Source: Nitrospirota bacterium
GTDB lineage: Bacteria > Nitrospirota > UBA9217
Assembly: GCA_963818475.1 (NCBI GenBank)
Contig: CAWFSF010000002.1
Coordinates: forward strand, 160,001 to 224,000
Direction of reading: 5' to 3'
Length of the DNA stretch: 64,000 nt
Part shown: piece by piece, positions 1-64,000 of the stretch
How positions within the stretch are numbered: position 1 is the first letter of the stretch
Layout: the number at the start of each line of letters is the position of its first letter
Notes under the pieces: generated by a model
Told to the model about the DNA's origin: nothing
Database searches by the model: none
What the model saw: only the letters and a program-made list of their open reading frames with translations
Position numbers and translations under genes: made by a program

Positions 1-376
1 TCTTCGACACGGAGCCGCGGCTCCGTCTTCTCGATGACCCTCGACAGGTGCGCGGCCGTCTCTTCGACCGTCGTCAGCCCCTCTCGTCTTACCGCCGCAA
101 ATTGTGATTCCAGGTCTTCCAGGAGTTTCCGACGGAGATCGAGGTCGAGCTTTTCTCTCCCCCGAAAATCAGCCTGGCGCCGACATCCAGACGCGGGTTC
201 ACTTTCACGTCGATCGAGAGCTCTCTTCCCGCAGCAACCGACAGCTTTGCCTTGAGTTGATTCACGAGGAGAGGATCAAGGGGTATCTGGGTCTCCAGGA
301 CCACAACGGGCTCGCGCAGGCCTTTCAAGAGGGGGCCCAGGGCAGACTCTTCACGCTTATTTCGGTTCTCTTCCAT
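1..376 (-). CDS. ATP synthase delta-like domain probably fused to the N-terminus of subunit alpha (runs off window; frameshift near 151-154)
   Basis: 89..376 resembles the delta/OSCP C-terminal domain (LKAKLSVAAGRELSIDVKVNPRLDVGARL). Adding one base in the A-run continues as KKLDLDLRRKLLEDLESQF...LSRVIEKTEPRLRVEE, which resembles the alpha N-terminus. It lies at the atpH/atpA position of the operon. Confidence 0.6.
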
Positions 377-434
377 GGTTAACGCCGATATCAGCAGGGC
401 GGTTTACCGCATCCGCTGTATTGACAGGTTATGC
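377..434 (-). mobile_element. attC recombination site (integron cassette boundary)
   Basis: Minus strand GCATAAC-CTGTCA-ATACAGCGGATGCGG-TAAA-CCGCCCTGCTGAT-ATCGGC-GTTAACC: AAC...GTT core ends, imperfect inner palindrome with extra bases, 58 bp, 26 bp after the ALDH stop. Confidence 0.7.
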
Positions 435-460
435 AAGCTTCATTTGCTCTATTGATGAAT

Positions 461-1861
461 TTATAAATATTTCTTAAAGTGTTCCAACTTGTCCTTGTAA
501 GGAGGATAGCGCAGTTTAATATCAGCCAAGAAAGGTTTCCTCATCACCCCTTTTAAATTAGAAAAAGTATCAAAACTGAACCTGCCATGATATTTGCCGA
601 TTCCGCTGTCACCTACGCCACCAAAAGGGAGGGTATAGTTTAGTTGATGAACAAAGGTTTCATTGATACAAGCACCTCCTGATGTGGTCTCTTTTAAAAC
701 TTTTTCCTGTTTACTTTTGCTTCTCGAGAAAAAAAATAGGGCGAGTGGCTTTGGCCGTCCATTGACAATTGAAATAGCCTCTTCCAAATCTTGGTACTCA
801 AGTACCGGGAGGATAGGGCCAAATATTTCTTCCTCCATAATCTTATGATCTAACGATACATTGTCGACGACTGTTGGAGCAATGTAACAATCATCTGCAT
901 TTGTCTCACCGCCTATGATGATGTCTCCTCCGTGAAGCAGTTCTGCAAGACGATTAAAGTGTTTTTTATTTATAATTCGTGCATAATCAGAACTCTTAGA
1001 TGGATCGTTGCCATAAAATTCATTAATCCATTTTTTTATGCTTTCTAGCAGTATCTCTTTTATAGTTTTGTTAACTAACAGATAATCTGTCGTCATGCAG
1101 GTCTGACCGGCATTAAAAAACTTTCCCCACGCTATCCTTTTAGCTGTTTTCTCCACATGGACATCATTATCGACAATACACGGGTTCTTTCCGCCAAGTT
1201 CCAGGGTAACAGGTGTAAGGTGTTTTGCCGCAGCCTCCATAATTATTTTACCAACTCGAGTTCCCCCTGTGAAAAAAATGTAATCAAATTTCTCGGCGAG
1301 AAGAGATCGAGCAGTTTCTATACCCCCCTCGACGACAGAGATAAAATCGGGATCAAAATATTCTCTGATTATCGTTGCAATGACGCTGGACGAATGAGGG
1401 GCTATCTCGGAAGGTTTTAAAACAGAACAATTTCCGGCCGCGACCGCCCCCACGAGAGGGTTGAGGGTAAGTTGAAATGGATAATTCCATGGCCCCATGA
1501 TTAATACAACTCCATAGGGTTCTGAATAAATATAACTTGTGGCTAAAAAGTGTTGCGCTACACCGTAAAAATGAGAATGTCTTAATGGGGTTTTTACTTT
1601 TTTGGGTTTTGACCATGACTTTATATTCGTTACTGCATAATCGATTTCGTTTAAAATCATACCTCGTTCGCTCGTGTAAGCTTCAAGCGGAGGTTTGTTC
1701 ATATCTGACTTACACGCTCTTAAGATAGCTTCTGTATTTTCTGAAATTGCTTTCTTTAAAATATTCAGTTGATGGATACGAAAAGAAACGTCTCTGGTCT
1801 TGCCAGAAAAAAATAATTTCCTTTGATTTCGAATAATTTCAGTATATGTAGATTTAGGCAT
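461..1861 (-). CDS. Aldehyde dehydrogenase (family 3 / YwdH-like)
   Basis: PWNYP, FTGG, LELGGKNP, NAGQTC (catalytic Cys), EEIFGP and FGGVG motifs; markedly AT-richer than its neighbours. Confidence 0.95.
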   Translation of the reverse strand: MPKSTYTEIIRNQRKLFFSGKTRDVSFRIHQLNILKKAISENTEAILRACKSDMNKPPLEAYTSERGMILNEIDYAVTNIKSWSKPKKVKTPLRHSHFYGVAQHFLATSYIYSEPYGVVLIMGPWNYPFQLTLNPLVGAVAAGNCSVLKPSEIAPHSSSVIATIIREYFDPDFISVVEGGIETARSLLAEKFDYIFFTGGTRVGKIIMEAAAKHLTPVTLELGGKNPCIVDNDVHVEKTAKRIAWGKFFNAGQTCMTTDYLLVNKTIKEILLESIKKWINEFYGNDPSKSSDYARIINKKHFNRLAELLHGGDIIIGGETNADDCYIAPTVVDNVSLDHKIMEEEIFGPILPVLEYQDLEEAISIVNGRPKPLALFFFSRSKSKQEKVLKETTSGGACINETFVHQLNYTLPFGGVGDSGIGKYHGRFSFDTFSNLKGVMRKPFLADIKLRYPPYKDKLEHFKKYL

Positions 1862-1955
1862 AGGTCTGCTCAGATGGATCTGTTTTACGTATCCGATCTA
1901 TTTAATAAGCATGCCGTTGCAGCGTGAACCTCTCCCATACCCTATCGTACGCCGC

Positions 1956-2495
1956 TCACTGACGGGATGCGGTGCCTTCCATGTCGTCCATGCTGGCGAG
2001 AATGAGTTTTTGCGTCACTGCCCGGCGCTCGCTTTCCGTCAGTGATTCTTCGATAAAGCGACGGGTGACGAGCGTGATGAGTGTGACCAGCTGTTCGGAC
2101 GCCTCGCTGGCCACCCTTTCTTTTTCGGTCTTGATGGCCTGTCTGGCCTGGTGAAGGATCGCGTTGGCCTCCTGTTCCACCTGGTCCAGGCCGGCCCGGC
2201 GCTCTTCCTGCGCGGCGGCCCTCGCTGCCTCGATGGTCCTCTGGGCTTCCGCGCGGGCCGCAGCGGCCAGTGCAGCGGACTGTTGTTGGGCTTTCGCATA
2301 CGCCGCATCCGCTTGATCGGCCTTTTCCACATCAGCGGCAATGCGCTTGCGCCTCTCTTTCAGACCGCGGCCCACGATCCGGGGAAGGAGAAACCGGATG
2401 ATGAGGACGAGCAGGAGAAATTGCACGATCTCGACCGTAAAAATCAATGGTTCCCCGGTAATCTGGTGGAGCACTTCTTGAATCAGTTCTTTCAT
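1956..2495 (-). CDS. atpF: F0 ATP synthase subunit b
   Basis: One N-terminal TM helix followed by an Ala/Glu/Arg coiled coil (ERRKRIAADVEKA); operon context. Confidence 0.85.
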   Translation of the reverse strand: MKELIQEVLHQITGEPLIFTVEIVQFLLLVLIIRFLLPRIVGRGLKERRKRIAADVEKADQADAAYAKAQQQSAALAAAARAEAQRTIEAARAAAQEERRAGLDQVEQEANAILHQARQAIKTEKERVASEASEQLVTLITLVTRRFIEESLTESERRAVTQKLILASMDDMEGTASRQ

Positions 2496-2998
2496 GGCTG
2501 CTTTGCCGCTCCTCTGGCCGTCAGAACCCGGTTGACCACCAGCCGGAGAGCCTCCTCATCCACAGTGGTGATCATCTTGACCAGTGTCTGCTTGCTGCAC
2601 GTCAGGAGATGCTCTTTCAATCGGGCCTGTTCTGTTCCCTTGAGACGCGCCACCTCTGCCCGTCCGCTGGCAAGGATTTTTTCCGCCTCGGTGACGGCCA
2701 GAGCGCGCTTTGATTCCCGTATTCCGGCGAGCTCTTTTCTGATGTCCTCGGAAAAGCGCTCTGCCACTTCGCCTGCTTCGGCAGCGATCCTCGCAGCTTC
2801 TTCCCGCGCCTGCTCGATCAATACGTCGGCTTCCTGATACCGCGCGCGCGAGCTCTCCAGCTTGCCGGCTCTCTTTTCCATCACGTCGATCAGTGGCGTG
2901 AAGAACACTTTTTTCAGGATAAAGAAGGTCACCAGAAAGATGGCCGCTATCGCCGCCATGGTAATCGGATTCAGTTGCTCCAAAGGATTGAGATTCAT
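2492..2998 (-). CDS. F0 ATP synthase subunit b'
   Basis: TM helix, LKKVFFTPLIDVMEKR, coiled coil; ATGA overlap with atpF. Confidence 0.8.
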   Translation of the reverse strand: MNLNPLEQLNPITMAAIAAIFLVTFFILKKVFFTPLIDVMEKRAGKLESSRARYQEADVLIEQAREEAARIAAEAGEVAERFSEDIRKELAGIRESKRALAVTEAEKILASGRAEVARLKGTEQARLKEHLLTCSKQTLVKMITTVDEEALRLVVNRVLTARGAAKQP

Positions 2999-3025
2999 AT
3001 ACTGACTCCTTCGGTCCCGGGCAGA

Positions 3026-3253
3026 TTAGATCTTTGCCGCCACCATCAGCGCGATGACCAGGCAGTAGATCACCAGTGCTTCGACCAGCGCCATAGCGAC
3101 AAGCATGGCGGTAAAAAGCTGTGGAGCAATTTCCGGCTGCCTGGTCATGCCCTCGATGGCCGCATGAGATATTTTTCTCATGGCAAAAGCAGCGGCGATG
3201 GCTACTGGTACGATGGTCAGTGTTGGGATGAACACCAAGAAGATCGCTTGCAT
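3026..3253 (-). CDS. atpE: F0 ATP synthase subunit c
   Basis: 75 aa helical hairpin, RQPE loop, carboxylate in ALVEALVIY. Confidence 0.92.
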   Translation of the reverse strand: MQAIFLVFIPTLTIVPVAIAAAFAMRKISHAAIEGMTRQPEIAPQLFTAMLVAMALVEALVIYCLVIALMVAAKI

Positions 3254-3331
3254 TGATATTCCCCTTTCTGAAGCTCAGGTTCACTCCGTTCGAGAAGGCC
3301 TCCGGCTATGAGCGATGGAAAACTTTGTTCT

Positions 3332-4060
3332 TTAACGGACCGGCTCTGATGATGGTTGTTCGATTGACGAAACCCCTCGACGCTTTTCCTTTCGTGGTCG
3401 TTTCTCTTCGGTATGAATGGCCTCGGCAAGAAAATTCGTCGTCAGCAGCGTGAATACCAACGGCTGAATAAAGGCCGGTATTAACCCCAGAGCATGAATA
3501 ATCAGGGGTATCCCGTAGGGGGCCGCTTTGGCAACCAGCAGGGCGACCATGAATTCACCTCCGATATTGCCGAACAACCGCAGAGAGAGAGAAAGGGTAT
3601 GGCCGACCTCGGAAATGATCTGGAGTGGATTGGGCCAGAAGAGGTGTTTCATGGCTCCGGAAACGCCTTTGAATCTGGCGCTGATGATCGTGATTCCGAG
3701 AATGGCGATAAGGGCCAGTGTCAGCGTTCCGCTATAGTACGAGGTCGGAGGGATGTTGATGACGGGAAACGAGAGAACAGACAAAAGATTGCAGCATAAA
3801 ATGAACAGAAAGAGACTTGCAAGGAACGGCGCGATCACCGATACTCCGTCGGGGCGGATCTCCCGGGCCTGCCGCACAAACCACTCCAGGACATACTCAG
3901 CGACGTTCTGGATCGTATCGGGCACTTCCGCCAGTTTCCGCCGGGTCGCCACGAAGGCCAGCGCGATCAAGACCAGCGCCACCAGAGCGAAATTGAAGAT
4001 GACGATATAGGGCGTCAAGTGCCGCATGGTCTCAGACATGGATCCGCCTCCGGCCCCCAA
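3332..4060 (-). CDS. atpB: F0 ATP synthase subunit a
   Basis: SLSLRLFGN with the essential Arg, IQPLVFTLL; start uncertain (4060 or ~4039). Confidence 0.92.
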   Translation of the reverse strand: MGAGGGSMSETMRHLTPYIVIFNFALVALVLIALAFVATRRKLAEVPDTIQNVAEYVLEWFVRQAREIRPDGVSVIAPFLASLFLFILCCNLLSVLSFPVINIPPTSYYSGTLTLALIAILGITIISARFKGVSGAMKHLFWPNPLQIISEVGHTLSLSLRLFGNIGGEFMVALLVAKAAPYGIPLIIHALGLIPAFIQPLVFTLLTTNFLAEAIHTEEKRPRKEKRRGVSSIEQPSSEPVR

Positions 4061-4270
4061 TTACCATTCTTTCTTAAGCCTCATCATGTCACGGACAGCA
4101 AAACTAAAGGCGACCAGGATGCCGGCTCCGGTAAGATATGGAAAGGTGGTGAGCCATTTGTCCAGACCATATCCGATGGCGCCACCGGCCGCAATGTAAC
4201 TGGGGATCAACGACCAAATGGCGACGATCTTAAGCAGCTTTGTCGAGATCAGACCCTTCATGGCTCGCAT
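4061..4270 (-). CDS. AtpZ/AtpI (ATPase gene 1) family small membrane protein
   Basis: GGAIGYGLDKWLTTFP motif, 2 TM helices, upstream of atpB. Confidence 0.8.
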   Translation of the reverse strand: MRAMKGLISTKLLKIVAIWSLIPSYIAAGGAIGYGLDKWLTTFPYLTGAGILVAFSFAVRDMMRLKKEW

Positions 4271-4757
4271 GCTCCTTCTTTGCCGGCGTCAAAACCGAGA
4301 CCGGTTCTTTTTCCTCATTTTTATTTCTTTCCCCGATCGGCATGTTCTGCCAGATCTTCACGATGATGAGACCTCCGATGAGAGCGGCCAACGCATAGGC
4401 CACAAACGGCATCAGCGCCGAACTCGAAGCCTCATATGCCTGAGGGCTGCTGCCGGCCATGAAGCTTAAGTAAACGGCTAAGCCGGGCAGCGTCAGCATG
4501 CCCAGCAAGCGCGAGATCCGCGCCCTGTTCTGGAGTGAGGACAAGAACCCGATGGCAAGGGAGACGCCCGCGAGGAGCCCGAGCATACAGGGAAGGATGA
4601 ATGTCGACCATCCGAGGAAGATGGTCAAGGGAATCAGCAGGCCGAGCAGCGCCCCGAGAGTCAGCGACGTCCACAGCAGCTTCAGGAAGAAGGCCAGAAG
4701 ATATCGGTTCCGCGCTTTTTCTCTGGCTTCATCGTCGAAAAAAGTGGTGCCTTCCAT
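4230..4757 (-). CDS. Hypothetical 4-TM membrane protein heading the ATP synthase operon
   Basis: Four hydrophobic segments; overlaps the next gene. Confidence 0.6.
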   Translation of the reverse strand: MEGTTFFDDEAREKARNRYLLAFFLKLLWTSLTLGALLGLLIPLTIFLGWSTFILPCMLGLLAGVSLAIGFLSSLQNRARISRLLGMLTLPGLAVYLSFMAGSSPQAYEASSSALMPFVAYALAALIGGLIIVKIWQNMPIGERNKNEEKEPVSVLTPAKKEHASHEGSDLDKAA

Positions 4758-5266
4758 TGTGCGCCTCAGGCCCGACTACTTTTTGACAAGCAAAAAACGC
4801 TTTCGATTATAGACACTCCGATATACTGTTTTACTGTGAACCTTGTTCATTTACTTTTTAATACAAGTATATCAATCGTCTTACGGTCGGTCAATGCAAC
4901 GTTAGTCGTACTGCTCAGCGTGTTATGGAGCAAGGCCGCATTAGTGATTTTTTAACCGATGGAGGCGTTCGATGGTCTTGCCATTGGACTCGAGTGCATT
5001 GTAAGCAACGCCCGGTGATGGCATGGAACCCTGGCGCAGATGTCAAATCGCACCTGTTCCGTGATTGATTTTACGGAGAATATGGCTATAATCGATACCA
5101 GAGAGGTGAGGGACCGTGATCTGACCGTGTGGGGAGCATGATTTCGAAATGATCTGCACGGTCATCAACGACGCGGCGCGTGCATACCAAGGCGCGATCC
5201 CCGCGGATATCGTTTGCGTGTTCTTGCATCATCACTTCTTCTCATCGGTGAAGGGAGCGTACGGAC

Positions 5267-5587
5267 ATGACCGGCATACAGCGTATCCTGCAGGCAGTGA
5301 CTATGGCTATCAGCATTATGGGCGCGGCGATCGTAATCTGGGGCATTGCTGAGTCTGTCTACGCTTTTTTTGTGATGAAGATCACTCGGTCTCTTCTTAA
5401 AGACGCGATCCATGAGAGCGAGGCGATCCGGCAACGGTTGGGGGCGCATCTGCTGCTGGGGCTCGAAATCTTTATTGCCGCCAATATCATCAGTTCAGTT
5501 GCAAATCCCACGTGGGAACGCGTAGGCATCCTGGCATCTATTGTCGGCGTTCGTACGGTCCTGAGCTTTTTTTGCGGATGGAGATGA
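5267..5587 (+). CDS. DUF1622 family membrane protein (C-terminus probably frameshifted in the T-run near 5570)
   Basis: RQRLGAHLLLGLEIFIAANIISSV-NPTW...RTVLSFF signature; other frame continues LRMEM. Confidence 0.8.
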   Translation: MTGIQRILQAVTMAISIMGAAIVIWGIAESVYAFFVMKITRSLLKDAIHESEAIRQRLGAHLLLGLEIFIAANIISSVANPTWERVGILASIVGVRTVLSFFCGWR

Positions 5588-5669
5588 GAGCAGAGAGTCC
5601 GGCAGCACAACGACAGCAAAGAAGAAAACTCCTCAGGGTTATTGCTTACCTTTCTTCTCGATCACGCGC

Positions 5670-6587
5670 TTACTCCTTCAGCATCTCCTCGATCGTGATC
5701 TGCACCGATTCGCCAAGCGAAGGAAGATCGTATCCTCCTTCGAGCACAAAGACCATCGGGCAGGCAGAGGATCTCAGGATGCCCGAGACGATGCCGTGAA
5801 TCCCCTCGTGCGAGACCCGGATGTTCGCGTGGGGATCGTTGACATGGATGTCATAGCCGGCCGAGACCAGGACGAGGTCCGGGCCGAAGCGGCTGATGAC
5901 GCCGGGCAGGATGTCCTGGTACACGGCGAGGTATTCCTTATTCCCCGAGCCGGCCAGGATGGGGACGTTGTACGTGCAACCGAGGCCCTTGCCTGTGCCG
6001 CGCTCCCAGTCCTTGCCCGTTTCAGGATAGTAAGGATGCTGATGCGTGCTGAAGTAGAAGACCGAGTCGTCTTCCTCGAAGATGTGCTGCGTGCCGTTCC
6101 CGTGATGTGCGTCGAAGTCGATGATGAAGACCTTGTTGTAGCCCAGGGACCGGGCGTACCGGGCTCCGACGGCAACGTTGTTGAACAGGCAGAAACCCAT
6201 GGCCCGGTCGGCTTCGGCATGGTGACCGGGCGGCCGCACCAGACAGAAGGCGCGCTCGATCCCGCCTGACCTGCATTGTCCCACGGCTTCCATGACCGCG
6301 CCGGCAGCATGGACAGCGGCCTCGTAGCTGTCCTCGGAACAGTAAGTGTCGGGGTCGAGCTCTCCGGCATGGTGATGCATGATCCGTTCGATATGCGCGC
6401 GTGTGTGCACCATCGCGAGATCGTCGAGACCGGCCTTGCGCGGTTTAATCTGGATGAGCTTCGGCCAGAGACCCGATGCCTTGAGCGCGTTGATAATGCT
6501 GAGCAGCCGGGCCGGGGAATCGGGATGCCAGGCCGGCGGCTCATGGCGGAGGAATACCTCATCGAATACGAAGCCCACAGTACGCAT
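5670..6587 (-). CDS. Histone deacetylase family (class II-like) Zn deacetylase
   Basis: RPPGHHA, GFCLFNN, DFDAHHGNGTQ, SAGYD, LEGGY. Confidence 0.93.
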   Translation of the reverse strand: MRTVGFVFDEVFLRHEPPAWHPDSPARLLSIINALKASGLWPKLIQIKPRKAGLDDLAMVHTRAHIERIMHHHAGELDPDTYCSEDSYEAAVHAAGAVMEAVGQCRSGGIERAFCLVRPPGHHAEADRAMGFCLFNNVAVGARYARSLGYNKVFIIDFDAHHGNGTQHIFEEDDSVFYFSTHQHPYYPETGKDWERGTGKGLGCTYNVPILAGSGNKEYLAVYQDILPGVISRFGPDLVLVSAGYDIHVNDPHANIRVSHEGIHGIVSGILRSSACPMVFVLEGGYDLPSLGESVQITIEEMLKE

Positions 6588-6870
6588 GGATGGATTATAC
6601 CCCACGATCAGGTTCGCTTCAAGAAGCAGGTTCTTCCCTGGGAATGGCATGAACGACGGTGTCAGGCAGCATCTGCCGTAACAGGCTCGGGAAAGCCGGA
6701 TGGGCATGATCGCATTCGGGCAGGACAATGAGGTGTTTGGGCAGATGCAAAGAGTTCGAGGATAGCGGTAGGAATGTTCAGTTCGATAGTGTTCCGATTC
6801 GGGGTTCCCTCATGGTACGACGTCGGCACGTCCTGCAACTCCGCCCTCTTCGTTTGATACCCCCGGGAGC

Positions 6871-7776
6871 CTATTCAGCGATCAAATAAACCTGGACGCG
6901 GTTATTATTACGGTCTGCCACAAGAAGTTCGCCCTTTTCATTGATACAGGCTTGCGCCGGATATCGCAGGAGCCCTTCTGCCCATCCCATGGCCAGCTGC
7001 CGCCCCTGGAACGAACCATCCTGACCGACGATGATAATGTCGCCTCCATTCTGGTCGATCAGATAGATGGTCCCTTTCTTGTCAGTCGTGATGTTCGTCG
7101 GGAAGTTAACGCTGTCTTTCAGGCTCGTTGTTAAGGGAGAAAATTTCTTTGAATCTTTTGATGCAGAATAGATAATAGATTCAACACTGTCGACCAATAA
7201 AACCGTTTCTTTAAAATCCACCGAAAGATCGGAGATAAACCCGTAGTGTTCCGGGAAAGCAATGGTTTTCAGAAATTTTCCTTCAGCATCCAGCACCACG
7301 ACATTCTTCGAGAAAATGTCCAGAATGTAGATAGTGCCATTACCGTCGATCTTAAAGCTCCGCGGGACAAGGGTCGTAGTACCAGGCAGCCCGGCCGGCT
7401 CCAGGTATCCCTGGAACTCTCCTGCAGGACTCAGGCGTACGATACGCCGTTGTTTTTCATCGAGGGCAAAGATATTTCCGCGGGCGCCGATCTGCACTCT
7501 CACCGGATACGTAAGCTGCGGCACCTTGATCTCCTGCAGGGCTTGCGCTGTTTTGCCCTGGAACGTGTAAAGCACGAGCCTGCCGTTCCCGGTGTCCGCG
7601 ACGACAAACAATGCGTCCTTGCTGCAAGCGACCCCTTCCGGCTGCTTGAGCTGCTTTTCCTGCACATCCCGATACACAGACACGATATGCCGCAATTTCA
7701 ACGCTGCAAAGCTGTGAGTGCTCAAAGCAGAGAGAACAAACAGCGTTGTCAGAACAATTCTTATGAACATTCTCAT
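6871..7776 (-). CDS. Exported NHL-repeat beta-propeller protein
   Basis: Signal peptide; repeats PEGVA..VADTGNGR and LLVADRNNNRVQVY. Confidence 0.85.
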   Translation of the reverse strand: MRMFIRIVLTTLFVLSALSTHSFAALKLRHIVSVYRDVQEKQLKQPEGVACSKDALFVVADTGNGRLVLYTFQGKTAQALQEIKVPQLTYPVRVQIGARGNIFALDEKQRRIVRLSPAGEFQGYLEPAGLPGTTTLVPRSFKIDGNGTIYILDIFSKNVVVLDAEGKFLKTIAFPEHYGFISDLSVDFKETVLLVDSVESIIYSASKDSKKFSPLTTSLKDSVNFPTNITTDKKGTIYLIDQNGGDIIIVGQDGSFQGRQLAMGWAEGLLRYPAQACINEKGELLVADRNNNRVQVYLIAE

Positions 7777-7783
7777 GCGTGCG

Positions 7784-9079
7784 TTACCTCTTCATCTCTT
7801 GGTGGCATTGGACGCAAAGGTCCGTACCGAATTGAAAATGCATCAGGCGTTTCTGGTCCGACCCGTGAGACTTGTGGCAGCTCAGGCAATCCAGGGTGAG
7901 GTTTTTATTCCTCGGATCTGTCGCCTTTTCTCCTATCGGGTGTGACGAATGGTGCGTAAAGTCATGGCAGGTGCTGCAGAGATCAATGATCTTCGCCTCC
8001 TTCATCAGGAGGACATTATCGGATGCATGGGGAGAATGGCAGGTCGTGCACATCCCTTCCTGTACAGGATTGTGCTTGGAAAGTGCCTTTTCCTGCCTTG
8101 TGATCGTGTCCTTGTGGCAACTGCCACAGAGGCTCGTCATCGAGTCCTGTTTCAGGAGGGCCGCCCGCTTTGAGGCATGAGGGCTATGACAGTTCAGGCA
8201 GCCCCGATGATCGATCAGGGGCCAATGAATCCGGTTTTTGGACAATGCGGCATTGACCATTTCATAGTGGCATCCGCGGCAGAGCTCAAAACCGGTCTTC
8301 TTGGTCTTGAATGGCGTCGATGATGTCGGGTCTTCATGACACTGATTGCACATCTTGTTGGCGACCGGAACGTGAACGGTGTCATAAAGAAGGGCGCTTC
8401 TCATGGAACCGTGGGGATTATGGCACGAAGTGCAGTTGGAATCAGCAACAGGATAATTCTGATGGACCTTCACAAAGAACGGCTTGTCGGTCTGATGGCA
8501 GTCCTTGCAGAGACCAGGAACGTCCTTCTTGAGAAGATGGAGCGCCGTGGCCGACCCATGGGGATTGTGGCAATTCAAACATCCCGAGGTCACCGGCTTA
8601 TGCTTGCGTTTCGCCTTATCGAGGGAGTCACCCAGTTCCTTGTGGCAATCCAGGCAGAGTTTGTTGCCGGAAAGCTTAAGATTGAACTTGTTGGCCGCTG
8701 CATGGGGATCATGGCATTTGACGCAATTGCCCTCTGTAACGACCTTGTGGCTGCTCTTCGCCTTATCAGGGATCACCGACGCATGGCACGTGCTGCATAT
8801 CGCGCCGGTATCGGTCGCAAGAAGTTTGCCGTGTGAAGACGTATGCGGGCTGTGGCATCCGATACATTCTCCCTGCCTGAGCGGAGTATGCACAAATGTG
8901 TTTTTCAGCTTTTCGGAGAACGTCGAGTGACAGCCGAGGCAGATTTTACCCTCTGCTCCAGGCTTCAGCCTGAACTTGTTCTGCGCATCTGAGCGGTCAA
9001 CGGCGATCGTGAGAAAACAGGTGCTGATCAGCACGGTCAAACAGATCCAGAATTTCATATATGACATTATCCTTTTCAT
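7784..9079 (-). CDS. 16-heme periplasmic cytochrome c (paired CXXCH repeats)
   Basis: 16 CXXCH motifs counted; signal peptide; ATGA overlap with the upstream gene at 9076-9079. Confidence 0.93.
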   Translation of the reverse strand: MKRIMSYMKFWICLTVLISTCFLTIAVDRSDAQNKFRLKPGAEGKICLGCHSTFSEKLKNTFVHTPLRQGECIGCHSPHTSSHGKLLATDTGAICSTCHASVIPDKAKSSHKVVTEGNCVKCHDPHAAANKFNLKLSGNKLCLDCHKELGDSLDKAKRKHKPVTSGCLNCHNPHGSATALHLLKKDVPGLCKDCHQTDKPFFVKVHQNYPVADSNCTSCHNPHGSMRSALLYDTVHVPVANKMCNQCHEDPTSSTPFKTKKTGFELCRGCHYEMVNAALSKNRIHWPLIDHRGCLNCHSPHASKRAALLKQDSMTSLCGSCHKDTITRQEKALSKHNPVQEGMCTTCHSPHASDNVLLMKEAKIIDLCSTCHDFTHHSSHPIGEKATDPRNKNLTLDCLSCHKSHGSDQKRLMHFQFGTDLCVQCHQEMKR

Positions 9080-11040
9080 TGCTTTTCCCCGATATGGCAT
9101 GCCTCACAGGACCGTGCCGCAAAGGGCGGGTGCATCACTTCCTTGAAGAATTTGGGGTCCTTGGACATATGGGGATCATGGCAACGCCTGCAATTCATCT
9201 GCTTCGCGTCGATCCCAATGTGGGCCTTCGCGAACGATGGACGGGTAAAATCGTGACAGTTGCCGCACAGATCCGGAACCGGCTGAGAGACCAGAGAAGC
9301 CTGGGGCGAGAAATGGGGCATATGGCACGTCAGACAGTTCCCTTCTACCGGAGAATGCACGTTTTCCTTTGCCATCCGTTCCTTCATGTCCTTATGGCAG
9401 GTCAGGCAGAGGTCCGGGCTCGATGCGAGCAGAAGGCTTTTCAACTTCGACTTGTGCGGGCTGTGGCACTTCGAGCACTCACCGTTCGTGACCGGGGTAT
9501 GCCTGCTCTTGCCGTCCTGGACGGCCTTCTTCAGGTCAGGGTGGCAGGTAAAGCAGATCTCCTCCTGTTTTTTCACGATCATCCCCTTGATATTGCTTCC
9601 ATGGGCATCGTGGCACGTGAGGCAATCGCCCCCGGTGAACGGTATATGGTTGGTCCCTCCAACTTCCTCTTTCATGAATTCTCCGTGGCACTGCTTGCAG
9701 AGATCGGAACCCGAGGCTTTCAGGATCCTCGGGATGTCGGAACCGTGGGGATTGTGGCATGCGTTGCACTGGGCATTTACCACCGGCTGATGGACATAGT
9801 TCCTTGCAAATCCAATTTCCGCGTCTGAATGACAGGAGTAGCAGACCTTGTCCATCCTGTCTTTCATCATATTCTGGAAATTCGAGCCGTGGGGATTATG
9901 ACAGGAGGAACACATCTCCGCGTCGAACGGCATATGGGCATTCTTGCTTTTCTTTGCGTCTTTCGTCTTTGCATGGCAGGAAAAACAAAGCTCGCCGTCC
10001 TTTGCCCGAAGCATTTTCTGGTTCTTGGCGGCATGGGGGGCATGGCAGGACAGGCAGCCGTTTCCGGTGGTAACTGCGGCATGGGAGACAGCGGTCTTTT
10101 CGCCCTTGTCGGGATGGCAGCTGAAACACAGCTTGTTGCCGGCATCGGCGAGAAGCTTCATGTTCTCCGAATCATGGGGGTTGTGGCAGGAAAGACACAT
10201 GCCGCCCTGGAAAGGCGCGTGCACGATCTCGCCGCCGGCCTTGAGCCCGGCCTGATCATGGCATTGATAACAAAGCTCCCCTCCGCTCAGGATGGTGCCG
10301 AACGGCTTATCGGATGTTGCGGGATTGTGGCACATGTTGCAGGCAGCGGAAACGAGAGGATTGTGAGCGCTTGTCTTGAGGAGCTTGGCCTGCGCTGAGG
10401 AGTGGGGATTATGACATTTTGTACAGGTCCTGTCCTTGACAGGATACCCGCCGTGCGCTTTTTTGAAAGAAGAATTCTCGCTGTCATGACACGTCATGCA
10501 CAGGGTGGCGGCTGGATTTCGCAGCAGATTGACTTCGTCTGAACCATGCGAAAAATGGCACCCTTTGCAGCCGTCGGTCTGAAGTGGCTTATGTACCACT
10601 TTCTTTTCGAACTGCTCCTTCGCGTGGCACTGATAACAAAGATCGCTCCCTTCGGATTTAAGCAGGTGATCCGACTGAGATGCGTGCGGGTTATGGCAGA
10701 GAGAACATTGCCCATTTTTCAGCGCTGTGTGAACATGAGCCTTGTCGGCCCCGATCTTCTCCTTGCTGTGACAGGCATAGCAGGTTTGATTCCCGATATC
10801 CTTCAGAATGAGCTTGGGGATGATGCCGTGGCGGAGATGGCAATCCTCGCATTTTTTTTCTTTGACGACAACGTGCACATTTTTCATCGAAAAATATTTT
10901 TGCTCGAATTTAGTATGGCAGTCTAAACACTCTTTCCGCTGAAACGTCTGCATTCTTATCTGCGGCTCGCATGCCATCAGAACGAGAGTTCCTGCCAGAA
11001 CAAGCAGCAGCGTCTGTATGAAATATTTTTTATTTTTCAT
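9076..11040 (-). CDS. 26-heme lipoprotein cytochrome c
   Basis: 26 CXXCH motifs counted with CxxCHxPHxS repeats; lipobox LMA-C after MKNKKY. Confidence 0.93.
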   Translation of the reverse strand: MKNKKYFIQTLLLVLAGTLVLMACEPQIRMQTFQRKECLDCHTKFEQKYFSMKNVHVVVKEKKCEDCHLRHGIIPKLILKDIGNQTCYACHSKEKIGADKAHVHTALKNGQCSLCHNPHASQSDHLLKSEGSDLCYQCHAKEQFEKKVVHKPLQTDGCKGCHFSHGSDEVNLLRNPAATLCMTCHDSENSSFKKAHGGYPVKDRTCTKCHNPHSSAQAKLLKTSAHNPLVSAACNMCHNPATSDKPFGTILSGGELCYQCHDQAGLKAGGEIVHAPFQGGMCLSCHNPHDSENMKLLADAGNKLCFSCHPDKGEKTAVSHAAVTTGNGCLSCHAPHAAKNQKMLRAKDGELCFSCHAKTKDAKKSKNAHMPFDAEMCSSCHNPHGSNFQNMMKDRMDKVCYSCHSDAEIGFARNYVHQPVVNAQCNACHNPHGSDIPRILKASGSDLCKQCHGEFMKEEVGGTNHIPFTGGDCLTCHDAHGSNIKGMIVKKQEEICFTCHPDLKKAVQDGKSRHTPVTNGECSKCHSPHKSKLKSLLLASSPDLCLTCHKDMKERMAKENVHSPVEGNCLTCHMPHFSPQASLVSQPVPDLCGNCHDFTRPSFAKAHIGIDAKQMNCRRCHDPHMSKDPKFFKEVMHPPFAARSCEACHIGEKQ

Positions 11041-11074
11041 GGGTAGTATCATAGTGAAGTATAGACTGTAATTG

Positions 11075-12775
11075 CTATATGTCAATCCCTTCTATATAGA
11101 CCCTGATATCCGCTCCTGCTCTGAGTTTATCGGCCCAACCCTCCACTCCCTGCTTAATGCGTTCATCGAACAATTGTTTCGCTATCGGAGCCCTGACCGA
11201 CACATAGTCCTGGGTCTGCGATGGGTATACGGCCACTACGGAGATAATGTAAAAATAGCCTTCAGGCCCTGCATAAAGCCTCGAATCTCCCGAACTCACA
11301 CCCGAAAGCGTTGTCTTGAGGTCGTCCGGCAATTCCGGGGTGGTGAAAACATTCCCCGCTAATTTCATAAGGTCTTCAGCATCCTTCTCGACCTGTCCCT
11401 GGGCATGTTCCTTTAACCAGGAAAGCTGGTCTCCGTTTTTGAGTTTCCGCAAAGCCGTTTCCGCACCGCTCCTCTTTTTAAAAGCAATGCTGTCCAGCCT
11501 CATCAGCTCGGATGTAGTATATTCCGCGAAATGCTGTGTGTAATATGCTTTAACTTCGGATTCCATTACGTTTATTTCCGGGAGAACGACCTTCTCAACG
11601 AACACACCGAAGACAACGGAGTTCTCATAATTCTTGACCACCTTTTGATACGAAGCAGCCTTCTTAATATCTTCGACAGCAGCCTCCTTCAAAAGCACTC
11701 TTTTTTCGAGCACCTCGTCAAGAACCATGTGTTTTTTCTCATTCAAGTTCGTTTTTCCGATCGCCCGGTCGATGCCATGAAAGTATTTCTGTCGCAACTC
11801 GTCAGTCAGATCAGACACTTTTACCGGGTCTTCCCCTGCTATTTCAGCGACGACACGCTCGTCTGTCATAAGTTTCTCGAACTTCTCCGGCGAAGACCCG
11901 TAATCAAGACCGTCGAAAACCTCTTTATTGATCTTTACATACTTATTTTTTAAGGACTCGATAAATTCCTGCCTTGCCACGCTCTTCTGCTGCTGCAGTG
12001 CTTCCGTTATTGCCGATTCTTTTTTCTCCGGGGATTCCTCGCGGCGGGCATCGTCCAGTTTTACGAGCGCAAACCCCGCAGGGATATTGATAATCTGGCT
12101 GACCGAGCCTGTCGTCATTGTCAAAAGCGCCTCGCTCAGCCCAGGGAGGATCTCGTCGTTTTTTAAATATCCTTCAGCCTTCCCTCCCTTTGCCTTCCCT
12201 GCGGCAATCGCCTTTTCTGCAAGCTCTTCAAAATTCTTGCCTGTTCTGAGTTCCGCCTCCATCTTCCGCGCGTCATCTTCCTTGGCAAACATGACCGATG
12301 CAAATTTCCATTCCATTATGTTCCTTTTGTAGAGTTTATCAACCATGGCATCATCAGGCTTTATACCCTTTTCATGCTCCTTGATCAGGGCTGTTCTGAG
12401 AGTCTCTCTGGAGTAGCCCTCTACCGATCCTTTGACTTCCGGCAGTTCGTTCAGCCCGATATTTTTTGCTTCCTGCAGAATAAGCCTCGTGTTAACCAAA
12501 CGCTTTACGAGGCCGGCATAATCCACCTTTCCCGGCGTCTTCCCCCCGGCCTTCTGCTCACCGGCTCTTTCCTCTTCAGACATGATGCTGAAGTGCATCG
12601 CTGAAATTTCCTGTTCATATTCTTCCCGGGAGATCGGCTCGCCATTGACGAGCGCCACAGCTTCTTTCCCTTCAAAAAGGGGAAGTTTCGCTGTTGATGT
12701 TGATACACACGCCGTTGTTCCCGTCATCAACACGGCCGCCAAAACAATGACCAAAAGTGCTGGGATTCGTCTCAT
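11075..12775 (-). CDS. SurA/PrsA-like peptidyl-prolyl isomerase chaperone (lipoprotein)
   Basis: VALVNGEPISREE N-domain, two parvulin-like regions (GKNFEELA), TAC lipobox; AAGGAG RBS before 12775. Confidence 0.8.
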   Translation of the reverse strand: MRRIPALLVIVLAAVLMTGTTACVSTSTAKLPLFEGKEAVALVNGEPISREEYEQEISAMHFSIMSEEERAGEQKAGGKTPGKVDYAGLVKRLVNTRLILQEAKNIGLNELPEVKGSVEGYSRETLRTALIKEHEKGIKPDDAMVDKLYKRNIMEWKFASVMFAKEDDARKMEAELRTGKNFEELAEKAIAAGKAKGGKAEGYLKNDEILPGLSEALLTMTTGSVSQIINIPAGFALVKLDDARREESPEKKESAITEALQQQKSVARQEFIESLKNKYVKINKEVFDGLDYGSSPEKFEKLMTDERVVAEIAGEDPVKVSDLTDELRQKYFHGIDRAIGKTNLNEKKHMVLDEVLEKRVLLKEAAVEDIKKAASYQKVVKNYENSVVFGVFVEKVVLPEINVMESEVKAYYTQHFAEYTTSELMRLDSIAFKKRSGAETALRKLKNGDQLSWLKEHAQGQVEKDAEDLMKLAGNVFTTPELPDDLKTTLSGVSSGDSRLYAGPEGYFYIISVVAVYPSQTQDYVSVRAPIAKQLFDERIKQGVEGWADKLRAGADIRVYIEGIDI

Positions 12776-12866
12776 GGTAACTCCTTTGTAATTGCAGTCA
12801 TGGCTGATGCAGATTTTCTTTAGACAATTCTTTAGACAAGAGCTTGATATACTAAAGTCATAAGAT

Positions 12867-12882
12867 AGCAATTAATGTACCA
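12867..12882 (-). promoter_or_regulatory. Sigma54 (-24/-12) promoter
   Basis: TGGTAC-ATTAA-TTGCT on the minus strand ~90 bp upstream of the PPIase-cytochrome genes. Confidence 0.75.
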
Positions 12883-13074
12883 TTTGCGGCTTCCTCTTAA
12901 ATAAACCCACAACTGATTAATTTTAAAGAAATATCGACACTGGTATGATTATCATCGAAGTATATTAACGGGATATGCCCGGTAAAATGACCACATTTTC
13001 GCCGTCATTTTACCAGACGGGAGCTGAGGATCTGATCTGATCAATATGTCCCATACCATGCTTCCGAGTTAATT

Positions 13075-16000
13075 TTATTTCTGTTTAGCCATTTTTTCAA
13101 CGGCACGTGCCATTTCAGCCGCCAGTGCATGGGCGGTATTGATGCGGCCCCAGTCAAACAAGTAAACAGCATCATCTCCTTCATTGCGACTGCTGGATGA
13201 CCATACCACCTCACGAGTATTCCTGTTGATAAGCAGCAGAGAAAACCCAACCTTTGGCTTGCCAAAAACCCCAGTATGGTCTTGATAATCCAGAACTTTT
13301 CCGCTAAGAATAAGATCAGCTTTCAGTTCGTCTGCAATAAGATCGGCATCAGTGAGGGATATCCCGTCGTACATAATTATCCTGTAATCGAGTAATTTTT
13401 CTTTTATAAGGCCGGGTTCAATGACGCTGAAATGTTTTCCGTTAAAAAGCTCCCGCAAAAAATGCTGCGCCATGATCTCTCCTGCATATTTTCTGTCAGT
13501 GCTATTCGTAAAAGGCATTATTGCAATTCGACGCGGAGCATCATCGTCAATCACCGTAACGGTATGCGACCCGACCTCCCCCGGGGTCGCGTTCACCGAA
13601 GTTCCCAGGGTCGCCACGATCGTCTTATTGTCCTCTTGCAGCGTATTGTTCATGAGGACACTACTGACGCCGGCCGTGGTCGCGCCTGCCTTGATGGTCA
13701 CGGGGTTCGGGGTCATGACCCGGTAGTGCTTCCCGTCAACAGCGGTCCCGCTCACGGTAAAGGGCACGACCACGTCCTTGCCCGATGCGCTGGAGAGCTG
13801 CATGGTCACGGTTGCCGACCCGCCGTTCTCCTGCACGTCCTGTCCCGCCGAGGTGAAGGTGATCGCGGGCGCGGGGTCGTTGTCGATGATCGTACAGGTA
13901 TGGACCGTCTGTTTGCCCAGGACGGCGTTGACGGGGTTTATGAGCGTCGCTTCGATGGTCTCACTGTCTTCGTGGAGGTTGTCGTCGATGATCCCGAGGT
14001 CGATGCTCTTGGCAGTCTCACCGGGCTCGAAAGCGAGGGTGGTGGTTTTCAGGGTATGGTCCCTGCCGGTCTCTGCCGTGCCGCCGGTGACGGCGTATTC
14101 CACGGTCGCTGGTTTGCCGCTGGCCGCGCTTAATGATACTTCGATCTTCGCAGGGCTCTTTCCTTCAGCTTCCTGGGAGCCCTGCAGCATAAAGGAGACA
14201 AGGGGCGCCGGGTCGTTGTCCGTGACGGTTACGGTATGGACCGGGCGTTCGCCCAAAGCTGCATTTTCCGGTTTCCCCAGGGCCACGACGGTCGTCTTGC
14301 TGTCTTCGTAGAGGTTGTTGTCCAGCAGGGCAAGGGTGATGCCGGCCGTGGTCGCGCCTGCCTTGATGGTCACGGGGTTCGGGGTCATGACCCGGTAGTG
14401 CTTCCCGTCAACAGCGGTCCCGCTCACGGTAAAGGGCACGATCACGTCCTTGCCCGATGCGCTGGAGAGCTGCATGGTCACGGTTGCCGACCCGCCGTTC
14501 TCCTGCACGTCCTGTCCCGCCGAGGTGAAGGTGATCGCGGGCGCGGGGTCGTTGTCGATGATCGTATAGGTATGGACCGTCTGTTTGCCCAGGACGGCGT
14601 TGACGGGGTTTATGAGCGTCGCTTCGATGGTCTCGCTGTCTTCGTGGAGGTTGTCGTCGATGATCCCGAGGTCGATGCTCTTGGCAGTCTCACCGGGCTC
14701 GAAAGCGAGGGTGGTGGTTTTCAGGGTATGGTCCCTGCCGGTCTCTGCCGTGCCGCCGGTGACGGCGTATTCCACGGTCGCTGGTTTGCCGCTGGCCGCG
14801 CTTAATGATACTTCGATCTTCGCAGGGCCCTTTCCTTCAGCTTCCTGGGAGCCCTGCAGCACGAAGGAGACAAGGGGCGCCGGGTCGTTGTCCGTGACGG
14901 TTACGGTATGGACCGGGCGTTCGCCTAAAGCTGCATTTTCCGGCGTCCCCAGGGCCACGACGGTCGTCTTGCTGTCTTCGTAGAGGTTGTTGTCCAGCAG
15001 GGCAAGGGTGATGCCGGCCGTGGTCGCGCCTGCCTTGATGGTCACGGGGTTCGGGGTCATGACCCGGTAGTGCTTCCCGTCAACAGCGGTCCCGCTCACG
15101 GTAAAGGGCACGACCACGTCCTTGCCCGATGCGCTGGAGAGCTGCATGGTCACGGTTGCCGACCCGCCGTTCTCCTGCACGTCCTGTCCTGCCGAGGTGA
15201 AGGTGATCGTGGGCGCGGGGTCGTTGTCGATGATCGTACAGGTATGGACCGTCTGTTTGCCCAGGACGGCGTTGACGGGGTTTACGAGCGTCGCTTCGAT
15301 GGTCTCACTGTCTTCGTGGAGGTTGTCGTCGATGATCCCGAGGTCGATGCTCTTGGCAGTCTCACCGGGCTCGAAAGCGAGGGTGGTGGTTTTCAGGGTA
15401 TGGTCCCTGCCGGTCTCTGCCGTGCCGCCGGTGACGGCGTATTCCACGGTCGCTGGTTTGCCGCTGGCCGCGCTTAATGATACTTCGATCTTCGCAGGGC
15501 TCTTTCCTTCAGCTTCCTGGGAGCCCTGCAGCACGAAGGAGACAAGGGGCGCCGGGTCGTTGTCCGTGACGGTTACGGTATGGACCGGGCGTTCGCCCAA
15601 AGCTGCATTTTCCGGTTTCCCCAGGGTCACGACCGCTGTTTCTGTGTTCTCGGAGAGATGATCGTCCTTCGGCTTGATAATGATCGTTCCGCTTGTTTCG
15701 CCTGCCTTGATGAAGAGCGGGGCCGGCGTGATGCTGTAATCGGCACCTTCTTGCGCGGTCCCGCTCACGGTAAAGGGCACGACCACGTCCTTGCCCGATG
15801 CGCTGGAGAGCTGCATGGTCACTGTTGCCGACCCGCCGTTCTCCTGCACGTCCTGTCCCGCCGAGGTGAAGGTGATCGCGGGCGCGGGGTCGTTGTCGAT
15901 GATCGTATAGGTATGGACCGTCTGTTTGCCCAGGACGGCGTTGACGGGGTTCGAGAGCGTCACCTCGATGGTTTTGTTATCATTATATTTCCTGTCGTCG

Positions 16001-19000
16001 ATGATCCTTATATTGATAGTCTTAAATGTCTCGCCTGGGTTAAAGACCACAACGCCGTTCTTCAGCGTGTAATCCCTGTCGCTTGCAGCGCTGCCTCCCG
16101 TGACCGCGTACTCGACCGCGACTTTCTTCCTGCTGGCCAAGCTCAACGAGAGGGATATCTTTGCAGGGTTTTTTCTCTCATAACCTTCAGATCCCGCCAT
16201 GGAGAAGTTTACCGCAGGTTCAGGTTCTTCCATTAAATTTACGTTCGATGGGGTGTTGGTCTTTTTTGCAATCACCCTGTGGCGATGCACAATAAGGCTG
16301 CCCAGGACCGCGTTGACAGGGTTCGAGAGCGTTACCTCGATGGTCCTGTCATTGCCGTACATCCTGTCATCGAAGCCCCCGATGTCGATGACCTTGGACC
16401 TCTCCCCGGGGTCGAAGACAAGCATGCCTTTTTTCAGGGTATCGTCCCGGCCGTTTGCTGCAGTGCCGCCGCCCCTGACCGCATACTCCACCGTGGACCT
16501 CCTGCCGCTCGCCGCGCTCAACGACACTTCGATCTTCGCAGATCTCGCGCCTTCATCTTCTGTGGAGTCCTTCAAGCCAAAGCCGACGGCAGGCGGAGGA
16601 TCGCTTTCTACAACGGTCACCCGGTGCACGGCGCGCGCGCCCGGCGTCGCATTTACCGCCGTCCCTATCGACACCGATATCACGTTGTTATTTTCGTACA
16701 GCTTATTATCTACGAGAACTACGGTGATAATGCCGGTCCTTTCCCCGGCCCTGATGATCAAGGGGTTCGGGGTGCTGACCCGATAGTTCTTCCCGTCAAC
16801 CGCTGTCCCGCTCACGGTAAAGGGCACGAGCACGTCCTTCCCTGAGATTGCAGAGAGCTTTACGGTTACGGCCACCTCTCCGCTGTCCTCTCTGACCTCC
16901 TGTGCCTGCAAAGCGAAGGTCACGGATGGGGTCGGGTCGTTCTCGACAATGGTATAGGTATGGACCGTCTGTTTGCCCAGGACCGCGTTGACCGGGTTCG
17001 CGAGCGTCACTTCGATCGTCTCGCTGTCTTCGTGGAGATTGTCATCAATGATCCCGATGTCGATGTTCTTGGCAGTCTCGCCGGGCTTGAAGTCGAGCGT
17101 GCCGTTTTTCAGGGCATAATCCCTGCCGCTTACAGCCGTGCCGCCCGTGACCGCGTACTCCACCCTGATATTTTTACTGCTCACTGTGCTTAACGATGCG
17201 GTAAGACGAGCGCGCCCAACCGATTCCTTTCCACGGGAAACGGTTGCAGCAAACGAAACGGCAGGGGGGACGTCGTTTTCAATAATGGTATAGGTATGGA
17301 CCGACTGTTTGCCAAGGACCGTGTTAACAGGGTTCGCCAGCGTCACTTCGATGGTCTCGCTGTCTTCGTGGAGGTTGTCGTCGATGATCCCGAGGTCGAT
17401 GCTCTTGGCAGTCTCACCGGGCTCGAAGAGCGAGCGTGCCGTTTCTTTGGGCATAGTCGCTGCTGTTCGCTGCGGTGCCGCCCGTTACCGCATACTGTAC
17501 CGTGGTCCTTCTGCCGACTACTGAGCTCAGCGCGACGTCGAGCCTCGCAGGTGTTACACCTTCATCTCCACCGGATTCCTTCATCGAGAAGGCTACAACG
17601 GGAGGCGGACTGCTCTCAAAAATGGTCAGGCGGTGCACCGGGCGTTCGCCCAAAGCTGCATTTTCCGGTTTCCCCAGGGCCACGACGGTCGTCTTGCTGT
17701 CTTCGTAGAGGTTGTTGTCCAGCAGGGCAAGGGTGATGCCGGCCGTGGTCGCGCCTGCCTTGATGGTCACGGGGTTCGGGGTCATGACCCGGTAGTGCTT
17801 CCCGTCAACAGCGGTCCCGCTCACGGTAAAGGGCACGATCACGTCCTTGCCCGATGCGCTGGAGAGCTGCATGGTCACGGTTGCCGACCCGTCGTTCTCC
17901 TGCACGTCCTGTCCCGCCGAGGTGAAGGTGATCGCAGGCGCGGGGTCGTTGTCGATGATCGTATAGGTATGGACCGTCTGTTTGCCCAGGACGGCGTTGA
18001 CGGGGTTTACGAGCGTCGCTTCGATGGTCTCGCTGTCTTCGTGGAGGTTGTCGTCGATGATCCCGAGGTCGATGCTCTTGGCAGTCTCACCGGGCTCGAA
18101 AGCGAGGGTGGTGGTTTTCAGGGTATGGTCCCTGCCGGTCTCTGCCGTGCCGCCGGTGACGGCGTATTCCACGGTCGCTGGTTTGCCGCTGGCCGCGCTT
18201 AATGATACTTCGATCTTCGCAGGGCTCTTTCCTTCAGCTTCCTGGGAGCCCTGCAGCATAAAGGAGACAAGGGGCGCCGGGTCGTTGTCCGTGACGGTTA
18301 CGGTATGGACCGGGCGTTCTCCCAACGCTGCATTTTCCGGTTTCCCCAGGGCCACGACGGTCGTCTTGCTGTCTTCGTAGAGGTTGTTGTCCAGCAGGGC
18401 AAGGGTGATGCCGGCCGTGGTCGCGCCTGCCTTGATGGTCACGGGGTTCGGGGTCATGACCCGGTAGTGCTTCCCGTCAACAGCGGTCCCGCTCACGGTA
18501 AAGGGCACGATCACGTCCTTGCCCGATGCGCTGGAGAGCTGCATGGTCACGGTTGCCGACCCGTCGTTCTCCTGCACGTCCTGTCCCGCCGAGGTGAAGG
18601 TGATCGCAGGCGCGGGGTCGTTGTCGATGATCGTATAGGTATGGACCGTCTGTTTGCCCAGGACGGCGTTGACGGGGTTTACGAGCGTCGCTTCGATGGT
18701 CTCGCTGTCTTCGTGGAGGTTGTCGTCGATGATCCCGAGGTCGATGCTCTTGGCAGTCTCACCGGGCTCGAAAGCGAGGGTGGTGGTTTTCAGGGTATGG
18801 TCCCTGCCGGTCTCTGCCGTGCCGCCGGTGACGGCGTATTCCACGGTCGTTGGTTTGCCGCTGGCCGCGCTTAATGATACTTCGATCTTCGCAGGGCTCT
18901 TTCCTTCAGCTTCCTGGGAGTCCTGCAGCATGAAGGAGACAAGGGGCGCCGGGTCGTTGTCCGTGACGGTTACGGTATGGACCGGGCGTTCGCCCAAAGC

Positions 19001-20950
19001 TGCATTTTCCGGTTTCCCCAGGGCCACGACGGTCGTCTTGCTGTCTTCGTAGAGGTTGTTGTCCAGCAGGGCAAGGGTGATGCCGGCCGTGGTCGCGCCT
19101 GCCTTGATGGTCACGGGGTTCGGGGTCATGACCCGGTAGTGCTTCCCGTCAACAGCGGTCCCGCTCACGGTAAAGGGCACGATCACGTCCTTGCCCGATG
19201 CGCTGGAGAGCTGCATGGTCACGGTTGCCGACCCGCCGTTCTCCTGCACGTCCTGTCCCGCCGAGGTGAAGGTGATCGTGGGCGCGGGGTCGTTGTCGAT
19301 GATCGTATAGGTATGGACCGTCTGTTTGCCCAGGACGGCGTTGACGGGGTTTACGAGCGTCGCTTCGATGGTCTCGCTGTCTTCGTGGAGGTTGTCGTCG
19401 ATGATCCCGAGGTCGATGCTCTTGGCAGTCTCACCGGGCTCGAAAGCGAGGGTGGTGGTTTTCAGGGTATGGTCCCTGCCGGTCTCTGCCGTGCCGCCGG
19501 TGACGGCGTATTCCACGGTCGCTGGTTTGCCGCTGGCCGCGCTTAATGATACTTCGATCTTCGCAGGGCTCTTTCCTTCAGCTTCCTGGGAGCCCTGCAG
19601 CACGAAGGAGACAAGGGGCGCCGGGTCGTTGTCCGTGACGGTTACGGTATGGACCGGGCGTTCGCCCAAAGCTGCATTTTCCGGTTTCCCCAGGGTCACG
19701 ACCGCTGTTTCTGTGTTCTCGGAGAGATGATCGTCCTTCGGCTTGATAATGATCGTTCCGCTTGTTTCGCCTGCCTTGATGAAGAGCGGGGCCGGCGTGA
19801 TGCTGTAATCGGCACCTTCTTGCGCGGTCCCGCTCACGGTAAAGGGCACGACCACGTCCTTGCCCGATGCGCTGGAGAGCTGCATGGTCACTGTTGCCGA
19901 CCCGCCGTTCTCCTGCACGTCCTGTCCCGCCGAGGTGAAGGTGATCGCGGGCGCGGGGTCGTTGTCGGTGATCGTATAAGTATGGACCGTCTGTTTGCCC
20001 AGGACGGCGTTGACGGGTTTCGAGAGCGTCACCGCAATGGTCCTGTCGCCGCGGTAGAGCTTATCATCGAGGACCCTGATATCGATTTCTTTGGATAACT
20101 CCCCTGGCCCAAAGATCAGGGTGCCGCTTTTCAGGCTATAGTCCCTGCCGGTCTCTGCCGTGCCGCCGGTGACGGCGTATTCCACCGTTACCTTCCTCGG
20201 ACTGGGCGCGCTCAGCGATACATCGATCTTTGCGGGGGACACGCTTTCCTCCCTGCCCAACCTCCGCAACGCAAAATTAACGACAACTTCCCGAAAGCCG
20301 ACTCCGGTCACCGTTGAAACATAGTCGGCCTTGGGTTTGAATTTTCCGTTGTTCTCGTCATAATCTCTCTCGCGGCCGGAGACGAAGCCCGCCAGAGAAC
20401 CTGCAAGCGCGGCCGTAGCCCTGTCAAGAAGGACTTTCTGATCTTCGATCAGGCCAAGGCCGAGAAGACCCGGCGCATCATCGCCGGCCGAGCCGATGCT
20501 GTCAATCCATACAATTTCGGGGCGCTCTCCGGTTGAGACCAGACGCGCTGAGAGGGCGATCTGCGGAGGGTTGTTGTCGTGGTAAAGTTCGAGAGAGGTA
20601 ATGAGCACACCGGCAACTCCGGCCTCCTCCTTGAACGCGCGGGCCATGTCACTGTTGAGTCCGCCGGTATCGCGCATTCTCCGCCGTTCCATGAACTGCG
20701 CAAGCCCGTCCTCTTCCAGGAGATCGAAGCCCTGGCCCTTCAGTTTTTCCGAGAATGACCGCGCTATTTCATCAAGCGGCGCAGGCGAACTGCTGCGGTT
20801 TTCAATGGGCAAAAGCGCAATCCGGCCTAGCCGGTGGAAACCGGTATCACTTGTCAGCCGCCCGTTCACGGACGCGCACCCCGCAAGAAGCGCCAGACCC
20901 GCACAGAGGACCGTGAGGTGCTTATGCAATGTCTTTCCTGAAAGGTTCAT
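13075..20950 (-). CDS. Giant lipoprotein (~2,620 aa): N-terminal CsgG/GNA1162-like domain, ~20 Calx-beta domains, C-terminal CsgG/GNA1162-like domain; split by one frameshift near 17430
   Basis: Lipobox LLAG-C. Repeats VEYAVTGGTA..LAFEPGETAKSIDLGIIDDNLHEDSETIE..TIIDND. ORFs 17414..20950 and 13075..17454 join in mid-domain when one base is removed from ACGCTCGCTCTTCGAGCCC. Terminal domains begin IALLPIENRS and IAIMPFTNST. Confidence 0.85.
13668..15955. repeat. Near-identical 672-bp tandem repeats (two Calx-beta domains each), block 2
   Basis: Same sequence recurs at a 672-bp period with few substitutions; boundaries approximate. Confidence 0.9.
17637..20030. repeat. Near-identical 672-bp tandem repeats, block 1
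   Basis: Antisense ORFs recur at 17633, 18305, 18977 and 19649; the QEGADY-type unit is shared with block 2 at a 4069-bp offset. Confidence 0.9.
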
Positions 20951-21315
20951 GGCTTTTTCTGTAACGCCCGCCTGTCTCTTTGCTCGTCAAATTATAGGGC
21001 AGCTGCCTGCATGGCCGGAACAGCCTGCGAATCCGTCATTGTCAGGGAAAGGACCTTGTCGGGTGCGTGCTTTGGGGGGTGGCGAAATGTCCCCGGAAAG
21101 AGGATGATTTCACCTTGTCTGCAGCATGTTGTCCGAATAGTCATGCGTGCCGAATCCTGCGGAAACAAAATACGGGCGGCATTTCCCTGCCGCTTCTCTG
21201 GAACAACGGCAAGCTCTTTCCTCGACACGGGAAGGGTCCTTTTCCGCTGTTGACCTTCCCTCAGCAGGCCGGGAAGAGCGTCCGCTAACGGAGAACAGGA
21301 CCGCAGATCGCCTGG

Positions 21316-21894
21316 TCAAAAAAGCTCATTGACCAGCTCTATGACAGCCTCCCGCGTGACATCGTTCATCGGCCGTCCCCCGCCGCCCAGGAGACGGTCC
21401 CCGGCGGTTATGCCGCCCCGCGTGGAAGATGCGGTCCATACCACCCTGCCCGTCTGGGCCTCGATCATCTGAAGACTGAGGGAGATGACATTGGAAGACG
21501 TCGTCCCTGACCGGACCTCTCCATATTCCCTGAGCACGCCCGTGATAACGGCATCGGCCTTGACAATGCCCCCCAGTTTGGTGATCTCTTCCGCAGAGGG
21601 TACGGTCGCTTTCTCGATCCCTGCCCGTGTAATGCCTCGCGCAACCTCTCCAGCAGGGAGCACGTAGATGGCGCCTGTCGACAGAAGCATGTTCATGAAG
21701 ACGTCCCTTACCCTGTTTGCAGCCTGATTGTCTTTCGTGAGGTTCTCAAAAGGCATTACCGCAACGGTCCGCACCGACCCGAGGTCGAAATTCGGGTCAT
21801 GGTAAACCGAGCGTTTGGAGGAGGCAGCACAGGCCGGCAGGGAAATCAGAACAAGTGAAAGCAGGACCGTTATGAGATTTTTAATCACGTTCAT
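21316..21894 (-). CDS. GNA1162/CsgG-like lipoprotein
   Basis: Lipobox LPA-C, VAVMPFENLT, ADAVITG, MIEAQTGRVVW. Confidence 0.8.
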   Translation of the reverse strand: MNVIKNLITVLLSLVLISLPACAASSKRSVYHDPNFDLGSVRTVAVMPFENLTKDNQAANRVRDVFMNMLLSTGAIYVLPAGEVARGITRAGIEKATVPSAEEITKLGGIVKADAVITGVLREYGEVRSGTTSSNVISLSLQMIEAQTGRVVWTASSTRGGITAGDRLLGGGGRPMNDVTREAVIELVNELF

Positions 21895-21951
21895 CACCTC
21901 AATGGTATTATTTTTTATTATGACATGCAATAAAAATTCAGGTGGCGGCGA

Positions 21952-24189
21952 TCAAAAAAACACCATCAGGCTTGTACTGAATGCCCTTGCATCTGATTTG
22001 TCAAGATCCGATTCACCATGGGACACCTGATACGATGCCGCGAGATAGGAAGTGCGGCTGAGATTCAATCGAACGGACGGAGTGATGACCCTGGTCATCG
22101 CGTTGTTTTCGGACGCCAGACTCTCATTATACGCTAAAGAGAACTGGAATGCACCGTCGGGGAACGGCGACCAATTGAGCGAATAATTGTGGAACGTCCT
22201 GTCTCTCTCCTGGTCGGTTATCTTGCTCAGCGTAGCAACGAGGTAGAGCGTCCGAAACGGAATATAGGACGCGCTCACCTCTGTTCTCCTGGTAAAGTCC
22301 GATGAGCCCGGCCCGCCCCCTCCCGACCTGTCCGTTTTCGTTGAGGAAAAAAAATAGCTCAGGTTCAGGTCAGGGTGAGGCATCAGGTTGGAGAGAACGC
22401 TCCAGATCGTGCTTTTCACGTTTTCTCCCGTCTCCCGGTTCTGAAAGCTTTCCCCTCCAGAGACCACAATGTTTATGCCTTTGTAAAGGTCCGCATAATT
22501 GTTCAGGAAGAGGGATTTCGTGTCAGTTCGCCCGCCGTCTCTCTCCTCGTCCCGCCCGCTATAGGTAAGGCTGTGGCGGAGCGTCCGCAGGGGAACCGCC
22601 ATAAGGGAGGCGTTCGTGACATACGCAACACCGTTGCCTGCAGGATCGGAAAAGTCCTCCCGGGCGACTCGCGCGCTTCCTGAAAAAACTTTGCTGAACC
22701 TCTGGCTCACCAAGAGGCCGTTCGAAAGGTTCCATCTCTCCTGGGAAGAAGGCTCTGTCTTTGTGTAAAAATAGGAAAGTTCGTAATTGAGGTTCGGGAT
22801 GTCCAGAAGCTGCGCTCTCCCGTCAAAATTATAGGCATGGATGGTGCTGGTCGTTTCGCCTCTTACTTCCTCGGCGGGCTTTCTCGCAAACGCCTGGAGC
22901 TCCGTCACAAAGATGTCGGGAAACCCTGTTGCTCCCGTCACCACCGGAGACAGGGGTTTCACCACGACCTTTATGTATCTCGTCGTCACCGGTGAAAAAG
23001 CGATCTCAAAACGGTTATCAAAAGGCCCGAACTGTGCGGGGAATACGGTTGTGTGAAAATTCCAGACCAGGTTGTCCGAGCTTGTATAAATATCCCAGGA
23101 GAACGAGCTGGCGATTGCAGCCGGGAGCTCCCGGTCCACCCAGACAAAAAGCGTGTTCATCTCCCCCGGGAGAGACAGATCGAGACCGAGGTTCCGTTCC
23201 CTTCCGTCGCCCGTGATGGGCGGAAGCCCGATATTGACCCCCGTGCTTGCTGCCAGGGCGCCGTCTATCAAGGAGGCATTCGGCGTGAGGGCGCCGTCAG
23301 CAGGGGTGTCGTCGATGGATGACAGCCCTGAAAAGGGGACCAGCCCAATGTCCACCAACCCCGCCCCGGTGACAGAAGTTTTCATGGTGCTGTGGACAAC
23401 GTTGTAGCTCGTGTTGAACGAGATCCGCTCCTGGGCAATGCGATCGGAGTAATCCACCCTTCCAACCTGGTTCAGCTGCTTCGTTTCAAGGGACGTCAGC
23501 TGGTTTTTGGTGTTTATGTATGACGGCCGGTATCGTATTGCAAGATTGTCCGACGGCACATATTCCGCGGTGAGCCCGATGAAATCCCTGACCATGTCCT
23601 GGTAAGCCCGCTCCTTGTCAAAGAGATGGGTTCTTTCGGCCCGCATCTCGATATGGGGAAAGTCCTCCGGTCTCCAGCCAAGGATGGCGGTGCTGGTCTC
23701 ATTGATATTCGTTATCGAGGGCCCACTGGAGGAAGACGCCGTCTCCTCCCGTCTGAGGTATCTGACGCCGGCCGTGTAGATCGGCGTCCTCAAGGTAAGG
23801 TCAGCGTACGGCTGTATCCTGGTCAAGGTCGATTCTGTTTCCATGCCGTTGGTAGTCGATTCGCTGTCTGTTTTATCAAAAAGGCCGCTCGCAGAGAACC
23901 TGAGATAGGGGTAGAGGGTCCGGGAGAACGTCAGGTTGTAGCGTTGATTGAAGCTGTTGGCTTCCGTCCGGCTGACATTTCCCGAAGCATCTTCGGACCT
24001 GGAGTCCAGATTGCTGTATCCGAAGTTCAGATAACCACTGACCCCTTCCGCCACGACAGCATCGGGGCAGGATACCGCTCCCAGACAAAACAATGCCAGA
24101 AACACAGCGGCAGTGCCGGTTCCCCTGCAGCGGGATACCCACCATCGGCCTCCCTCTTTATCACGAGCGGCTGACAGCACAGAACGCAC
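21952..24189 (-). CDS. Large outer-membrane beta-barrel protein with an inserted discoidin-like beta-sandwich
   Basis: Alternating amphipathic strands, C-terminal Phe; central insert WDIYTSSDNLVW..TRYIKVVV..VTELQAF; start uncertain. Confidence 0.75.
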   Translation of the reverse strand: MRSVLSAARDKEGGRWWVSRCRGTGTAAVFLALFCLGAVSCPDAVVAEGVSGYLNFGYSNLDSRSEDASGNVSRTEANSFNQRYNLTFSRTLYPYLRFSASGLFDKTDSESTTNGMETESTLTRIQPYADLTLRTPIYTAGVRYLRREETASSSSGPSITNINETSTAILGWRPEDFPHIEMRAERTHLFDKERAYQDMVRDFIGLTAEYVPSDNLAIRYRPSYINTKNQLTSLETKQLNQVGRVDYSDRIAQERISFNTSYNVVHSTMKTSVTGAGLVDIGLVPFSGLSSIDDTPADGALTPNASLIDGALAASTGVNIGLPPITGDGRERNLGLDLSLPGEMNTLFVWVDRELPAAIASSFSWDIYTSSDNLVWNFHTTVFPAQFGPFDNRFEIAFSPVTTRYIKVVVKPLSPVVTGATGFPDIFVTELQAFARKPAEEVRGETTSTIHAYNFDGRAQLLDIPNLNYELSYFYTKTEPSSQERWNLSNGLLVSQRFSKVFSGSARVAREDFSDPAGNGVAYVTNASLMAVPLRTLRHSLTYSGRDEERDGGRTDTKSLFLNNYADLYKGINIVVSGGESFQNRETGENVKSTIWSVLSNLMPHPDLNLSYFFSSTKTDRSGGGGPGSSDFTRRTEVSASYIPFRTLYLVATLSKITDQERDRTFHNYSLNWSPFPDGAFQFSLAYNESLASENNAMTRVITPSVRLNLSRTSYLAASYQVSHGESDLDKSDARAFSTSLMVFF

Positions 24190-24194
24190 AAGAC

Positions 24195-25595
24195 CTACCT
24201 CTCTCCCATCAGGGTCACCCAGTACGCGCCTTCGCCGACATCCAGCTCGGCGACCGTTTGGTTGCTGATGATATTGATGCCCAGAAGGGTCTTTTTTCGA
24301 GGCAGGACAAGATACAGGTTATTTTCGTCACCATCGATCGCCATGCAGGAGATGCCCCCTCCTGCCAGGATCGTATCAGTCGGCATTTCCAGTGCCGGCT
24401 CGTATACCGAAACCACAGGGTCATTGCGCTTACCGAGAAAAATACGGTCGGTCCTGGTATCCACCTTGAGAGCGCTCATTGCCGTCCCCGCGGAGATCCG
24501 CTGGAGCGCGGACAGGGTCGTTGTATCGATGACCATAAGGTATGAGGAGAGCGCATGGATGACATAGAGCCGGTCACCCTTCCGGTTCATCTGCCCCCGC
24601 AGCGGCCCCGCATCCGTGGAGATCGTCGCGGATACCTGCCTGGCTGCGAGATCGATGATCGAAATCGTATCGGAGAGGGTATTGAAGACATAGGCCCTCC
24701 TTCCGGCTGGATCGAAGAGGACCGCGTTGGGCGCTTTGCCCACGCTGATCCTCTCCAGCTCGATCAGGGAAACAGGGTCGATGATGCTTACCGTGTCCGA
24801 ACCCTTGTTCGCCGTCAGCAGGAAGCGGCCGTCGGGCGAGAGAGCCGGCTCTTGCGGACGGTCGCCGGTCGAGAGCGGTATCCTGTGCACAATATCGCCT
24901 GCGGCAACATCAATAACATCAACAGCATCATCCCCTGCAAGCGCTACATAGGCCCTCTGCCGTCCCTTGTCAAGGGCGATGCCCCGGGGGCCCATGCCTG
25001 TTGCGATAACGCTTACGACCTGTCCGGACTTTTTGTTGAAGACCGTGATGTTGTTCGACCCGTAATTTGCCACGTATCCCGCAAGGGCCGGGATCGGCTG
25101 GTCGGGATGAACGAGTAAAAAAGACGGGCTGAAACCGGACCGCTCTATTACTGCTTCGGCAGGACGGAACGTTCCTGCTATGACGGAGGACTTGCCCCTT
25201 CGCACCTCAAAGGGGAACCCGGCAAGCAGCGGATTTTCAGGCACGACGAGTGCACTCTCTCCCTCGGCCCCTCTGAAAAAGGGGTTAACGGCACGGAACG
25301 AAAGACCGGTATAGGACCCGGGCGGCAAGGTGCCGGAAGCTACGAGGCGCTGTCTGCTCATCACGCTGATACTGAAATCAGAGACCGCAAGCGAGAGGGG
25401 GAATTCCCTGCCGTCATCCCTCAGGGCAGCGACCTCGCTGAGGCCGAATCTGATCCGCTCCGCCTCTCCGGGAAAGGGCTGGACATAGAGAAAGACCTCG
25501 CCTTCCTCGTCGAGAGGAGGTTTCAGAGAAGCTGAGGTTGCGTAGCATCCGGAAAAAAAGACAACCCCGATAAGAAAAAGACTTATCTTACTCAT
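24195..25595 (-). CDS. YVTN/YncE beta-propeller lipoprotein
   Basis: FSG-C lipobox; YVANYGSNNITVF, ANKGSDTVSIID and NTLSDTISIID repeats. Confidence 0.85.
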   Translation of the reverse strand: MSKISLFLIGVVFFSGCYATSASLKPPLDEEGEVFLYVQPFPGEAERIRFGLSEVAALRDDGREFPLSLAVSDFSISVMSRQRLVASGTLPPGSYTGLSFRAVNPFFRGAEGESALVVPENPLLAGFPFEVRRGKSSVIAGTFRPAEAVIERSGFSPSFLLVHPDQPIPALAGYVANYGSNNITVFNKKSGQVVSVIATGMGPRGIALDKGRQRAYVALAGDDAVDVIDVAAGDIVHRIPLSTGDRPQEPALSPDGRFLLTANKGSDTVSIIDPVSLIELERISVGKAPNAVLFDPAGRRAYVFNTLSDTISIIDLAARQVSATISTDAGPLRGQMNRKGDRLYVIHALSSYLMVIDTTTLSALQRISAGTAMSALKVDTRTDRIFLGKRNDPVVSVYEPALEMPTDTILAGGGISCMAIDGDENNLYLVLPRKKTLLGINIISNQTVAELDVGEGAYWVTLMGER

Positions 25596-25934
25596 TGGAT
25601 TCCTTGCCCCACGGTTCACTTTCGTATCCGCTCCATCCTTCTCAGTGCGTGGATTCGATGAGTAGTATTAACAAGTCCCTCGCCTGCGTGCATTACAAAC
25701 CGTATTAATAGCGATGCGGGTCGTGGCCCCGCACCGCGTTTTTTTCTCTGTAATCTCCCTGTCCGGCTGTTGAATGTTCTTTTCGAACAACCAAAACAGT
25801 GTATCATGCTCCCCGCTGTTTTTATTATTTGTTCGTAGCAATCGTTCAGTCCTCTGCATGAAAAGAACTTTATCGATGAATCCTATACCTGGTCTGAGGC
25901 AAATGGTAGATGAAACGCGCTGTAAATTCAAGAG

Positions 25935-25963
25935 AAAAGGCTGGGTTTCCCCAGCCTTTTTTT
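25935..25963 (-). terminator. Rho-independent terminator after omcS (possibly bidirectional)
   Basis: AAAAGGCTGGG-TTTC-CCCAGCCTTTTTTT hairpin with T tracts on both strands. Confidence 0.8.
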
Positions 25964-25991
25964 GCTACGGAATTCATGCCAGTGCTGTAAA

Positions 25992-27239
25992 TTAGTCTTT
26001 TGCGTGGCACTTGTTGCAGAGAGACCGCTGATAAGAACCGTAATGCATCGTGGTGTCATTGTATGCTTTTGTGGTCTCTGCTACGGTACGGCCTTGTGCG
26101 TACTTCGGCTGGTTGGCAACGAGGCTCGGAGAATCGGTGCCCGGCCATACGCCGTCAACAGCGATGAACTCGCCTGCATTGTTCCACCGACCCATGAATT
26201 CCCATCCGCTTGCATGCGACTTGTGGCAGGAGAGGCACATGACCCGGTCACTCGTTGCAGGTCCTTCCGGTTTGGTGCCGTCGTTCACGGCCAGGGCCTT
26301 AAGAACGGCATAGTCTGTCGTATTGTCGGTCTGGAACGGAGCGAGTGAATCGAATGCAGTTGCGAGCGTTCCTGCCAGGTTGCCGCTGCCAATATATGAG
26401 TTGTAGATGCCCGCAACAGTGGTGCCCAGCGTCTGATTAACCGGGTGGGTCATCTTTGAGCTCGTGCCGGAATGCATATCCGGGTGGCAGGTTGCACACC
26501 AGTCGGTAATCCCGGCTCCATAGGCTACACGGGTAGGAGTTGCTGCCTCTGTTCTGTTATACGTGCTCGGAACAACCGCATTAAATACTGCATTGAAGGT
26601 CTTGCCGCCGGAACCGGCAGAAGAACCCGTTCCGCGAAGGATACGGTATGCGCCGACTGCCTGGCCAGCTAACGGGGTAACACTGTTGTTGTAGGAACCG
26701 GAAGCGATGATCGGGGCGCCGGTAGTGGCAAAGGTCCCGTCAGAAAGCCTTCTCAGTACGCCGTGGTTGTCATGGCAGCTATTGCAGCCGAGCTGTGTTG
26801 CATCCATGTCGCCGCCGGGAGCTACCGTGTTTTTTGCATCAGCGGTATAACCAAAGTCAGCGGCTACGATATTGTGGCCGTGGCCATCGCCAAGGTCAAC
26901 ACTGGTGGTGCCGGTTCTCGGGACATACGTGTAGGTCTTCTTGAGCCAGCCGAAGTCTCCGCCCGGGGTCCTGTTTCCCGGAGGGGTGCCTGCGGGCATA
27001 TCCGCATCAGGAGTGACAATGTGGTAGCTGGATGCGCCTGTTGCGCCGTGGCAACTGATACAGGTGGAGCTGATGTCCGTATTATTCAGAAGGGCAGAGG
27101 TGCTTTTTGCATCGTGAATATTGTGGCAGCCCATGCACTCTGCAACGCCGCCGCTATGGAACGCGAAACTCGTGCTGCTGAGCCCGAAAGAGAAAAGGCC
27201 AACAGCGACAATGATAAGGCTTAATTTGACGATCTTCAT
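25992..27239 (-). CDS. omcS: OmcS-family hexaheme cytochrome c (nanowire subunit)
   Basis: Signal peptide then FHSGGVAECMGCHNIH; six CXXCH; GGDFGWL, GHNIVA, GAYRIL; C-terminal RSLCNKCHAKD, as recalled for Geobacter OmcS. Confidence 0.92.
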   Translation of the reverse strand: MKIVKLSLIIVAVGLFSFGLSSTSFAFHSGGVAECMGCHNIHDAKSTSALLNNTDISSTCISCHGATGASSYHIVTPDADMPAGTPPGNRTPGGDFGWLKKTYTYVPRTGTTSVDLGDGHGHNIVAADFGYTADAKNTVAPGGDMDATQLGCNSCHDNHGVLRRLSDGTFATTGAPIIASGSYNNSVTPLAGQAVGAYRILRGTGSSAGSGGKTFNAVFNAVVPSTYNRTEAATPTRVAYGAGITDWCATCHPDMHSGTSSKMTHPVNQTLGTTVAGIYNSYIGSGNLAGTLATAFDSLAPFQTDNTTDYAVLKALAVNDGTKPEGPATSDRVMCLSCHKSHASGWEFMGRWNNAGEFIAVDGVWPGTDSPSLVANQPKYAQGRTVAETTKAYNDTTMHYGSYQRSLCNKCHAKD

Positions 27240-27259
27240 TCACATCCTCCTAAAATTGG

Positions 27260-27337
27260 CTCCGGCAGACCAGCCATCCCGTTTCCGGGATCTGTGACTT
27301 TGTGCCCCCACCTTGCGGTGAGTTTACCCGTTCGGAG
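27260..27337 (-). ncRNA. GEMM-I (c-di-GMP-I class) riboswitch in the omcS leader
   Basis: CUCCGAACGGGUAAACUCACC-GCAA-GGUGGGGGCACAAAGUCACAGAUCCCG-GAAA-CGGGAUGGCUGGUCUGCCGGAG: GNRA-capped P2, GYAAAC/CAAAG junctions, P3, P1 CUCC/GGAG. Confidence 0.8.
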
Positions 27338-27366
27338 GATCGATTGTTGCCGGCAATGCCGACAGA

Positions 27367-27435
27367 TTTTACTTCTTCTTTCTTACTTCTTACTTCCTAC
27401 TTCTTACTTCTTACTTCCAGCTTCTTACTTCTTAC
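27367..27435. repeat. Heptamer tandem repeat (TTCTTAC)n, ~9-10 imperfect copies
   Basis: Direct reading of the sequence. Confidence 0.9.
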
Positions 27436-27518
27436 GGCTTGCTTCCTATTGACTTCCTTCATTATGTATCTCGCGATCACCTCCTTCTTGAGCCCATAAC
27501 TGGCTGGCATGTTCCAGG

Positions 27519-28460
27519 TCAGTCGTAGGCAATCCGAAAGACGCTGACGCCGCGTCTTCTTGCCTGGTTTACAAAGACCTTGTCATTGAGGACCGCCAGC
27601 CGTTGTGGAGCAGTCAGGTTGTCCCTGGCTTCTCCACGCGAGCCGAACTGCATCTGGAATTTGAATTCCTTGTCGTAAACCATGACAACGCTTTTCAAGG
27701 TGTCTACCACATAGATGAATCCCCTGTCATCGGATGCGATATCTGCCACAATATTGAACTTCCCTGCCACGTTGCCCGCACTGCCGAAGGATTGCACCTG
27801 GTGGTCGCGGGACATTCTGAAGGCCGTAAAGAGCGTTGGGACCGTGAAAAGCATGTTCCCCTCCCTGTCCACGCTGAAGCCGACGATATTGTTCTCCGAA
27901 CCCGTCTTTTCTTCCTTTGCCAGGTAAGCTCCGACATCATAGCCGTCCACAAAAGAACCCGTTGAATCAATGACAACGATCTTCCTTGTATAAAGGTCGG
28001 CAAGATAGAGATATCCCTTCCAAGAGACCAACCGTCGCGGTAAGATCTTCGAAAACTCCTGCGGAAGACCCCTCAGCTCCAGCGCCTCCTTCAATTCTCC
28101 CCGAAAATTGCAGCGCAAAATTGAATAGCTGTCCCCGTTGTGGGAGAGCACCATGATTTTCCCGTCCTGCTCAACAGCGACATCGACAATTGTGCCAAGG
28201 GCGCTGTCGTCGCCGAAATGGTAGATTTCCATCCCAACGTTATTAAATATACTGACGATCCCATCGTTGATGACAAGCACCTCGCTATGCTCTCTGTCGC
28301 TGGACAACCCTGTCCAGCTGTAGGGTATGGCGCCGTTAAAGTCGGAAAGGGTGTAGAGATAGGAAGCCTTGATGTCTGCCGTAGCGATCGTTGAGCAGAG
28401 CAACAGCGAGAGTGCTGTTGCGGTTGCGAGGGATGGCAGGTTTAAATGAAGGTATTTCAT
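27519..28460 (-). CDS. Exported NHL-like beta-propeller protein upstream of omcS
   Basis: Signal peptide; IASDDRGFIYVVD and QFGSRGE repeats. Confidence 0.8.
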   Translation of the reverse strand: MKYLHLNLPSLATATALSLLLCSTIATADIKASYLYTLSDFNGAIPYSWTGLSSDREHSEVLVINDGIVSIFNNVGMEIYHFGDDSALGTIVDVAVEQDGKIMVLSHNGDSYSILRCNFRGELKEALELRGLPQEFSKILPRRLVSWKGYLYLADLYTRKIVVIDSTGSFVDGYDVGAYLAKEEKTGSENNIVGFSVDREGNMLFTVPTLFTAFRMSRDHQVQSFGSAGNVAGKFNIVADIASDDRGFIYVVDTLKSVVMVYDKEFKFQMQFGSRGEARDNLTAPQRLAVLNDKVFVNQARRRGVSVFRIAYD

Positions 28461-28524
28461 CTCTTCTCTTTCCTCTGCACGTTCAAACTTCCTCTGCTCC
28501 TTTGAGCGTAGTTGTCATTGTTAC

Positions 28525-28540
28525 TGCAATGCCTGTGCCA
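28525..28540 (-). promoter_or_regulatory. Sigma54 promoter for the NHL-omcS transcript
   Basis: Consensus TGGCAC-AGGCA-TTGCA on the minus strand, ~65 bp upstream of the ATG at 28460. Confidence 0.85.
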
Positions 28541-28905
28541 TGAGATTCCGGTGACATACCGACTTGAAAAAACAAGGTTTGCACAATTGTCAAAAAAAAT
28601 ATCAAACATGCATCCGGGAAAATCCCCATTTATGGCTGGCAATTTAACGGAAAACGTTCACCCCTTTGACTGAGAGTTACATAAAATTGCGGCACGCCGC
28701 CAGCAGCCGCGAAGGGTCGGCTGAAGGAGCATCATCAAAGGGCGATGTTTCCTGAGCAAACGGTCGCTGTCGGGTCTTTTTGCAGTTGTGTTTTTCCGGA
28801 GAGGGGAACAAGAGATGCAAGAGAGAATGTGAAGTTAAGAAAGAGGGACCCGAGGTTGCGGGCAGAGATCGACGATGATGACGTTTGATGACGGACTGTC
28901 GTTTG

Positions 28906-30761
28906 TTACCGGGATTTTTTCTTCAGGCGCATGGCCTCATCGAGGCTCAGACGGGCCTCTGCAAAGTCCGGTTTCAGCCGCAGGGCTTCGGTAAAATGCA
29001 GGATGCTTTCATCGACGTTTCCGCGCCGTAATACCGCAACTCCCAACCCGTAGTGTCCCTTTGCAGAGCCTGGCTCAATCCGCAAGGCTTCGGAAAAATG
29101 CCTGATGCTTTCATCAAGTTTACCCTGCGAACCCAGGGTAACACCCATGATAAAGTGTATCTCCGCATGGTCGGGCTCGTTCGGAGTCCCTCGGTATAAT
29201 GATACAGCGCTTCCCCATCCCTACCTTGCTTCATGAGCGCAAAGCCCATGTTAAAATGCGCCTCTGCGGAGCCGGGTTTGACGAGCAGCGCTTTGTTTGT
29301 GTACGAAATGGCCTCTGCAATCTTTCCCTGTTTGATCAGGACATTGCCCATTCCCGTAAGTGCGCGCTCATATTCGGGCGAGATCCGCAAAGCTTCGGCA
29401 TACCGGGGAATCGCTTCTTCCAGCCTGCCTTTCTGAGCAAGAGCATACCCAAGGCTTTCATGAGCAATATAATTGTCACCTACTGCCTCGGCAGCATGAC
29501 GGAAAAGGGTGATGCTGTCTTTCCAATAGCCTACTTGCTGCCAGGTGACCGCCGCGGAAGCCAGAAGAAGAATACCTGCCGCGGCGGACAGGACGATATG
29601 GCGATTGCGGTTGCCGCCTGCCCAGATCCCCACGCCCCATGCCAGCATGATAAAGATCCCGATGAGCGGCAGGTAGGTATAACGGTCCGCCATTGCCTGA
29701 CTCCCGACCTGCACCAGACCGATGACCGGCACGAGCGTCACGAGATACCACAGCCAGCCGACCAGAAAATAGGGATGCCGTTTTGCCGAGCGGACCACCA
29801 GCACCGATATCCCCACCAGGAGTAGACCGGCAAACAGCACCTGTGCTGTTGTCAGGGTGGGTGGGAGTGGGTATATTACGGCGAGGTTGACCGGCCAGGC
29901 CGTCTTGGCCAGGTAAAGAACGTAAGCCCACAGCGCGTTGGCGGAACGGAAAGCAATTGGCACCGCCTTCAGGGAAGAGACCGCCCCGCCCTGGTGTTGC
30001 GCATAGAGGGTTACCATGCTGGAAGCCGCGGCAAGAGCAACGAAGGGGGCCTTTTCCCACAAAAGGCGCCCAAGGAGCGGTTTGCGTGCGGCCGGATCAG
30101 GGTCTTGCCGCATCAGCAGGCCTGCCTGCCCGAACTGAAACCGCCCAAGAGGCCAATAATCCATCAATAGGAGAACGACCGGCACGGTAACCAGCATGGG
30201 CTTGGACATGAGTCCGAGTGCGAATGCGCACAGTACCAACAGGTATCTCGTGAACACCGGGCGTTTGACATACCAGGCATATGACAACAGGGTGAGCATC
30301 CAGAAAAAAGCGCTCAGGACGTCTTTGCGCTCCGCTGCCCATGCGACAGACTCCACGTGAAGGGGATGGAGCGCAAACAGGGCTGCGACAAATGCGCTTT
30401 GCCAGTATGCCCCGGTCATCCGTACCAGCAGCAGGAAGAGGAGGACGGTGTTGATCACATGGAAGAGGACATTCACCAGATGGTGAGGCCCCGGATCGAA
30501 TCCGAACAATTGGATATCCAGCATATGTGACAGCCACGTCAACGGATGCCAGTTTGATGCGTAGGCAGAGGTGAACGCCCAGATGAAACCTTTTCCGGTC
30601 AGGCCTGTTCTTACGTGGTGATTTTCCAGGAGGTACTCGCCGTCGTCAAAATTCACAAATTGATTATTGCCTGCCTGCCAGTACACGGCACAGGTAACGG
30701 CAGCCAGGAACAGGCACATCAAAGTTTTACTCTTCAGAGTCACTGTTAAGCCTCGCCGCAA
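28906..30761 (-). CDS. TMTC-like GT-C membrane glycosyltransferase with C-terminal TPRs (frameshift near 29174)
   Basis: FVNFDD, NWHPLTWLS, LHPLHVESVAW, ADRYTYLP; TPRs continue in ORF 28906..29148. Confidence 0.85.
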
Positions 30762-31059
30762 GGTTTTTTTTCCGCGATAACGTCGTCAAGCGGTGTATTC
30801 CGGAGGCGCGGACCGCCTCTTGTCGCCTGCTCTCGCTTCGTGCTGCGCCGCTGGGGCGGGAAAAGATATCACATTCTGTTGCACTTCATGTTGCTGCTCG
30901 AAAACAATGACACTTCGGATCGAACGCTGAATCATTTCCCGTTCTGCATATGGTGAATTAACCGTCTGATTGATTTTTTTTCCGATATGCATGAGCGGCT
31001 TTTCTGCATGAAATTTTGTAAAGGCTCATTAAACAAGGCATCCGGTCGTCTGCTCTCCG

Positions 31060-31075
31060 TGGTACGTTTATTGCT
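31060..31075 (+). promoter_or_regulatory. Sigma54 promoter for the PilZ genes
   Basis: TGGTAC-GTTTA-TTGCT. Confidence 0.75.
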
Positions 31076-31093
31076 TTCTACGGATGAAGGAGC

Positions 31094-31570
31094 ATGGAAT
31101 GGGCAGCCTTTTTTGACTGTTTGCAGCGAACAGGTGTCTCAGGTGACCCTATGGAAAAGATCATAGCGCCGGTCAAAACAGCAGCCGATCGGGTCATGAC
31201 ACATGGCAGCCTGAACTGCTGTGAGAGGCGTGAACCGCCGAATGATCAGGATACGGGCATGCAATGGACCGGTGGTAACGTCCGAAAACATATGCGAATG
31301 CCGGCCGACGAGCGCATTGCCTATCTGGCGATCCCTTCGCCTCATGAAATATGTGCGGAAGTGGTCACCGGCCATGTTTTCGATATCAGCGATGACGGAT
31401 TAGGCCTCCTGACCGAATGTCCTCTCGCACCCGGCAGCGTCATCAGGTTTGTGAGCGGTGCGGTGTGGTATACCGGCATCGTTCGATGGAGCGCAGGCAC
31501 CGGGGACGACGAGCACCGTGCAGGGATCCAATTCATCCTATCAGAGAACGCTTCTGATGATAGGCTCTGA
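31094..31570 (+). CDS. PilZ domain protein (start uncertain)
   Basis: RKHMR (RxxxR), DISDDG (DxSxxG), GIVRW..RAGIQF. Confidence 0.8.
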   Translation: MEWAAFFDCLQRTGVSGDPMEKIIAPVKTAADRVMTHGSLNCCERREPPNDQDTGMQWTGGNVRKHMRMPADERIAYLAIPSPHEICAEVVTGHVFDISDDGLGLLTECPLAPGSVIRFVSGAVWYTGIVRWSAGTGDDEHRAGIQFILSENASDDRL

Positions 31571-31738
31571 CGCGCGACACGGCAACGGGTATCCATGTGC
31601 CGCTGAAGCGCTGTGCAGCCGGCAAAGGGCCTGGTCGGGCATGGGTTCCCGGCAATGCATCCTGGCGAGCGGAAGACCGTACTGCTCGGAAGAAGCTGCT
31701 CGAACCAACGCCAATCGCTCTGATCACGGAGGACACGA

Positions 31739-32470
31739 ATGAAGAAGGCCTTACTGGTTGTCGATGACGAAAAACTGATACGCTATGCGATGTCCGCCAT
31801 GCTCGGGAGTGAGGACCGGGAGATCGTGTGCGCAGCCACGGGAACGGAAGCACTGCAGGAGCTCGCGGCGCGGTCCTTCGATCTCTGTTTTTTAGATCTC
31901 CATCTGCCCGATATGAGCGGGATCGACATCATGCATGCGGTTGCGAAGACTGCTGCGGGAACAAAGATCGTCATCATGACCGGCGCCGAAGTCGACGAGG
32001 GCACTATGGCGGATATTCGCCGGAACTCCGCATTATTCCTCACCAAGCCCTTTGATCTTGATCGGGTCAAAATGATTATGGAGCAGCTCCTGGTCAGCGA
32101 TAACACCTCATACCGGGACTATGAGTCGTTCGTTCCCGGCCCTGCAGGCGAACGGAAGCGCTTTGAGCGAAGGCGCGTGGACCGCATCGTGATCACCGGT
32201 GCGGCCGTCAGCATCACGGCAGCCTCCCGGACGCGGCTCAGCGCCGATGTCATGGACATCAGCGAAGCAGGTACGCAGGTCCGCACCGATGTTTTCCTCG
32301 AACCCGGCACCAGGGTCCGCGTTGAGGATGGCGCCACCCGGTACAGTGGCATCATCCGGTGGACCGGGAAGGTGGACGATTCAGGCGGCTGCTGTGCCGG
32401 CATTGAGTTCCTGCACGAAACCGGCGGAGGAGACGGCCGCCCCTACTCGAGGCCGAACTTCTTCGTCTGA
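31739..32470 (+). CDS. Response regulator with REC and PilZ domains
   Basis: LVVDDE, FLDLHLPDMSG, TKPFD; then ERKRFERRR and DISEAG. Confidence 0.88.
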   Translation: MKKALLVVDDEKLIRYAMSAMLGSEDREIVCAATGTEALQELAARSFDLCFLDLHLPDMSGIDIMHAVAKTAAGTKIVIMTGAEVDEGTMADIRRNSALFLTKPFDLDRVKMIMEQLLVSDNTSYRDYESFVPGPAGERKRFERRRVDRIVITGAAVSITAASRTRLSADVMDISEAGTQVRTDVFLEPGTRVRVEDGATRYSGIIRWTGKVDDSGGCCAGIEFLHETGGGDGRPYSRPNFFV

Positions 32471-33828
32471 TACCGCAGCGCGTCGTAGCTGATGCCAAGC
32501 AGTTTAGCCGCCTGCGCCTTGTTATGACTCGTGCGAGCGAGCGCCTGGCTGATCAGGTCGCGCTCCACATCGTCGATGCGCACGCCGCACGCCGGCAGCG
32601 CGAACCGCTCGGGGCTTGCTTCGGCCACGGTCGGCCGCGGCCGCATCAACCATTCCGGCAGATGTCCCGGCATTATCTCCTCTTCGCTCTCAAGGACCAC
32701 CAGCCGCTCTACGAGATTTTTGAGCTCCCGGACGTTGCCGGGCCAACCGTAGGAGGCCAGGCTCCGTTCCGCCTCGGGAGAAAAGCGCTTCACTGTTTTC
32801 TTGTTGTACCTTTTACCTAAGCTTTGGAGAAAATTGCGGGCAATGACCGGGATGTCTTCGGCGCGCTCTCGAAGCGGCGGCACGTGCATGTAGAACGTGT
32901 TGAGCCTGAAGAACAGGTCCGTTCGGAATTCGCCCGATGCGACGGCATCGGCAAGGTTCCGGTTCGTCGTGGAGATCACCGTGACATCGACGGGAATTTC
33001 CCTGCTGCCGCCGACAGGCCGAATGGTCCGCTCCTCGAGCACCCGCAGCAGTTTGCCCTGCAGACTCTGCTTCATGTCGCCGATTTCGTCAAGGAGAATC
33101 GTGCCGTTGTGGGCAAGCTCGAAGAGCCCCTTCTTGTCGGTTTTGGCATCGGTGAAAGAGCCCTTTTCGTGCCCGAAGAGCTCGCTCTCGAGCAGTGTTT
33201 CCGGCAGGGCAGCGCAGTTCACCCTGATGAACGGCGCCAGGCCGGGCCCCACATCCCGGTGCATCAAACGGTGGGCATACCGTGCAAAAAGCTCCTTGCC
33301 GGTCCCGCTCTCGCCGGTGATCAGGATGGTCGACACCGATGCATCGGCCAGTTTTTCGATCTTTTTTTTCAGCTCCTGCACGATCCTGGACCCGCCGAGG
33401 ATCTCCCGGTCAAAGAGTTCGGCGTGGACCTTCCTGAGATACACGACCTCCTGCCGCAGCCTCCCCTTCTCGATGATGTTGCGAATGACGATCTTGACCT
33501 CGTCGATATTGAACGGCTTCGTAAGGTAATCGACGGCGCCGATCTTCATGGCCTTTACCGCGGTTTCCGCGGAATCGTCGGCCGTGAGCATCACCACCTG
33601 CGTTTCAAGCTGCTGCTGCATGATGTCCGTGAGGACCTCGATCCCGCTCCGCACGGGAAGCGTGATATCCAGGAGCACCACGTCCGGCGCCCAGGCCCTG
33701 ATTCTGCCCATCACGTCATCGGCGCCTGATGCCGCGCGCACCTCGTACCCCTCCTCCTTCAGCACCCGGGTGAGCATGATGGTGATAAGTTCGTCGTCAT
33801 CGATCAGAAATATTTTTGACTGGGCCAT
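32443..33828 (-). CDS. Sigma54-dependent NtrC-family response regulator
   Basis: REC domain, GESGTGKE, GSFTDA, LDEIGD, WPGNVRE, Fis-type HTH. Confidence 0.95.
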   Translation of the reverse strand: MAQSKIFLIDDDELITIMLTRVLKEEGYEVRAASGADDVMGRIRAWAPDVVLLDITLPVRSGIEVLTDIMQQQLETQVVMLTADDSAETAVKAMKIGAVDYLTKPFNIDEVKIVIRNIIEKGRLRQEVVYLRKVHAELFDREILGGSRIVQELKKKIEKLADASVSTILITGESGTGKELFARYAHRLMHRDVGPGLAPFIRVNCAALPETLLESELFGHEKGSFTDAKTDKKGLFELAHNGTILLDEIGDMKQSLQGKLLRVLEERTIRPVGGSREIPVDVTVISTTNRNLADAVASGEFRTDLFFRLNTFYMHVPPLRERAEDIPVIARNFLQSLGKRYNKKTVKRFSPEAERSLASYGWPGNVRELKNLVERLVVLESEEEIMPGHLPEWLMRPRPTVAEASPERFALPACGVRIDDVERDLISQALARTSHNKAQAAKLLGISYDALRYQTKKFGLE

Positions 33829-35287
33829 GGGCAAGCACCTCTTTCGGTTCCCTGACGGGAAGCGTAATGAAGAACGAAACTCCGTTGTCGTGGTTATTTT
33901 CAACGCTGATCGTCCCGTTATGCTGTTCGATCAGCTTTTTCGTAATGGCAAGCCCCAGCCCCGTGCCATGCGGTTTGGTCGTAAAGAAGGGCTGGAATAT
34001 CTTGGCGACCACGGCTTCGTCGATCCCGCTGCCCGTGTCGATTATCCAGATCCGGAGGGGTTCACCCGGCCCCGGATCAGCCGTCCGGACGGTGACGGTC
34101 CCGCTGGCGGGCATGGCCTCGGCTGCGTTCAGGAGGAGGTTCATGAACACCTGCTGGAGCTGGAGCGGATCCGCCATGAGCGGCCGCACGTTGGGGGCCA
34201 GCTCGCGCACCACGGTGATGGAATGTCCGTTCTGCGGTGCATACAGCGGGTGTCGCTCGGCGAGGCTGATGGTGGAAGCGATCACGTCGTTCACATCCAC
34301 GGACGAAAAGACCGGTTTCGGCGGCCGCGCGAAATTGAGCATGCTTTTAAGCAGCTGCTCGATACGTTTGGTCTGCTCTACGCCCCTCTTGAGCACGTCA
34401 CGGTTCTCTGCCGTCAGCGACGGATCGCCGGCCAGCACTTCCATCGATGCCTTGATGCCTGCCAGCGGGTTCTTGATCTCGTGGGCCAGCCCGCCCGCCA
34501 TCTCCCCGAGCACCACGAGTTGCTCCGCCCACTGCATGCGAAGACAGTCCTCCCGCAGCGAGTGCGCCATATCGTTGAACGAGGCTGCAACCTCGCCGAA
34601 CTCATCCTGCAGGTGGCCGATCCGATAGCTCAGGTCGCCGTTCTTCAGCTTTCTTGTGGCGGTCAGCAGTTCCTGGACCGGCCTGGTGAATCCCCGGATG
34701 AAAATGGTGGACAGCACGATGGCCGCAAAAGGAACGGCCATGGCAAGGAGGTACAGCATCATCTTGGTGCGCGCTATATCCTGGAATGCCTCCTTCGTCT
34801 GGCTTTCCAGCTTGCTGTTCGCCAGGGTGGTGATGTTTTCAACCTCGGAGATAAGGTCCGTACCAACCCGAAAGGCCCGGTCCTCTTCAGTACGCATCCG
34901 CGCGGCATTCGCCCGCAGCGTGAGCGCCCTGCTCAGTACATTTTTATAATCCTCGACCTGTTTTTTCAGGCCGGTGAGCCTGGCCGTCACCTGTTCATGG
35001 TGATGACAGTCAAAGCACGTCGTGATGCTGCCGCTCATGGTCCGCACATGTTTCACGATCGTATCCATGCTGCGCGCATAAGGGGTGTTCTTCACGTACA
35101 GGTCGGACTGCGCCTGCTTGACCTGTATAAGCAGGTGCTCGCGAAGGATCCCGACCTGGTGGAGCCTGACCAGGCTGTCCATTTCCCTCGTGGCCTGTTC
35201 GATCGTCACGACGGTATAGATGGCGCTCGCGATGAACAGGAGGGAAAAGATGCTCAGTCCTATGATGATTTTCCTTTTCATTGTCAT
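33797..35287 (-). CDS. Sensor histidine kinase with a periplasmic c-heme motif and HAMP domain
   Basis: Two TM helices flank CFDCHH; HAMP (DEFGEVA); AHEIKNPL; GTGLGL. Confidence 0.92.
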   Translation of the reverse strand: MTMKRKIIIGLSIFSLLFIASAIYTVVTIEQATREMDSLVRLHQVGILREHLLIQVKQAQSDLYVKNTPYARSMDTIVKHVRTMSGSITTCFDCHHHEQVTARLTGLKKQVEDYKNVLSRALTLRANAARMRTEEDRAFRVGTDLISEVENITTLANSKLESQTKEAFQDIARTKMMLYLLAMAVPFAAIVLSTIFIRGFTRPVQELLTATRKLKNGDLSYRIGHLQDEFGEVAASFNDMAHSLREDCLRMQWAEQLVVLGEMAGGLAHEIKNPLAGIKASMEVLAGDPSLTAENRDVLKRGVEQTKRIEQLLKSMLNFARPPKPVFSSVDVNDVIASTISLAERHPLYAPQNGHSITVVRELAPNVRPLMADPLQLQQVFMNLLLNAAEAMPASGTVTVRTADPGPGEPLRIWIIDTGSGIDEAVVAKIFQPFFTTKPHGTGLGLAITKKLIEQHNGTISVENNHDNGVSFFITLPVREPKEVLAHGPVKNISDR

Positions 35288-36201
35288 TCATTCATATAAT
35301 GGTAAGTGGCAATATCCAGGCCGGCCTCCCGGGCATACCGGTAGACCGGAGCGTAATCAGCGTTCGTCGTCTCAATGAACTTTTGGGCGCCGAATACGCG
35401 CAATACCGCGCGTCCTTCCGGGTCATGATGCATATTCAGGAGCGCCTCCGTAAGGGCCTTCTTCACGTCATCACCGACGTCCTTCTTCAGGGCAAGTCCG
35501 TTCTCGGGGAACTCCGGCGATCGCTCCAGCACCACGAGGTCGCTCCTGATCGCATTGTTGCCGGCCGCCATACGCTCATAGACCGTGTTTTTCGCGGCCC
35601 CGATATCGGCCCGCCGGTTCAGGACGTCGTTGATCGCATCTTCATGGGTGCCGCTGAAATAGGTCTCCCTGAGATGGGTCCTGAAATCGAGCCCGTGTTT
35701 TTTGAAATAGGCGAGCGGGAGCAGATACCCCGCGGTCGTTGCTTTATCCACAAAGGTGAAGCGTTTTCCCTTCATCTGCCGCACTGACGAGATACCGCTG
35801 TCCCGTCTCGCAAAAATAAGGCCGTAGTAGGTCGACATGCCGTTCAGGTCCACCGGACGGCCGATGACCTCTACACCGAGTTTTTCGTGAGCGAGCGGGT
35901 ATGTAAAGCTGCCGAAGAAGGCGCCGTCGAGGTTTTCGGCGACGAAATTATCGATGATATTGCCGTACCGGGGGAGGATTTTCAGGTTGACGGAAATGCC
36001 GATTTTTTTGGAGAGGTAATTACCAAGCGGCTCGTATCGCTCGATCTGGCGGAACAGGTTGTGCTCGGGAAGGAGGCCGATCTGCATCGTACGTCCCCGT
36101 GCTTCTCCCAAAGGAGGCGCTGTCTCCTGCTTGCTGCACCCCGCCGGGGCCGATAGTACCAGGCAGAGTGCGATTGCTGCATAATGTCGTATATTCTTCA
36201 T
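35284..36201 (-). CDS. PhnD-like substrate-binding lipoprotein coupled to the kinase
   Basis: PAG-C lipobox, FVDKATTAGYLLP, FSGTHE; ATGA overlap with the kinase; no ABC permease adjacent. Confidence 0.85.
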   Translation of the reverse strand: MKNIRHYAAIALCLVLSAPAGCSKQETAPPLGEARGRTMQIGLLPEHNLFRQIERYEPLGNYLSKKIGISVNLKILPRYGNIIDNFVAENLDGAFFGSFTYPLAHEKLGVEVIGRPVDLNGMSTYYGLIFARRDSGISSVRQMKGKRFTFVDKATTAGYLLPLAYFKKHGLDFRTHLRETYFSGTHEDAINDVLNRRADIGAAKNTVYERMAAGNNAIRSDLVVLERSPEFPENGLALKKDVGDDVKKALTEALLNMHHDPEGRAVLRVFGAQKFIETTNADYAPVYRYAREAGLDIATYHYMNE

Positions 36202-36237
36202 AACCAGGTATGCAGACATCGCGAATCGCGACAGGAC

Positions 36238-36339
36238 CAAATCGTAACGCGAGAAGTATGTCCGCTTAGTGAAAAAAGTATCAGGTTACAAATCGTAACG
36301 CGAGAAGTATCAGCTTTAGTGGAAAAAAGTATCAGGTTA
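36238..36339. repeat. Two tandem 51-bp imperfect direct repeats
   Basis: CAAATCGTAACGCGAGAAGTAT...TTAGTG(G)AAAAAAGTATCAGGTTA twice. Confidence 0.85.
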
Positions 36340-36522
36340 CATGACACTTGTACCTAACATATCTCGCGTGTACGACAGTGTCAACAAAGGATGACTTTTT
36401 TTAAATATTGGGGGAAAGTCGACACTAAATAAGCGGAAGTAACAGAAAGGCGCAGTTAGCATTACTTTATTCAGGAAATTTGCAGATTGGTGCCGGCGCA
36501 ACTCAGGGCGCATCAATAAAAC

Positions 36523-37689
36523 TCAGGCATATTGCCCGGCTGCATGACCCGAGGCCCAGGCCCAGTGCAGGTTATAGCCTCCGAGCTCGCCGGTCACATC
36601 CACGACCTCACCGATAAAATACAGTCCCGGCACCGTCCTGGCTTCCATGGTCTTTGATGAAAGCGCTCTGGTGTCCACGCCGCCGGCAGTCACCTCGGCT
36701 ACGCGGTAGCCTTCAGTGCCGCCAGGCGCAAGCTCCCAGGCATGCAGCATCCCGGCGGTCGCGCGCAGGTCTTTCTCTGAATATTGATTGAGCGGTTTGG
36801 AAATCATATGACGTTCGCACCAGACCTGTGCAAAACGCTTCGGGAAATAAGCGGCAAGCAGGTTCTGCATTTCCATCTTGCTGGTCCTCTTTTCCTGGAA
36901 CAGGGCATGGATGTCGATATCCGGAAGCAGGTCGATGACGACGCGCCCGCCCGGAGACCAGAAAGAGGAAGCCTGCAGGATCGCTGGACCGCTCAAGCCC
37001 CGGTGCGTGAACAGAATGTTCCCCCGATAGCGCTTGCCGCCGCATGCCACAAGCGCATCCAGCGAGATGCCTGCCAGATCGCGGATCGATTGCTGATCGT
37101 CTGCCTGCAGCGTGAGCGGCACGAGCCCCGGCTTCGGCGGAACGATCTTGAGCCCGAACTGTTTCGCAATGCGGTGCCCCATATCAGTTGCCCCGAGATT
37201 CGCATAGGACAGCCCGCCCGTGGCAATGACCAGCGATTGCGACGTGAATGTCCCCTGATCGGTCGTCACAGAGAAGGGGCCGGTCTTTTCGATCTGGGTC
37301 ACCTGGTGTTTGGGAAGGATCCGTGCTCCCGCCTTTTCGCATTCTTTCAGGAGCATGGTCAGAATGGCGCGGGAACTGGCCTGGCAGAAAAGCTGGCCTG
37401 CTTCTTTTTCGTAGTAACGGATCTGGTGCTGCTCGACGAGCGAGAGAAAGTCGCGCGGTGTGAACCGGGCCAGGGCGGACCGGCAGAACGGGGGATTGCT
37501 GGACAGATAATGCTCGGCAGCAACATGATGGTTCGTGAAATTACACCGGCCGCCTCCAGAGATGAGGATCTTCCGGCCGACCTGCTCGCTGTGGTCAAGC
37601 ACGGCCACGGAGCGTCCCCGTTTGCCGCATGCAGCCGCGCACATGAGGCCCGAGGCGCCGGCGCCGATGATGATGACGTCGGTCTTCAT
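36523..37689 (-). CDS. HI0933/BaiN-family flavoprotein oxidoreductase
   Basis: IIGAGASG, GRKILISGGGRCNFTN, VTAGGV, GGYNLHWAWASG. Confidence 0.95.
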   Translation of the reverse strand: MKTDVIIIGAGASGLMCAAACGKRGRSVAVLDHSEQVGRKILISGGGRCNFTNHHVAAEHYLSSNPPFCRSALARFTPRDFLSLVEQHQIRYYEKEAGQLFCQASSRAILTMLLKECEKAGARILPKHQVTQIEKTGPFSVTTDQGTFTSQSLVIATGGLSYANLGATDMGHRIAKQFGLKIVPPKPGLVPLTLQADDQQSIRDLAGISLDALVACGGKRYRGNILFTHRGLSGPAILQASSFWSPGGRVVIDLLPDIDIHALFQEKRTSKMEMQNLLAAYFPKRFAQVWCERHMISKPLNQYSEKDLRATAGMLHAWELAPGGTEGYRVAEVTAGGVDTRALSSKTMEARTVPGLYFIGEVVDVTGELGGYNLHWAWASGHAAGQYA

Positions 37690-37732
37690 TTTCGATCGGT
37701 CCCCGGCAGTTTCGGATTAACGATGATTTCGC

Positions 37733-38587
37733 TCACGATCTCAGCTTTATGCGGGCCTTCCGGACCATGGCATCCGGCAGGTAGGATGCTTTGAAGACTC
37801 GCAGGTTCTCCTTGTCCAGGTCCTGCTCGAGGTTCAGGTATTTGTATTTGGCCGGAAGGATCGACGCGAAATTATTGAACATATACTGATACACGCCTTT
37901 GAACTTCGTCCTGGCCTTGGCGAAATGCAGCACATAGGTCTCTTCGTTCAGCTCCTCGCCAAGCACGAACCCTGCCGGTTCGTTCTCCGCGTAGTAGATG
38001 CCTCCGCAGAGCACCAGCTCTTCGTACCGGTCAAGCGCCTCCCGGCAGGGTGCAAAATCAGTCTCTGGCGGGTTCATCTCCGACGTGGCCACCCAGTCGT
38101 TCAGGATAAAGCGGGCCTCTTCGATCCGGTCGTTCGTGAGCGGCTTCGCGTCGTGGCGATATTTTTCAAGGAACTGCTTGAGCAGGTTCCTTTTCTTGTG
38201 CAGGTTCCTTCCCTTGTAGGTGCTCATTTTTTCGACCGTGTAGACGTAATCGGCGTCGCCCTCGGCAAAGGATATTTCGAACTCCTCAGGATCAAAGACG
38301 GACAGCCACATTTCAGGAATGGGGAACAGGTACTCGACCGTGCGCATCAATTCCCGGAGATAGGCGATATCGATCTCCCGAAGGTCCGTCGTCGGCATGA
38401 GATAGGTATGCCCGTCGTAGGAACGGCCCTTGATGAATATCTCCTTGTCCACGACCACTTCGTAATTGTGGTTTTCGCGGAACAGGTAGAGGTTCGGGAA
38501 GGTGTACTCCGAAAGCGGCTGAATGATTTTTTTGAGCAGCGGGCTGAGCAGGTCCTTATGCTCGATGCCAAGCTTTTCGGTCTTCAT
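37733..38587 (-). CDS. DUF2156 (GNAT-like, aminoacyl-phosphatidylglycerol synthase catalytic-type) protein
   Basis: SEYTFPNLYLF, DYVY, HFAKA..KGVYQY, NLEQDL. Confidence 0.85.
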   Translation of the reverse strand: MKTEKLGIEHKDLLSPLLKKIIQPLSEYTFPNLYLFRENHNYEVVVDKEIFIKGRSYDGHTYLMPTTDLREIDIAYLRELMRTVEYLFPIPEMWLSVFDPEEFEISFAEGDADYVYTVEKMSTYKGRNLHKKRNLLKQFLEKYRHDAKPLTNDRIEEARFILNDWVATSEMNPPETDFAPCREALDRYEELVLCGGIYYAENEPAGFVLGEELNEETYVLHFAKARTKFKGVYQYMFNNFASILPAKYKYLNLEQDLDKENLRVFKASYLPDAMVRKARIKLRS

Positions 38588-38689
38588 GCAGTTACTATAA
38601 TAGCTGGCGTGATTTTGTCAAGGCTAATTCGCACGGCAAAAGCGCAGAGAGAGCGGCATAGCCGCTTTTTTTTATGCTATCTTTTATCC

Positions 38690-39523
38690 ATGTACAAAGC
38701 GGTCCTGGCAGCGGTGAATGAACATCTGAACTCGGAGGTCTCTGCGCGTTATGCGCTGCACCTGGCAAAAGAAGCGGGCGCCCGCATCTATTTCTGCTCC
38801 ATTGCCGAGAACGGATTAGGCAAAAAAAGCTTTCATCTTGCAGAAGAAGCGGTGAAGCGGCTGTCGCACCGCGCCCGGGAACTCGGCGTCAGGGCCGACA
38901 GCATCCTTGAGACCGGCAATCCCATCGAGCAGATCAAAAAGATCATTATTTCCGAAAGCATTGATATCACTTTTGCTGCTACCCGGCGGGAAGACGTGGA
39001 GAAGCGCTTTTACGCCCGCACCGTGTCACGCCGTCTTTCCCTCACCCTCCCCTGCTCCGTGGCGCTTGTCCGTGTCGTTCATATGGGCCGCGTGCATCCC
39101 AAGAACATCCTCGTGCCGCTTAAGGCTCGTATCGACCACATTGCAGAGCGGGCCCGTTTTGCCGCCATGATGGGCAGTGCCTTCGACGCCCGCCTCTCCC
39201 TGTTCCATGCTGCCCGGCCCATGGGGCGCTTCTTTCATGGCGAAATCCACCTGACGCCTCTGGAATGGGAGACCAGGCTGCCAAGCGACATCGTCCGCTT
39301 CATCAATGATCTGGACCGCCAGGGGATTCCTTATGATAAAAGACTCACTCCCGGCTCCGCAGGGCTGACCATCACGATCGAGGCCGCAGCGAAGCGGCAC
39401 GACCTTATCATCATGGGCGCCAGCGAACGCAGTCTCCTGAATTCCCTCATCAGGGGCAACCCCGTGGAGCGGGTGCTGCGCCAAACGACCTGTGACCTGA
39501 TCATCCTGAGACCACGGATGTGA
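38690..39523 (+). CDS. Tandem-domain universal stress protein
   Basis: DLIIMGAS..GNPVERVLRQTTCD; start taken at MYKAVL. Confidence 0.85.
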   Translation: MYKAVLAAVNEHLNSEVSARYALHLAKEAGARIYFCSIAENGLGKKSFHLAEEAVKRLSHRARELGVRADSILETGNPIEQIKKIIISESIDITFAATRREDVEKRFYARTVSRRLSLTLPCSVALVRVVHMGRVHPKNILVPLKARIDHIAERARFAAMMGSAFDARLSLFHAARPMGRFFHGEIHLTPLEWETRLPSDIVRFINDLDRQGIPYDKRLTPGSAGLTITIEAAAKRHDLIIMGASERSLLNSLIRGNPVERVLRQTTCDLIILRPRM

Positions 39524-39578
39524 CTCGGATAAGATTCTAGAATCATTTATCAACCTAACCCACACAAACCTGAACAAC

Positions 39579-39686
39579 TTTGCCACGAAGGCACGAAGAC
39601 ACTAAGAACATCTTGAAAATTGTCGAGCTTATCAAACCCCAAAGCCACTAATGCATTTCTTCGTGCCTTCGTGTCTTCGTGGCAAA
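39579..39686. repeat. REP/MITE-like inverted repeat
   Basis: TTTGCCACGAAGGCACGAAGACAC ... GTGCCTTCGTGTCTTCGTGGCAAA with an internal 9-mer periodicity. Confidence 0.75.
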
Positions 39687-39728
39687 ATAATTTTTCCGTT
39701 TTGCATTTAACTTGATTCGTAACTAACT

Positions 39729-42385
39729 ATGAAGATAAACAATCTGACCATTGAACAGGTCCTCAGCAGCCTCGTCACCTCGAAGCAGGGCCTTGCCAGC
39801 GAAGAAGCCGAACGCCGACTCGCAGAGTTCGGGCGGAACGAGATCACCTCAGTGAAAGGAAGGCCTCTCCTGTTCCGGTTGCTCGGACAGTTCACGCACT
39901 TTCTCGCTCTTCTGCTCTGGATCGCCGCAGGGCTCTCGTTCCTCTCGGAATATCTTCACCCGGGAGAAGACATGCTCACCATGGGCGTGGCTGTTGTTGC
40001 GGTCATCTTCATCAACGCCATCTTCACCTTTATCCAGGAATACCGCGCCGAGAAGGCACTCGAAGCCCTGAAAAAACTCCTTCCCTTTAATGTCAAGGTC
40101 ATCCGGAACGGAAAGGAGGTCGAGGCCCCTGCAGACCTGGTCGTGCCTGGCGACCTCATCCTGCTTGCCGAGGGCGACAAGGTGCCGGCCGACCTCCGTC
40201 TCATCGAATCGAACGGACTGAAGGTCAATAATGCCCCGCTCACCGGGGAGTCGGAACCGGTCCTCCGCCGCGCAGAACCTTTTGAAGGCGATCCTGTCAA
40301 TAGCCCGAACATCGCCTTTGCCGGCACGACCATCGTGAGCGGCAACGGCACCGGCGTCGTCTTTGCATCGGGCATGCACACGGAATTCGGCAGGATCGCG
40401 CTGCTGACCGAAACGGTCACCCCGGGCCTCTCCCCGCTCCAGAAGGAGATCGTGAAGTCGACACAGGATCGTTGCGGTCATTGCCGCCGCCGTGGGCCTC
40501 TTCTTTTTCCTGCTCGGCTTCATCATCGGGAGAAGCTTCTGGGGCAACTTCATCTTCGGCATCGGCATCACCGTGGCGCTCATCCCTGAAGGCATGCTGC
40601 CGACGGTCACGCTTGCCCTCGCCATGGGCAGCCAGCGCATGGCAAAGCGGAAGGCCCTGATGAAGACGCTCACCTCGGTCGAGACCCTCGGTTCGGTGAC
40701 CGTGATCTGCACGGACAAGACCGGCACGCTCACCCAGAACAGGATGGCAGTGGCGAAACTATGGGTCGATGATGAGCTGCTTGAACCGGGTGCAGCCAGC
40801 GGTCACTGAAACGGCCCGCCTCCTGTTCACCACAGCCGCTCTGTGCAACAATGCACGCTTCAGCGAGAACGAGTACCGCGGCGATCCGACCGAGACAGCG
40901 CTTGCTGAAGGCTGCGCAGGAAACGCTCGGCGACAGCACTGCAAAGCGTCTGTCCGAGATCCCTTTTGATGCGGACCGGAAAATGATGACGACCGTGCAT
41001 GCCGTCGGTAAAGGTACGATGGCGTTCTCCAAAGGCGCCATGGAGCGGATTCTTCCGCTCTGCAGCCATATCATGATCAACGGGGAGCGCAGACCGCTCG
41101 ATGATGTTACTCGTGACGACGTCATCCATGCCGACCATGCGCTCATGGACATGGGCCTCAGGGTCCTGGCCTTTGCCGCGAAGGAGCTTGCATCGCCACC
41201 GGAGCGAGCGTGAGGACATCGAAGCAGAACATGACGTTCCTCGGGCTCATCGGGCTTCAGGACCCGCCGCGGCCCGAGGTGCCTGACGCCATCGGGAAAT
41301 GCCACGACGCCGGGATCCGCATCATCATGATCACCGGCGACGGAAGCAGGACCGCCCTTGCCATCGCCCGGCAGATCGGCCTGGTCGAAAAGACGCCCGT
41401 CCTGATCGAAGGACCCGCCTTCGGACTGATGTCCGATCGGGAGCTGACGGAAAAGCTGGCTGCTCCGGAGATCATTTTTGCGCGCATGACGCCGAAGCAC
41501 AAGATGCGCGTCGTCTCGGTCCTGAAGGACATGGGCGAAGTGGTCGCGGTGACCGGCGACGGCGTCAATGACGCTCCCGCGCTCAAGAAAGCGGACATCG
41601 GCATCTCCATGGGCATTACCGGCACCGACGTGGCCAAAGAGGCGTCGGACATGATCCTGCTGGACGACAATTTCGCGACGATCGTGAACGCCGTGGAAGA
41701 AGGCCGCGCGGTCTACGAGAACATCAAGAAGTTCATCACCTACATTTTTGCGTCGAACATTCCCGAGGCCGTCCCCTACCTTGGCTATATCCTGCTCAAC
41801 ATCCCGCTGCCGCTCACGATCATTCAGATCCTGGCCGTTGACCTCGGCACGGACATGCTGCCGGCGCTCGCGCTCGGGTCCGAACAGCCCACACCCGGCA
41901 TCATGAAACAGCCGCCCAGAAAGCGGAGCGATCGGCTGCTGGACCTTTCGCTCATAGCCCGCGCCTACCTGTTCCTCGGCCCGCTCGAGGCCGTGGCCTG
42001 CATGTTCGGGTTCTTCTGGGTGCTGAACACAGGCGGCTGGACCTGGGGAACCATGCTGCCGGCATCTGACCTCCTGTATCGGGAGGCCACGACCGCATGC
42101 CTGACCGCGATCGTCATCGCCCAGGTGGCCAATGTCTTTGCCTGCCGTTCGCTCCGTGAATCCGTCTTCGACGTCGGGTTTTTCACGAACCGGCTCATCT
42201 TCGCCGCGATCGCCGTGGAACTGCTCCTGCAGGCATTCATCGTGTACACTCCGCTCGGCAACAGCATCTTCGCCACAGCGCCGCTGCCCTTCCGGGTGTG
42301 GCTCGTGCTCATTCCCTTTGCGTTCGCATTGTTCTTTGCCGAGGAGATGAGGAAACTTATTGCCCGGCGGATGACGCCGTCATAA
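39729..42385 (+). CDS. Cation-transporting P-type ATPase, Na,K-ATPase-like (type IIC); about four frameshifts
   Basis: LTGES, IPEGMLPTVT, DKTGTLT, TGDGVND, SNIPE and DLGTD spread over consecutive frames. Confidence 0.88.
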
Positions 42386-42474
42386 CCTTATTGAGGCCCC
42401 AAGATATGATATACTGAAAGCATAATCAGCCGGTTTGCATTCATCGTTTTGCACTTAATCTCAAGGAGGGCAGT

Positions 42475-43257
42475 ATGCTCGTAATCGCGGACAATCTGAG
42501 TGTACGAAACAAAGCCTATATGGAAGCAGTGAAGAAGAAGGACAAAAAAGCGATCGAAGCCATGGCAAAGGAACTGGCTGAAAAGGGCGCGGACCTCATC
42601 ATCGTGCAGGTCTCGGACGACGGCAATGGCGACGAAGAGCTGCTGCCGCTCGCGACGGAGGCCGTTCAGCTGGGAGGGGGGGTGCCGCTCTGTCTCGATT
42701 CCCGCAACGTCAAAGCGCTCAAAAAAGCCATCCCGCTCTGCTCGGAGCCGCCGATCATCAACTACCTGTCTGCGGACGAAAAAAACCCCGATGAGATCCT
42801 TTCGCTTGTCCGGGAAACCAAGTCGAACATCATCATCCGGGCGCTCAAGGGCACCGTGCCCGCCACGCTCGAAGCCAAGCTGATGATCATCGAGGACCTG
42901 ATCGAGAAGGCCAACGCGGCCGATGTGCCGAACGAGCGGATCTTCGCCGACCCGTCGGTGGTGCACATCAGCAAGGCCATGGGGCAGGAGCACCTGCTGA
43001 ACGCCCATGAGAGCATCGTGGTGCTGAACGAGATGGTCGACCCGCCGCTCAACACGGTGGTCTGGATCTCGAACGTGACCTCGGGCCTGCCGAAAAACCT
43101 GAAGTCCACGGTGGCCTCGTCCTATCTTGCCTATCTCGCGGGAGCGGGCTTAAGCGCTGCCATGGTGGATGTGAAGGATGCGGAGCTCATGAAGGTGGTG
43201 TATCTGATCAAGACGTTCCGGGATGAGATCACCTTTGCGGCGGGGGATCTGGGGTAG
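42475..43257 (+). CDS. Pterin-binding (DHPS-fold) methyltetrahydrofolate methyltransferase-like protein (AcsE/MetH domain)
   Basis: LCLDS, IINY, IFADP, ISNVTSGLP, AGLSAAMVD. Confidence 0.8.
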   Translation: MLVIADNLSVRNKAYMEAVKKKDKKAIEAMAKELAEKGADLIIVQVSDDGNGDEELLPLATEAVQLGGGVPLCLDSRNVKALKKAIPLCSEPPIINYLSADEKNPDEILSLVRETKSNIIIRALKGTVPATLEAKLMIIEDLIEKANAADVPNERIFADPSVVHISKAMGQEHLLNAHESIVVLNEMVDPPLNTVVWISNVTSGLPKNLKSTVASSYLAYLAGAGLSAAMVDVKDAELMKVVYLIKTFRDEITFAAGDLG

Positions 43258-43277
43258 AAGCGGCAGTACAACTCGAC

Positions 43278-43517
43278 TTACAAGGAAAAGGCGGGAAGCT
43301 GAAAGCTTCCCGCCTTTGTTATTACCGCTGTGGCCGTCGCGCTTCCCGCCAGAGCATGTAAGCAAGCGCCCCTAGAAGAATGCATGCAGGGACGCTGACC
43401 CATTGGGGAACGAATGAAGCCGTTCACGATGATTTCCCAGTGGAAATAGAGACGGAGCAGATGCGCGAGAGAAAGAATCGAAAATATGACTGCGGCGATG
43501 ATGGAAAATGGTTTCAT
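43278..43517 (-). CDS. Small membrane protein (probably frameshifted near 43405; true stop uncertain)
   Basis: AAGGAG RBS; MKPFSIIAAVIFSILSLAHLLRL TM segment. Confidence 0.55.
   Translation of the reverse strand: MKPFSIIAAVIFSILSLAHLLRLYFHWEIIVNGFIRSPMGQRPCMHSSRGACLHALAGSATATAVITKAGSFQLPAFSL
43287..43317. terminator. Bidirectional Rho-independent terminator
   Basis: AAAGGCGGGAAGCT-GAA-AGCTTCCCGCCTTT between convergent genes. Confidence 0.8.
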
Positions 43518-43610
43518 GATTTATCTCCTTTCAAGTGTCGGCAGGTAAGTTGACTTCACCCGCAATTACTGCATGTATAAACGAACATCGAATATGGGTT
43601 GTAACTTATA

Positions 43611-43659
43611 CTTGAACAATGAGTTAAGCGGCTCAGGACGCTTGAACGATTGGTTAGTG
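43611..43659 (-). mobile_element. attC site (short or degenerate)
   Basis: CACTAAC-CAATC-GTTCAAGCG..CGCTTAAC-TCATT-GTTCAAG; classic L boxes but only 49 bp. Confidence 0.6.
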
Positions 43660-43717
43660 CTTATCCTCTTTTGTCCAACGGCGAAGTTTGCCACTATTTC
43701 CATCCGATAATGTTCTC

Positions 43718-45418
43718 CTAAAGACCCTGGAAAGCCTCAATTATTGTTTCCAAGCTATCATCGCACGCCGCACATAAATGTTCAAAATGTTTACGAAAAC
43801 TGCCGTATTCTTGTAGCGCCTGCTTTCTAGCTACTTCTGCCTCACTTCCAGAAGCATGGCCTTTTAATATGGAACGTAAGTTATGGATTTCATGGAAGGG
43901 CGACATAAGTTGGTGCGCATGATCCTCCTCAAAGCCGACGGCGATAAGACATTCTTCAGTAAGCTTCAGTGCTCTTAACTTTATGTCAGGATTTCTGCCA
44001 CGTTCTTTTGCTTTTTTACGCAACCATTTTTCGTCTAAACCCTCAACCACAAGCTGATCGAGATTTAATATTTCCTCTGCCCATTCATCGCGGGAAGAGG
44101 TATACGGATAGTGAACTATTTTGGGCGCATCTTCTTCTCTTAGAATCCACCAGCCGACTTTTGAACGGTGTAGTTTTTCAAGCTTATACTTTAAGCTATT
44201 AAGTGCATCGTATCCTTGATAAAATTGACCTTCAAAGTCTGTCGTAATTGCTCTCTCAGAAAGTGGAGCTTTAGGCTTTTCGTTATATTGTTTCCAATGA
44301 AGCTGCTCTTCATAAGGAAGCTGACTCAAATATATTAGATAGGTATGGACTTGACCTGCTGCGTTAACATCGAAAGTTTTTAAGTGCCACGCACCACGGC
44401 AACCAACTGATCTGCTTTCCAACTGGTATTTAGCCCTATCGCTCTTGTATTTCAGCAAGACTTCGGGCTTAAAAAACGCGGGGGTTATCTCGAAGGGAAG
44501 ATCTGACTTAGTAAAATAATTGGATAAACATGCAGGGTCACATGCTATTTCGGCAATCCTTTTATTTTTCCAATCATACGCAATGAACGTTGCGTACTGC
44601 TTTGCCTTTTCAGATACAGGCCTGCCCCATATATTATTTATTATTTTATCCTTTGAAATACTGATATTCGCGACCTGAAATCCTCTTGAGTAGCTCCCGT
44701 AGCTCTCGGATATTACTAAGCTTCCAAAAATGTTATGCTTACCCTCAAATTGTATTGGAGTATTTCGATCGCCCCAGCCGGAAAAATTACCTGATTTATA
44801 TCGTGTAAAATCAAACATACGAACCAATAACATTTTGCTTACACTGGTGTACTCTCCAAGGATGGTTTTCTTGACCGTGATAATAGTGCCAGTTTCATTG
44901 TTAGGCAAGCCACTTATTTCTATGATTTTTACGACATCTTCAATATCGCCAAACTTATCGAGTCTACACCAAGCACTACGCTCGGACATAAAGTGAATTC
45001 CTAATACGTGAGATATTTTCTGTTCCACCTCAAAGTACAGCTTCTTAGATTCAACACCCTCAAAAGAGCGCCCAAATAATATCTGCTCCCCCTTTATGAG
45101 CGTCTTGCTTCCAGCATGAGCAAGGGGTCCTTCAATCCAAGCATCATCTGAAGAGCATGTAATCCCCCAGGTGGAAAAAGGATTATGATTCCAGCCTTGA
45201 AGATCGTCTACGGTTGAATCATCAATCTCAACCTCTGGTATTAGAACGGCATGAATAAAAATGTGTCGAAGCGACGCATAGATAATAATGGTTTCATCCT
45301 CTATTTCTTTTTCAAGAAAAGGTAGCACGTCCTCCTGTCGAACCCAGGAATTAAAGGCATCTTCCAGTAGTGGTTCGCTGTCAATCGATAAAATTTCCTT
45401 GAGGTCGTATAGGTTCAT
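43718..45418 (-). CDS. Cassette-borne hypothetical protein with a possible C-terminal HEPN motif
   Basis: 566-aa AT-rich ORF between attC sites; NLRSILKGH fits Rx4-6H. Confidence 0.7.
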   Translation of the reverse strand: MNLYDLKEILSIDSEPLLEDAFNSWVRQEDVLPFLEKEIEDETIIIYASLRHIFIHAVLIPEVEIDDSTVDDLQGWNHNPFSTWGITCSSDDAWIEGPLAHAGSKTLIKGEQILFGRSFEGVESKKLYFEVEQKISHVLGIHFMSERSAWCRLDKFGDIEDVVKIIEISGLPNNETGTIITVKKTILGEYTSVSKMLLVRMFDFTRYKSGNFSGWGDRNTPIQFEGKHNIFGSLVISESYGSYSRGFQVANISISKDKIINNIWGRPVSEKAKQYATFIAYDWKNKRIAEIACDPACLSNYFTKSDLPFEITPAFFKPEVLLKYKSDRAKYQLESRSVGCRGAWHLKTFDVNAAGQVHTYLIYLSQLPYEEQLHWKQYNEKPKAPLSERAITTDFEGQFYQGYDALNSLKYKLEKLHRSKVGWWILREEDAPKIVHYPYTSSRDEWAEEILNLDQLVVEGLDEKWLRKKAKERGRNPDIKLRALKLTEECLIAVGFEEDHAHQLMSPFHEIHNLRSILKGHASGSEAEVARKQALQEYGSFRKHFEHLCAACDDSLETIIEAFQGL

Positions 45419-45458
45419 TACTTATTCAATGATTGGGCAAATCTTCACATCCGGCTCA

Positions 45459-45515
45459 TGATAACGACGAGTTCACACACCAGCGAAGCGGTCGGCGTGG
45501 AACGATTTGTTATGT
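45459..45515 (-). mobile_element. attC site
   Basis: ACATAAC-AAATC-GTTCCACGCCGACCGCTTCGCTGGTGTGTGAAC-TCGTC-GTTATCA, 57 bp, abutting the stop codon. Confidence 0.8.
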
Positions 45516-46471
45516 TAGCATCCACTGGTGTGAGTATGAACAACCAAGAGCTCGCCAGAAGGATCAAGATAGTAAGTTATTTCATTGTTTGTTTCAATGA
45601 AATCGGGAAGGCCATCATATGTAACATCAAAGGCGCCTGTGACATCAAACCTGTAAATTGGGCCTAGGTCTTTATCTTTTCCATCAGCTTTCATGTCAAG
45701 CCGGGAAGCTACGCATTTTTCATCTCGACCATCTCCGACATAAAATACTGGCTCGTTTCCCTTTTGAAAATATATTAGGTAAAAGTCAGCAGTTCTTCCT
45801 TGAAAACGTAAGGGGCGATTCGAGGTCAGTATTTTGTCTAAATCTTTGAGCTTTAGAGTGACGATGATTACTCTTAAAGAATGTGGGGTCTTTCCTATTG
45901 TTGTGATTTCATAGCTAACATCTGCAATATTAGATTTTGTAACTGGCATATTCGATTTCTTGTCGAGAATAATCTTCCTGTCATAAATGTCCCTCAAGAT
46001 GGATTCCGCATATCCAGGCTTCGATCTAGATTTCTCGAAGGCAAGTTCATCCGTGAGCCAGAGCGTGTTAGTATTTTTAACATAACGCCCGTAGCCGCGC
46101 GAAGGGATATTACTTATATCAAAAACATCATTTGGGATTCTAATTAGACCCTCCCACTCCACATTGTGCGTTATTAGATGGAGTTTATTATCGGGAAGCT
46201 CGAGGACTGAATTTTTATACTTGATTTTGAACTTCGTCGCATTGCCCTGCATCCCAGAGGAATACATCCAATCGGTAAATGGAGTTACTCCAGTAATGAT
46301 TAGGCCGCTATCATCTTTCTTGTAAGCAAATGTGAAATAGTTCGCATTATTATCAGCCCTTCCATATTTTGCTATTGTGTGAAAACCATATGGGGCAATT
46401 TCACAATTTGCGGAGGCATGTATAGGTAAGGTTAACGTAAAAACAATTAATGCAAAGTTTCGCCATCTCAT
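45515..46471 (-). CDS. Cassette-borne secreted hypothetical protein
   Basis: Signal peptide MRWRNFALIV..ASA; AAGGAG RBS; DVTYDGLPDF motif. Confidence 0.75.
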   Translation of the reverse strand: MRWRNFALIVFTLTLPIHASANCEIAPYGFHTIAKYGRADNNANYFTFAYKKDDSGLIITGVTPFTDWMYSSGMQGNATKFKIKYKNSVLELPDNKLHLITHNVEWEGLIRIPNDVFDISNIPSRGYGRYVKNTNTLWLTDELAFEKSRSKPGYAESILRDIYDRKIILDKKSNMPVTKSNIADVSYEITTIGKTPHSLRVIIVTLKLKDLDKILTSNRPLRFQGRTADFYLIYFQKGNEPVFYVGDGRDEKCVASRLDMKADGKDKDLGPIYRFDVTGAFDVTYDGLPDFIETNNEITYYLDPSGELLVVHTHTSGC

Positions 46472-46488
46472 GAATACGACTCCTTTCT

Positions 46489-46551
46489 ATATAACGTGCC
46501 GCTGTGGGGCGCGCGGCTTTTTGCGCGTCTCACACCAGCGGATGGTTGGCC
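46489..46551 (-). mobile_element. attC site
   Basis: GGCCAAC-CATCC-GCTGGTGTGAGACGCGC..GCGCGCCCCACAGC-GGCAC-GTTATAT, 63 bp; GGCCAAC complements the GTTGGCC at the cassette start (47483-47489). Confidence 0.82.
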
Positions 46552-46557
46552 CTTTGT

Positions 46558-47475
46558 TCAATAAATCAATGAGTCAAGGTTTGATACGTCCAGCTCTTTT
46601 GCTTTCCGATAAATGATATATTCTTTTGTTTCCCAGAATTCCTTTTGAAACTCAGTGATAATTTTCTTTATACTTTCCAGAACCACTACGAGTTTCTTGT
46701 TAAGCTGAGGCATAATTTGGGTAAAAGTTAAATTATGTAGATTATAATAAGAATCTTTCCACGTTTTATTGTCTTCATTATAAATGTCTGATAGCCATTT
46801 GATGTCCCAGTCTATTGCCAACACGTTGCAAAGGTTATGCAATGTCATGTAAATATGGGTAAACATTAATTCATCATCTGGCTCTATTCCTATAAATGGA
46901 TCTAACTCCTGGTTTTCCATTATGAACTCATAATATTGAGGTAAGTGAATTAAGAGAAGCCTTGATAATTCAGTTAGCTCTTTGAAGTTTTTTTCTTGAA
47001 TGTAGTAGATTATGAAATTTAATAATCCTTGGTCGTCATCAAGCATATGCTTGGTGCTTAATGTAAAACTTAAACTTTGCTGGAGCTTATATTTTTTATA
47101 TTGATTTCTAACTTGGTTTTTTATTGGGGCAAAATACAGTTTCTTTGTCGAAGTTTCAGCAACGCATAAAAAAACCGGAACTGCAAGATTCATCCAATAG
47201 TTAATTGTTTCAATCTTTACTCCAGAAAATTTCGCTTCTTGTCGGTTTTGTTTTTCATTTTGCTTCCATTCGAGACTTTCTGTTCCTTTAAGTTGGATTG
47301 ATATTAGATCACCTCTGACAGAACCATCGCTGCCTACCATTTCAAGATAGCAGTCAACACCATAATCTCGTTCGGTGACTCCTCTAAGCAGCCATTCAGA
47401 AGGAACTGAATTCTGTAGAATTTTCCACGAATCAGTTTCTTTAATATGTGTAGAAGGTCTTTGTGGAAATTTCAT
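46558..47475 (-). CDS. Cassette-borne DUF4365 (PD-(D/E)XK-like) domain protein
   Basis: ERDYGVDCYLE..ISIQLKGT..TINYW signature. Confidence 0.8.
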   Translation of the reverse strand: MKFPQRPSTHIKETDSWKILQNSVPSEWLLRGVTERDYGVDCYLEMVGSDGSVRGDLISIQLKGTESLEWKQNEKQNRQEAKFSGVKIETINYWMNLAVPVFLCVAETSTKKLYFAPIKNQVRNQYKKYKLQQSLSFTLSTKHMLDDDQGLLNFIIYYIQEKNFKELTELSRLLLIHLPQYYEFIMENQELDPFIGIEPDDELMFTHIYMTLHNLCNVLAIDWDIKWLSDIYNEDNKTWKDSYYNLHNLTFTQIMPQLNKKLVVVLESIKKIITEFQKEFWETKEYIIYRKAKELDVSNLDSLIY

Positions 47476-47879
47476 AATTTAAGGCCAACAAGTTATTGAC
47501 TATCCCCCTTGTTTTCAGGTCTTTACTATGGGGGATAGTAAAGAACGGATTTCCGTTCTTTACTAGTTTAGCAAGGAATATGCCAGTATTAGCTAAACGG
47601 AACAAGAGATCGCATATTAGATGCCAGCATTTCAATACTATATGCGCTTTCCCTTACATGTAGGCAGAATATATGCTTAATCCGCGACGTTGTCAAAGAT
47701 TCCGATGGGGTAATTTAAGGGTAATTGCCGAAGGTACGGTTTGTAACTTTATGTATTGCGAAGGATGGAAACTACAACGAGTTCAGGAAGAAGTATTCTT
47801 AGCAGAGTATAACAGCTCTCATCCCGAAATTGGAGCGTTGTCAAGGCACGTAATGATAACGAAGGGAATCGGCAGGCGG

Positions 47880-48904
47880 TTACCGCTGCGAATATTCCTT
47901 CTGCACTTCCGGAACAAGCCGCTGGTACTCCTCGTAGGGGATCTTCGATTTCCAGTTGTCCGTCACCATCCCCAGGCCGATGATCAGGTAGAAGAGAATG
48001 ATGAGGACCACCGGGAAGAGGTACGGGCTTACGGTCCTGACCTTGGGTCCTGCACGGAGCGTGAGTTCCAGCGCGCCCTCTGAGCCGGGCAGCGGCTCAC
48101 GCAGGTGAGGCAGCCGAAACATTCCGCCGACCTCACGACCTCGCTCTTCTCCACATCGATCTGGGTCGGGCAGTGTTTGGTGCAGGCGTGGCAATGGGTG
48201 CATTTCTGCTCGTTCCGCTGGACCTTGAAGGGGCTGAACCGGCTCACGAGACCCAGAAGCGCGCCGTAGGGGCAGAGATAGCGGCACCAGAAGTTCTTAT
48301 ACAGCACCGATAAGCCGACGAGCACCACCAGCACCCAGAACGTGACCTGCGTCATCTCGGTGAAGAACTTCATCATGCGAACGTCCGCGAGTTTGTAATA
48401 GTCGCTGATATAGAACATCGCCATCGACCACATGGGCATGACCCCGATAGCGACGACAAAGAGACCCATCAGGACGTACTTGAGCGACCGGAGCGAGATG
48501 TCCGTAAAACCGGAGATACGGAAGTTCCTTCCGAAGACCTTTTCCCCGGCCATCCAGATATACTGCGACACCGTGCCGACAGGGCAGATCCAGCCACAGA
48601 AGCCTTTTTTCATGACCAGTGAAACGCCGAGGATCGCCGCGAACATGATGAAGCCCGAGGGATGCACCGGCTCGACAATGCCGGTCAGGATGAAGTACTT
48701 GAAGTCCATGAGCCCGCCGATGGGCAGGAAGGCGTCCACGGACGCGGGCCGCTCGACAAAGGGATGGCCCGGCGATACGAAGTGCTGAACGAACTGATAA
48801 AAACGATAGCCGATGAAGAGCGTGATCAGGAGAAAACCGAACTGGACGGCATAGCGGACGAATCGTATGGCGCTGGGATGTTTTATCATGGGATATTGTA
48901 CCAT
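47880..48904 (-). CDS. Membrane 4Fe-4S protein (NapH/MauN/YccM-like), frameshift near 48080
   Basis: FCGWICPVG, WCRYLCPYG, CTHCHACTKHCP, CFGCLTCVSRCP; C-terminal TM in ORF ending 47880. Confidence 0.85.
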
Positions 48905-48937
48905 CGCTCGGCCAGCGCAGGTATGACGGCAATCATA

Positions 48938-49276
48938 TTACAATTTCTTCTTTTCGATCACCCGCTCCATACCGAGCCGTGTTGCCGAGAATCCGTGGGA
49001 AGAAGGATCTTCTTCTTTTTTAACCGCATTGAAAAAATCACAACGCCAGCAGTTGGTCAGTTTCTGGGCATAGGTGCCCTGGATCTTTCCTCCGCAGAGC
49101 GAACCTGCGATGACCCAGCAGGCACGGCCCGCATTCTTTCCGCCGTGGGCGCCATGCAGTTCATCGTGCGTGGTCACGGGGCAGACTCCAAGCTCGGTCG
49201 TTCTGGGTCCTCCCGGGTATCGCCCGCAGTTTTTATGTTCCCAGCAATTCTTCCGTGTAACATCATCGAGTTTCAT
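48938..49276 (-). CDS. Two-CW domain Cys-rich protein
   Basis: NCWEHKNC..GVCP..GRACWVIAGSLC..CWRCDFF. Confidence 0.75.
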   Translation of the reverse strand: MKLDDVTRKNCWEHKNCGRYPGGPRTTELGVCPVTTHDELHGAHGGKNAGRACWVIAGSLCGGKIQGTYAQKLTNCWRCDFFNAVKKEEDPSSHGFSATRLGMERVIEKKKL

Positions 49277-49518
49277 ATAAAAGCCTCTTTTCCATAATAA
49301 TAAATAGAACCTGCAACGAGCAGATTATTTTCGAGCGACAATATACCGTGGGCAACGCTCCAAAGTCAATATTTTTTCGATGGTTGATTCATGATTTTAT
49401 CGTCAGCACAGCCCGCGCTCCTGAGCAGAATAATGCAGACCGGGAGCCGTGCGATGGCACACACAGGTCCGCGCAGGTAACGCTTTACACCTTCAGGAGA
49501 GTATGCTATTTTTTCTGC

Positions 49519-50899
49519 ATGCGCCACGACCTTCAAGAATTTTTCTATCCGAAAACCGTTGCCGTAATCGGCGCCACCGACAATCCCCTCAAGCCCGGAC
49601 GGGCGATTCTCGAAAACCTGTCTTTTTTTAACGGTGCGGTCTATCCGGTAAATCCAAAGCATACAACGCTGCTCGGCCACCACTGTTATGCCTCGATCCG
49701 TGAAGTGCCGGATAAGATCGACCTTGCCATTGTCGCCCTTCCGGCGCCGCTCGTGGAACAGGAGATGGATGAACTGGGAAACAAGGGCATCCGCCGGGCC
49801 ATCATCATCAGCTCGGGCTTTGCCGAATCAGGAAACGACGGTTCGGCCAGGCAGCAGCGGATCGCGGCAATCGCGCGGCAATTCAACATCAGGGTTATCG
49901 GGCCCAATGCCCTCGGCATCTACAACTCTGCCAACGGCCTTGACAGCTTTTTCGTGTCCGCGCACGCGGGTGTCGCGCCCGACCGCCGGCCGCCTTTCGA
50001 TCATTTCCCAGAGCGGCGCCATTACCGTTATCCTGATGGAAGCACTGGCGCGCGACGGCATAGGCATTGCGAAGGCCGTGAACTACGGCAACCGCCTTGA
50101 TATCGACGATGCCGACTGCCTCGATTACCTTGCCGATGACCCCGAGACGCATGTTGTTGCCATGTACATGGAGTCCGTGGGGGACGGCAAAAAGTTCCTC
50201 GCAGCGGCAAAACGCTTTTCCTCCGTGAAACCGCTCGTCATCTGGAAAGCCGGCAAGTTCGAGACCGGGGCCTCGGCTGTCAGATCCCACACCGCCACGC
50301 TCGCCGGCAGATACAGCCTGTACCAGGCGGCGTTCCGCCAGGCGAAGGCCCTCGAGGCCGTAACGTTCGATCACCTTATCGACTCGGCAAAAGCTCTGGC
50401 GATCATGAACTATCACTGCGTGGGAAACCGCCTGCTCGTGCTCACGAACGGCGGCGGCCTTGCTGTAGCTGCCGCTGATCAGGCGAGCAGGGAAGGCTTC
50501 ACCATGCCGCGCACCTCCGACGACGTGCGGACCAGGCTGGGAGCCTCGTTCCCGCCTTTCTTTGTCCTGAACAATCCCATCGACCTCACCGGAAGCGGAA
50601 AAAACGAGGATTACTACACTGCGCTCAAGGAGGCGCTGCCTCACTATGATGCAGCCGTCGTGATCGTACTTATGGGTGCGACCACGGTCACCGAGCCGGT
50701 CACTGAACTCATCGCCCGCGCCTGCCACGAGACCAAAAAACCAATCGCCTGCTGCCTGCTGCAAGGGCTCGGTTATACGCAGGAGGCCATGTCCGCCCTG
50801 CTCAAACTCGGCGTCCCGGTCTACCCTTCACCGGAGCGGGCAGTGCGCGCACTTGCGGCGATCAGGAAGGTGACCTGCAGAGGTGAAAGTTCAGAGTAA
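49519..50899 (+). CDS. ADP-forming acyl-CoA synthetase alpha subunit (frameshift near 49960)
   Basis: VAVIGA, YPVNP, SGFAE, GPN, ISQSG, SHTATLAG, NPIDLTG. Confidence 0.88.
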
Positions 50900-50936
50900 A
50901 AAAAATCGCGGCGGCAGTCGTAAAAAGTCGGATTTA

Positions 50937-51016
50937 ACCACGGAGGCACAGAGGGCACGGAGGAAAACCTTTTATTACCAATTTGCTTTTCTCTGTGTCT
51001 CAGTGTCTCTGTGGTG
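50937..51016. repeat. REP-like inverted repeat
   Basis: ACCACGGAGGCACAGAG ... CTCAGTGTCTCTGTGGT. Confidence 0.65.
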
Positions 51017-51182
51017 GAGTTTAGCCTTTTACGAGATCGTCAATATTAATGCAAACGAATTAAATATTGTTACATCCAAGAAAGCCCCCCCTCGCCCTAC
51101 CCTCTCCCCGCTGGGGAGAGGACAAAGGTGAGGGGCAAATCAGTAACGAATCTAAATGCGTTTGTGTTAGTTCTGAATAATT

Positions 51183-51887
51183 ATGAAAACTCCGGCAGAC
51201 ATAATAGCAACGGCACTACAGGAAGGACGCGCGGCTCTCCTTGAACACGAGGCAAAAGAGATCGTTCGCAGCGCAGGGATCATGGTGCCCCGGTTTGAGG
51301 TTGCAGGCCCGGACGATCACGAGGCGATCGTGGCAGCCGCTGACAAGCTCGGTTTTCCCCTGGCGCTCAAGGCTGTTTCCGCCGATATTCTGCACAAGAC
51401 CGATGCCGGCGCGGTGATGCTGAACATCGCGAACCGGTCGGCGCTTGCGGCGTCCATACCGGCAATGAAGAACATGATCGCGGCCCGGGCGCCGGGCGCG
51501 GTGATACGGCTTTTCCTCCTGGAGAAGATGATGCCTGCTGGATTGGAGCTTTTGATCGGCGGATTGCGCGACGAGCAGTTCGGACCGTCAGTCGCCTTTG
51601 GGCTCGGCGGGGTCTGGGTCGAGGCGCTTCAGGATGCGGTTTTCGGCATTCTGCCCATGACGCGGCAGGAGCAGCTCGCCATGATCGCTGAAACAAAGGC
51701 CGGCGCGTTCATGAAAGGATTCCGCGGAAGCGCGCCGCTCGATCTGGAGGCGGCGCTTGCAGCGATCAACGCCGTCTCGTCCCTCCTGACCAGCCACCCC
51801 GAGATCGTCGAGATCGACCTGAATCCGGTCCGGCTTTACCCGAGGGGCGCTGTGGCACTGGATACGAGGATCGTGCTGCGGCGCTAG
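51183..51887 (+). CDS. ADP-forming acyl-CoA synthetase beta subunit (ATP-grasp)
   Basis: GFPLALK, HKTDAGAV, FGLGG, EIDLNP. Confidence 0.9.
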   Translation: MKTPADIIATALQEGRAALLEHEAKEIVRSAGIMVPRFEVAGPDDHEAIVAAADKLGFPLALKAVSADILHKTDAGAVMLNIANRSALAASIPAMKNMIAARAPGAVIRLFLLEKMMPAGLELLIGGLRDEQFGPSVAFGLGGVWVEALQDAVFGILPMTRQEQLAMIAETKAGAFMKGFRGSAPLDLEAALAAINAVSSLLTSHPEIVEIDLNPVRLYPRGAVALDTRIVLRR

Positions 51888-51910
51888 GGTGGAAGGTTGT
51901 CCCAAGTGCT

Positions 51911-51998
51911 GTCATTGCGAGGAGCGAAGCGACGCGGCAATCTCAATTTATCAGACGGCGACAAACTGCGAGATTGCTTCGCCACGCTCGCAAAGACG
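51911..51998. repeat. REP-like palindrome between convergent genes
   Basis: GTCATTGCGAGGAGCGAAGCGACGCGGCAATCTC ... GAGATTGCTTCGCCACGCTCGCAAAGAC. Confidence 0.75.
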
Positions 51999-52036
51999 GC
52001 TTAAAGGATAGCATGGTAAAGCAATATCGTTTCTGC

Positions 52037-52963
52037 CTAAGAAAGGTTCAGCTGGCGGGACAACTGCTCACCTGCCTCGCGAAGTGTTTTCTCTCCCTTG
52101 ACCTCCTTAAGCGAGTACGGCAGCGTAGCAACGGGCAGGCTGCCCGCCATTCGTTTGAGGTCTGTCATATACGGCTGTTGTGCCTGGAACATGGAGTCCA
52201 GGGCAGGAGAGTCGGGGTTCTCAATGACCCGGTTTATTACCAGGCCCTGAACTGAGAGGTTATATTCCCTCAGCGTGTCCATGAGCCGTTCCACATGCCT
52301 GACCACCAATGCCTCGGGGTTCGCAACCACAACAAACCTCGACCTGCTCTGGATAAAGCCCGCGATCCGCTCCGACAACGCGATCCATTCGTCCATGGTG
52401 TCGGAAATGGACCGCGTCCCGGTGATGCGCCTGCCGATTTTGTCCAGCCCTTCGAAGACACGCGCTCCGGCCCGAAGATGTTTTCTGATGAACTTTGGCA
52501 TATTCAGAAGGTTGAGGGTCTCGCCGGCCGGCGCCGTGTCCCAGACGACCCGGTCATAGTTCCCGGTATCGACCGTATCAACGATGAGGTCAAGCATGGT
52601 CTCTTCCCTGAGCGACGGCGCAGAACCGATATAATCGAGCAGCTGGTGCCGCGACTCGCTGTCAAGGGCGTCAAGATCGATGAGTTGGGAGAGGATATCG
52701 TAGAAATCGCGGCTGAATTTCTTTTTCCACCGCGCCACGATGGCATCCTGCCCGATCTCGACAGCGGACAGGTTCTCCGCGATCGTGGTAACGGAATCCC
52801 CGATCTGCAGTTCATAAATATCGGACAGGGACGGCGTCAGGTCTGACGTCATGATGATGGTCTTTTTGCCCGAGGCAGCGAACCAGGCAGCCACCGCAGC
52901 CGAGCACGTGGTCTTTCCTACGCCGCCTTTGCCGCCAAAAAGGATGATCGGGGTTTCTGTCAT
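52037..52963 (-). CDS. ArsA/GET3-family ATPase (single domain)
   Basis: GGKGGVGKTT, SLSD, DTAP. Confidence 0.9.
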   Translation of the reverse strand: MTETPIILFGGKGGVGKTTCSAAVAAWFAASGKKTIIMTSDLTPSLSDIYELQIGDSVTTIAENLSAVEIGQDAIVARWKKKFSRDFYDILSQLIDLDALDSESRHQLLDYIGSAPSLREETMLDLIVDTVDTGNYDRVVWDTAPAGETLNLLNMPKFIRKHLRAGARVFEGLDKIGRRITGTRSISDTMDEWIALSERIAGFIQSRSRFVVVANPEALVVRHVERLMDTLREYNLSVQGLVINRVIENPDSPALDSMFQAQQPYMTDLKRMAGSLPVATLPYSLKEVKGEKTLREAGEQLSRQLNLS

Positions 52964-53096
52964 AGTATTGTGCGCTCTCCCGGCCGGTCGCCATGTTGTG
53001 GTACCCGCACAGATTCAAGCCATTACTTAAATCGCTGATGTGCGAAAAAAGGTCCCCATTCCGCAATCCGAAATCCGCATTCCGCAATTGCCACTG

Positions 53097-53825
53097 CTAG
53101 GGGATGGTCCTTACCTTGTCCTCCGGATAGCTGGTCACCACGGTTTTCAAAGGCAGGGCCTCGGCGCCGGAGTAGGAGTAGTCCGTACGCACGAGCTCTA
53201 CGGGGCTGTCTCCCGGCGCATACATCCGCATTGACGCGATCCTTCCCTGTTCGTCGTATTCATAGCGTGTATAGGAAACCACGTTCTCCCGGGCATTGAC
53301 GATCACCTTTTTCAGTTCTGCCGCAGCCTCAGGGATGCTTGTTGCCACCCCCACGGCGAAGCCGACCACGCTGCCGACTGCCACGGGTACGAGTTTGACC
53401 GTAAGATACCCTGCCAGCGCCTCGAGCGACCCGGGATATCCCTGCATGCCCTGCGTCAAGGCCAAGCCGCCCTGAAATCCATCGCCGGTCCAGCGGTAGA
53501 TCACGTCAAAGGGCCTGCTCATGTCCGGCCCTTCCTCGCCGCGCACAACAATGTCGTAGGATTGATACGGACGGCCTGCAAGATAACTCACCAGCGTAAA
53601 CTGCTCGCCTGCCCTGGAAGGCCGATGTTCCAGCGGCACTCCGAAAAAAGGCCTGCCTTTCACGTCATACTCGATGCGTTTTAGCATCGTTATTTTCTGC
53701 GCAGTATCGCTCCAGCCCGAGCTTGCAGTAAGATCGACCCGCCCGGTCATGCAGCCGGACAGGAAGAAGAGGCCAAGCAGCAGGCATTTCGTTCTCTTGG
53801 TGCGAAAACATTCACTAGTCGTCAT
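53097..53825 (-). CDS. Hypothetical lipoprotein
   Basis: LSG-C lipobox; ATGA overlap with the upstream gene. Confidence 0.65.
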   Translation of the reverse strand: MTTSECFRTKRTKCLLLGLFFLSGCMTGRVDLTASSGWSDTAQKITMLKRIEYDVKGRPFFGVPLEHRPSRAGEQFTLVSYLAGRPYQSYDIVVRGEEGPDMSRPFDVIYRWTGDGFQGGLALTQGMQGYPGSLEALAGYLTVKLVPVAVGSVVGFAVGVATSIPEAAAELKKVIVNARENVVSYTRYEYDEQGRIASMRMYAPGDSPVELVRTDYSYSGAEALPLKTVVTSYPEDKVRTIP

Positions 53826-54961
53826 TGTTTTCTCACGAGCTGTATGACCGTGACCTCCGGTGGAGCGAGAAATCGTATCGGAGGCCCCCAGGTGCCGGCG
53901 CCGCGGCTCGTGTAGACGACCGAGCCCTTGCCCACGTCGTACCGTCCCGCTTGGAGCGGATGGGCGCGCTGGCTTAAGTAGGTGAAGGGCCAGATCTGGC
54001 CCTTGTGCGTGTGGCCCGACAGCATGAGGTCGTACATACCGATTGCGTCCGGGTCCGGATGGGGCTGGTGCTTCAGGAAGAGGACAAACTTCTTCGACCG
54101 GTCGGTCCTGGCCAACGCCTCGCGGTCCGGCGCGGGCGTCCCGGTCTTGGTCTGGATGGCCGCCCGGTCGTCCACCCCGGCGATCTGGATGACCCCGAGG
54201 TCTCTCGATTCGCCTCTCAGCACGGTGAAACCTGAGTGGTGGAGAAGCTCCAGCGCCTTGTCGAGGCCGGCATAGTACTCGTGGTTCCCCGTCACGGCGA
54301 ACTTGCCGTATTGCGGATGGATTTCCTGCAAGAGCTCGCGCAAACCCGGCAAGTGATTGATTTGGGCATCCACGAGGTCGCCGGTGACGACGAGAATGTC
54401 CGGCTTGGCTGCTTTCACCGCTTCCAGTATCGCCACCAGGCGATCGCACCGCACGATGAGGCCAAGATGCACATCCGATATCTGGGCGATAGTGACCTTG
54501 TCCGTGCCCCTGGGCAGCCGGTCCGTCTCGAAGACGAGCCGCTCGGTCCGGATGTTCTGCGCGTCGAAATAGCCGTAGACGCAGATCAGAGCCGACAGGG
54601 AGAGCGATAGCACAAAGGAAAGCCTTGGCGGAACGCGCAGAAGGAACGGGCCCTGCCCACCGAGCCATGCCGGCACCCGAAGCGCGAGGTTCACGAGGTC
54701 GATCACGACGGAACTGCAGAAGAAGAGGAAGATGAGTGCCATCCAGAGGTAGGCGATCCAGGACAGGGTGCGTGCCGAAAGCTCGAACTCGTTCCGCTCC
54801 AGCGAACGGATGAGGAACACGGCCCCGACCATGAAGACCATGAAGAGCGCGACGACGATGCCCGTGCCCCATCCGAACCCGAAAGCCTGCCGCGCCTTCA
54901 GGAACGCGTAGGCGTGGATACCTCCGTACACGCCGAATACAAAGAAAAAGAAAAGGATCAT
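53822..54961 (-). CDS. Membrane-anchored metallophosphoesterase (YkuE-like)
   Basis: SDVHLG, GDLVD, GNHE, GHTH motifs after 4 TM helices. Confidence 0.92.
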
Positions 54962-56038
54962 CTGCCGAAACTCACCCCCATGCCCTCGGCGACCTTCACG
55001 AGCTCGTCTTCGGGGTCGACCAGCTTGAGCTGGCTGATCGCCTGCTCGAGCGGCACCGAGGTGATGATCGGCGGCTGATAGGAGACCATTTCCCCGAATT
55101 TCTTCTGGGCGATAAGCTCCACGGCATGGGCGCCGTAGCGCGTGGCCAGCAGCCGGTCAAAGGGACAGGGACTGCCTCCGCGCTGCAAGTGGCCGAGCAC
55201 GGTCACGCGCGTTTCGAAGCTTGTGCGTTTGCTGATCTCATTCGCTACGATCTCGCCCATGCCGCCGAGTCTCAGGACGTATCCGTCTGCACGCCTTCTC
55301 GCGCACCGCCATTTCTCCGCCCGCGGGCTTGGCGCCCTCGGCCACCACCACGATGCTCGACTTGCTTCCCGCTTTTTTCCGTTCCAGGAGCCTTTCCGTC
55401 ACCTTATCGATACTGAAAGGGATCTCGGGGATCAGGATGACGTGGGCGCTGCCTGACATGCCGGCCTGCAGAGCGATCCATCCGGCATACCTTCCCATCA
55501 CCTCGAGAATAATGACCCGCTGGTGGCTCTCCGCTGTGGTATGGAGTTTGTCGAGCGCTTCAGTTGCCGTGTCCACGGCGGTCTGGAAGCCGAAGGTCAC
55601 GTGCGTGGCCATAAGGTCGTTGTCGATGGTCTTGGGGACGCCGATCACCGGGATCCCCAGTTTGTTGAGCCCGTTGCCGATCTTGAGAGAACCGTCACCG
55701 CCGATGACCACGAGACAGTCCAGCCCGAGTTCCCGGATATTGGCGATGACCACGGCGGACATGTCCTCGACGATCTCCCTGCCGTTCATCACGGTCTTGT
55801 ACGCAAAGGGATTGCCGCGGTTCGTCGTCCCCAGGATCGTGCCGCCGACGAACAGAATGCCCCTCGTGTTCCACGAGGTGAGCGGGCGCGTTTTCGTCGG
55901 GCTGAGCAGACCTTCGAATCCGTCTATGATGCCGGTCACTTCCCAGCCGTACTTGAAGATGGCGGTCTTCGTGACCGCGCGGATCACTGCATTAAGACCG
56001 GGCGCGTCGCCCCCGCCTGACAGAATTCCGATACGCAT
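54958..56038 (-). CDS. pfkA: 6-phosphofructokinase (frameshift near 55285)
   Basis: [33 protein letters not shown]. Confidence 0.9.
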
Positions 56039-56117
56039 GATTGCCTCCGAATGAAAATATGGATCATGGGTCAAGTAGCATGGGTCAAGTTGAAGACAGC
56101 TCAACCGGAAATCCTTG

Positions 56118-56972
56118 CTATTTGCTACTTGCTGCTTGACCTGTGTTTTTTATTCCCAGCAGCTTCGCACCGCTCTCGCAGGCGATCTTCATCACCTGAA
56201 CGCGAGGTATTCCCGCCTGCTCAAACAGCTCGATCTCGGAATCATAGGTCTCACGGTAGGCGGGATCGGGAAGCACGCAATCCGTGCCAATGGCGAGCGG
56301 GACGCCGATCGAATGGGCATAGCGCAGCATCGATCGCTGCGACAGGATCAGCTGCTCGACGAACTGGACGGTATCAGACGCGGCAGACGATCCAGCCGCG
56401 CGCCGCAGGGCGACCAGGGTCGGCACCCAGAAAATGTCCTTCGCAGCCATGAGATCAAGCGCCCGTTCCGTCATGAAAAACCCGTGCTCGATGGACCGCA
56501 CGCCGGCAGAAGCAGCGGCAATGATCGCCTGCTCTCCGTTTGCATGCGCCATGACACCGAGACCCTGTGCCGCTCCCGCGTTCACCAGGCATGCCAGTTC
56601 TTCGCTGCTGAACCCGCCCGCAGTGACCTGGCCGGGACGCTTGAAGCTTACCATGCCTGATGCCATGGTTTTGATTATACCAGCTCCGGCGCGTTTCAGG
56701 CGAAGGATCTCGGTCGGTATCTGGTCCGGTGTTGATATTGCTACGCCGAAGGCGGATCCATAGCCGCCCTGGCGATACAACGCCCAGCCGCTTGCAAGTA
56801 CGGCCGGCCCGTACTCCCTGGCGATGATGCCGTGTTCGACATTCCGCTTGAAACCGGCATCGCGAAGCGCCCTGATCCCAGCGGACGCAGCGCAGTCAAG
56901 CCCTGATGTTTCCTTGAGGTGCACATGGGCATCAACGAGGCCGCTCATGGTTGTGGATGGTTGAGAGGGCAT
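56118..56972 (-). CDS. Metal-dependent amidohydrolase
   Basis: GLVDAHVH, MAHA, SIEHG, IGTD. Confidence 0.85.
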   Translation of the reverse strand: MPSQPSTTMSGLVDAHVHLKETSGLDCAASAGIRALRDAGFKRNVEHGIIAREYGPAVLASGWALYRQGGYGSAFGVAISTPDQIPTEILRLKRAGAGIIKTMASGMVSFKRPGQVTAGGFSSEELACLVNAGAAQGLGVMAHANGEQAIIAAASAGVRSIEHGFFMTERALDLMAAKDIFWVPTLVALRRAAGSSAASDTVQFVEQLILSQRSMLRYAHSIGVPLAIGTDCVLPDPAYRETYDSEIELFEQAGIPRVQVMKIACESGAKLLGIKNTGQAASSK

Positions 56973-56989
56973 GGTAAAACGCCCGGAGG

Positions 56990-57686
56990 TTATGGGCTGA
57001 TCATCCCCTTATCGCGGAAACTGAAGTGCGTGCCGTCGCCGATAATGATATGGTCGAGCACCCGGATGCCGAGCACCTCGCCGGCCTGCACCAGCCGTTT
57101 CGTGAGCAGAATATCTTCCTGGCTCGGCCGGGTATCGCCGCTCGGATGGTTATGGATGAAAATGACCGCGGCTGCCGATTCCCTGATTGCTGCCTTAAAG
57201 GTGTCGCGGGGATGCACGATCGATGCGGATAGGCTGCCGACCGAGACCTCCTCGTCCCGGATGATCTTGTTCTTGGTATCGAGCAGGGCGCACCGGAATA
57301 CCTCTTTTTTGAGGTCCTTCATGCGCGGGCGGTAATAGCCGATGACATCGTCGCAGGAACAGAACGACTCGCCCGCGAGCGACGGAAGCTGGTATCGCTT
57401 CCCGATCTCGATGGCCGCTTTGATCTCGGCTGCCTTTGCCGGTCCGATGCCGTTGACGCCGCAGATCTCGGTAATGCTCGCCTGGCCAAGCCCCGCGAGG
57501 CCGCCGAATTGCGCCAAAAGCTCCATGCTCAGGTCGAGCGCGGTGCGGCCCGCCTTGCCGCTCCTGATGATGATCGCAAGCAGGTGGGCATCTGACAATG
57601 ACGACGGGCCATGGGCGATCAGCCGTTCGCGCGGCCGTTCGTCCTCGGGCCAGTGCTTTGACCGTCCGGAGCTGGGTATCGGGCAT
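56990..57686 (-). CDS. radC: RadC/JAB-domain protein (frameshift near 57658)
   Basis: WPEDERPRERL, VHPRD, HNHPSGD, LDHIIIG; GAGGTG RBS before ATG at 57686. Confidence 0.9.
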
Positions 57687-57806
57687 TTCACCTCGGGTGC
57701 TGGAGTAGGAACGAATTTCGTTAAAGTATAGAGGTGATGAAAAATGCTGTCAAATAAAAAAGACGACCCCTGAGGGGCCGCCTTCTCGCCATGCACTGTT
57801 ATTTTG

Positions 57807-57935
57807 TCATACCCTCACAAACGCATCCTTCGGAGCGTTGCAGACCGGGCAGGCCCAGTCATCGGGCAGGTCTTCGAATTTTTTTCCTTCTTTCGCTTCT
57901 TCGTAGATATAGCCGCATACGGTACATCGCCACAT
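57807..57935 (-). CDS. Rubredoxin (42 aa, absent from the ORF track)
   Basis: Manual translation [42 protein letters not shown]; GGAGG RBS. Confidence 0.95.
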
Positions 57936-58101
57936 ATTAACCTCCCTAACTCCAAATTTTAAATTTCAAAAAACAAATACCAAATAATATCGAATATTCA
58001 AATACCAATGGCCGAACGTTTGAAGCTTGATCTTTGGAGCTTGTAATTTACTTGCTATTTGATGCTTGGTGATTGGGATTTATTATTTTAACATCACAAC
58101 A

Positions 58102-59344
58102 TTATTTGCATTGGCCGGAACCAGTGCCATCGAATTTTTTGTGGTACTCGATGGTCTTCTCCGCAAACTGCTTCCCGAACTCGAAGCATTTTTTTTCGTC
58201 GTCGGGACTCGGCCGGTAGAGGACCTCGACCCCTGGTTCGACTGTGTCCAGCCCCATCTTTTTGAAGGCCTCGTATACTTCTTTCACCGCCCCACCGCCC
58301 CAGCCAAAGCTCCCGAACGCTCCGACAAGCCGGTTCTTCGGTCGGAGCCCCCGAAGATGCGCCAGGAATTCGGCAACAGTCGGGAACATTATATTGTTGA
58401 GCGTAGGCGTGCCCACAAGCATAGCCCGCGACTCCCAGATCCGTTTGATCGCCACGCTCATGGGCGTGGACCGGAGCTTGATCACATCGACATCGACGCC
58501 GGCTGACTTGATCCCCTCCATGATCGGGATGGTCATGTGCTCGGTGCTGTGCCACATGGTGTCATATACGATCACGACCCGGAGGTCGGCCTTGTCGTTC
58601 GCCATGTCAAGGTACATCTGCAGGATCTTGCCCGGGTCCTTTCTCCAGATGATGCCGTGGTCCGGAGCGATCATGTCGATGGCCAGACCCAGTTTCTGCA
58701 CCTCGGCGATCTTGTTCTTGATCAGCGCGCCGAACGGCATGAGGATGTTCGCGTAGTAGTCGCGGACCGCGTGCTCAAGGGCCGACACGGAATACTGATC
58801 GCAGTATTCATCGTCGAACCGGGCGGACGAAGCGATATGCTGCCCGAAGGCATCCTGGCTGATGAGCAGCTTGTCCTCGGCTACGTAGCTCATCATGGAG
58901 TCAGGCCAGTGGAGCATCGGCGTTTCGAGGAAGGTGATGGTCTTCGTGCCGGTCGAGAGCGTATGGCCGGTCTTGACGATCTTGAACTTCCATCTGCGAA
59001 GTGTCGTAGAACCGGTCCAGCCCTTTTTTGCCGCGCTCCGTGATATGGATCAGGGCGTTCGGCGCCAGCTCCATGATCCGGTCGATGCTGGTCATGTGAT
59101 CGTTCTCAATGTGGTTGATGACCACATATTCGATCTTTGACGGATCCACGAGGCCGCGAATATTATCAAGCGTATATTCGCAAAAATCGTGTTTCACCGT
59201 ATCGACAAGCGTCACATGTTCATCGAGAATGAGATAGTTGTTGTACGACGTTCCGTGCGGCGTTATGTAGCCGTGAAAATCGCGCACCGCCCAGTCGACG
59301 GCGCCGACCCAGAATATCTTCGGTTTTATTTCTACAGCACCCAT
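58102..59344 (-). CDS. fprA: Flavodiiron protein (A-type flavoprotein), frameshift near 58995
   Basis: GTSYNNYLI, NHIENDH, LHWPDSM, DAFGQH, APDHG, flavodoxin FGSFGWGG. Confidence 0.92.
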
Positions 59345-59407
59345 GGGGGCCTCCTGTTGTGATCTCTCCTGATTGAACGGTCATTCACCGGCATGCCCCA
59401 CTGCAGG

Positions 59408-59827
59408 TCAGGCGTTCTTTTGCGCCTTGCGGCATGCCGGGCAGATCCCGTAAAACTCAACGTGATTTCCGAGAATAGAGAAGTTCTGTGCAACCTCTTT
59501 GGGCAGGTCGATGGATATTTCCTCAGGCACATCGACCACCTTTTTGCAGGTTACGCAAATGATATGGTGGTGAGCGCCGGTATTCGGGTCATAGCGCTTT
59601 CGTGAAGGATCAATGGTAATTTCCCGCAACGCCCCTGCCTTGGACAGGGTATTAAGCGTATTGTACACGGTGGCAAAGGAGAGAGCCTTCTCTTTCCCCA
59701 CAACGGCGTGAAAAATCTCTTCCGCGGAAGGGTGGGAGGTGTTTCCGTCCAGATAAGCGAGAATGGCGAGCCTTTGCGGGGTGCGCTTGAACCCCTTTTC
59801 AAGCCCTATTTTGATTGCCTGCTTCAT
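59408..59827 (-). CDS. perR: Fur-family regulator, PerR-like
   Basis: TPQRLAI, HPSAEEI, ATVYNTL, HHHIICVTC, CPAC; heads fprA-rubredoxin. Confidence 0.85.
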   Translation of the reverse strand: MKQAIKIGLEKGFKRTPQRLAILAYLDGNTSHPSAEEIFHAVVGKEKALSFATVYNTLNTLSKAGALREITIDPSRKRYDPNTGAHHHIICVTCKKVVDVPEEISIDLPKEVAQNFSILGNHVEFYGICPACRKAQKNA

Positions 59828-59836
59828 GGTTATAAC

Positions 59837-59873
59837 TTAGAATTAATATAAATTATCAGGGTCATGCTGTCAA
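59837..59873 (-). promoter_or_regulatory. Sigma70 promoter overlapped by a Per box
   Basis: TTGACA(59873-59868)-17 bp-TATATT; TTAGAATTAATATAA at 59837-59851 has two mismatches to TTATAATnATTATAA. Confidence 0.7.
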
Positions 59874-59889
59874 GGGCTTTATATCTGGG

Positions 59890-61299
59890 TGTCAACCCAA
59901 AGTAGAAATGTCCTACTCTTACCAAGATAGAAATGTCCGCTTTTAGGAAGCAATTGGAAATTGTACATTTGCTCTGCGGAGTCTCTTCCATGGATGATCT
60001 GATGGTTGATACCGACTTGTCGGTTTCTTATTGACTGCCGGTGTTTTAGGGTTTTCTTTCGCTGGCCGTGTTTTGATCTCCCGATATGTTAATTCCAAGC
60101 CCCTGTGAGTGATATGCAGAGATCCATCGAGTCGTTCTTCCACTGCGACCTTTTGAGTCTTTATAGCGTCTTTGATCTGGTACAGTTTGCCATTATAAGC
60201 TATGGTGAAATCGTTCCGTAGCGTACGCTCCTCTCGAATGCAGAAGATCTTGTCGAGTTCCCTTATGGATAGCGCGCGTTGGTGTACATCGGCTGCAGAA
60301 ACGGGTTTTACCTTGAATTTCGCATTGTATATTGGATGATACTTTATCAGGAATTCGTTTGCCTGCACAACACTGTTTACCCTGGCAAGCCTCATCTCTT
60401 TAACCAATCGATCCTGGAGCGTTCGAAAACTTCTTTCTATCCTGCCTTTTGCCTGGGGTGAATTCGCATGGATGACCGTTACCCCGAGTTCGGTTAGACT
60501 CCTTTCGAACTGGCTCATGGGTTTTCTATCTTCCAACTCATCCTCGATGCTCTGCTTGGCATTGGATTTATACGTTGAGTGCTTGTCCAAATAGACACTC
60601 TGTGGAATGCCGTAGCGCTTGATATACCGCTTGAAGCTATCCATGGCTGGCATGGTCCCCTCATAATCATAAAAGCGCCCATACACCGTTCCTGTGGCAT
60701 CATCGATATATCCCATTAATACGCTCTCAGGACCCCGGCCTTCGAACCAGGCATGATGGGAGCCATCCATCTGGAGCATTTCACCAAAATGATGCTTCCT
60801 CTCGCGCCATTGCCGGTGCTTTCTACCCTTGCGCTTCTCGTAAGGGATGCTTTCCTGATTAAGCCATAGACGGAGGGTTTCGTCGCTTAGCTTGATTTCA
60901 TGAACATCAAGAAGCTTCTCGCAGGCAAAGGTGGGGCCAAAATCACTGTATTTCTCCCGATACAGCTTGAGTGCCTTGTCTTTTACCTTCTGAGGGAATC
61001 GACGATTCGAGGTTTTGCCGCGGGATCGGTGACTGATGCCGTCGTCTCCCTCCTTCCGTACTCGTTTGAGTATCCGTCGAATCTGCCTGCTGCTCAAGCC
61101 TACAAGTTCAGCAGCTGTCTTCTGCGTGATCCTTTTATCCAATGCTTGGTGGATAATGTGCAGTCTTTTTGTTTCTCTCCTGCTCATAGTGATCATGTCC
61201 ATTTCTGTCACAGTACCCTCCAATTACATCAGGGTATTGTAACTTAGAATAGGACATTTCTACTTTGGGAGAATAGGACATTATCATTTTGGGAGTACA
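59890..61299 (-). mobile_element. IS1202-family (ISNCY) insertion sequence, copy 1
   Basis: TGT...ACA ends with repeated AAATGTCC/GGACATT subterminal motifs; flanked by 16-bp DR GGGCTTTATATCTGGG. Confidence 0.9.
59943..61223 (-). CDS. DDE transposase (IS1202/IS481-like)
   Basis: HTH, QMDGS, IDDATG, YLDKHS, SPQAKGRIER..TLQDRL. Confidence 0.93.
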   Translation of the reverse strand: MEGTVTEMDMITMSRRETKRLHIIHQALDKRITQKTAAELVGLSSRQIRRILKRVRKEGDDGISHRSRGKTSNRRFPQKVKDKALKLYREKYSDFGPTFACEKLLDVHEIKLSDETLRLWLNQESIPYEKRKGRKHRQWRERKHHFGEMLQMDGSHHAWFEGRGPESVLMGYIDDATGTVYGRFYDYEGTMPAMDSFKRYIKRYGIPQSVYLDKHSTYKSNAKQSIEDELEDRKPMSQFERSLTELGVTVIHANSPQAKGRIERSFRTLQDRLVKEMRLARVNSVVQANEFLIKYHPIYNAKFKVKPVSAADVHQRALSIRELDKIFCIREERTLRNDFTIAYNGKLYQIKDAIKTQKVAVEERLDGSLHITHRGLELTYREIKTRPAKENPKTPAVNKKPTSRYQPSDHPWKRLRRANVQFPIAS

Positions 61300-61315
61300 G
61301 GGCTTTATATCTGGG

Positions 61316-62726
61316 TGTCAACCCAAAGTAGAAATGTCCTACTCTTACCAAGATAGAAATGTCCGCTTTTAGGAAGCAATTGGAAATTGTACATTTGCTC
61401 TGCGGAGTCTCTTCCATGGATGATCTGATGGTTGATACCGACTTGTCGGTTTCTTATTGACTGCCGGTGTTTTAGGGTTTTCTTTCGCTGGCCGTGTTTT
61501 GATCTCCCGATATGTTAATTCCAAGCCCCTGTGAGTGATATGCAGAGATCCATCGAGTCGTTCTTCCACTGCGACCTTTTGAGTCTTTATAGCGTCTTTG
61601 ATCTGGTACAGTTTGCCATTATAAGCTATGGTGAAATCGTTCCGTAGCGTACGCTCCTCTCGAATGCAGAAGATCTTGTCGAGTTCCCTTATGGATAGCG
61701 CGCGTTGGTGTACATCGGCTGCAGAAACGGTTTTTACCTTGAATTTCGCATTGTATATTGGATGATACTTTATCAGGAATTCGTTTGCCTGCACAACACT
61801 GTTTACCCTGGCAAGCCTCATCTCTTTAACCAATCGATCCTGGAGCGTTCGAAAACTTCTTTCTATCCTGCCTTTTGCCTGGGGTGAATTCGCATGGATG
61901 ACCGTTACCCCGAGTTCGGTTAGACTCCTTTCGAACTGGCTCATGGGTTTTCTATCTTCCAACTCATCCTCGATGCTCTGCTTGGCATTGGATTTATACG
62001 TTGAGTGCTTGTCCAAATAGACACTCTGTGGAATGCCGTAGCGCTTGATATACCGCTTGAAGCTATCCATGGCTGGCATGGTCCCCTCATAATCATAAAA
62101 GCGCCCATACACCGTTCCTGTGGCATCATCGATATATCCCATTAATACGCTCTCAGGACCCCGGCCTTCGAACCAGGCATGATGGGAGCCATCCATCTGG
62201 AGCATTTCACCAAAATGATGCTTCCTCTCGCGCCATTGCCGGTGTCTTTCTACCCTTGCGCTTCTCGTAAGGGATGCTTTCCTGATTAAGCCATAGACGG
62301 AGGGTTTCGTCGCTTAGCTTGATTTCATGAACATCAAGAAGCTTCTCGCAGGCAAAGGTGGGGCCAAAATCACTGTATTTCTCCCGATACAGCTTGAGTG
62401 CCTTGTCTTTTGCCTTCTGAGGGAATCGACGATTCGAGGTTTTGCCGCGGGATCGGTGACTGATGCCGTCGTCTCCCTCCTTCCGTACTCGTTTGAGTAT
62501 CCGTCGAATCTGCCTGCTGCTCAAGCCTACAAGTTCAGCAGCTGTCTTCTGCGTGATCCTTTTATCCAATGCTTGGTGGATAATGTGCAGTCTTTTTGTT
62601 TCTCTCCTGCTCATAGTGATCATGTCCATTTCTGTCACAGTACCCTCCAATTACATCAGGGTATTGTAACTTAGAATAGGACATTTCTACTTTGGGAGAA
62701 TAGGACATTATCATTTTGGGAGTACA
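61316..62726 (-). mobile_element. IS1202-family insertion sequence, copy 2 (tandem)
   Basis: Near-identical to copy 1; DR copies at 61300-61315 and 62727-62742. Confidence 0.9.
61369..62650 (-). CDS. DDE transposase copy 2, frameshifted near 62245
   Basis: One extra base relative to copy 1 splits the ORF. Confidence 0.85.
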
Positions 62727-62766
62727 GGGCTTTATATCTGGGTTTATATCTGGGCGGGCAAATGAA

Positions 62767-62794
62767 AAGGCAGGCCCCTGCCGGGGACTGCCTT
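62767..62794 (-). terminator. Terminator after atpC
   Basis: Minus strand AAGGCAGTCCCC-GGCA-GGGGCCTGCCTTTT. Confidence 0.7.
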
Positions 62795-62822
62795 GTGTGT
62801 TGGGTTTTCGCTGATGCCGTTC

Positions 62823-63248
62823 TTACTTCTGTGCGTGCTTTTCCGCCACCTGAACGCGGATGATTGCTCGGAGCAGCTCAATGCGGGCTTTTTCATAATC
62901 CTTCTGTTCCAGCTGTCCGCCGAGCGCTTTTTCTGCGCGCTCTTTCTCCAGCCTTGCATCTTCAAGGTTGATATCCATGGCACGGTCTGCGCCCTCGGCC
63001 AGGATGATCACCCGGTTCGGCCCCACCTCTGCATAGCCCCAGTCTACGGCAAGGTAATGCCACTCATCACCCTCGCGATACGAAAGTTCACCGACCTTAA
63101 GTGTGGTCAGGAACGGGGTATGACCGGGGAGAACGCCGAACTCGCCTTCGCTGCCTGGCGCGATCACTTCGTCCACGTGCTCCGATCGCACAACCTGGCG
63201 GCTCGGCGCAACGACTTCAAGAAGCATTTTTCCTTTTTCAGCGACCAT
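62823..63248 (-). CDS. atpC: F1 ATP synthase epsilon subunit
   Basis: LEVVAP, EGEFGVLPGHTP, C-terminal helices. Confidence 0.95.
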   Translation of the reverse strand: MVAEKGKMLLEVVAPSRQVVRSEHVDEVIAPGSEGEFGVLPGHTPFLTTLKVGELSYREGDEWHYLAVDWGYAEVGPNRVIILAEGADRAMDINLEDARLEKERAEKALGGQLEQKDYEKARIELLRAIIRVQVAEKHAQK

Positions 63249-63367
63249 GTTCTTTTTCCAATCCTCGCCACTCATGTTGTCATGGATGCAGGATCCATGA
63301 TTCACGATGCATGATGATAATCGCGTTGTCCATCCTTATCAGCATACTGTATCCTGCTCGGACTCAA

Positions 63368-64000
<633 letters not shown>

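Follow-up and report, generated by a model that had tools for sequence, protein, structure and literature searches.

The closest described system to the locus reported here is the osc cluster of Geobacter sulfurreducens (~GSU2493-GSU2508). According to the accessible parts of recent reports, osc clusters are widespread (Shen et al. 2025, cited through PMC13194489, which also summarizes the roles of the Osc proteins), OmcS genes occur in Thermodesulfovibrionia MAGs (PMC8478452), and in addition to the protein recognized in the filament map, the G. sulfurreducens genome encodes three close OmcS homologues (PMC12954529). Searching the PMC13194489 supplement for GSU2497-2507 gave no match. OmcS needs six distal histidine ligands (PMC6584659, in part), and a GEMM-I riboswitch has been reported for the G. 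sulfurreducens omcST operon (PMC6456294). The available text of three further sources bears on function: filaments are reported in Shewanella carrying omcS alone (10.1101/2023.10.26.564108), the anchoring and secretion of OmcS wires are still described as speculative (PMC12307469), and OmcS filaments as a route of extracellular electron transfer are disputed in G. sulfurreducens, where, in one study, Fe(III) oxide reduction persisted in mutants of omcS (PMC11077965).

An osc-type locus in a Nitrospirota genome

The window, by which we mean the whole 64,000-nucleotide stretch of DNA that was analyzed, contains a 30-kb block (6871-36201) holding one omcS and a complete osc gene set in Geobacteraceae order. 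Downstream of omcS lie oscD-E-F-G-H-I-J-K, in the same order as in Geobacteraceae-family and Geomonas loci; these served as the synteny reference, a set to which the G. sulfurreducens genome itself does not belong, and osc letters besides C, I and J were given by gene order and described role. The synteny comparison bears out the likeness to the Geobacter companion genes proposed in the initial annotation, whose gene list proved real, all of the listed genes lying within 6871-36201 and reading from the minus strand (as do the genes below unless stated). Its three beta-propellers are all present: an NHL-type, OscA-like protein (27519-28460), named for its apparent GSU2505 position; a YVTN lipoprotein resembling OscD (24195-25619); and an NHL propeller that is the final gene of the block (6871-7776), presumably at the GSU2493 position. 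The OscA-like gene has no Pfam match and matched an NHL-type NCBIfam model below its cut-off. The PPIase is a SurA/PpiC chaperone lipoprotein (OscH-like, 11075-12775), and we counted 26 CxxCH motifs in an OscI-like paired-CxxCH cytochrome with a lipobox (9076-11085) and 16 in an OscJ-like paired-CxxCH cytochrome (7784-9100). The GT-C (PMT_2)/TPR gene (28903-30761) was likewise found, with its frame broken near 29180 and its TPRs running on in another frame to ~28903. Absent from the initial annotation were the Calx-beta array, the riboswitch, the sigma54 site and the PilZ, REC-PilZ and PhnD-like genes described below.

The suspicion that the host is not a Geobacter was correct. Its RecA is 83-92% identical to four Nitrospirota/Nitrospirae records and 73-75% identical to Geobacter/Geomonas records, which rules out a Geobacter host and places it in the Nitrospirota. 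On both sides the block is flanked by DNA that is 78-83% identical to a same-genus genome, ruling out a foreign contig. The closest congener is without the whole 30-kb block, G004 showing an empty site with the flanking genes adjacent, and omcS or oscG had no match in any of five same-genus genomes (65-92% complete). At least three CxxCH motifs occur in each of 68 ORFs of the host, whose genome also holds OmcA/MtrC-like proteins and a 48-heme protein. A likely electroactive, dsr-bearing Nitrospirota family is added, with oscG in 20 of 63 relatives. The locus as such is unsurprising, and its presentation as a novelty does not survive the prior reports of widespread osc clusters and of OmcS in Thermodesulfovibrionia MAGs (PMC8478452 and PMC13194489, as far as their accessible text goes); the system is a known one, and its unusual part is the Calx-expanded OscG.

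The OmcS cytochrome and its predicted control

The OmcS-family hexaheme cytochrome (25992-27239) has six CxxCH motifs and a mature start FHSGGVAECMGCHNIH, and its only PDB match, full-length at E 2e-106, is OmcS (6EF8/6NEF). Six non-motif histidines (H2, H16, H96, H133, H239 and H316) align with OmcS in the sequence comparison. With six CxxCH motifs, full-length homology and the six candidate distal histidines, the protein is by sequence a member of the OmcS hexaheme family. His16 is reportedly (numbering of Wang et al. 2019) the distal heme ligand that comes from the neighbouring subunit. Its retention, highlighted in the initial annotation, was confirmed by the alignment; five non-motif histidines are conserved in 96/96 OmcS homologues and His16 in 85/96, second copies included, so His16 is no proof of filament formation. 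In a tree whose sequences do not include the G. sulfurreducens paralogues, the window protein groups with Thermodesulfovibrionia-type OmcS. The gene is placed after oscA with a riboswitch, a position that fits omcS.

A search of the assembly (91% complete, 6.2% contaminated) returned this omcS as its one match, in agreement with the earlier observation that no omcT-like gene is adjacent. The gene is spaced 396 nt from oscD, and omcT, oscC and GSU2502, as arranged in G. sulfurreducens, were not found at the locus. A single omcS is no novelty: this is the commonest layout (28/40 loci), so omcT, oscC and GSU2502 are not required in the wider osc family, and neither the single copy nor His16, given the counts above, is a distinguishing mark.

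Transcriptional control appears to be encoded alongside. A HAMP sensor kinase (33797-35287) contains a single CxxCH, in the sensor region at its N terminus, present in 9/9 homologues that cover the site, and a REC-sigma54 activator of the NtrC type (32443-33825) has no PAS match; these are the heme kinase and sigma54 activator of the earlier gene list. The start of the kinase gene is overlapped by 4 nt by a gene for a PhnD-like periplasmic binding protein (35284-36201; Phosphonate-bd, E 7e-63), which precedes the same kinase in other loci (for example L028, L037, L039 and L041) and is likely its sensor partner. Two genes lie on the plus strand, one encoding a PilZ-domain protein (31094-31570; PilZ E 5e-6) and the other a REC-PilZ protein (31739-32470; Response_reg E 1e-20; PilZ E 9e-4, under the cut-off) that recurs at the equivalent place in L028, L039 and L133.

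Situated 66 nt 5' of the oscA-like gene, a sigma54 -24/-12 site (28526-28540, minus strand) is the only exact consensus match in the window. The motif lies upstream of the oscA-like gene in 22/47 loci; four other osc genes have it in 1/41, 0/63, 0/38 and 0/28. Sites with one mismatch occur at the PilZ gene (31060-31074) and at the OscH-like gene (12868-12882), where a site stands upstream of only 1/41 homologues; since the one-mismatch pattern is not enriched window-wide (8 vs 4.4 +/- 2.1), only position and conservation count. Scans for sigma70 promoters and terminators were at chance level. The sigma54 promoter and the PilZ genes would complete a control circuit, in which the PhnD-like protein and heme kinase would signal to the sigma54 activator and so open the promoter before oscA-omcS.

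A second layer is predicted at translation. A c-di-GMP-I (GEMM-I) riboswitch (27261-27338, minus strand; RF01051, 55.3 bits against a cut-off of 35) sits over the omcS ribosome site, and in the fold a 7-nt stretch complementary to that site overlaps the 5' strand of the riboswitch; a complement of at least 6 nt occurs in 15 of 19 omcS riboswitches. We take the ligand-selecting base, the equivalent of G20, to be the one three before AAAC, guided by the Rfam structure line, and in the window it is G. By the rule for the Vc2 G20 position, A versus G (PMC6140456), c-di-GMP is therefore the predicted ligand; 7/19 omcS switches have A at this base, some within the host family. No recognizable GGDEF protein in the genome (91% complete) has the Ser or Thr of a Hypr cGAMP synthase at the Ser348 site, and with the G at the selecting base we reject GEMM-Ib (cGAMP) control. 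The model predicts a translational ON switch: c-di-GMP binding would close the P1 stem and free the omcS ribosome site.

An omcS with the osc set in Geobacteraceae order makes it likely that an OmcS-type filament is made, folded and exported. From the genes and their order, the heme and histidine motifs, the domains identified, the repeat array, the riboswitch and the sigma54 motif, all observed directly, we consider it quite probable that the block does this, and that OscG, probably intact barring an assembly error, contributes a calcium-stiffened arm. The PPIase would mature and hold OmcS, its export or anchoring would run through the OscE barrel together with a ring of PelC-like OscF/OscG, the subunits would polymerize through His16 bridging, and the 26- and 16-heme proteins would pass electrons across the periplasm. 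We judge it rather unlikely that the locus instead serves to display the OmcS-like cytochrome on the cell surface, in monomeric or short polymeric form, with long conductive filaments lying outside its physiological role. Every filament-forming motif is retained, as is the full assembly set, and omcS has its own translational switch, as might be expected of a high-copy subunit; yet the mutants that still reduce Fe(III) oxide and the speculative state of anchoring and secretion, in the partial sources cited at the outset, speak for surface display, as do the other conduits in the genome, the OmcA/MtrC-like and 48-heme proteins.

PelC-like domains and a Calx-beta array in OscG

Two lipoproteins had been called CsgG-like. 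Both genes exist, one encoding a single-domain, OscF-like protein (21316-21894) and the other an OscG-like lipoprotein (13075-20950), but the CsgG likeness is ruled out: no CsgG match was found in Pfam, nor in the PDB at E up to 1, and OscF (PelC 9H80, E 2e-4; GNA1162, E 8e-4) and both OscG end domains instead match PelC/GNA1162 by sequence profile, weakly and consistently (E 1e-5 to 1e-3). By these profiles OscF and OscG carry a PelC-like alpha/beta domain, an assignment that our searches did not find in print. The neighbouring OscE-like protein (21952-24189) is probably an outer-membrane beta-barrel. Its C-terminal Phe, an Atlas lead and OMP_b-brl matches in 2/9 aligned members lend the earlier barrel assignment weak support; F5_F8_type_C_2 matches 7/9 members, and neither domain is found in the window protein. 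It had no PDB match, its strand periodicity was not separated from shuffles (27 vs 23.6 +/- 3.2), and its single-sequence fold (pLDDT 31.7) is meaningless.

The distinctive feature of the locus is the Calx-beta arm of OscG. Behind a lipobox (LAGC), 20 Calx-beta repeats (PF03160, E 1e-103 to 1e-130) of 112 residues form an insert of ~2,200 residues between the two PelC-like domains. The repeats match NCX calcium-binding domains (E 3e-16), align to NCX CBD1/2 and in most cases retain the DD/DN..E and terminal D-x-D acidic motifs; they are Calx-beta domains with acidic calcium ligands, and calcium binding is predicted. Neither an adhesion tip nor an RTX export signal was seen in OscG, and an Atlas search with the Calx ORF gave no usable match. 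Twelve of 20 family relatives share the insert, with 2 to ~25 repeats, and six of these genes are intact, which rules out a one-genome assembly artefact. The natural series comprises 0, 2, 4, 5, 8, 14 and 20 repeats, and intact long N-Calx-C forms reach 1962 aa. An AF2 model of the two-repeat OscG of G078 has four folded domains (pLDDT 83.5) and Calx-beta fold matches. We did not find the insert outside the host family; other lineages have MBG or PKD repeats in place of Calx-beta, and the OscG N-domain tree is poorly resolved as to the origin(s) of the insert. Our searches did not find Calx-expanded OscG in print; the supplements to Shen et al. 2025 could already contain long forms of OscG or clusters from Nitrospirota.

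As assembled, oscG is split into two ORFs (17414-20950 and 13075-17454) by one extra base near 17430; read as one frame, it would encode ~2,600 residues. The extra base is probably an assembly error, because housekeeping genes are broken likewise in the same assembly, among them a copy of EF-Tu 99.7% identical to an intact one and a copy of AtpD; so are dsrA and a gene for a GGDEF protein. Contigs from 4 of 11 listed sequencing runs included none covering the break, and no RNA runs holding the host were listed, all shares being under 0.2. Both breaks, in oscG and in the GT-C gene, may be genuine. That they reflect a locus decaying as it was lost in the congener, with the array a product of neutral slippage, we regard as improbable: two broken genes within one block, recent duplications (up to 95% identity over 2.5 kb), the five same-genus genomes without omcS or oscG and the empty site in G004 would all suit decay, whereas the breaks in housekeeping genes, the intact long forms, the retained acidic motifs and the open frames of the remaining osc genes argue against it.

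If OscG is a working part of a filament machine, as we favor, its array would loop out between the two ring domains as a variable-length spacer. An outer-face position of the arm, where it would act as a collar, tether or adhesin next to the wire, has in our estimate slightly less than an even chance. The PelC ring of PelBC is periplasmic, under the PelB barrel (PMC12141448, in part), which argues against an outer-face arm. It also favors a less likely arrangement of the same machine, in which a periplasmic arm hangs from the PelC-type ring and acts as scaffold or spacer for the OmcS subunits or for the 26/16-heme wires; the matches to PelC cover OscF and each end domain of OscG, and an insert between two ring domains would remain on the ring's side. 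A repeat number that varies from 0 to ~25 within one family, however, makes no fixed ruler, and the MBG/PKD repeats of other lineages are typical of surface proteins. Twenty Calx-beta domains end to end would also measure ~80-90 nm, more than the usual periplasm. More speculatively, the OscF/OscG ring could form a collar on the surface, at the foot of the OmcS wire, onto which Calx-beta, MBG and PKD arms of up to ~25 Ig-like domains were repeatedly grafted as a length-tunable, calcium-stiffened stand-off or adhesin holding the nanowire to minerals or partner cells. Were this so, the natural repeat-length series would be a ready-made tag to locate the nanowire anchor. That OscG tolerates ~2,200 residues between two domains constrains its topology, and the size of the array makes it a natural marker that cryo-ET or protease mapping could exploit. 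The locus also has one subunit gene, a defined promoter and a translational switch, and its boundaries are clean, which makes it a simple candidate for assembling nanowires in a heterologous host.

Comparison with described systems

The window locus shares with the G. sulfurreducens osc cluster the hexaheme, propeller, barrel, two lipoprotein genes, PPIase, 26- and 16-heme cytochromes and NHL gene, as well as the upstream NHL gene, kinase and sigma54 regulator. It differs in its Nitrospirota host, in the absence of omcT, oscC (GSU2501) and the spermidine-synthase-like GSU2502, and in the presence of PhnD-like, PilZ and REC-PilZ genes. GSU2507 is a 621-aa Cache kinase, whereas the window kinase has 496 aa and a heme motif, and the PAS domain of GSU2506 has no counterpart in the window activator. 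The riboswitch is a GEMM-I element above the RF01051 gathering score, directly 5' of omcS as in Geobacteraceae-family loci, and has G where the cGAMP-sensing GEMM-Ib subclass has A.

PelC-matching domains beside a probable barrel gene recall the PelBC complex, a PelC dodecamer on a PelB barrel (9H80, 5T0Z/5T10/5T11). Unlike PelBC, the window locus spreads three PelC-like domains over two genes and carries a large insert of repeats, its cargo would be a protein rather than a polysaccharide, and its OscE-like barrel has no PelB match. The repeats resemble the Calx-beta arrays of NCX, integrin beta4 and large repeat adhesins in their 112-residue length, acidic motifs and copy number that varies through tandem duplication. 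Here, in contrast, the array stands inside a lipoprotein of nanowire machinery, between two PelC-like domains, and 20 repeats occupy the place of a 6-94 residue linker in the osc reference OscG.

Composition of the omcS locus and its host

The block lies on the minus strand and, read from 36201 to 6871, encodes a PhnD-like binding protein, a heme kinase, a sigma54 activator, a GT-C/TPR protein, an NHL propeller and an OmcS-like protein. After omcS come a YVTN propeller, a probable barrel, two lipoprotein genes, a PPIase, cytochromes with 26 and 16 hemes and an NHL propeller. The cytochromes, PPIase, three propellers, GT-C/TPR protein, heme kinase and sigma54 activator listed in the initial annotation are thus all present. 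Its hexaheme OmcS is borne out by six CxxCH motifs and by a sole PDB match to Geobacter sulfurreducens OmcS (E 2e-106), in which both His16 and the start of the mature chain line up. We take His16 to be the inter-subunit ligand of OmcS; it is found in 85 of 96 distinct intact homologues, and five further non-motif histidines are invariant across all 96. Together they would supply the distal ligands, six in number, required by the structure of OmcS (PMC6584659). The whole 4.66-Mb assembly (91% complete, 6.2% contaminated) holds one OmcS match, in agreement with the earlier proposals of a single omcS and no adjacent omcT-like paralogue. At loci L135, L061, L072 and L078, three to five consecutive GT-C/TPR genes adjoin omcS, which suggests glycosylation of wire or arm proteins.

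The suspicion that the host is not a Geobacter proved right, as its RecA shares 83-92% identity with four records that bear the title Nitrospirota or Nitrospirae, against 73-75% with those of Geobacter and Geomonas. In the RecA tree the four records sit within the host's family, while genomes assigned to the same phylum intermingle with Thermodesulfovibrionia and Dissulfurispiraceae records on poorly separated deep branches. Relatives are of the same family or, next, the same phylum, with no rank between, as might be expected if the class, perhaps UBA9217, comprised a single family. Read from its gene content, the host would be anaerobic and would metabolise sulfur and nitrate. Its genome has 68 ORFs with at least three CxxCH motifs, and NapA-, NrfA-, CODH- and OmcA/MtrC-like genes, several of them split or below cut-off.

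Other features of the assembly were also recorded. Host loci on contigs C6 (L193) and C2 (L210) contain a frame-broken dsrA and anaerobic CODH, NapA-like and NrfA-like genes. A protein of 2,789 aa (L194:5054-13420, contig C6) carries 48 CxxCH motifs and is encoded beside an NHL protein and a fused MFS/spermidine-synthase gene. Near the window start (461-4757, a low-GC region) is a gene for ATP synthase subunit a, with an AtpD copy at the window end (about 59900-64000) and another AtpD just beyond, giving two ATP synthase sets. The stretch 43700-47500, of low GC (39-41%) and with unassigned ORFs as well as a DUF4365 protein, is possibly a mobile or defence island.

Predicted control and assembly of the filament

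An exact sigma54 motif occurs 66 nt 5' of the oscA-like gene, which encodes the NHL propeller before omcS. Such a motif precedes this gene at 22 of 47 loci, which include kin and are not independent, and precedes four control genes at 1/41, 0/63, 0/38 and 0/28. The kinase CxxCH is retained in all nine homologues. Nearer to omcS, a c-di-GMP-I riboswitch ends 21 nt 5' of the gene; two scans placed one before omcS, at 11 of 17 loci in the first and at 6 of 16 in the second, excluding three matches not adjoining omcS. A 7-nt tandem repeat (9.6 copies, 27369-27435) separates the oscA-like gene from the riboswitch.

The 5' strand of the riboswitch overlaps a 7-nt complement of the omcS ribosome site, with which it is paired in the minimum-energy fold. 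As complements of at least 6 nt occur in 15 of 19 omcS riboswitches, P1 closed by ligand is predicted to switch omcS translation on. The base that selects the ligand, by a rule set out in PMC6140456, is G in the window (11 G, 7 A and 1 C among the 19). Given this base, the PilZ and REC-PilZ genes inside the block, and a search of the host genome that found no Hypr GGDEF, the ligand is likely c-di-GMP. For the omcST switch of G. sulfurreducens, sensing of both nucleotides has been reported (PMC6456294, PMC8835794). The host has eight c-di-GMP-I family riboswitches (L185-L192), three with A three bases before AAAC despite the lack of a Hypr GGDEF match, and the omcS riboswitches of the Nitrospirota loci L005, L002, L007 and L027:11448 have the A-type (cGAMP-like) base, so members of the family may differ in the ligand they select.

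We consider it probable, and the most likely reading of the sequence, that the locus encodes an osc-type machine which, controlled by sigma54 and c-di-GMP, makes an OmcS filament. The competing explanation, an OmcS locus without a nanowire role, draws on three reports: Fe(III) oxide reduction was possible without OmcS in one study (PMC11077965), Shewanella given omcS alone reportedly formed filaments (10.1101/2023.10.26.564108), and a filament that was seen was not made of close OmcS paralogues (PMC12954529). If an osc-type machine does build the filament, OscE, a tentative barrel candidate, would form the barrel and OscF and OscG a ring, by analogy to PelBC (PMC12141448). A Pfam F5/8 type C (discoidin) match occurs in seven of nine aligned OscE-like proteins and is absent from the window protein (21952-24189).

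Repeat arms of OscG

The oscG gene (13075-20950, minus strand) spans two ORFs and encodes a lipobox, a PelC-like domain, a Calx-beta array and a second PelC-like domain, the end domains being homologous to each other (97.5%). The lipoproteins had been called CsgG-like; OscF and both OscG end domains match PelC and GNA1162 profiles rather than CsgG. The array comprises 19 whole repeats and one split at a frame break near 17430, where six sister repeats reveal one extra base. The repeats match NCX calcium-binding domains with acidic motifs mostly kept, and include 672-base duplications of up to 95% identity across 2.5 kb. AF2 folded a two-repeat form into four domains (pLDDT 83.5, pTM 0.64) with fold matches to Calx-beta and GNA1162. 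The break is likelier an assembly indel error than real, because other genes of this assembly are split too: dsrA, a GGDEF gene, the GT-C/TPR gene of the block, an AtpD copy and an EF-Tu copy 99.7% identical to its intact counterpart.

Among 63 family relatives, 20 have an oscG match, 12 with a Calx-beta insert and eight without. Insert-bearing genes are intact in six cases (2, 4, 4, 5, 8 and 14 repeats), frameshifted in four (7, 20 and about 25 repeats, and one fragmented) and truncated at a sequence end in three, one family genome having both an intact and a broken gene. Two of the eight insert-free relatives bear N-terminal MBG repeats; such arrays replace the insert at L127:10361-15112 (relative G036), where OscG seems to lack a lipobox, and L132:5790-9107 (relative G079). 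Each of the 33 named loci that encode both domains in a single frame has a linker of 6-94 residues. RecA places the three insert-bearing named loci in the host's family, where they may coincide with relatives just counted. In a phylum sample of 401 genomes, matches from beyond the family had frames of 356-416 aa for the eight strong ones and of 270-531 aa for the 27 weak ones.

Scoring 8000 candidates yielded at least 21 long homologues, four with Calx-beta, 14 with PKD-type and three with MBG repeats; OscG has thus gained Ig-like arms of three kinds. The arm types fall on separate branches of a tree that does not fix the number of origins. N-terminal PKD/Big-type repeats occur in L024:7533-10229, L026:15833-17965 and proteins P0003-P0018, one from a Desulfobacteria record. 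The PelC analogy would place the arm on the periplasmic side; its varying length and the surface-type nature of its repeats, of which there are three kinds, would place it on the outer side. No paper joining Calx-beta to the OscG/OmcS system was found in the literature covered; the primary osc paper and its supplements may contain such a link.

History of the block and comparison with known loci

Neither omcS nor oscG has a match in five of five same-genus genomes (65-92% complete). In the closest, G004 (contig C35), the genes flanking the block (window 36523-37689 and 5670-6584) lie about 150 bases apart and form an empty site, so gain or loss involves the entire 30-kb block. The deacetylase flank adjoins the cluster in family relative G022 and lies near it in G036, which favours loss in G004. 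The window omcS clusters with proteins of the Thermodesulfovibrionia type (up to 83% across the mature chain), and other genes are closest to family member G092. As the omcS tree omits G092's two nearest copies (65-67%), an exchange of the subunit gene is no more than possible.

A genome scan found at least 67 loci, in Nitrospirota, Acidobacteriota, Rokubacteria, Deferrimicrobiota, Geobacteraceae and others, with a gene order common to most of those listed and to two Geobacteraceae-family loci. In the interval from the oscA-like to the oscD-like gene, one omcS is present at 28 of 40 loci, two at nine, three at two and none at one. The osc operon has already been published together with roles proposed for it (PMC13194489), Thermodesulfovibrionia MAGs are reported to carry OmcS genes (PMC8478452) and OmcS homologues are reported from diverse bacteria (PMC10954620). 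By these comparisons the locus as such appears ordinary, its order, single omcS and osc operon recurring elsewhere. An Acidobacteriota locus (L042:15597-18611) encodes a 1,004-aa membrane protein between oscF and oscG that by eye resembles a fused transporter/spermidine synthase, recalling GSU2502. Compared with G. sulfurreducens as portrayed in published descriptions (PMC10599522, PMC11077965), the window locus lacks omcT, oscC and the spermidine synthase GSU2502, and its counterparts of GSU2506/2507 differ from the PAS and Cache proteins described there.

What the first reader, a model, noticed from the sequence alone, without database searches (positions are those of the whole stretch)
13075..20950. 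Giant Calx-beta repeat lipoprotein built into the nanowire export module
Seen: a lipoprotein with CsgG/GNA1162-like domains at both ends, separated by ~20 Calx-beta domains (~2,620 aa after repairing one frameshift), located between the beta-barrel/lipoprotein genes and the PPIase. Inference: this is the normally short two-domain companion lipoprotein with a long Ca2+-binding rod inserted in its linker. It could act as a spacer, as a scaffold through a thick envelope or S-layer, or as a mineral adhesin guiding the wire. I do not know of this architecture being described.
Basis: partly seen in the sequence, partly recalled or inferred. Interest (0 to 1): 0.82.

Follow-up and report, generated by a model that had tools for sequence, protein, structure and literature searches.

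The report
Nanowire-export lipoprotein with giant Calx-beta loop
A lipoprotein of the machinery thought to put conductive cytochrome "nanowires" on the cell surface carries, in this uncultured bacterium, 20 calcium-binding-type repeat domains spliced into one loop of its core, an accessory arm that swells and shrinks across its family and that I did not find described in print.

Summary
Real. The gene (20950-13075, minus strand) reads through one extra base at ~17428 as 2,624 aa: lipobox, a PelC-like domain, 20 Calx-beta domains, a second PelC-like domain. It occupies the OscG slot of an omcS-companion (osc) cluster in a Nitrospirota genome. (1) The cores are nearer PelC (Z 16.5) than CsgG (11.6). 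(2) The array sits not in the linker but inside domain 2, after its first strand, so it is most likely a loop with both ends at the membrane, not a rod between the domains. (3) It is not unique: 15 of 23 family genomes with the gene carry 2-25 Calx domains at this site, 3 carry MBG repeats at the N-terminus, 5 are compact; the window's nearest relatives include compact forms with an excision-like scar. The break is probably a sequencing error (housekeeping genes here are also frameshifted), but no read covers it and all four arrays of about 20 or more domains are broken as assembled. Function is untested: most likely an accessory Ca2+-stiffened adhesive or spacing arm, side of the membrane unknown. 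This scan noted the same architecture earlier in two other genomes.

The parts
13075..20950 (-). OscG-position lipoprotein gene, 2,624 aa when read through one frame break (about 272 kDa mature)
20876..20950 (-). Signal peptide and lipobox, Cys25
   Evidence: sequence shows it directly; lipid attachment inferred
20366..20824 (-). PelC-like domain 1 (about residues 43-195); 64-68% identical to compact relatives P0001-P0003
20315..20344 (-). First beta-strand of PelC-like domain 2 (about residues 203-212), left on the N-terminal side of the array
   Evidence: PelC aligns to residues 203-376 of the compact model; covariation with the C-terminal core
13534..20287 (-). Array of 20 Calx-beta domains (residues 222-2472), mostly alternating A and B types
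17673..20237 (-). First copy of a 2,565-bp block (repeats 1-8), 95.3% identical to the second copy, no gaps
13604..16168 (-). Second copy of the 2,565-bp block (repeats 13-20)
17426..17430 (-). One extra base in repeat 9 that splits the gene as assembled; probably a sequencing error, not verified
   Evidence: no contig covers it
13075..13533 (-). Core of PelC-like domain 2 (residues 2473-2624); 75-76% identical to P0001-P0003
27519..28460 (-). NHL-like beta-propeller gene heading the cluster
   Evidence: no Pfam hit; about 22% like the downstream NHL gene in relatives and conserved in place
25992..27239 (-). OmcS-like cytochrome
   Evidence: phmmer to OmcS 6EF8, E 2e-106, full length
24195..25619 (-). 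YncE-like beta-propeller (OscD slot)
21952..24189 (-). Large outer-membrane beta-barrel candidate (OscE/OetI slot)
   Evidence: no Pfam hit; barrel call inferred from sequence pattern and position
21316..21930 (-). Single-domain PelC/GNA1162-like protein (OscF slot)
11075..12871 (-). SurA-like PPIase (OscH slot)
9076..11085 (-). 26-heme cytochrome (OscI slot)
7784..9100 (-). 16-heme cytochrome (OscJ slot)
6871..7776 (-). NHL beta-propeller closing the eight-gene block

Best explanation
One intact gene in the living cell encodes an OscG orthologue. Its two PelC-like domains pack side by side at the outer membrane as part of a lipoprotein collar on the OscE barrel, through which the OmcS-like cytochrome is exported or anchored (inferred from fold, synteny and the PelBC precedent). 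The 20 Calx-beta domains are an accessory arm grafted into the loop after the first strand of domain 2, so both ends return to the collar: a hairpin of roughly 40-45 nm if stiff (my estimate from about 4-4.5 nm per domain, recalled). Ca2+ bound between domains probably stiffens it. The arm is not needed for the core job, and its length changes quickly by internal duplication and deletion. Its most likely role is that of an adhesin-like extender on the cell surface around the base of the nanowire, holding mineral, matrix or partner cells at the site of electron exit. Shown: architecture, insertion site, synteny, variation, purifying selection. Inferred: intact frame, collar, Ca2+ binding, surface side, adhesion.
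For: Slot and neighbours: OmcS-like gene, propeller, barrel and OscF-like gene are present in 72 of 72 loci with enough flank, PPIase in 63, the two cytochromes in 59 and 56; the order matches the eight-gene block GSU2500-2493 (passage) with OscI and OscJ numbered as. Fold: PelC Z 16.5, rmsd 2.8 A over 149 residues, covering model residues 203-376. Closed core: AlphaFold2 pTM 0.87 for a compact relative and 0.81 for a two-Calx relative, with the first strand and the domain-2 core both formed; covariation ranks D158-N356 (domain 1 to domain 2) 6th and R203-L361 and K207-N341 (first strand to domain-2 core) 8th and 9th among all pairs, and the window keeps D/N, K/L and K/N at these pairs across 2,250 residues. 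One fixed insertion site in all Calx-bearing rows shown, with a shared junction motif in all but P0126. Dispensable and labile: 0-25 domains among relatives. Three different Ig-like repeat types (Calx-beta inside domain 2; MBG or PKD/Y_Y_Y-like at the N-terminus) decorate this protein; 0 of 52 N-terminally extended proteins also carry Calx. dN/dS 0.09-0.31 for the cores and 0.21-0.47 for 8 of 8 repeat pairs compared with G082. Ligand-like motifs: DD-x3-E-x2-E in 10 of 20 repeats, a Lys variant in 5, terminal D-[ND]-D in 15, aligning with the NCX1 calcium-binding domains. Ca2+ stiffening of tandem beta-sandwich extenders is reported for RTX adhesins (PMC7493085, abstract). A type II secretin over the family cut-off is in the genome, so a route to the surface may exist. 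Frame break: 5 of 44 loci with homologues in other genomes show a clear frame change, including dapB and glgC, about one per 10 kb, and breaks in relatives fall at other places.
Against: No read or contig covers the break. All four arrays of about 20 or more domains (G000, G014, G061 C3, G082) are broken as assembled; the longest unbroken frames hold 14 domains (G075, P0206). PelC, the closest fold, sits on the periplasmic face (PMC12141448, section 7), which argues against a surface arm. No tip ligand-binding domain exists, unlike classical adhesins. The covariation rests on about 271 effective sequences for 332 columns and is noisy beyond the top ranks; the pairs are less well kept in several other Calx-bearing proteins. 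The structure models are of relatives, not of this protein, and their coordinates could not be inspected. Nothing here shows expression, Ca2+ binding, oligomer state or adhesion. The role of the osc proteins is itself called speculative in a review (PMC12307469, passage).
Confidence: 0.45

Rival explanations
1. Same intact gene and loop, but periplasmic: the collar sits under the barrel like PelC, and the Calx loop lies along the inner face of the outer membrane or against peptidoglycan, bracing or spacing export sites or catching the OscH-OmcS complex.
For: PelC is the best fold match and forms a periplasmic ring in PelBC; lipoproteins default to the periplasmic leaflet (established knowledge); no dedicated export signal is visible on a 272-kDa protein.
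Against: A 20-25 domain array is much longer than a usual periplasm is wide (recalled, 20-30 nm); length varies 0-25 without change in the barrel or the 26- and 16-heme cytochromes; Calx-beta, MBG and PKD arrays are typical of surface proteins (recalled); the same fold family includes TraT and HpaA, recalled as surface-exposed.
Confidence: 0.27
2. The frameshift is real: an over-expanded, unstable array has broken the gene (decay or phase variation). The cell would make a lipoprotein with domain 1 and 8.5 Calx domains; the downstream frame has no signal peptide and could not be exported.
For: The extra base is in the assembly and not in a long homopolymer; 4 of 4 arrays of about 20 or more domains are broken; differences among the near-identical copies are mostly non-synonymous.
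Against: About one break per 10 kb is this assembly's background, including dapB and glgC; G082 and G084 are also broken in other cluster genes; no stop codon lies in either frame over 7.9 kb; dN/dS is well below 1; break sites differ between genomes, so no shared programmed site.
Confidence: 0.16
3. One reading: the array is a straight rod that holds domain 2 far from the lipid-anchored domain 1, bridging a thick envelope or S-layer.
For: N-terminal Ig-like stalks in other orthologues lie between the signal peptide and both domains, which would fit a need for reach; the first strand might re-pair with domain 1 in long versions.
Against: The insertion splits domain 2; the two-Calx relative still folds as one compact unit; no SLH match in the genome; partners do not scale with array length; compact sisters exist.
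Confidence: 0.07
4. The true array is shorter; part of the copy number (for example the 2,565-bp block duplication) is an assembly artefact.
For: Repeats 2 and 14 are identical and A/B copies differ by only 1-10 nt; one public contig joins 15075 to 16801.
Against: Copies carry distinct variant patterns and the duplicated blocks differ at 121 sites; G082 has 20 domains in a similar layout at 55-76% identity; short contigs collapse repeats, which explains the join.
Confidence: 0.05

Closest known systems
OscG of the Geobacter sulfurreducens omcS-companion (osc) cluster (Shen et al. 2025, Cell Chem Biol; paper not readable here, known through passages in PMC13194489 and bioRxiv 10.1101/2025.11.06.686851; GSU2497 inferred by counting genes)
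   Same: Fourth gene of the eight-gene block after an omcS-like cytochrome; two PelC-like domains homologous to the Geobacteraceae gene in that slot (46% to Geotalea uraniireducens P0054; same order in L046, L067, L083, L090).
   Different: About 2,624 aa instead of about 375; 20 Calx-beta domains inside domain 2; Nitrospirota host; broken by one base as assembled.
PelC of the PelBC exopolysaccharide export complex (PDB 5T0Z, 5T10, 9H80; PMC12141448)
   Same: Best fold match (Z 15.4-16.5); lipoprotein encoded beside a large outer-membrane barrel.
   Different: PelC is one domain forming a homododecamer for polysaccharide export; here two fused domains plus a separate one-domain paralogue, 16-22% identity, cytochrome context, and a repeat array.
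CsgG curli secretion lipoprotein
   Same: Same broad alpha/beta fold (Z 11.6).
   Different: Weaker match than PelC, 134 of 206 residues aligned at 5.0 A; no Pfam CsgG hit; a separate barrel gene supplies the likely pore; no csg genes nearby.
Ca2+-stiffened extender regions of RTX/BAP adhesins (MpIBP, MhLap, AhLap, SiiE; PMC7493085 abstract)
   Same: Long tandem beta-sandwich array with acidic linkers, near-identical internal copies and variable length.
   Different: No RTX repeats or type I secretion signal seen, no distal ligand-binding domain, lipid anchor, and the array is a loop inside a secretion-collar domain.
Tandem Calx-beta domains CBD1-CBD2 of Na+/Ca2+ exchangers (PDB 3US9, 3RB5)
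   Same: One A-B repeat pair aligns with CBD12 (E 1.5e-16); type A keeps the acidic motif of CBD1 and type B has Lys where CBD2 has Lys.
   Different: Twenty domains in an exported bacterial lipoprotein, not a two-domain cytoplasmic sensor.

Membership tests
OscG (osc cluster) | Lies in the eight-gene block after an omcS-like cytochrome: propeller, barrel, lipoprotein, THIS, PPIase, two multiheme cytochromes, NHL | tested here: met
   block described, names
OscG (osc cluster) | Two PelC-like domains homologous to the Geobacteraceae gene in the same slot | tested here: met
OscG (osc cluster) | Direct sequence match to G. sulfurreducens OscG itself | not tested
   that sequence was not fetched; GSU2497 is inferred by counting
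OscG (osc cluster) | Compact size of about 375 aa (typical, 175 of 252 proteins) | tested here: not met
   this is the variation reported, not a sign of non-orthology
OscG (osc cluster) | Needed for OmcS secretion; binds OmcS (binding recalled from the abstract of Shen et al. 2025) | not testable with these tools
   needs experiments
PelC | PelC fold | tested here: met
   on a compact relative 68% and 76% identical in the two domains: Foldseek E 4e-10, VIA Z 16.5; profile E 2e-4
PelC | Single-domain lipoprotein encoded in a pel operon | tested here: not met
   two domains, cytochrome cluster, no pel genes among the 40 window proteins scanned
PelC | Dodecameric ring on the periplasmic face of a barrel | not testable with these tools
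CsgG | CsgG family sequence signature and csg operon | tested here: not met
   no PF03783 hit and no csg neighbours
CsgG | Pore-forming transmembrane hairpins | tested here: inconclusive
   only 134 of 206 CsgG residues align; coordinates not inspected
Calx-beta (PF03160) | Pfam match over the gathering score, beta-sandwich fold | tested here: met
   TM-score 0.83-0.90 to single CBD and integrin beta4 domains for a relative
Calx-beta (PF03160) | Acidic Ca2+-ligand motifs | tested here: inconclusive
   full inner motif in 10 of 20 repeats, Lys variant in 5, terminal motif in 15; binding itself not measured
RTX/BAP adhesin | RTX repeats, type I secretion signal, distal ligand-binding domain | tested here: not met
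   none in the Pfam scan or the read-through sequence

The most novel reading that the evidence does not exclude
The nanowire export collar is a surface-facing, modular display platform: OscG has repeatedly recruited unrelated Ig-like arrays (Calx-beta inside domain 2, MBG or PKD-like at the N-terminus) that form a Ca2+-stiffened corolla of tens of nanometres around the base of each OmcS-type wire, coupling adhesion to electron exit and tuned in length like an accordion. This would fix the topology of OscEFG and reveal a layer hidden because short-read assemblies break at this gene.
Probability: 0.25. Interest if true: 0.75.

Novelty: new variant of a known kind. Interest (0 to 1): 0.48.

Why it matters
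[quoted passage not shown] Nature has here tagged one component of the proposed machine with a 250-kDa repeat array at a defined loop. Where that array ends up tells on which side of the outer membrane OscG lies, and it marks a permissive site for tags in Geobacter OscG. If the arm is adhesive it would link attachment and electron transfer in one gene. It is still a variant of a published system, common within one family, with no functional data.

Tried and rejected
Reads: 7 public runs held 5-16% of the words, no RNA holder listed; 4 were laid, pieces matched at about 95-99% in three runs but none covered 17255-18839, so the break and the copy number are unverified. Complex prediction of domain 1 with domain 2 was not available, so their binding rests on single-chain models and covariation only. 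Shen et al. 2025 and Marmont et al. 2017 are not held; the one supplement held for PMC13194489 had no osc gene list; supplements of the Shen paper, which may list long OscG homologues, and of bioRxiv preprints could not be seen. A search for relatives over 2,062 aa found none among 5,252 candidates (weak evidence, and giants are split in assemblies). Tandem Repeats Finder found nothing because the 672-bp period exceeds its 500 limit. ESM Atlas gave only sub-0.9 leads to unnamed lipoprotein clusters. Programmed frameshift rejected: no shared break site. Ruler for the heme chain rejected. SLH-type S-layer not found with PF00395 in a 91%-complete genome. Single origin of the insert neither shown nor excluded: 9 changes on the 77-row tree, at least 3 forced by strong branches, AU p 0.056 for one clade of 34 Calx rows plus P0001-P0003; the 77 rows were my selection from 343. 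A donor in this genome was not found: the only other Calx match is one domain in a 2,302-aa frame on C2. Of 7 loci flagged with a frame change I dropped 2 after inspection (one flagged by 1 of 80 queries, one by an off-frame query). Foldseek on the two-Calx model listed Calx and other beta-sandwich chains in its top 50, so the core fold was tested on the compact model instead.
Full report
Observation. The region holds two overlapping minus-strand ORFs, 20950-17414 (1,178 aa) and 17454-13075 (1,459 aa). Read through with X at the break they make 2,624 aa with a lipobox Cys at residue 25. Twenty Calx-beta domains fill residues 222-2472, window 20287-13534. They are mostly two alternating types; six A copies are 96-99% identical, five B copies 89-99%, and a 2,565-bp block (repeats 1-8) recurs as repeats 13-20 at 95.3%. 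The break is one extra base at about 17428 in repeat 9.

Setting. Upstream lie an NHL-like gene, an OmcS-like cytochrome (E 2e-106 to PDB 6EF8), a YncE propeller, a 745-aa barrel candidate and a 204-aa PelC/GNA1162-like protein; downstream a SurA-like PPIase, 26- and 16-heme cytochromes and an NHL protein. This is the eight-gene block GSU2500-2493 that follows the omcS-like GSU2501 in Geobacter (bioRxiv 10.1101/2025.11.06.686851, passages), named the osc cluster, with OscE, F and G proposed for secretion (PMC13194489, passages). The giant gene is the fourth of the block, the OscG slot; that name rests on counting and on homology to Geobacteraceae genes in the slot, not on a direct comparison with GSU2497. 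Among 160 fetched loci, the 72 with enough flank all had the cytochrome, propeller, barrel and OscF-like gene. Members of the window's family carry proteins identical to records titled Nitrospirota.

What the end domains are. A profile of compact relatives hits PelC (E 2e-4). An AlphaFold2 model of compact relative P0002 (68% and 76% identical to the window's two domains; pLDDT 91.5, pTM 0.87) matches PelC best: Z 16.5, 16.2 and 15.4 for three PelC entries, against 12.6 for GNA1162 and 11.6 for CsgG (Foldseek agrees). In PelBC twelve PelC lipoproteins form a ring on the periplasmic side of a barrel (PMC12141448, section 7 and passages). A collar of OscF and OscG domains on the OscE barrel is the natural inference, not a result.

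Where the array is inserted. PelC aligns to residues 203-376 of the compact model, so the short strand at about 203-212 belongs to domain 2. In every Calx-bearing row shown, the array starts just after that strand and ends just before the next strand of domain 2. Covariation over 360 compact sequences (about 271 effective) ranks two pairs between that strand and the domain-2 core 8th and 9th and one domain 1-domain 2 pair 6th; the window keeps the common residues at all three, several other Calx-bearing proteins do not. A two-Calx relative (P0134) folds with pTM 0.81 and keeps the strand. So the array most likely leaves and re-enters one domain: a loop, not a rod between two domains.

How common. 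Of 262 proteins from three searches, 252 have both domains: 175 compact, 16 with 2-14 Calx domains at this site, 52 with an N-terminal extension of 90 residues or more and none of those with Calx, 9 with a slightly longer loop. Extensions scanned were PKD/Y_Y_Y/Ig-like or MBG repeats (40 proteins scanned). In the window's family 23 of 64 genomes have the gene: 15 with Calx (G000 20, G014 25, G061 about 20 and a second copy with 4, G082 20, G075 14, G063 8, G084 7, G029 5, G032 4, G068 2; G007, G019, G023, G024, G062 cut by contig ends), 3 with MBG-type N-terminal repeats (G036, G069, G078), 5 compact. In a sample of 401 genomes of the phylum, the 25 matching genomes outside the family all had frames of at most 531 aa. 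Arrays of 14 or more domains came only from assemblies of 7-20 contigs, while five fragmented assemblies break inside the gene, so giants are probably under-counted and some short arrays may be collapsed. On a 77-row tree the window groups (SH-aLRT 100) with seven Calx-bearing rows and with compact P0001-P0003, whose loop keeps both junction motifs of the window's insert, as expected of a clean loss. One origin of the insert is suggested by the shared junction but is neither shown nor rejected (AU p 0.056).

Is the break real? No public contig covers it. Of 44 loci of this genome with homologues among fetched DNA, 5 show a clear frame change over 52 kb, including dapB and glgC; in the window the P-type ATPase lies in four pieces and an acyl-CoA ligase in two. 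One break in 7.9 kb is thus the background expectation. Cores and repeats show purifying selection (dN/dS 0.09-0.47). Against this, all four arrays of about 20 or more domains are broken as assembled, each at different places, and the longest unbroken frames hold 14. I put sequencing error at about 80%.

How it probably works. The cores do the OscG job at the barrel. The arm is accessory: barrel size and heme numbers stay constant from 0 to 25 domains, which rules against a ruler for the envelope, and no SLH domain was found. Ten of 20 repeats keep the full inner acidic motif, five a Lys variant and 15 the terminal motif, and an A-B pair aligns with the CBD1-CBD2 tandem of Na+/Ca2+ exchangers; Ca2+ in linkers stiffens adhesin extenders (PMC7493085, abstract). 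Recruitment of three kinds of adhesin-type repeats, fast length change and a size beyond a usual periplasm point to the surface, and a type II secretin is present. The PelC precedent points to the periplasm. I give the surface arm 0.45, the periplasmic brace 0.27, a truly broken gene 0.16, the straight spacer 0.07, inflated copy number 0.05.

Novelty. Ten paper searches listed no paper joining Calx-beta with OmcS, OscG or PelC-like nanowire lipoproteins; the SRB genomics paper that names the barrel OetI has no occurrence of Calx (PMC10553843, passages). The key paper, Shen et al. 2025, and its supplements could not be read, and most subscription papers are not searched. PMC13712944, PMC12307469 and PMC12954529 were seen as passages; other titles only as search listings. 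Earlier notes of this scan report the same architecture in two other genomes; my reading was written down before I saw them. Verdict: a new variant of a known kind, interest 0.48.

Noticed in passing
L019:8361-13112 (G036), L118 (G069), L119 (G078); proteins P0181, P0200, P0230: OscG orthologues with up to about 1,250 residues of MBG repeats between the signal peptide and domain 1, instead of Calx; G036 has no lipobox, G069 has one.
   Followed up: partly
P0113, P0115, P0117, P0131, P0156, P0162, P0188, P0244, P0256, P0259: A third elaboration: N-terminal PKD/Y_Y_Y/Ig-like repeats of up to about 1,100 residues on OscG, one labelled Desulfuromonadales.
   Followed up: partly
L107:7504-10050 (G061 C5): A four-Calx OscG copy with no osc gene found within the 18 kb fetched, in a genome that also has the giant copy in a full cluster; orphan copy, or a binning error.
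   Followed up: no
P0001 (L128): Compact sister of the window protein with a short tandem duplication of the first strand of domain 2 at the insertion site, a sign that this loop is a rearrangement hotspot.
   Followed up: no
window 20951-21315: A 365-bp gap separates the OscF-like stop from the OscG start; in the relatives viewed the two genes abut or overlap.
   Followed up: no
window 39729-42385, 49348-50899, 28974-30761: P-type ATPase in four pieces, acyl-CoA ligase in two, and a PMT-TPR protein with a shifted C-terminus: the assembly carries many single-base indels.
   Followed up: yes
window 89-4060: A partial ATP synthase set (a subunit, two b-like subunits, a delta-like fragment) interrupted by an aldehyde dehydrogenase gene of lower GC.
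   Followed up: no
window 43718-47475: A 40% GC island with three ORFs, two without Pfam match (566 and 318 aa) and one DUF4365; possibly a defence or restriction locus.
   Followed up: no
window 31094-36240: PilZ proteins, a sigma-54 two-component system and a phosphonate-binding-like protein lie just upstream of the cluster and may regulate it.
   Followed up: no
window 59943-62205: Two integrase-core transposase genes in a low-GC stretch.
   Followed up: no
G000:C2:546256-553161: A 2,302-aa low-GC frame for a probably secreted protein with a zinc-protease-like motif, repeats and a single Calx-beta domain, the only other Calx match in the genome.
   Followed up: no
L109:19230-19720 (G082): An AT-rich repeat array of about 150-bp period upstream of the cluster.
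   Followed up: no
G001-G005: None of the five other genomes of the window's genus (65-92% complete) matched the OscG profile, so the cluster is patchy even within the genus.
   Followed up: partly

Follow-up and report, generated by a model that had tools for sequence, protein, structure and literature searches.

The omcS-family gene in the 64,000-nt stretch of DNA analysed here (the window) is preceded by a class-I c-di-GMP (GEMM-I) aptamer, and on balance we judge it probable, if well short of certain, that this aptamer belongs to a riboswitch which covers the ribosome-binding region of omcS and works as a translational ON switch, with a predicted preference for c-di-GMP. The RNA class and its association with omcS are already known: GEMM elements were linked to omcS in PMC1950547, and the Geobacter omcS riboswitch is reported to respond to both cGAMP and c-di-GMP (PMC6456294). 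The literature searched yielded no description of an anti-Shine-Dalgarno (anti-SD) platform on omcS, of omcS leaders with G at position 20 (G20) or of such leaders from Nitrospirota; some of this may be found in Kellenberger 2015, Nelson 2015 and Ren 2015, and if the omcS platform is already described in the 2015 papers, the gain lies in its breadth and in the G20 form.

The gene itself (25992..27239, minus strand) encodes a 415-aa hexaheme cytochrome with a signal peptide, six CXXCH motifs and full-length similarity to OmcS (PDB 6EF8; E 2e-106 over residues 27-415), and it is the only OmcS homolog found in its own genome. His42, which aligns with OmcS His16, a residue that presumably has an inter-subunit role, is invariant in 29 homologs, and by homology the protein would be expected to form nanowires. 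Its closest named homologs (75-80% identity) are mostly from Nitrospirota, so that the host is likely a member of this phylum, and an origin in Geobacter was rejected on the same grounds. The gene in genome G417 encodes a mature protein identical to 6EF8, and its leader (L277) is therefore the published G. sulfurreducens omcS riboswitch. Upstream of omcS, across a gap of 279 nt, an ORF (27519..28460, minus strand) encodes a 313-aa secreted NHL/beta-propeller-like protein, with a weak NCBIfam NHL match below cut-off; a beta-propeller homolog lies upstream of omcS in 39 of 42 loci, and in G417 too (37% identity). An exact match to the sigma-54-type -24/-12 motif, TGGCAC-N5-TTGCA, at 28525..28540 (minus strand) is the likely promoter of the beta-propeller gene and omcS. 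Matches with at most one mismatch number 5 in the window against 2.25 expected, which is not significant alone; the strict motif recurs 1.19-1.34 kb before omcS in 27 of the 42 loci with enough flank, always accompanied by the beta-propeller gene, and on the opposite strand in 0 of 42. The strict pattern was not found in the G417 locus.

The aptamer (27261..27338, minus strand) is matched by Rfam model RF01051 over model positions 1-87 with 55.3 bits, above the gathering score of 35 (E 4.5e-8), and Rfam matches nothing else in the 64 kb window. This covariance-model result bears out the first-pass annotation, which had read from the letters a GEMM-I aptamer ahead of omcS whose end, with P1, lies 20 nt from the ATG (27239). 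The alignment likewise agrees with its reading of G19-G20-G21-U22, since model positions 10-13 are G, G, G and U and fall at 27329-27326; we take model position 11 to be G20 of Vc2, and the numbers G14/C93, 21/46 and 22/45 likewise to be those of Vc2. The pairs G21-C46 and U22-A45 are both present (C46 at 27302, A45 at 27303), and the second, which had been put forward as a covariation, is better described as the common state of the subfamily, found in 51 of the 62 homologous leaders introduced below (C-G in 6, U-G in 5). The P1-P2-P3 three-way junction, the GNRA loop (GCAA) on P2 and the AAA linker of the class are in place, as are the pocket bases G20 (27328), A47 (27301) and C92 (27265), whose roles in ligand binding are described in PMC6140456 and PMC5888326. 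RF01051 is the best-scoring model for the window aptamer; several homologous leaders score slightly higher on RF03167 (c-di-GMP-I-GGC), a model of the same clan whose consensus has G at the place where the window and all 62 leaders have A47. Nor does the window aptamer carry the A20 of the GEMM-Ib class, having G at 27328. Two smaller peculiarities are a linker between G14 and G20 (J1/2) of 4 nt instead of the usual 5, which is 5 nt long in 50 and 4 nt in 7 of the 62 leaders, and a U-U mismatch at one pair of P3. A contig from run X1, which is possibly not independent of the window's source, covers 27153-27391 with no gap and two differing letters; the one change that is listed, at 27318, preserves a P2 pair in the form of U-G, and the list has no entry for G20. 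An assembly error behind the 4-nt linker or G20 was rejected on this ungapped contig and on the recurrence of the linker length in the 7 leaders.

What makes the element a plausible translational switch is the double use of its 5' strand. The sequence AUCCUCC (27334..27340, minus strand) is a perfect 7-bp complement of GGAGGAU (27244..27250), the Shine-Dalgarno (SD) region of omcS, whose GGAGG core ends 6 nt ahead of the ATG. The 3' part of this anti-SD doubles as the 5' strand of P1, where CUCCG pairs over 5 bp with CGGAG (27260..27264), the P1 3' strand and thus the competitor of the SD for the same bases. Within the strand AUCCUCCG, the first seven bases pair with GGAGGAU and the last five with CGGAG, so that both the full complementarity and the alternative closure of P1 claimed at first sight hold in the sequence. 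The exact 7-mer occurs genome-wide at 7e-5 per position, or 3e-3 with G-U pairs allowed. The ligand-free minimum-energy fold of the window leader includes the anti-SD helix with probability 1.00, the SD region being paired with the same probability in the ligand-free ensemble. When ensembles are constrained, the ON state lies 9.1 kcal/mol above the OFF state, at the high end of the 62 leaders (median 6.7, upper quartile 8.1, positive in 60), and between explicit aptamer structures, which leave out tertiary and ligand contacts, the gap is 4.3 kcal/mol. Folding of the growing transcript has P1 23-34% populated for about 10 nt before the SD emerges and lost afterwards, which suggests that ligand would be captured during transcription. 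There is no terminator-like site in the intergenic gap between 27519 and 27239, and transcription attenuation was rejected on this basis; most other GEMM-I copies in the examined loci are followed by a hairpin and U-run, as judged by eye.

The comparative evidence comes from omcS-family loci of 64 same-family genomes, a genome collection and metagenomes, which were scanned with a profile seeded by the Rfam matches. The 208 parsed gene starts reduce to 156 distinct ones with at least 150 nt upstream, and 59 of these have an aptamer whose end lies no more than 40 nt from the start, a share that rises to 23 of 28 among those with at least 60% identity; starts without an aptamer include second genes of tandem pairs and most loci from Acidobacteriota and Rokubacteria. 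Leaving out three cut-off ones among 65 distinct leaders gives the 62 used here, all chosen for an aptamer within 40 nt of the start; alignment A2 holds 60 of them, L044 and L127 being omitted because of a truncated 5' end and a doubtful start. A47 and the G21-C46 pair are kept in 62/62 leaders and C92 in 61/62. The converse search, with a pattern made of this 5' strand and the P2 base, found 26 places in 24 of 401 same-phylum genomes (2 in the reversed control); six are chance occurrences with no aptamer, and the remaining 20 are real aptamers that all stand directly before an omcS-family start, 19 confirmed by blastp and L245, which lacks a long frame, by its matching first codons. The 301 genomes of the phylum of G401 gave 8 pattern matches, 7 of them real and 4 blastp-confirmed before omcS; in the other three an omcS gene is unconfirmed owing to the ORF call or a contig end. 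Within the family of G401, 26 of 69 genomes have OmcS homologs, and among the 30 loci fetched the leader type precedes omcS in G409, G417 and G408.

Over 60 homologs the P1-P3 fold is paired in 97.2% of cells with 71 two-sided changes, 10 of its 24 pairs changing on both sides, and 0 of 500 shuffles reach this level. The OFF (anti-SD) helix is paired in 90.2% over 60 leaders (0/500 shuffles as high; slid controls 42-66%). Some of the paired bases are of no use to P1: the C that stands five bases ahead of G14, conserved in 60 of 62 leaders, pairs with the SD in 59 and could extend P1 in only three. Extension of P1 by the same 5' bases was rejected as the reason for their conservation, being paired in 27.8% of cells, below the shuffles. 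The anti-SD helix has at least 6 bp in 54/62 leaders and at least 7 bp in 48/62, counts that are favoured by the script's choice of the best-pairing SD register for each leader; in ligand-free folding the OFF state has a probability above 0.5 in 53 leaders and the ON state in one; the anti-SD is lost in L068. The outer OFF pair is A-U in 40 of 60 rows, C-G in 6 and broken in 9, with U-A in G417 and G409. Two-sided changes occur in 3 of the 8 OFF-helix pairs, a count that 183 of 500 shuffles match, and a tree-based independent-pairs test of the outer compensatory pair had no power (two independent pairs on well-supported branches, sign test p 1). The core of the OFF helix hardly varies, which is what an SD would lead one to expect. 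Given these few two-sided changes and the powerless tree test, it is the conservation outside P1, more than covariation, that carries the case for the anti-SD. The translational ON switch proposed in the first-pass annotation has thus gained comparative support from conserved anti-SD bases outside P1, from an OFF state that dominates in most leaders and excludes the ligand-bound fold, and from a gap without a terminator.

In the mechanism that we propose, AUCCUCCG would pair with the SD in the OFF state (7 bp) and with CGGAG in the ON state, closing P1 (5 bp), the two helices being mutually exclusive. In the absence of ligand the SD helix would win, by the computed 4.3 kcal/mol for explicit structures or 9.1 for constrained ensembles, and ligand bound between G20, A47 and C92 would lock P1 and leave the SD open. 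Switching would probably be co-transcriptional, since the P1 3' strand is transcribed some 10 nt ahead of the SD. The leader would lie inside a sigma-54-driven mRNA that carries the beta-propeller gene and then omcS; a switch placed inside such an operon mRNA would tune the OmcS protein without stopping transcription, which fits translational control. The element would be the G20 form of the one that precedes G. sulfurreducens omcS, which has A20 and on which both ligands are reported to act, and in a cell that likely makes both signals G20 would limit OmcS synthesis to c-di-GMP.

The prediction of ligand preference depends on position 20, where 47 of the 62 leaders have G and the other 15 A. 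Outside this set, C is found in L258 and L288, two further omcS leaders of this type, and L258 also has a very short J1/2, a combination for which changed or lost ligand specificity is possible. In Vc2, which carries G20, cGAMP is reported to bind at 10 uM and c-di-GMP at pM, and the G20A mutant is bispecific (120 and 53 nM), with P1 composition also able to shift specificity (PMC6140456); by analogy, the G form would be c-di-GMP-selective and the A form bispecific. Because the pocket of the window aptamer is Vc2-like and G20 of Vc2 discriminates against cGAMP, a predicted preference for c-di-GMP is reasonable here. The contrast of c-di-GMP with cGAMP drawn at first has to be replaced, given the A20 of the Geobacter omcS riboswitch and the reported response of that riboswitch to both: the contrast is between c-di-GMP only and both ligands. 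Setting G20 against a Geobacter background was likewise misplaced, the host likely not being Geobacter and G20 being the usual state of the omcS subfamily. On a quick OmcS protein tree, in which 16 of 59 inner branches are weakly supported, position 20 changes 10 times, against 13.7 with shuffled labels (4/500 as low). The leader need not follow the protein, since the syntenic leader L035 is 89% identical to that of the window and has A20, and its protein is only 65% identical. The genome of L035 (G047) carries both A20 and G20 leaders on neighbouring omcS paralogs. The cluster there (L194, G047:C1:1165000-1182000) holds three omcS-like genes; a G20 leader (12294-12373) precedes the first of them and an A20 leader (8753-8830) the second, which lies behind the beta-propeller gene, and the 3' end of the second gene appears frameshifted in the assembly.

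The same data bear on the possibility that the translational ON switch is as described and yet binds both ligands, or even favours cGAMP, despite G20, flips between G and A being near neutral. The roughly ten changes on the tree, with no obvious barrier, suggest that they carry a low cost, L035 keeps A20 on a leader so close to that of the window, and the equivalents of G20 are described as a selectivity factor and no hard filter (PMC9262584); the genome, moreover, combines four A20 aptamers with a Ser/GGDDY enzyme that resembles GSU1937. We nevertheless consider dual binding unlikely here, because the pocket is Vc2-like wherever checked, wild-type Vc2 is reported to separate the two ligands as widely as 10 uM from pM (PMC6140456), and position 20 is restricted to G or A in all 62 leaders, with C in just two others.

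The signals available to the cell are relevant to the c-di-GMP-preferring reading as well. The window's own genome has 8 GEMM-I aptamers, read as four with G20 and four with A20. In three of the latter (L004, L006, L007) the P2-P3 linker reads AGA in place of AAA, and P3 carries long insertions; the fourth, L008, belongs to the classic GEMM-Ib type with A20-C21-U22, and a terminator-like hairpin comes after it. The Hypr serine occurs in two of the genome's 27 GGDEF matches. One of these, a Ser/GGEEF protein, was rejected as a Hypr enzyme, as the combination of Ser and GGEEF is reported to be inactive and the protein is therefore predicted inactive. The other, a Ser/GGDDY HAMP protein (L191:707-2110), is a candidate cGAMP synthase on sequence grounds: its best match in G417 (41% identical, E 1.5e-89) lies between the published GSU1937 primer sites and has Ser and GGDDF, and GSU1937 is reported to make cGAMP (PMC8835794). 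Ser with GGDD(F/Y) is present in 28 of the 30 fetched family loci. The protein forms with L192:394-1776 a GSU1937-like HAMP-GGDD(F/Y) pair, one member with the Hypr serine and the other with asparagine; 59 of the 64 family genomes have matches to it, which suggests that this family, likely of Nitrospirota, uses cGAMP signalling throughout. No Ser/GGDEF protein of the GacA type was found among the 27 GGDEF matches, and neither SMODS/CD-NTase nor CsrA genes were found in the genome, which is 91% complete. The cell thus likely makes both c-di-GMP and cGAMP, as judged from these genes. That G20 is owed to a cell without cGAMP is not supported, in view of the four A20 aptamers and the GSU1937-like gene, which together suggest that G20 is here likely a choice between available signals.

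The window element can be compared with several known systems. It resembles G. sulfurreducens omcS (GSU2504) in gene family, in the upstream beta-propeller neighbour and in a site just before the start, and the L277 leader shares the CUCCG/CGGAG P1, G21-C46 and U22-A45 and has an 8-bp anti-SD helix in its predicted ligand-free fold; that leader differs in having A20, a 5-nt linker and U-A as its outer pair (A-U in the window), and its expression platform is not described in the papers searched. With Vc2 and Vc1 of Vibrio cholerae the window aptamer shares the pocket of G20, A47 and C92 and the use of P1 as the switching helix. Vc1 is reported to be an ON switch (bioRxiv 10.1101/617340), whereas Vc2 is described as an OFF switch by which a distant RBS is masked and RNA stability controlled (PMC9262584, bioRxiv 10.1101/617340); unlike in Vc2, the anti-SD of the window aptamer is its own P1 5' strand, and ligand would free the SD. 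The GEMM-Ib elements (Gs1761/pgcA, Gm0970, pilM) are similar in fold, in being ON switches and in their electron-transfer or surface genes, but are reported to have A20, roughly 1000-fold selectivity for cGAMP and terminators, where the window has G20 and no terminator. Two omcS-like genes of Geobacteraceae (L275, L276) carry a different A20 aptamer 177-185 nt upstream with hairpins after it, which is probably a transcriptional platform on the same gene family.

The precedent of Vc2, which governs the stability of upstream RNA (bioRxiv 10.1101/617340), raises the alternative that the window aptamer acts mainly on RNA processing or stability, of a processed omcS message or of the upstream RNA, with SD masking secondary. 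In G. sulfurreducens, omcST mRNA is reported to be 2-3 fold lower in a gacA mutant, the smallest effect among the cGAMP-mutant responses (PMC6456294), and omcS is reported to be transcribed both on its own and as part of an operon (PMC10599522), either of which could be accommodated in this way. A 7-bp hairpin lies directly 5' of the switch (27348..27364, minus strand), and a GC-rich hairpin is found there in 27 of 60 leaders by a loose pattern, one of them mis-sliced. A mainly RNA-level role leaves unaccounted for, however, that the conserved bases beyond P1 match the SD and that C92 stands 21-39 nt from the start codon in 62/62 leaders (selected for 40 nt or less), and a modest drop in mRNA is also an expected side effect of blocked translation; we regard such a role as improbable.

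Finally, the window copy might be weakened or locked OFF and so fail to switch at the ligand levels of the cell, in which case expression would need another factor. Its linker is one base shorter than in 50/62 homologs, its ensemble gap exceeds the upper quartile of the leaders, and one P3 pair is mismatched; against this, the 4-nt linkers of the 7 leaders lie on separate branches, with an identical linker sequence in two, the explicit-structure gap is a mere 4.3 kcal/mol with tertiary and ligand contacts omitted, the pocket bases and the gene are all intact, and no CsrA gene was found in the 91%-complete genome, which makes a defective or locked copy very unlikely.

A wider reading can be put forward more tentatively, as a possibility somewhat short of an even chance: that omcS-family genes of several phyla carry a dedicated GEMM-I subfamily, a compact translational switch in which the P1 strand is the anti-SD, that position 20, flipped about ten times, sets the response of nanowire synthesis to c-di-GMP alone (G) or to cGAMP too (A), differently in two neighbouring paralogs of G047, and that this switch accounts for the so far unexplained control of OmcS after transcription in G. 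sulfurreducens. OmcS is a main cytochrome nanowire, and its riboswitch is odd within the Geobacter cGAMP regulon, being reported as bispecific and with the weakest mRNA response (PMC6456294). In a gsu1771 mutant the OmcS protein is reported to rise with its mRNA unchanged, and an unknown post-transcriptional control is invoked (PMC10599522). Both the small omcST mRNA response and the change of protein without a change of mRNA fit translational control, and the conserved anti-SD platform would, if the wider reading is true, explain them; RNA-seq would then underestimate second-messenger control of nanowires. The G20 and A20 leaders would add Nitrospirota and other uncultured groups to those in which cyclic dinucleotides control electron transfer, and natural G20/A20 pairs on nearly the same scaffold, such as the 89% identical leaders, offer a clean test of how ligand choice evolves.

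Several further features of the locus deserve mention. The intergenic leader contains an imperfect 7-nt tandem repeat (TTACTTC x 9.6, 27369..27435, Tandem Repeats Finder); strict arrays of this heptamer number only two genome-wide, and related units occur in a minority of homolog leaders. Downstream of omcS, a cluster at 17414-25619 (minus strand) encodes a YVTN-type beta-propeller protein, a 745-aa protein with no Pfam or NCBIfam match, a GNA1162-like lipoprotein and a 1178-aa repeat protein with matches to the NCBIfam models caca and SVAGG that fall short of the cut-off; in G047, too, similar genes lie downstream of omcS, and these proteins are possibly secretion or anchoring partners of the wire. 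Some 4-8 kb upstream (32443-36240, minus strand) are genes for a sigma-54 response regulator, a HAMP histidine kinase and a phosphonate-type periplasmic binding protein, and the regulator and kinase are a candidate activator of the sigma-54 motif; in G. sulfurreducens, a sigma-54 regulator and kinase (GSU2506-2507) are reported to adjoin GSU2505 (PMC10599522).
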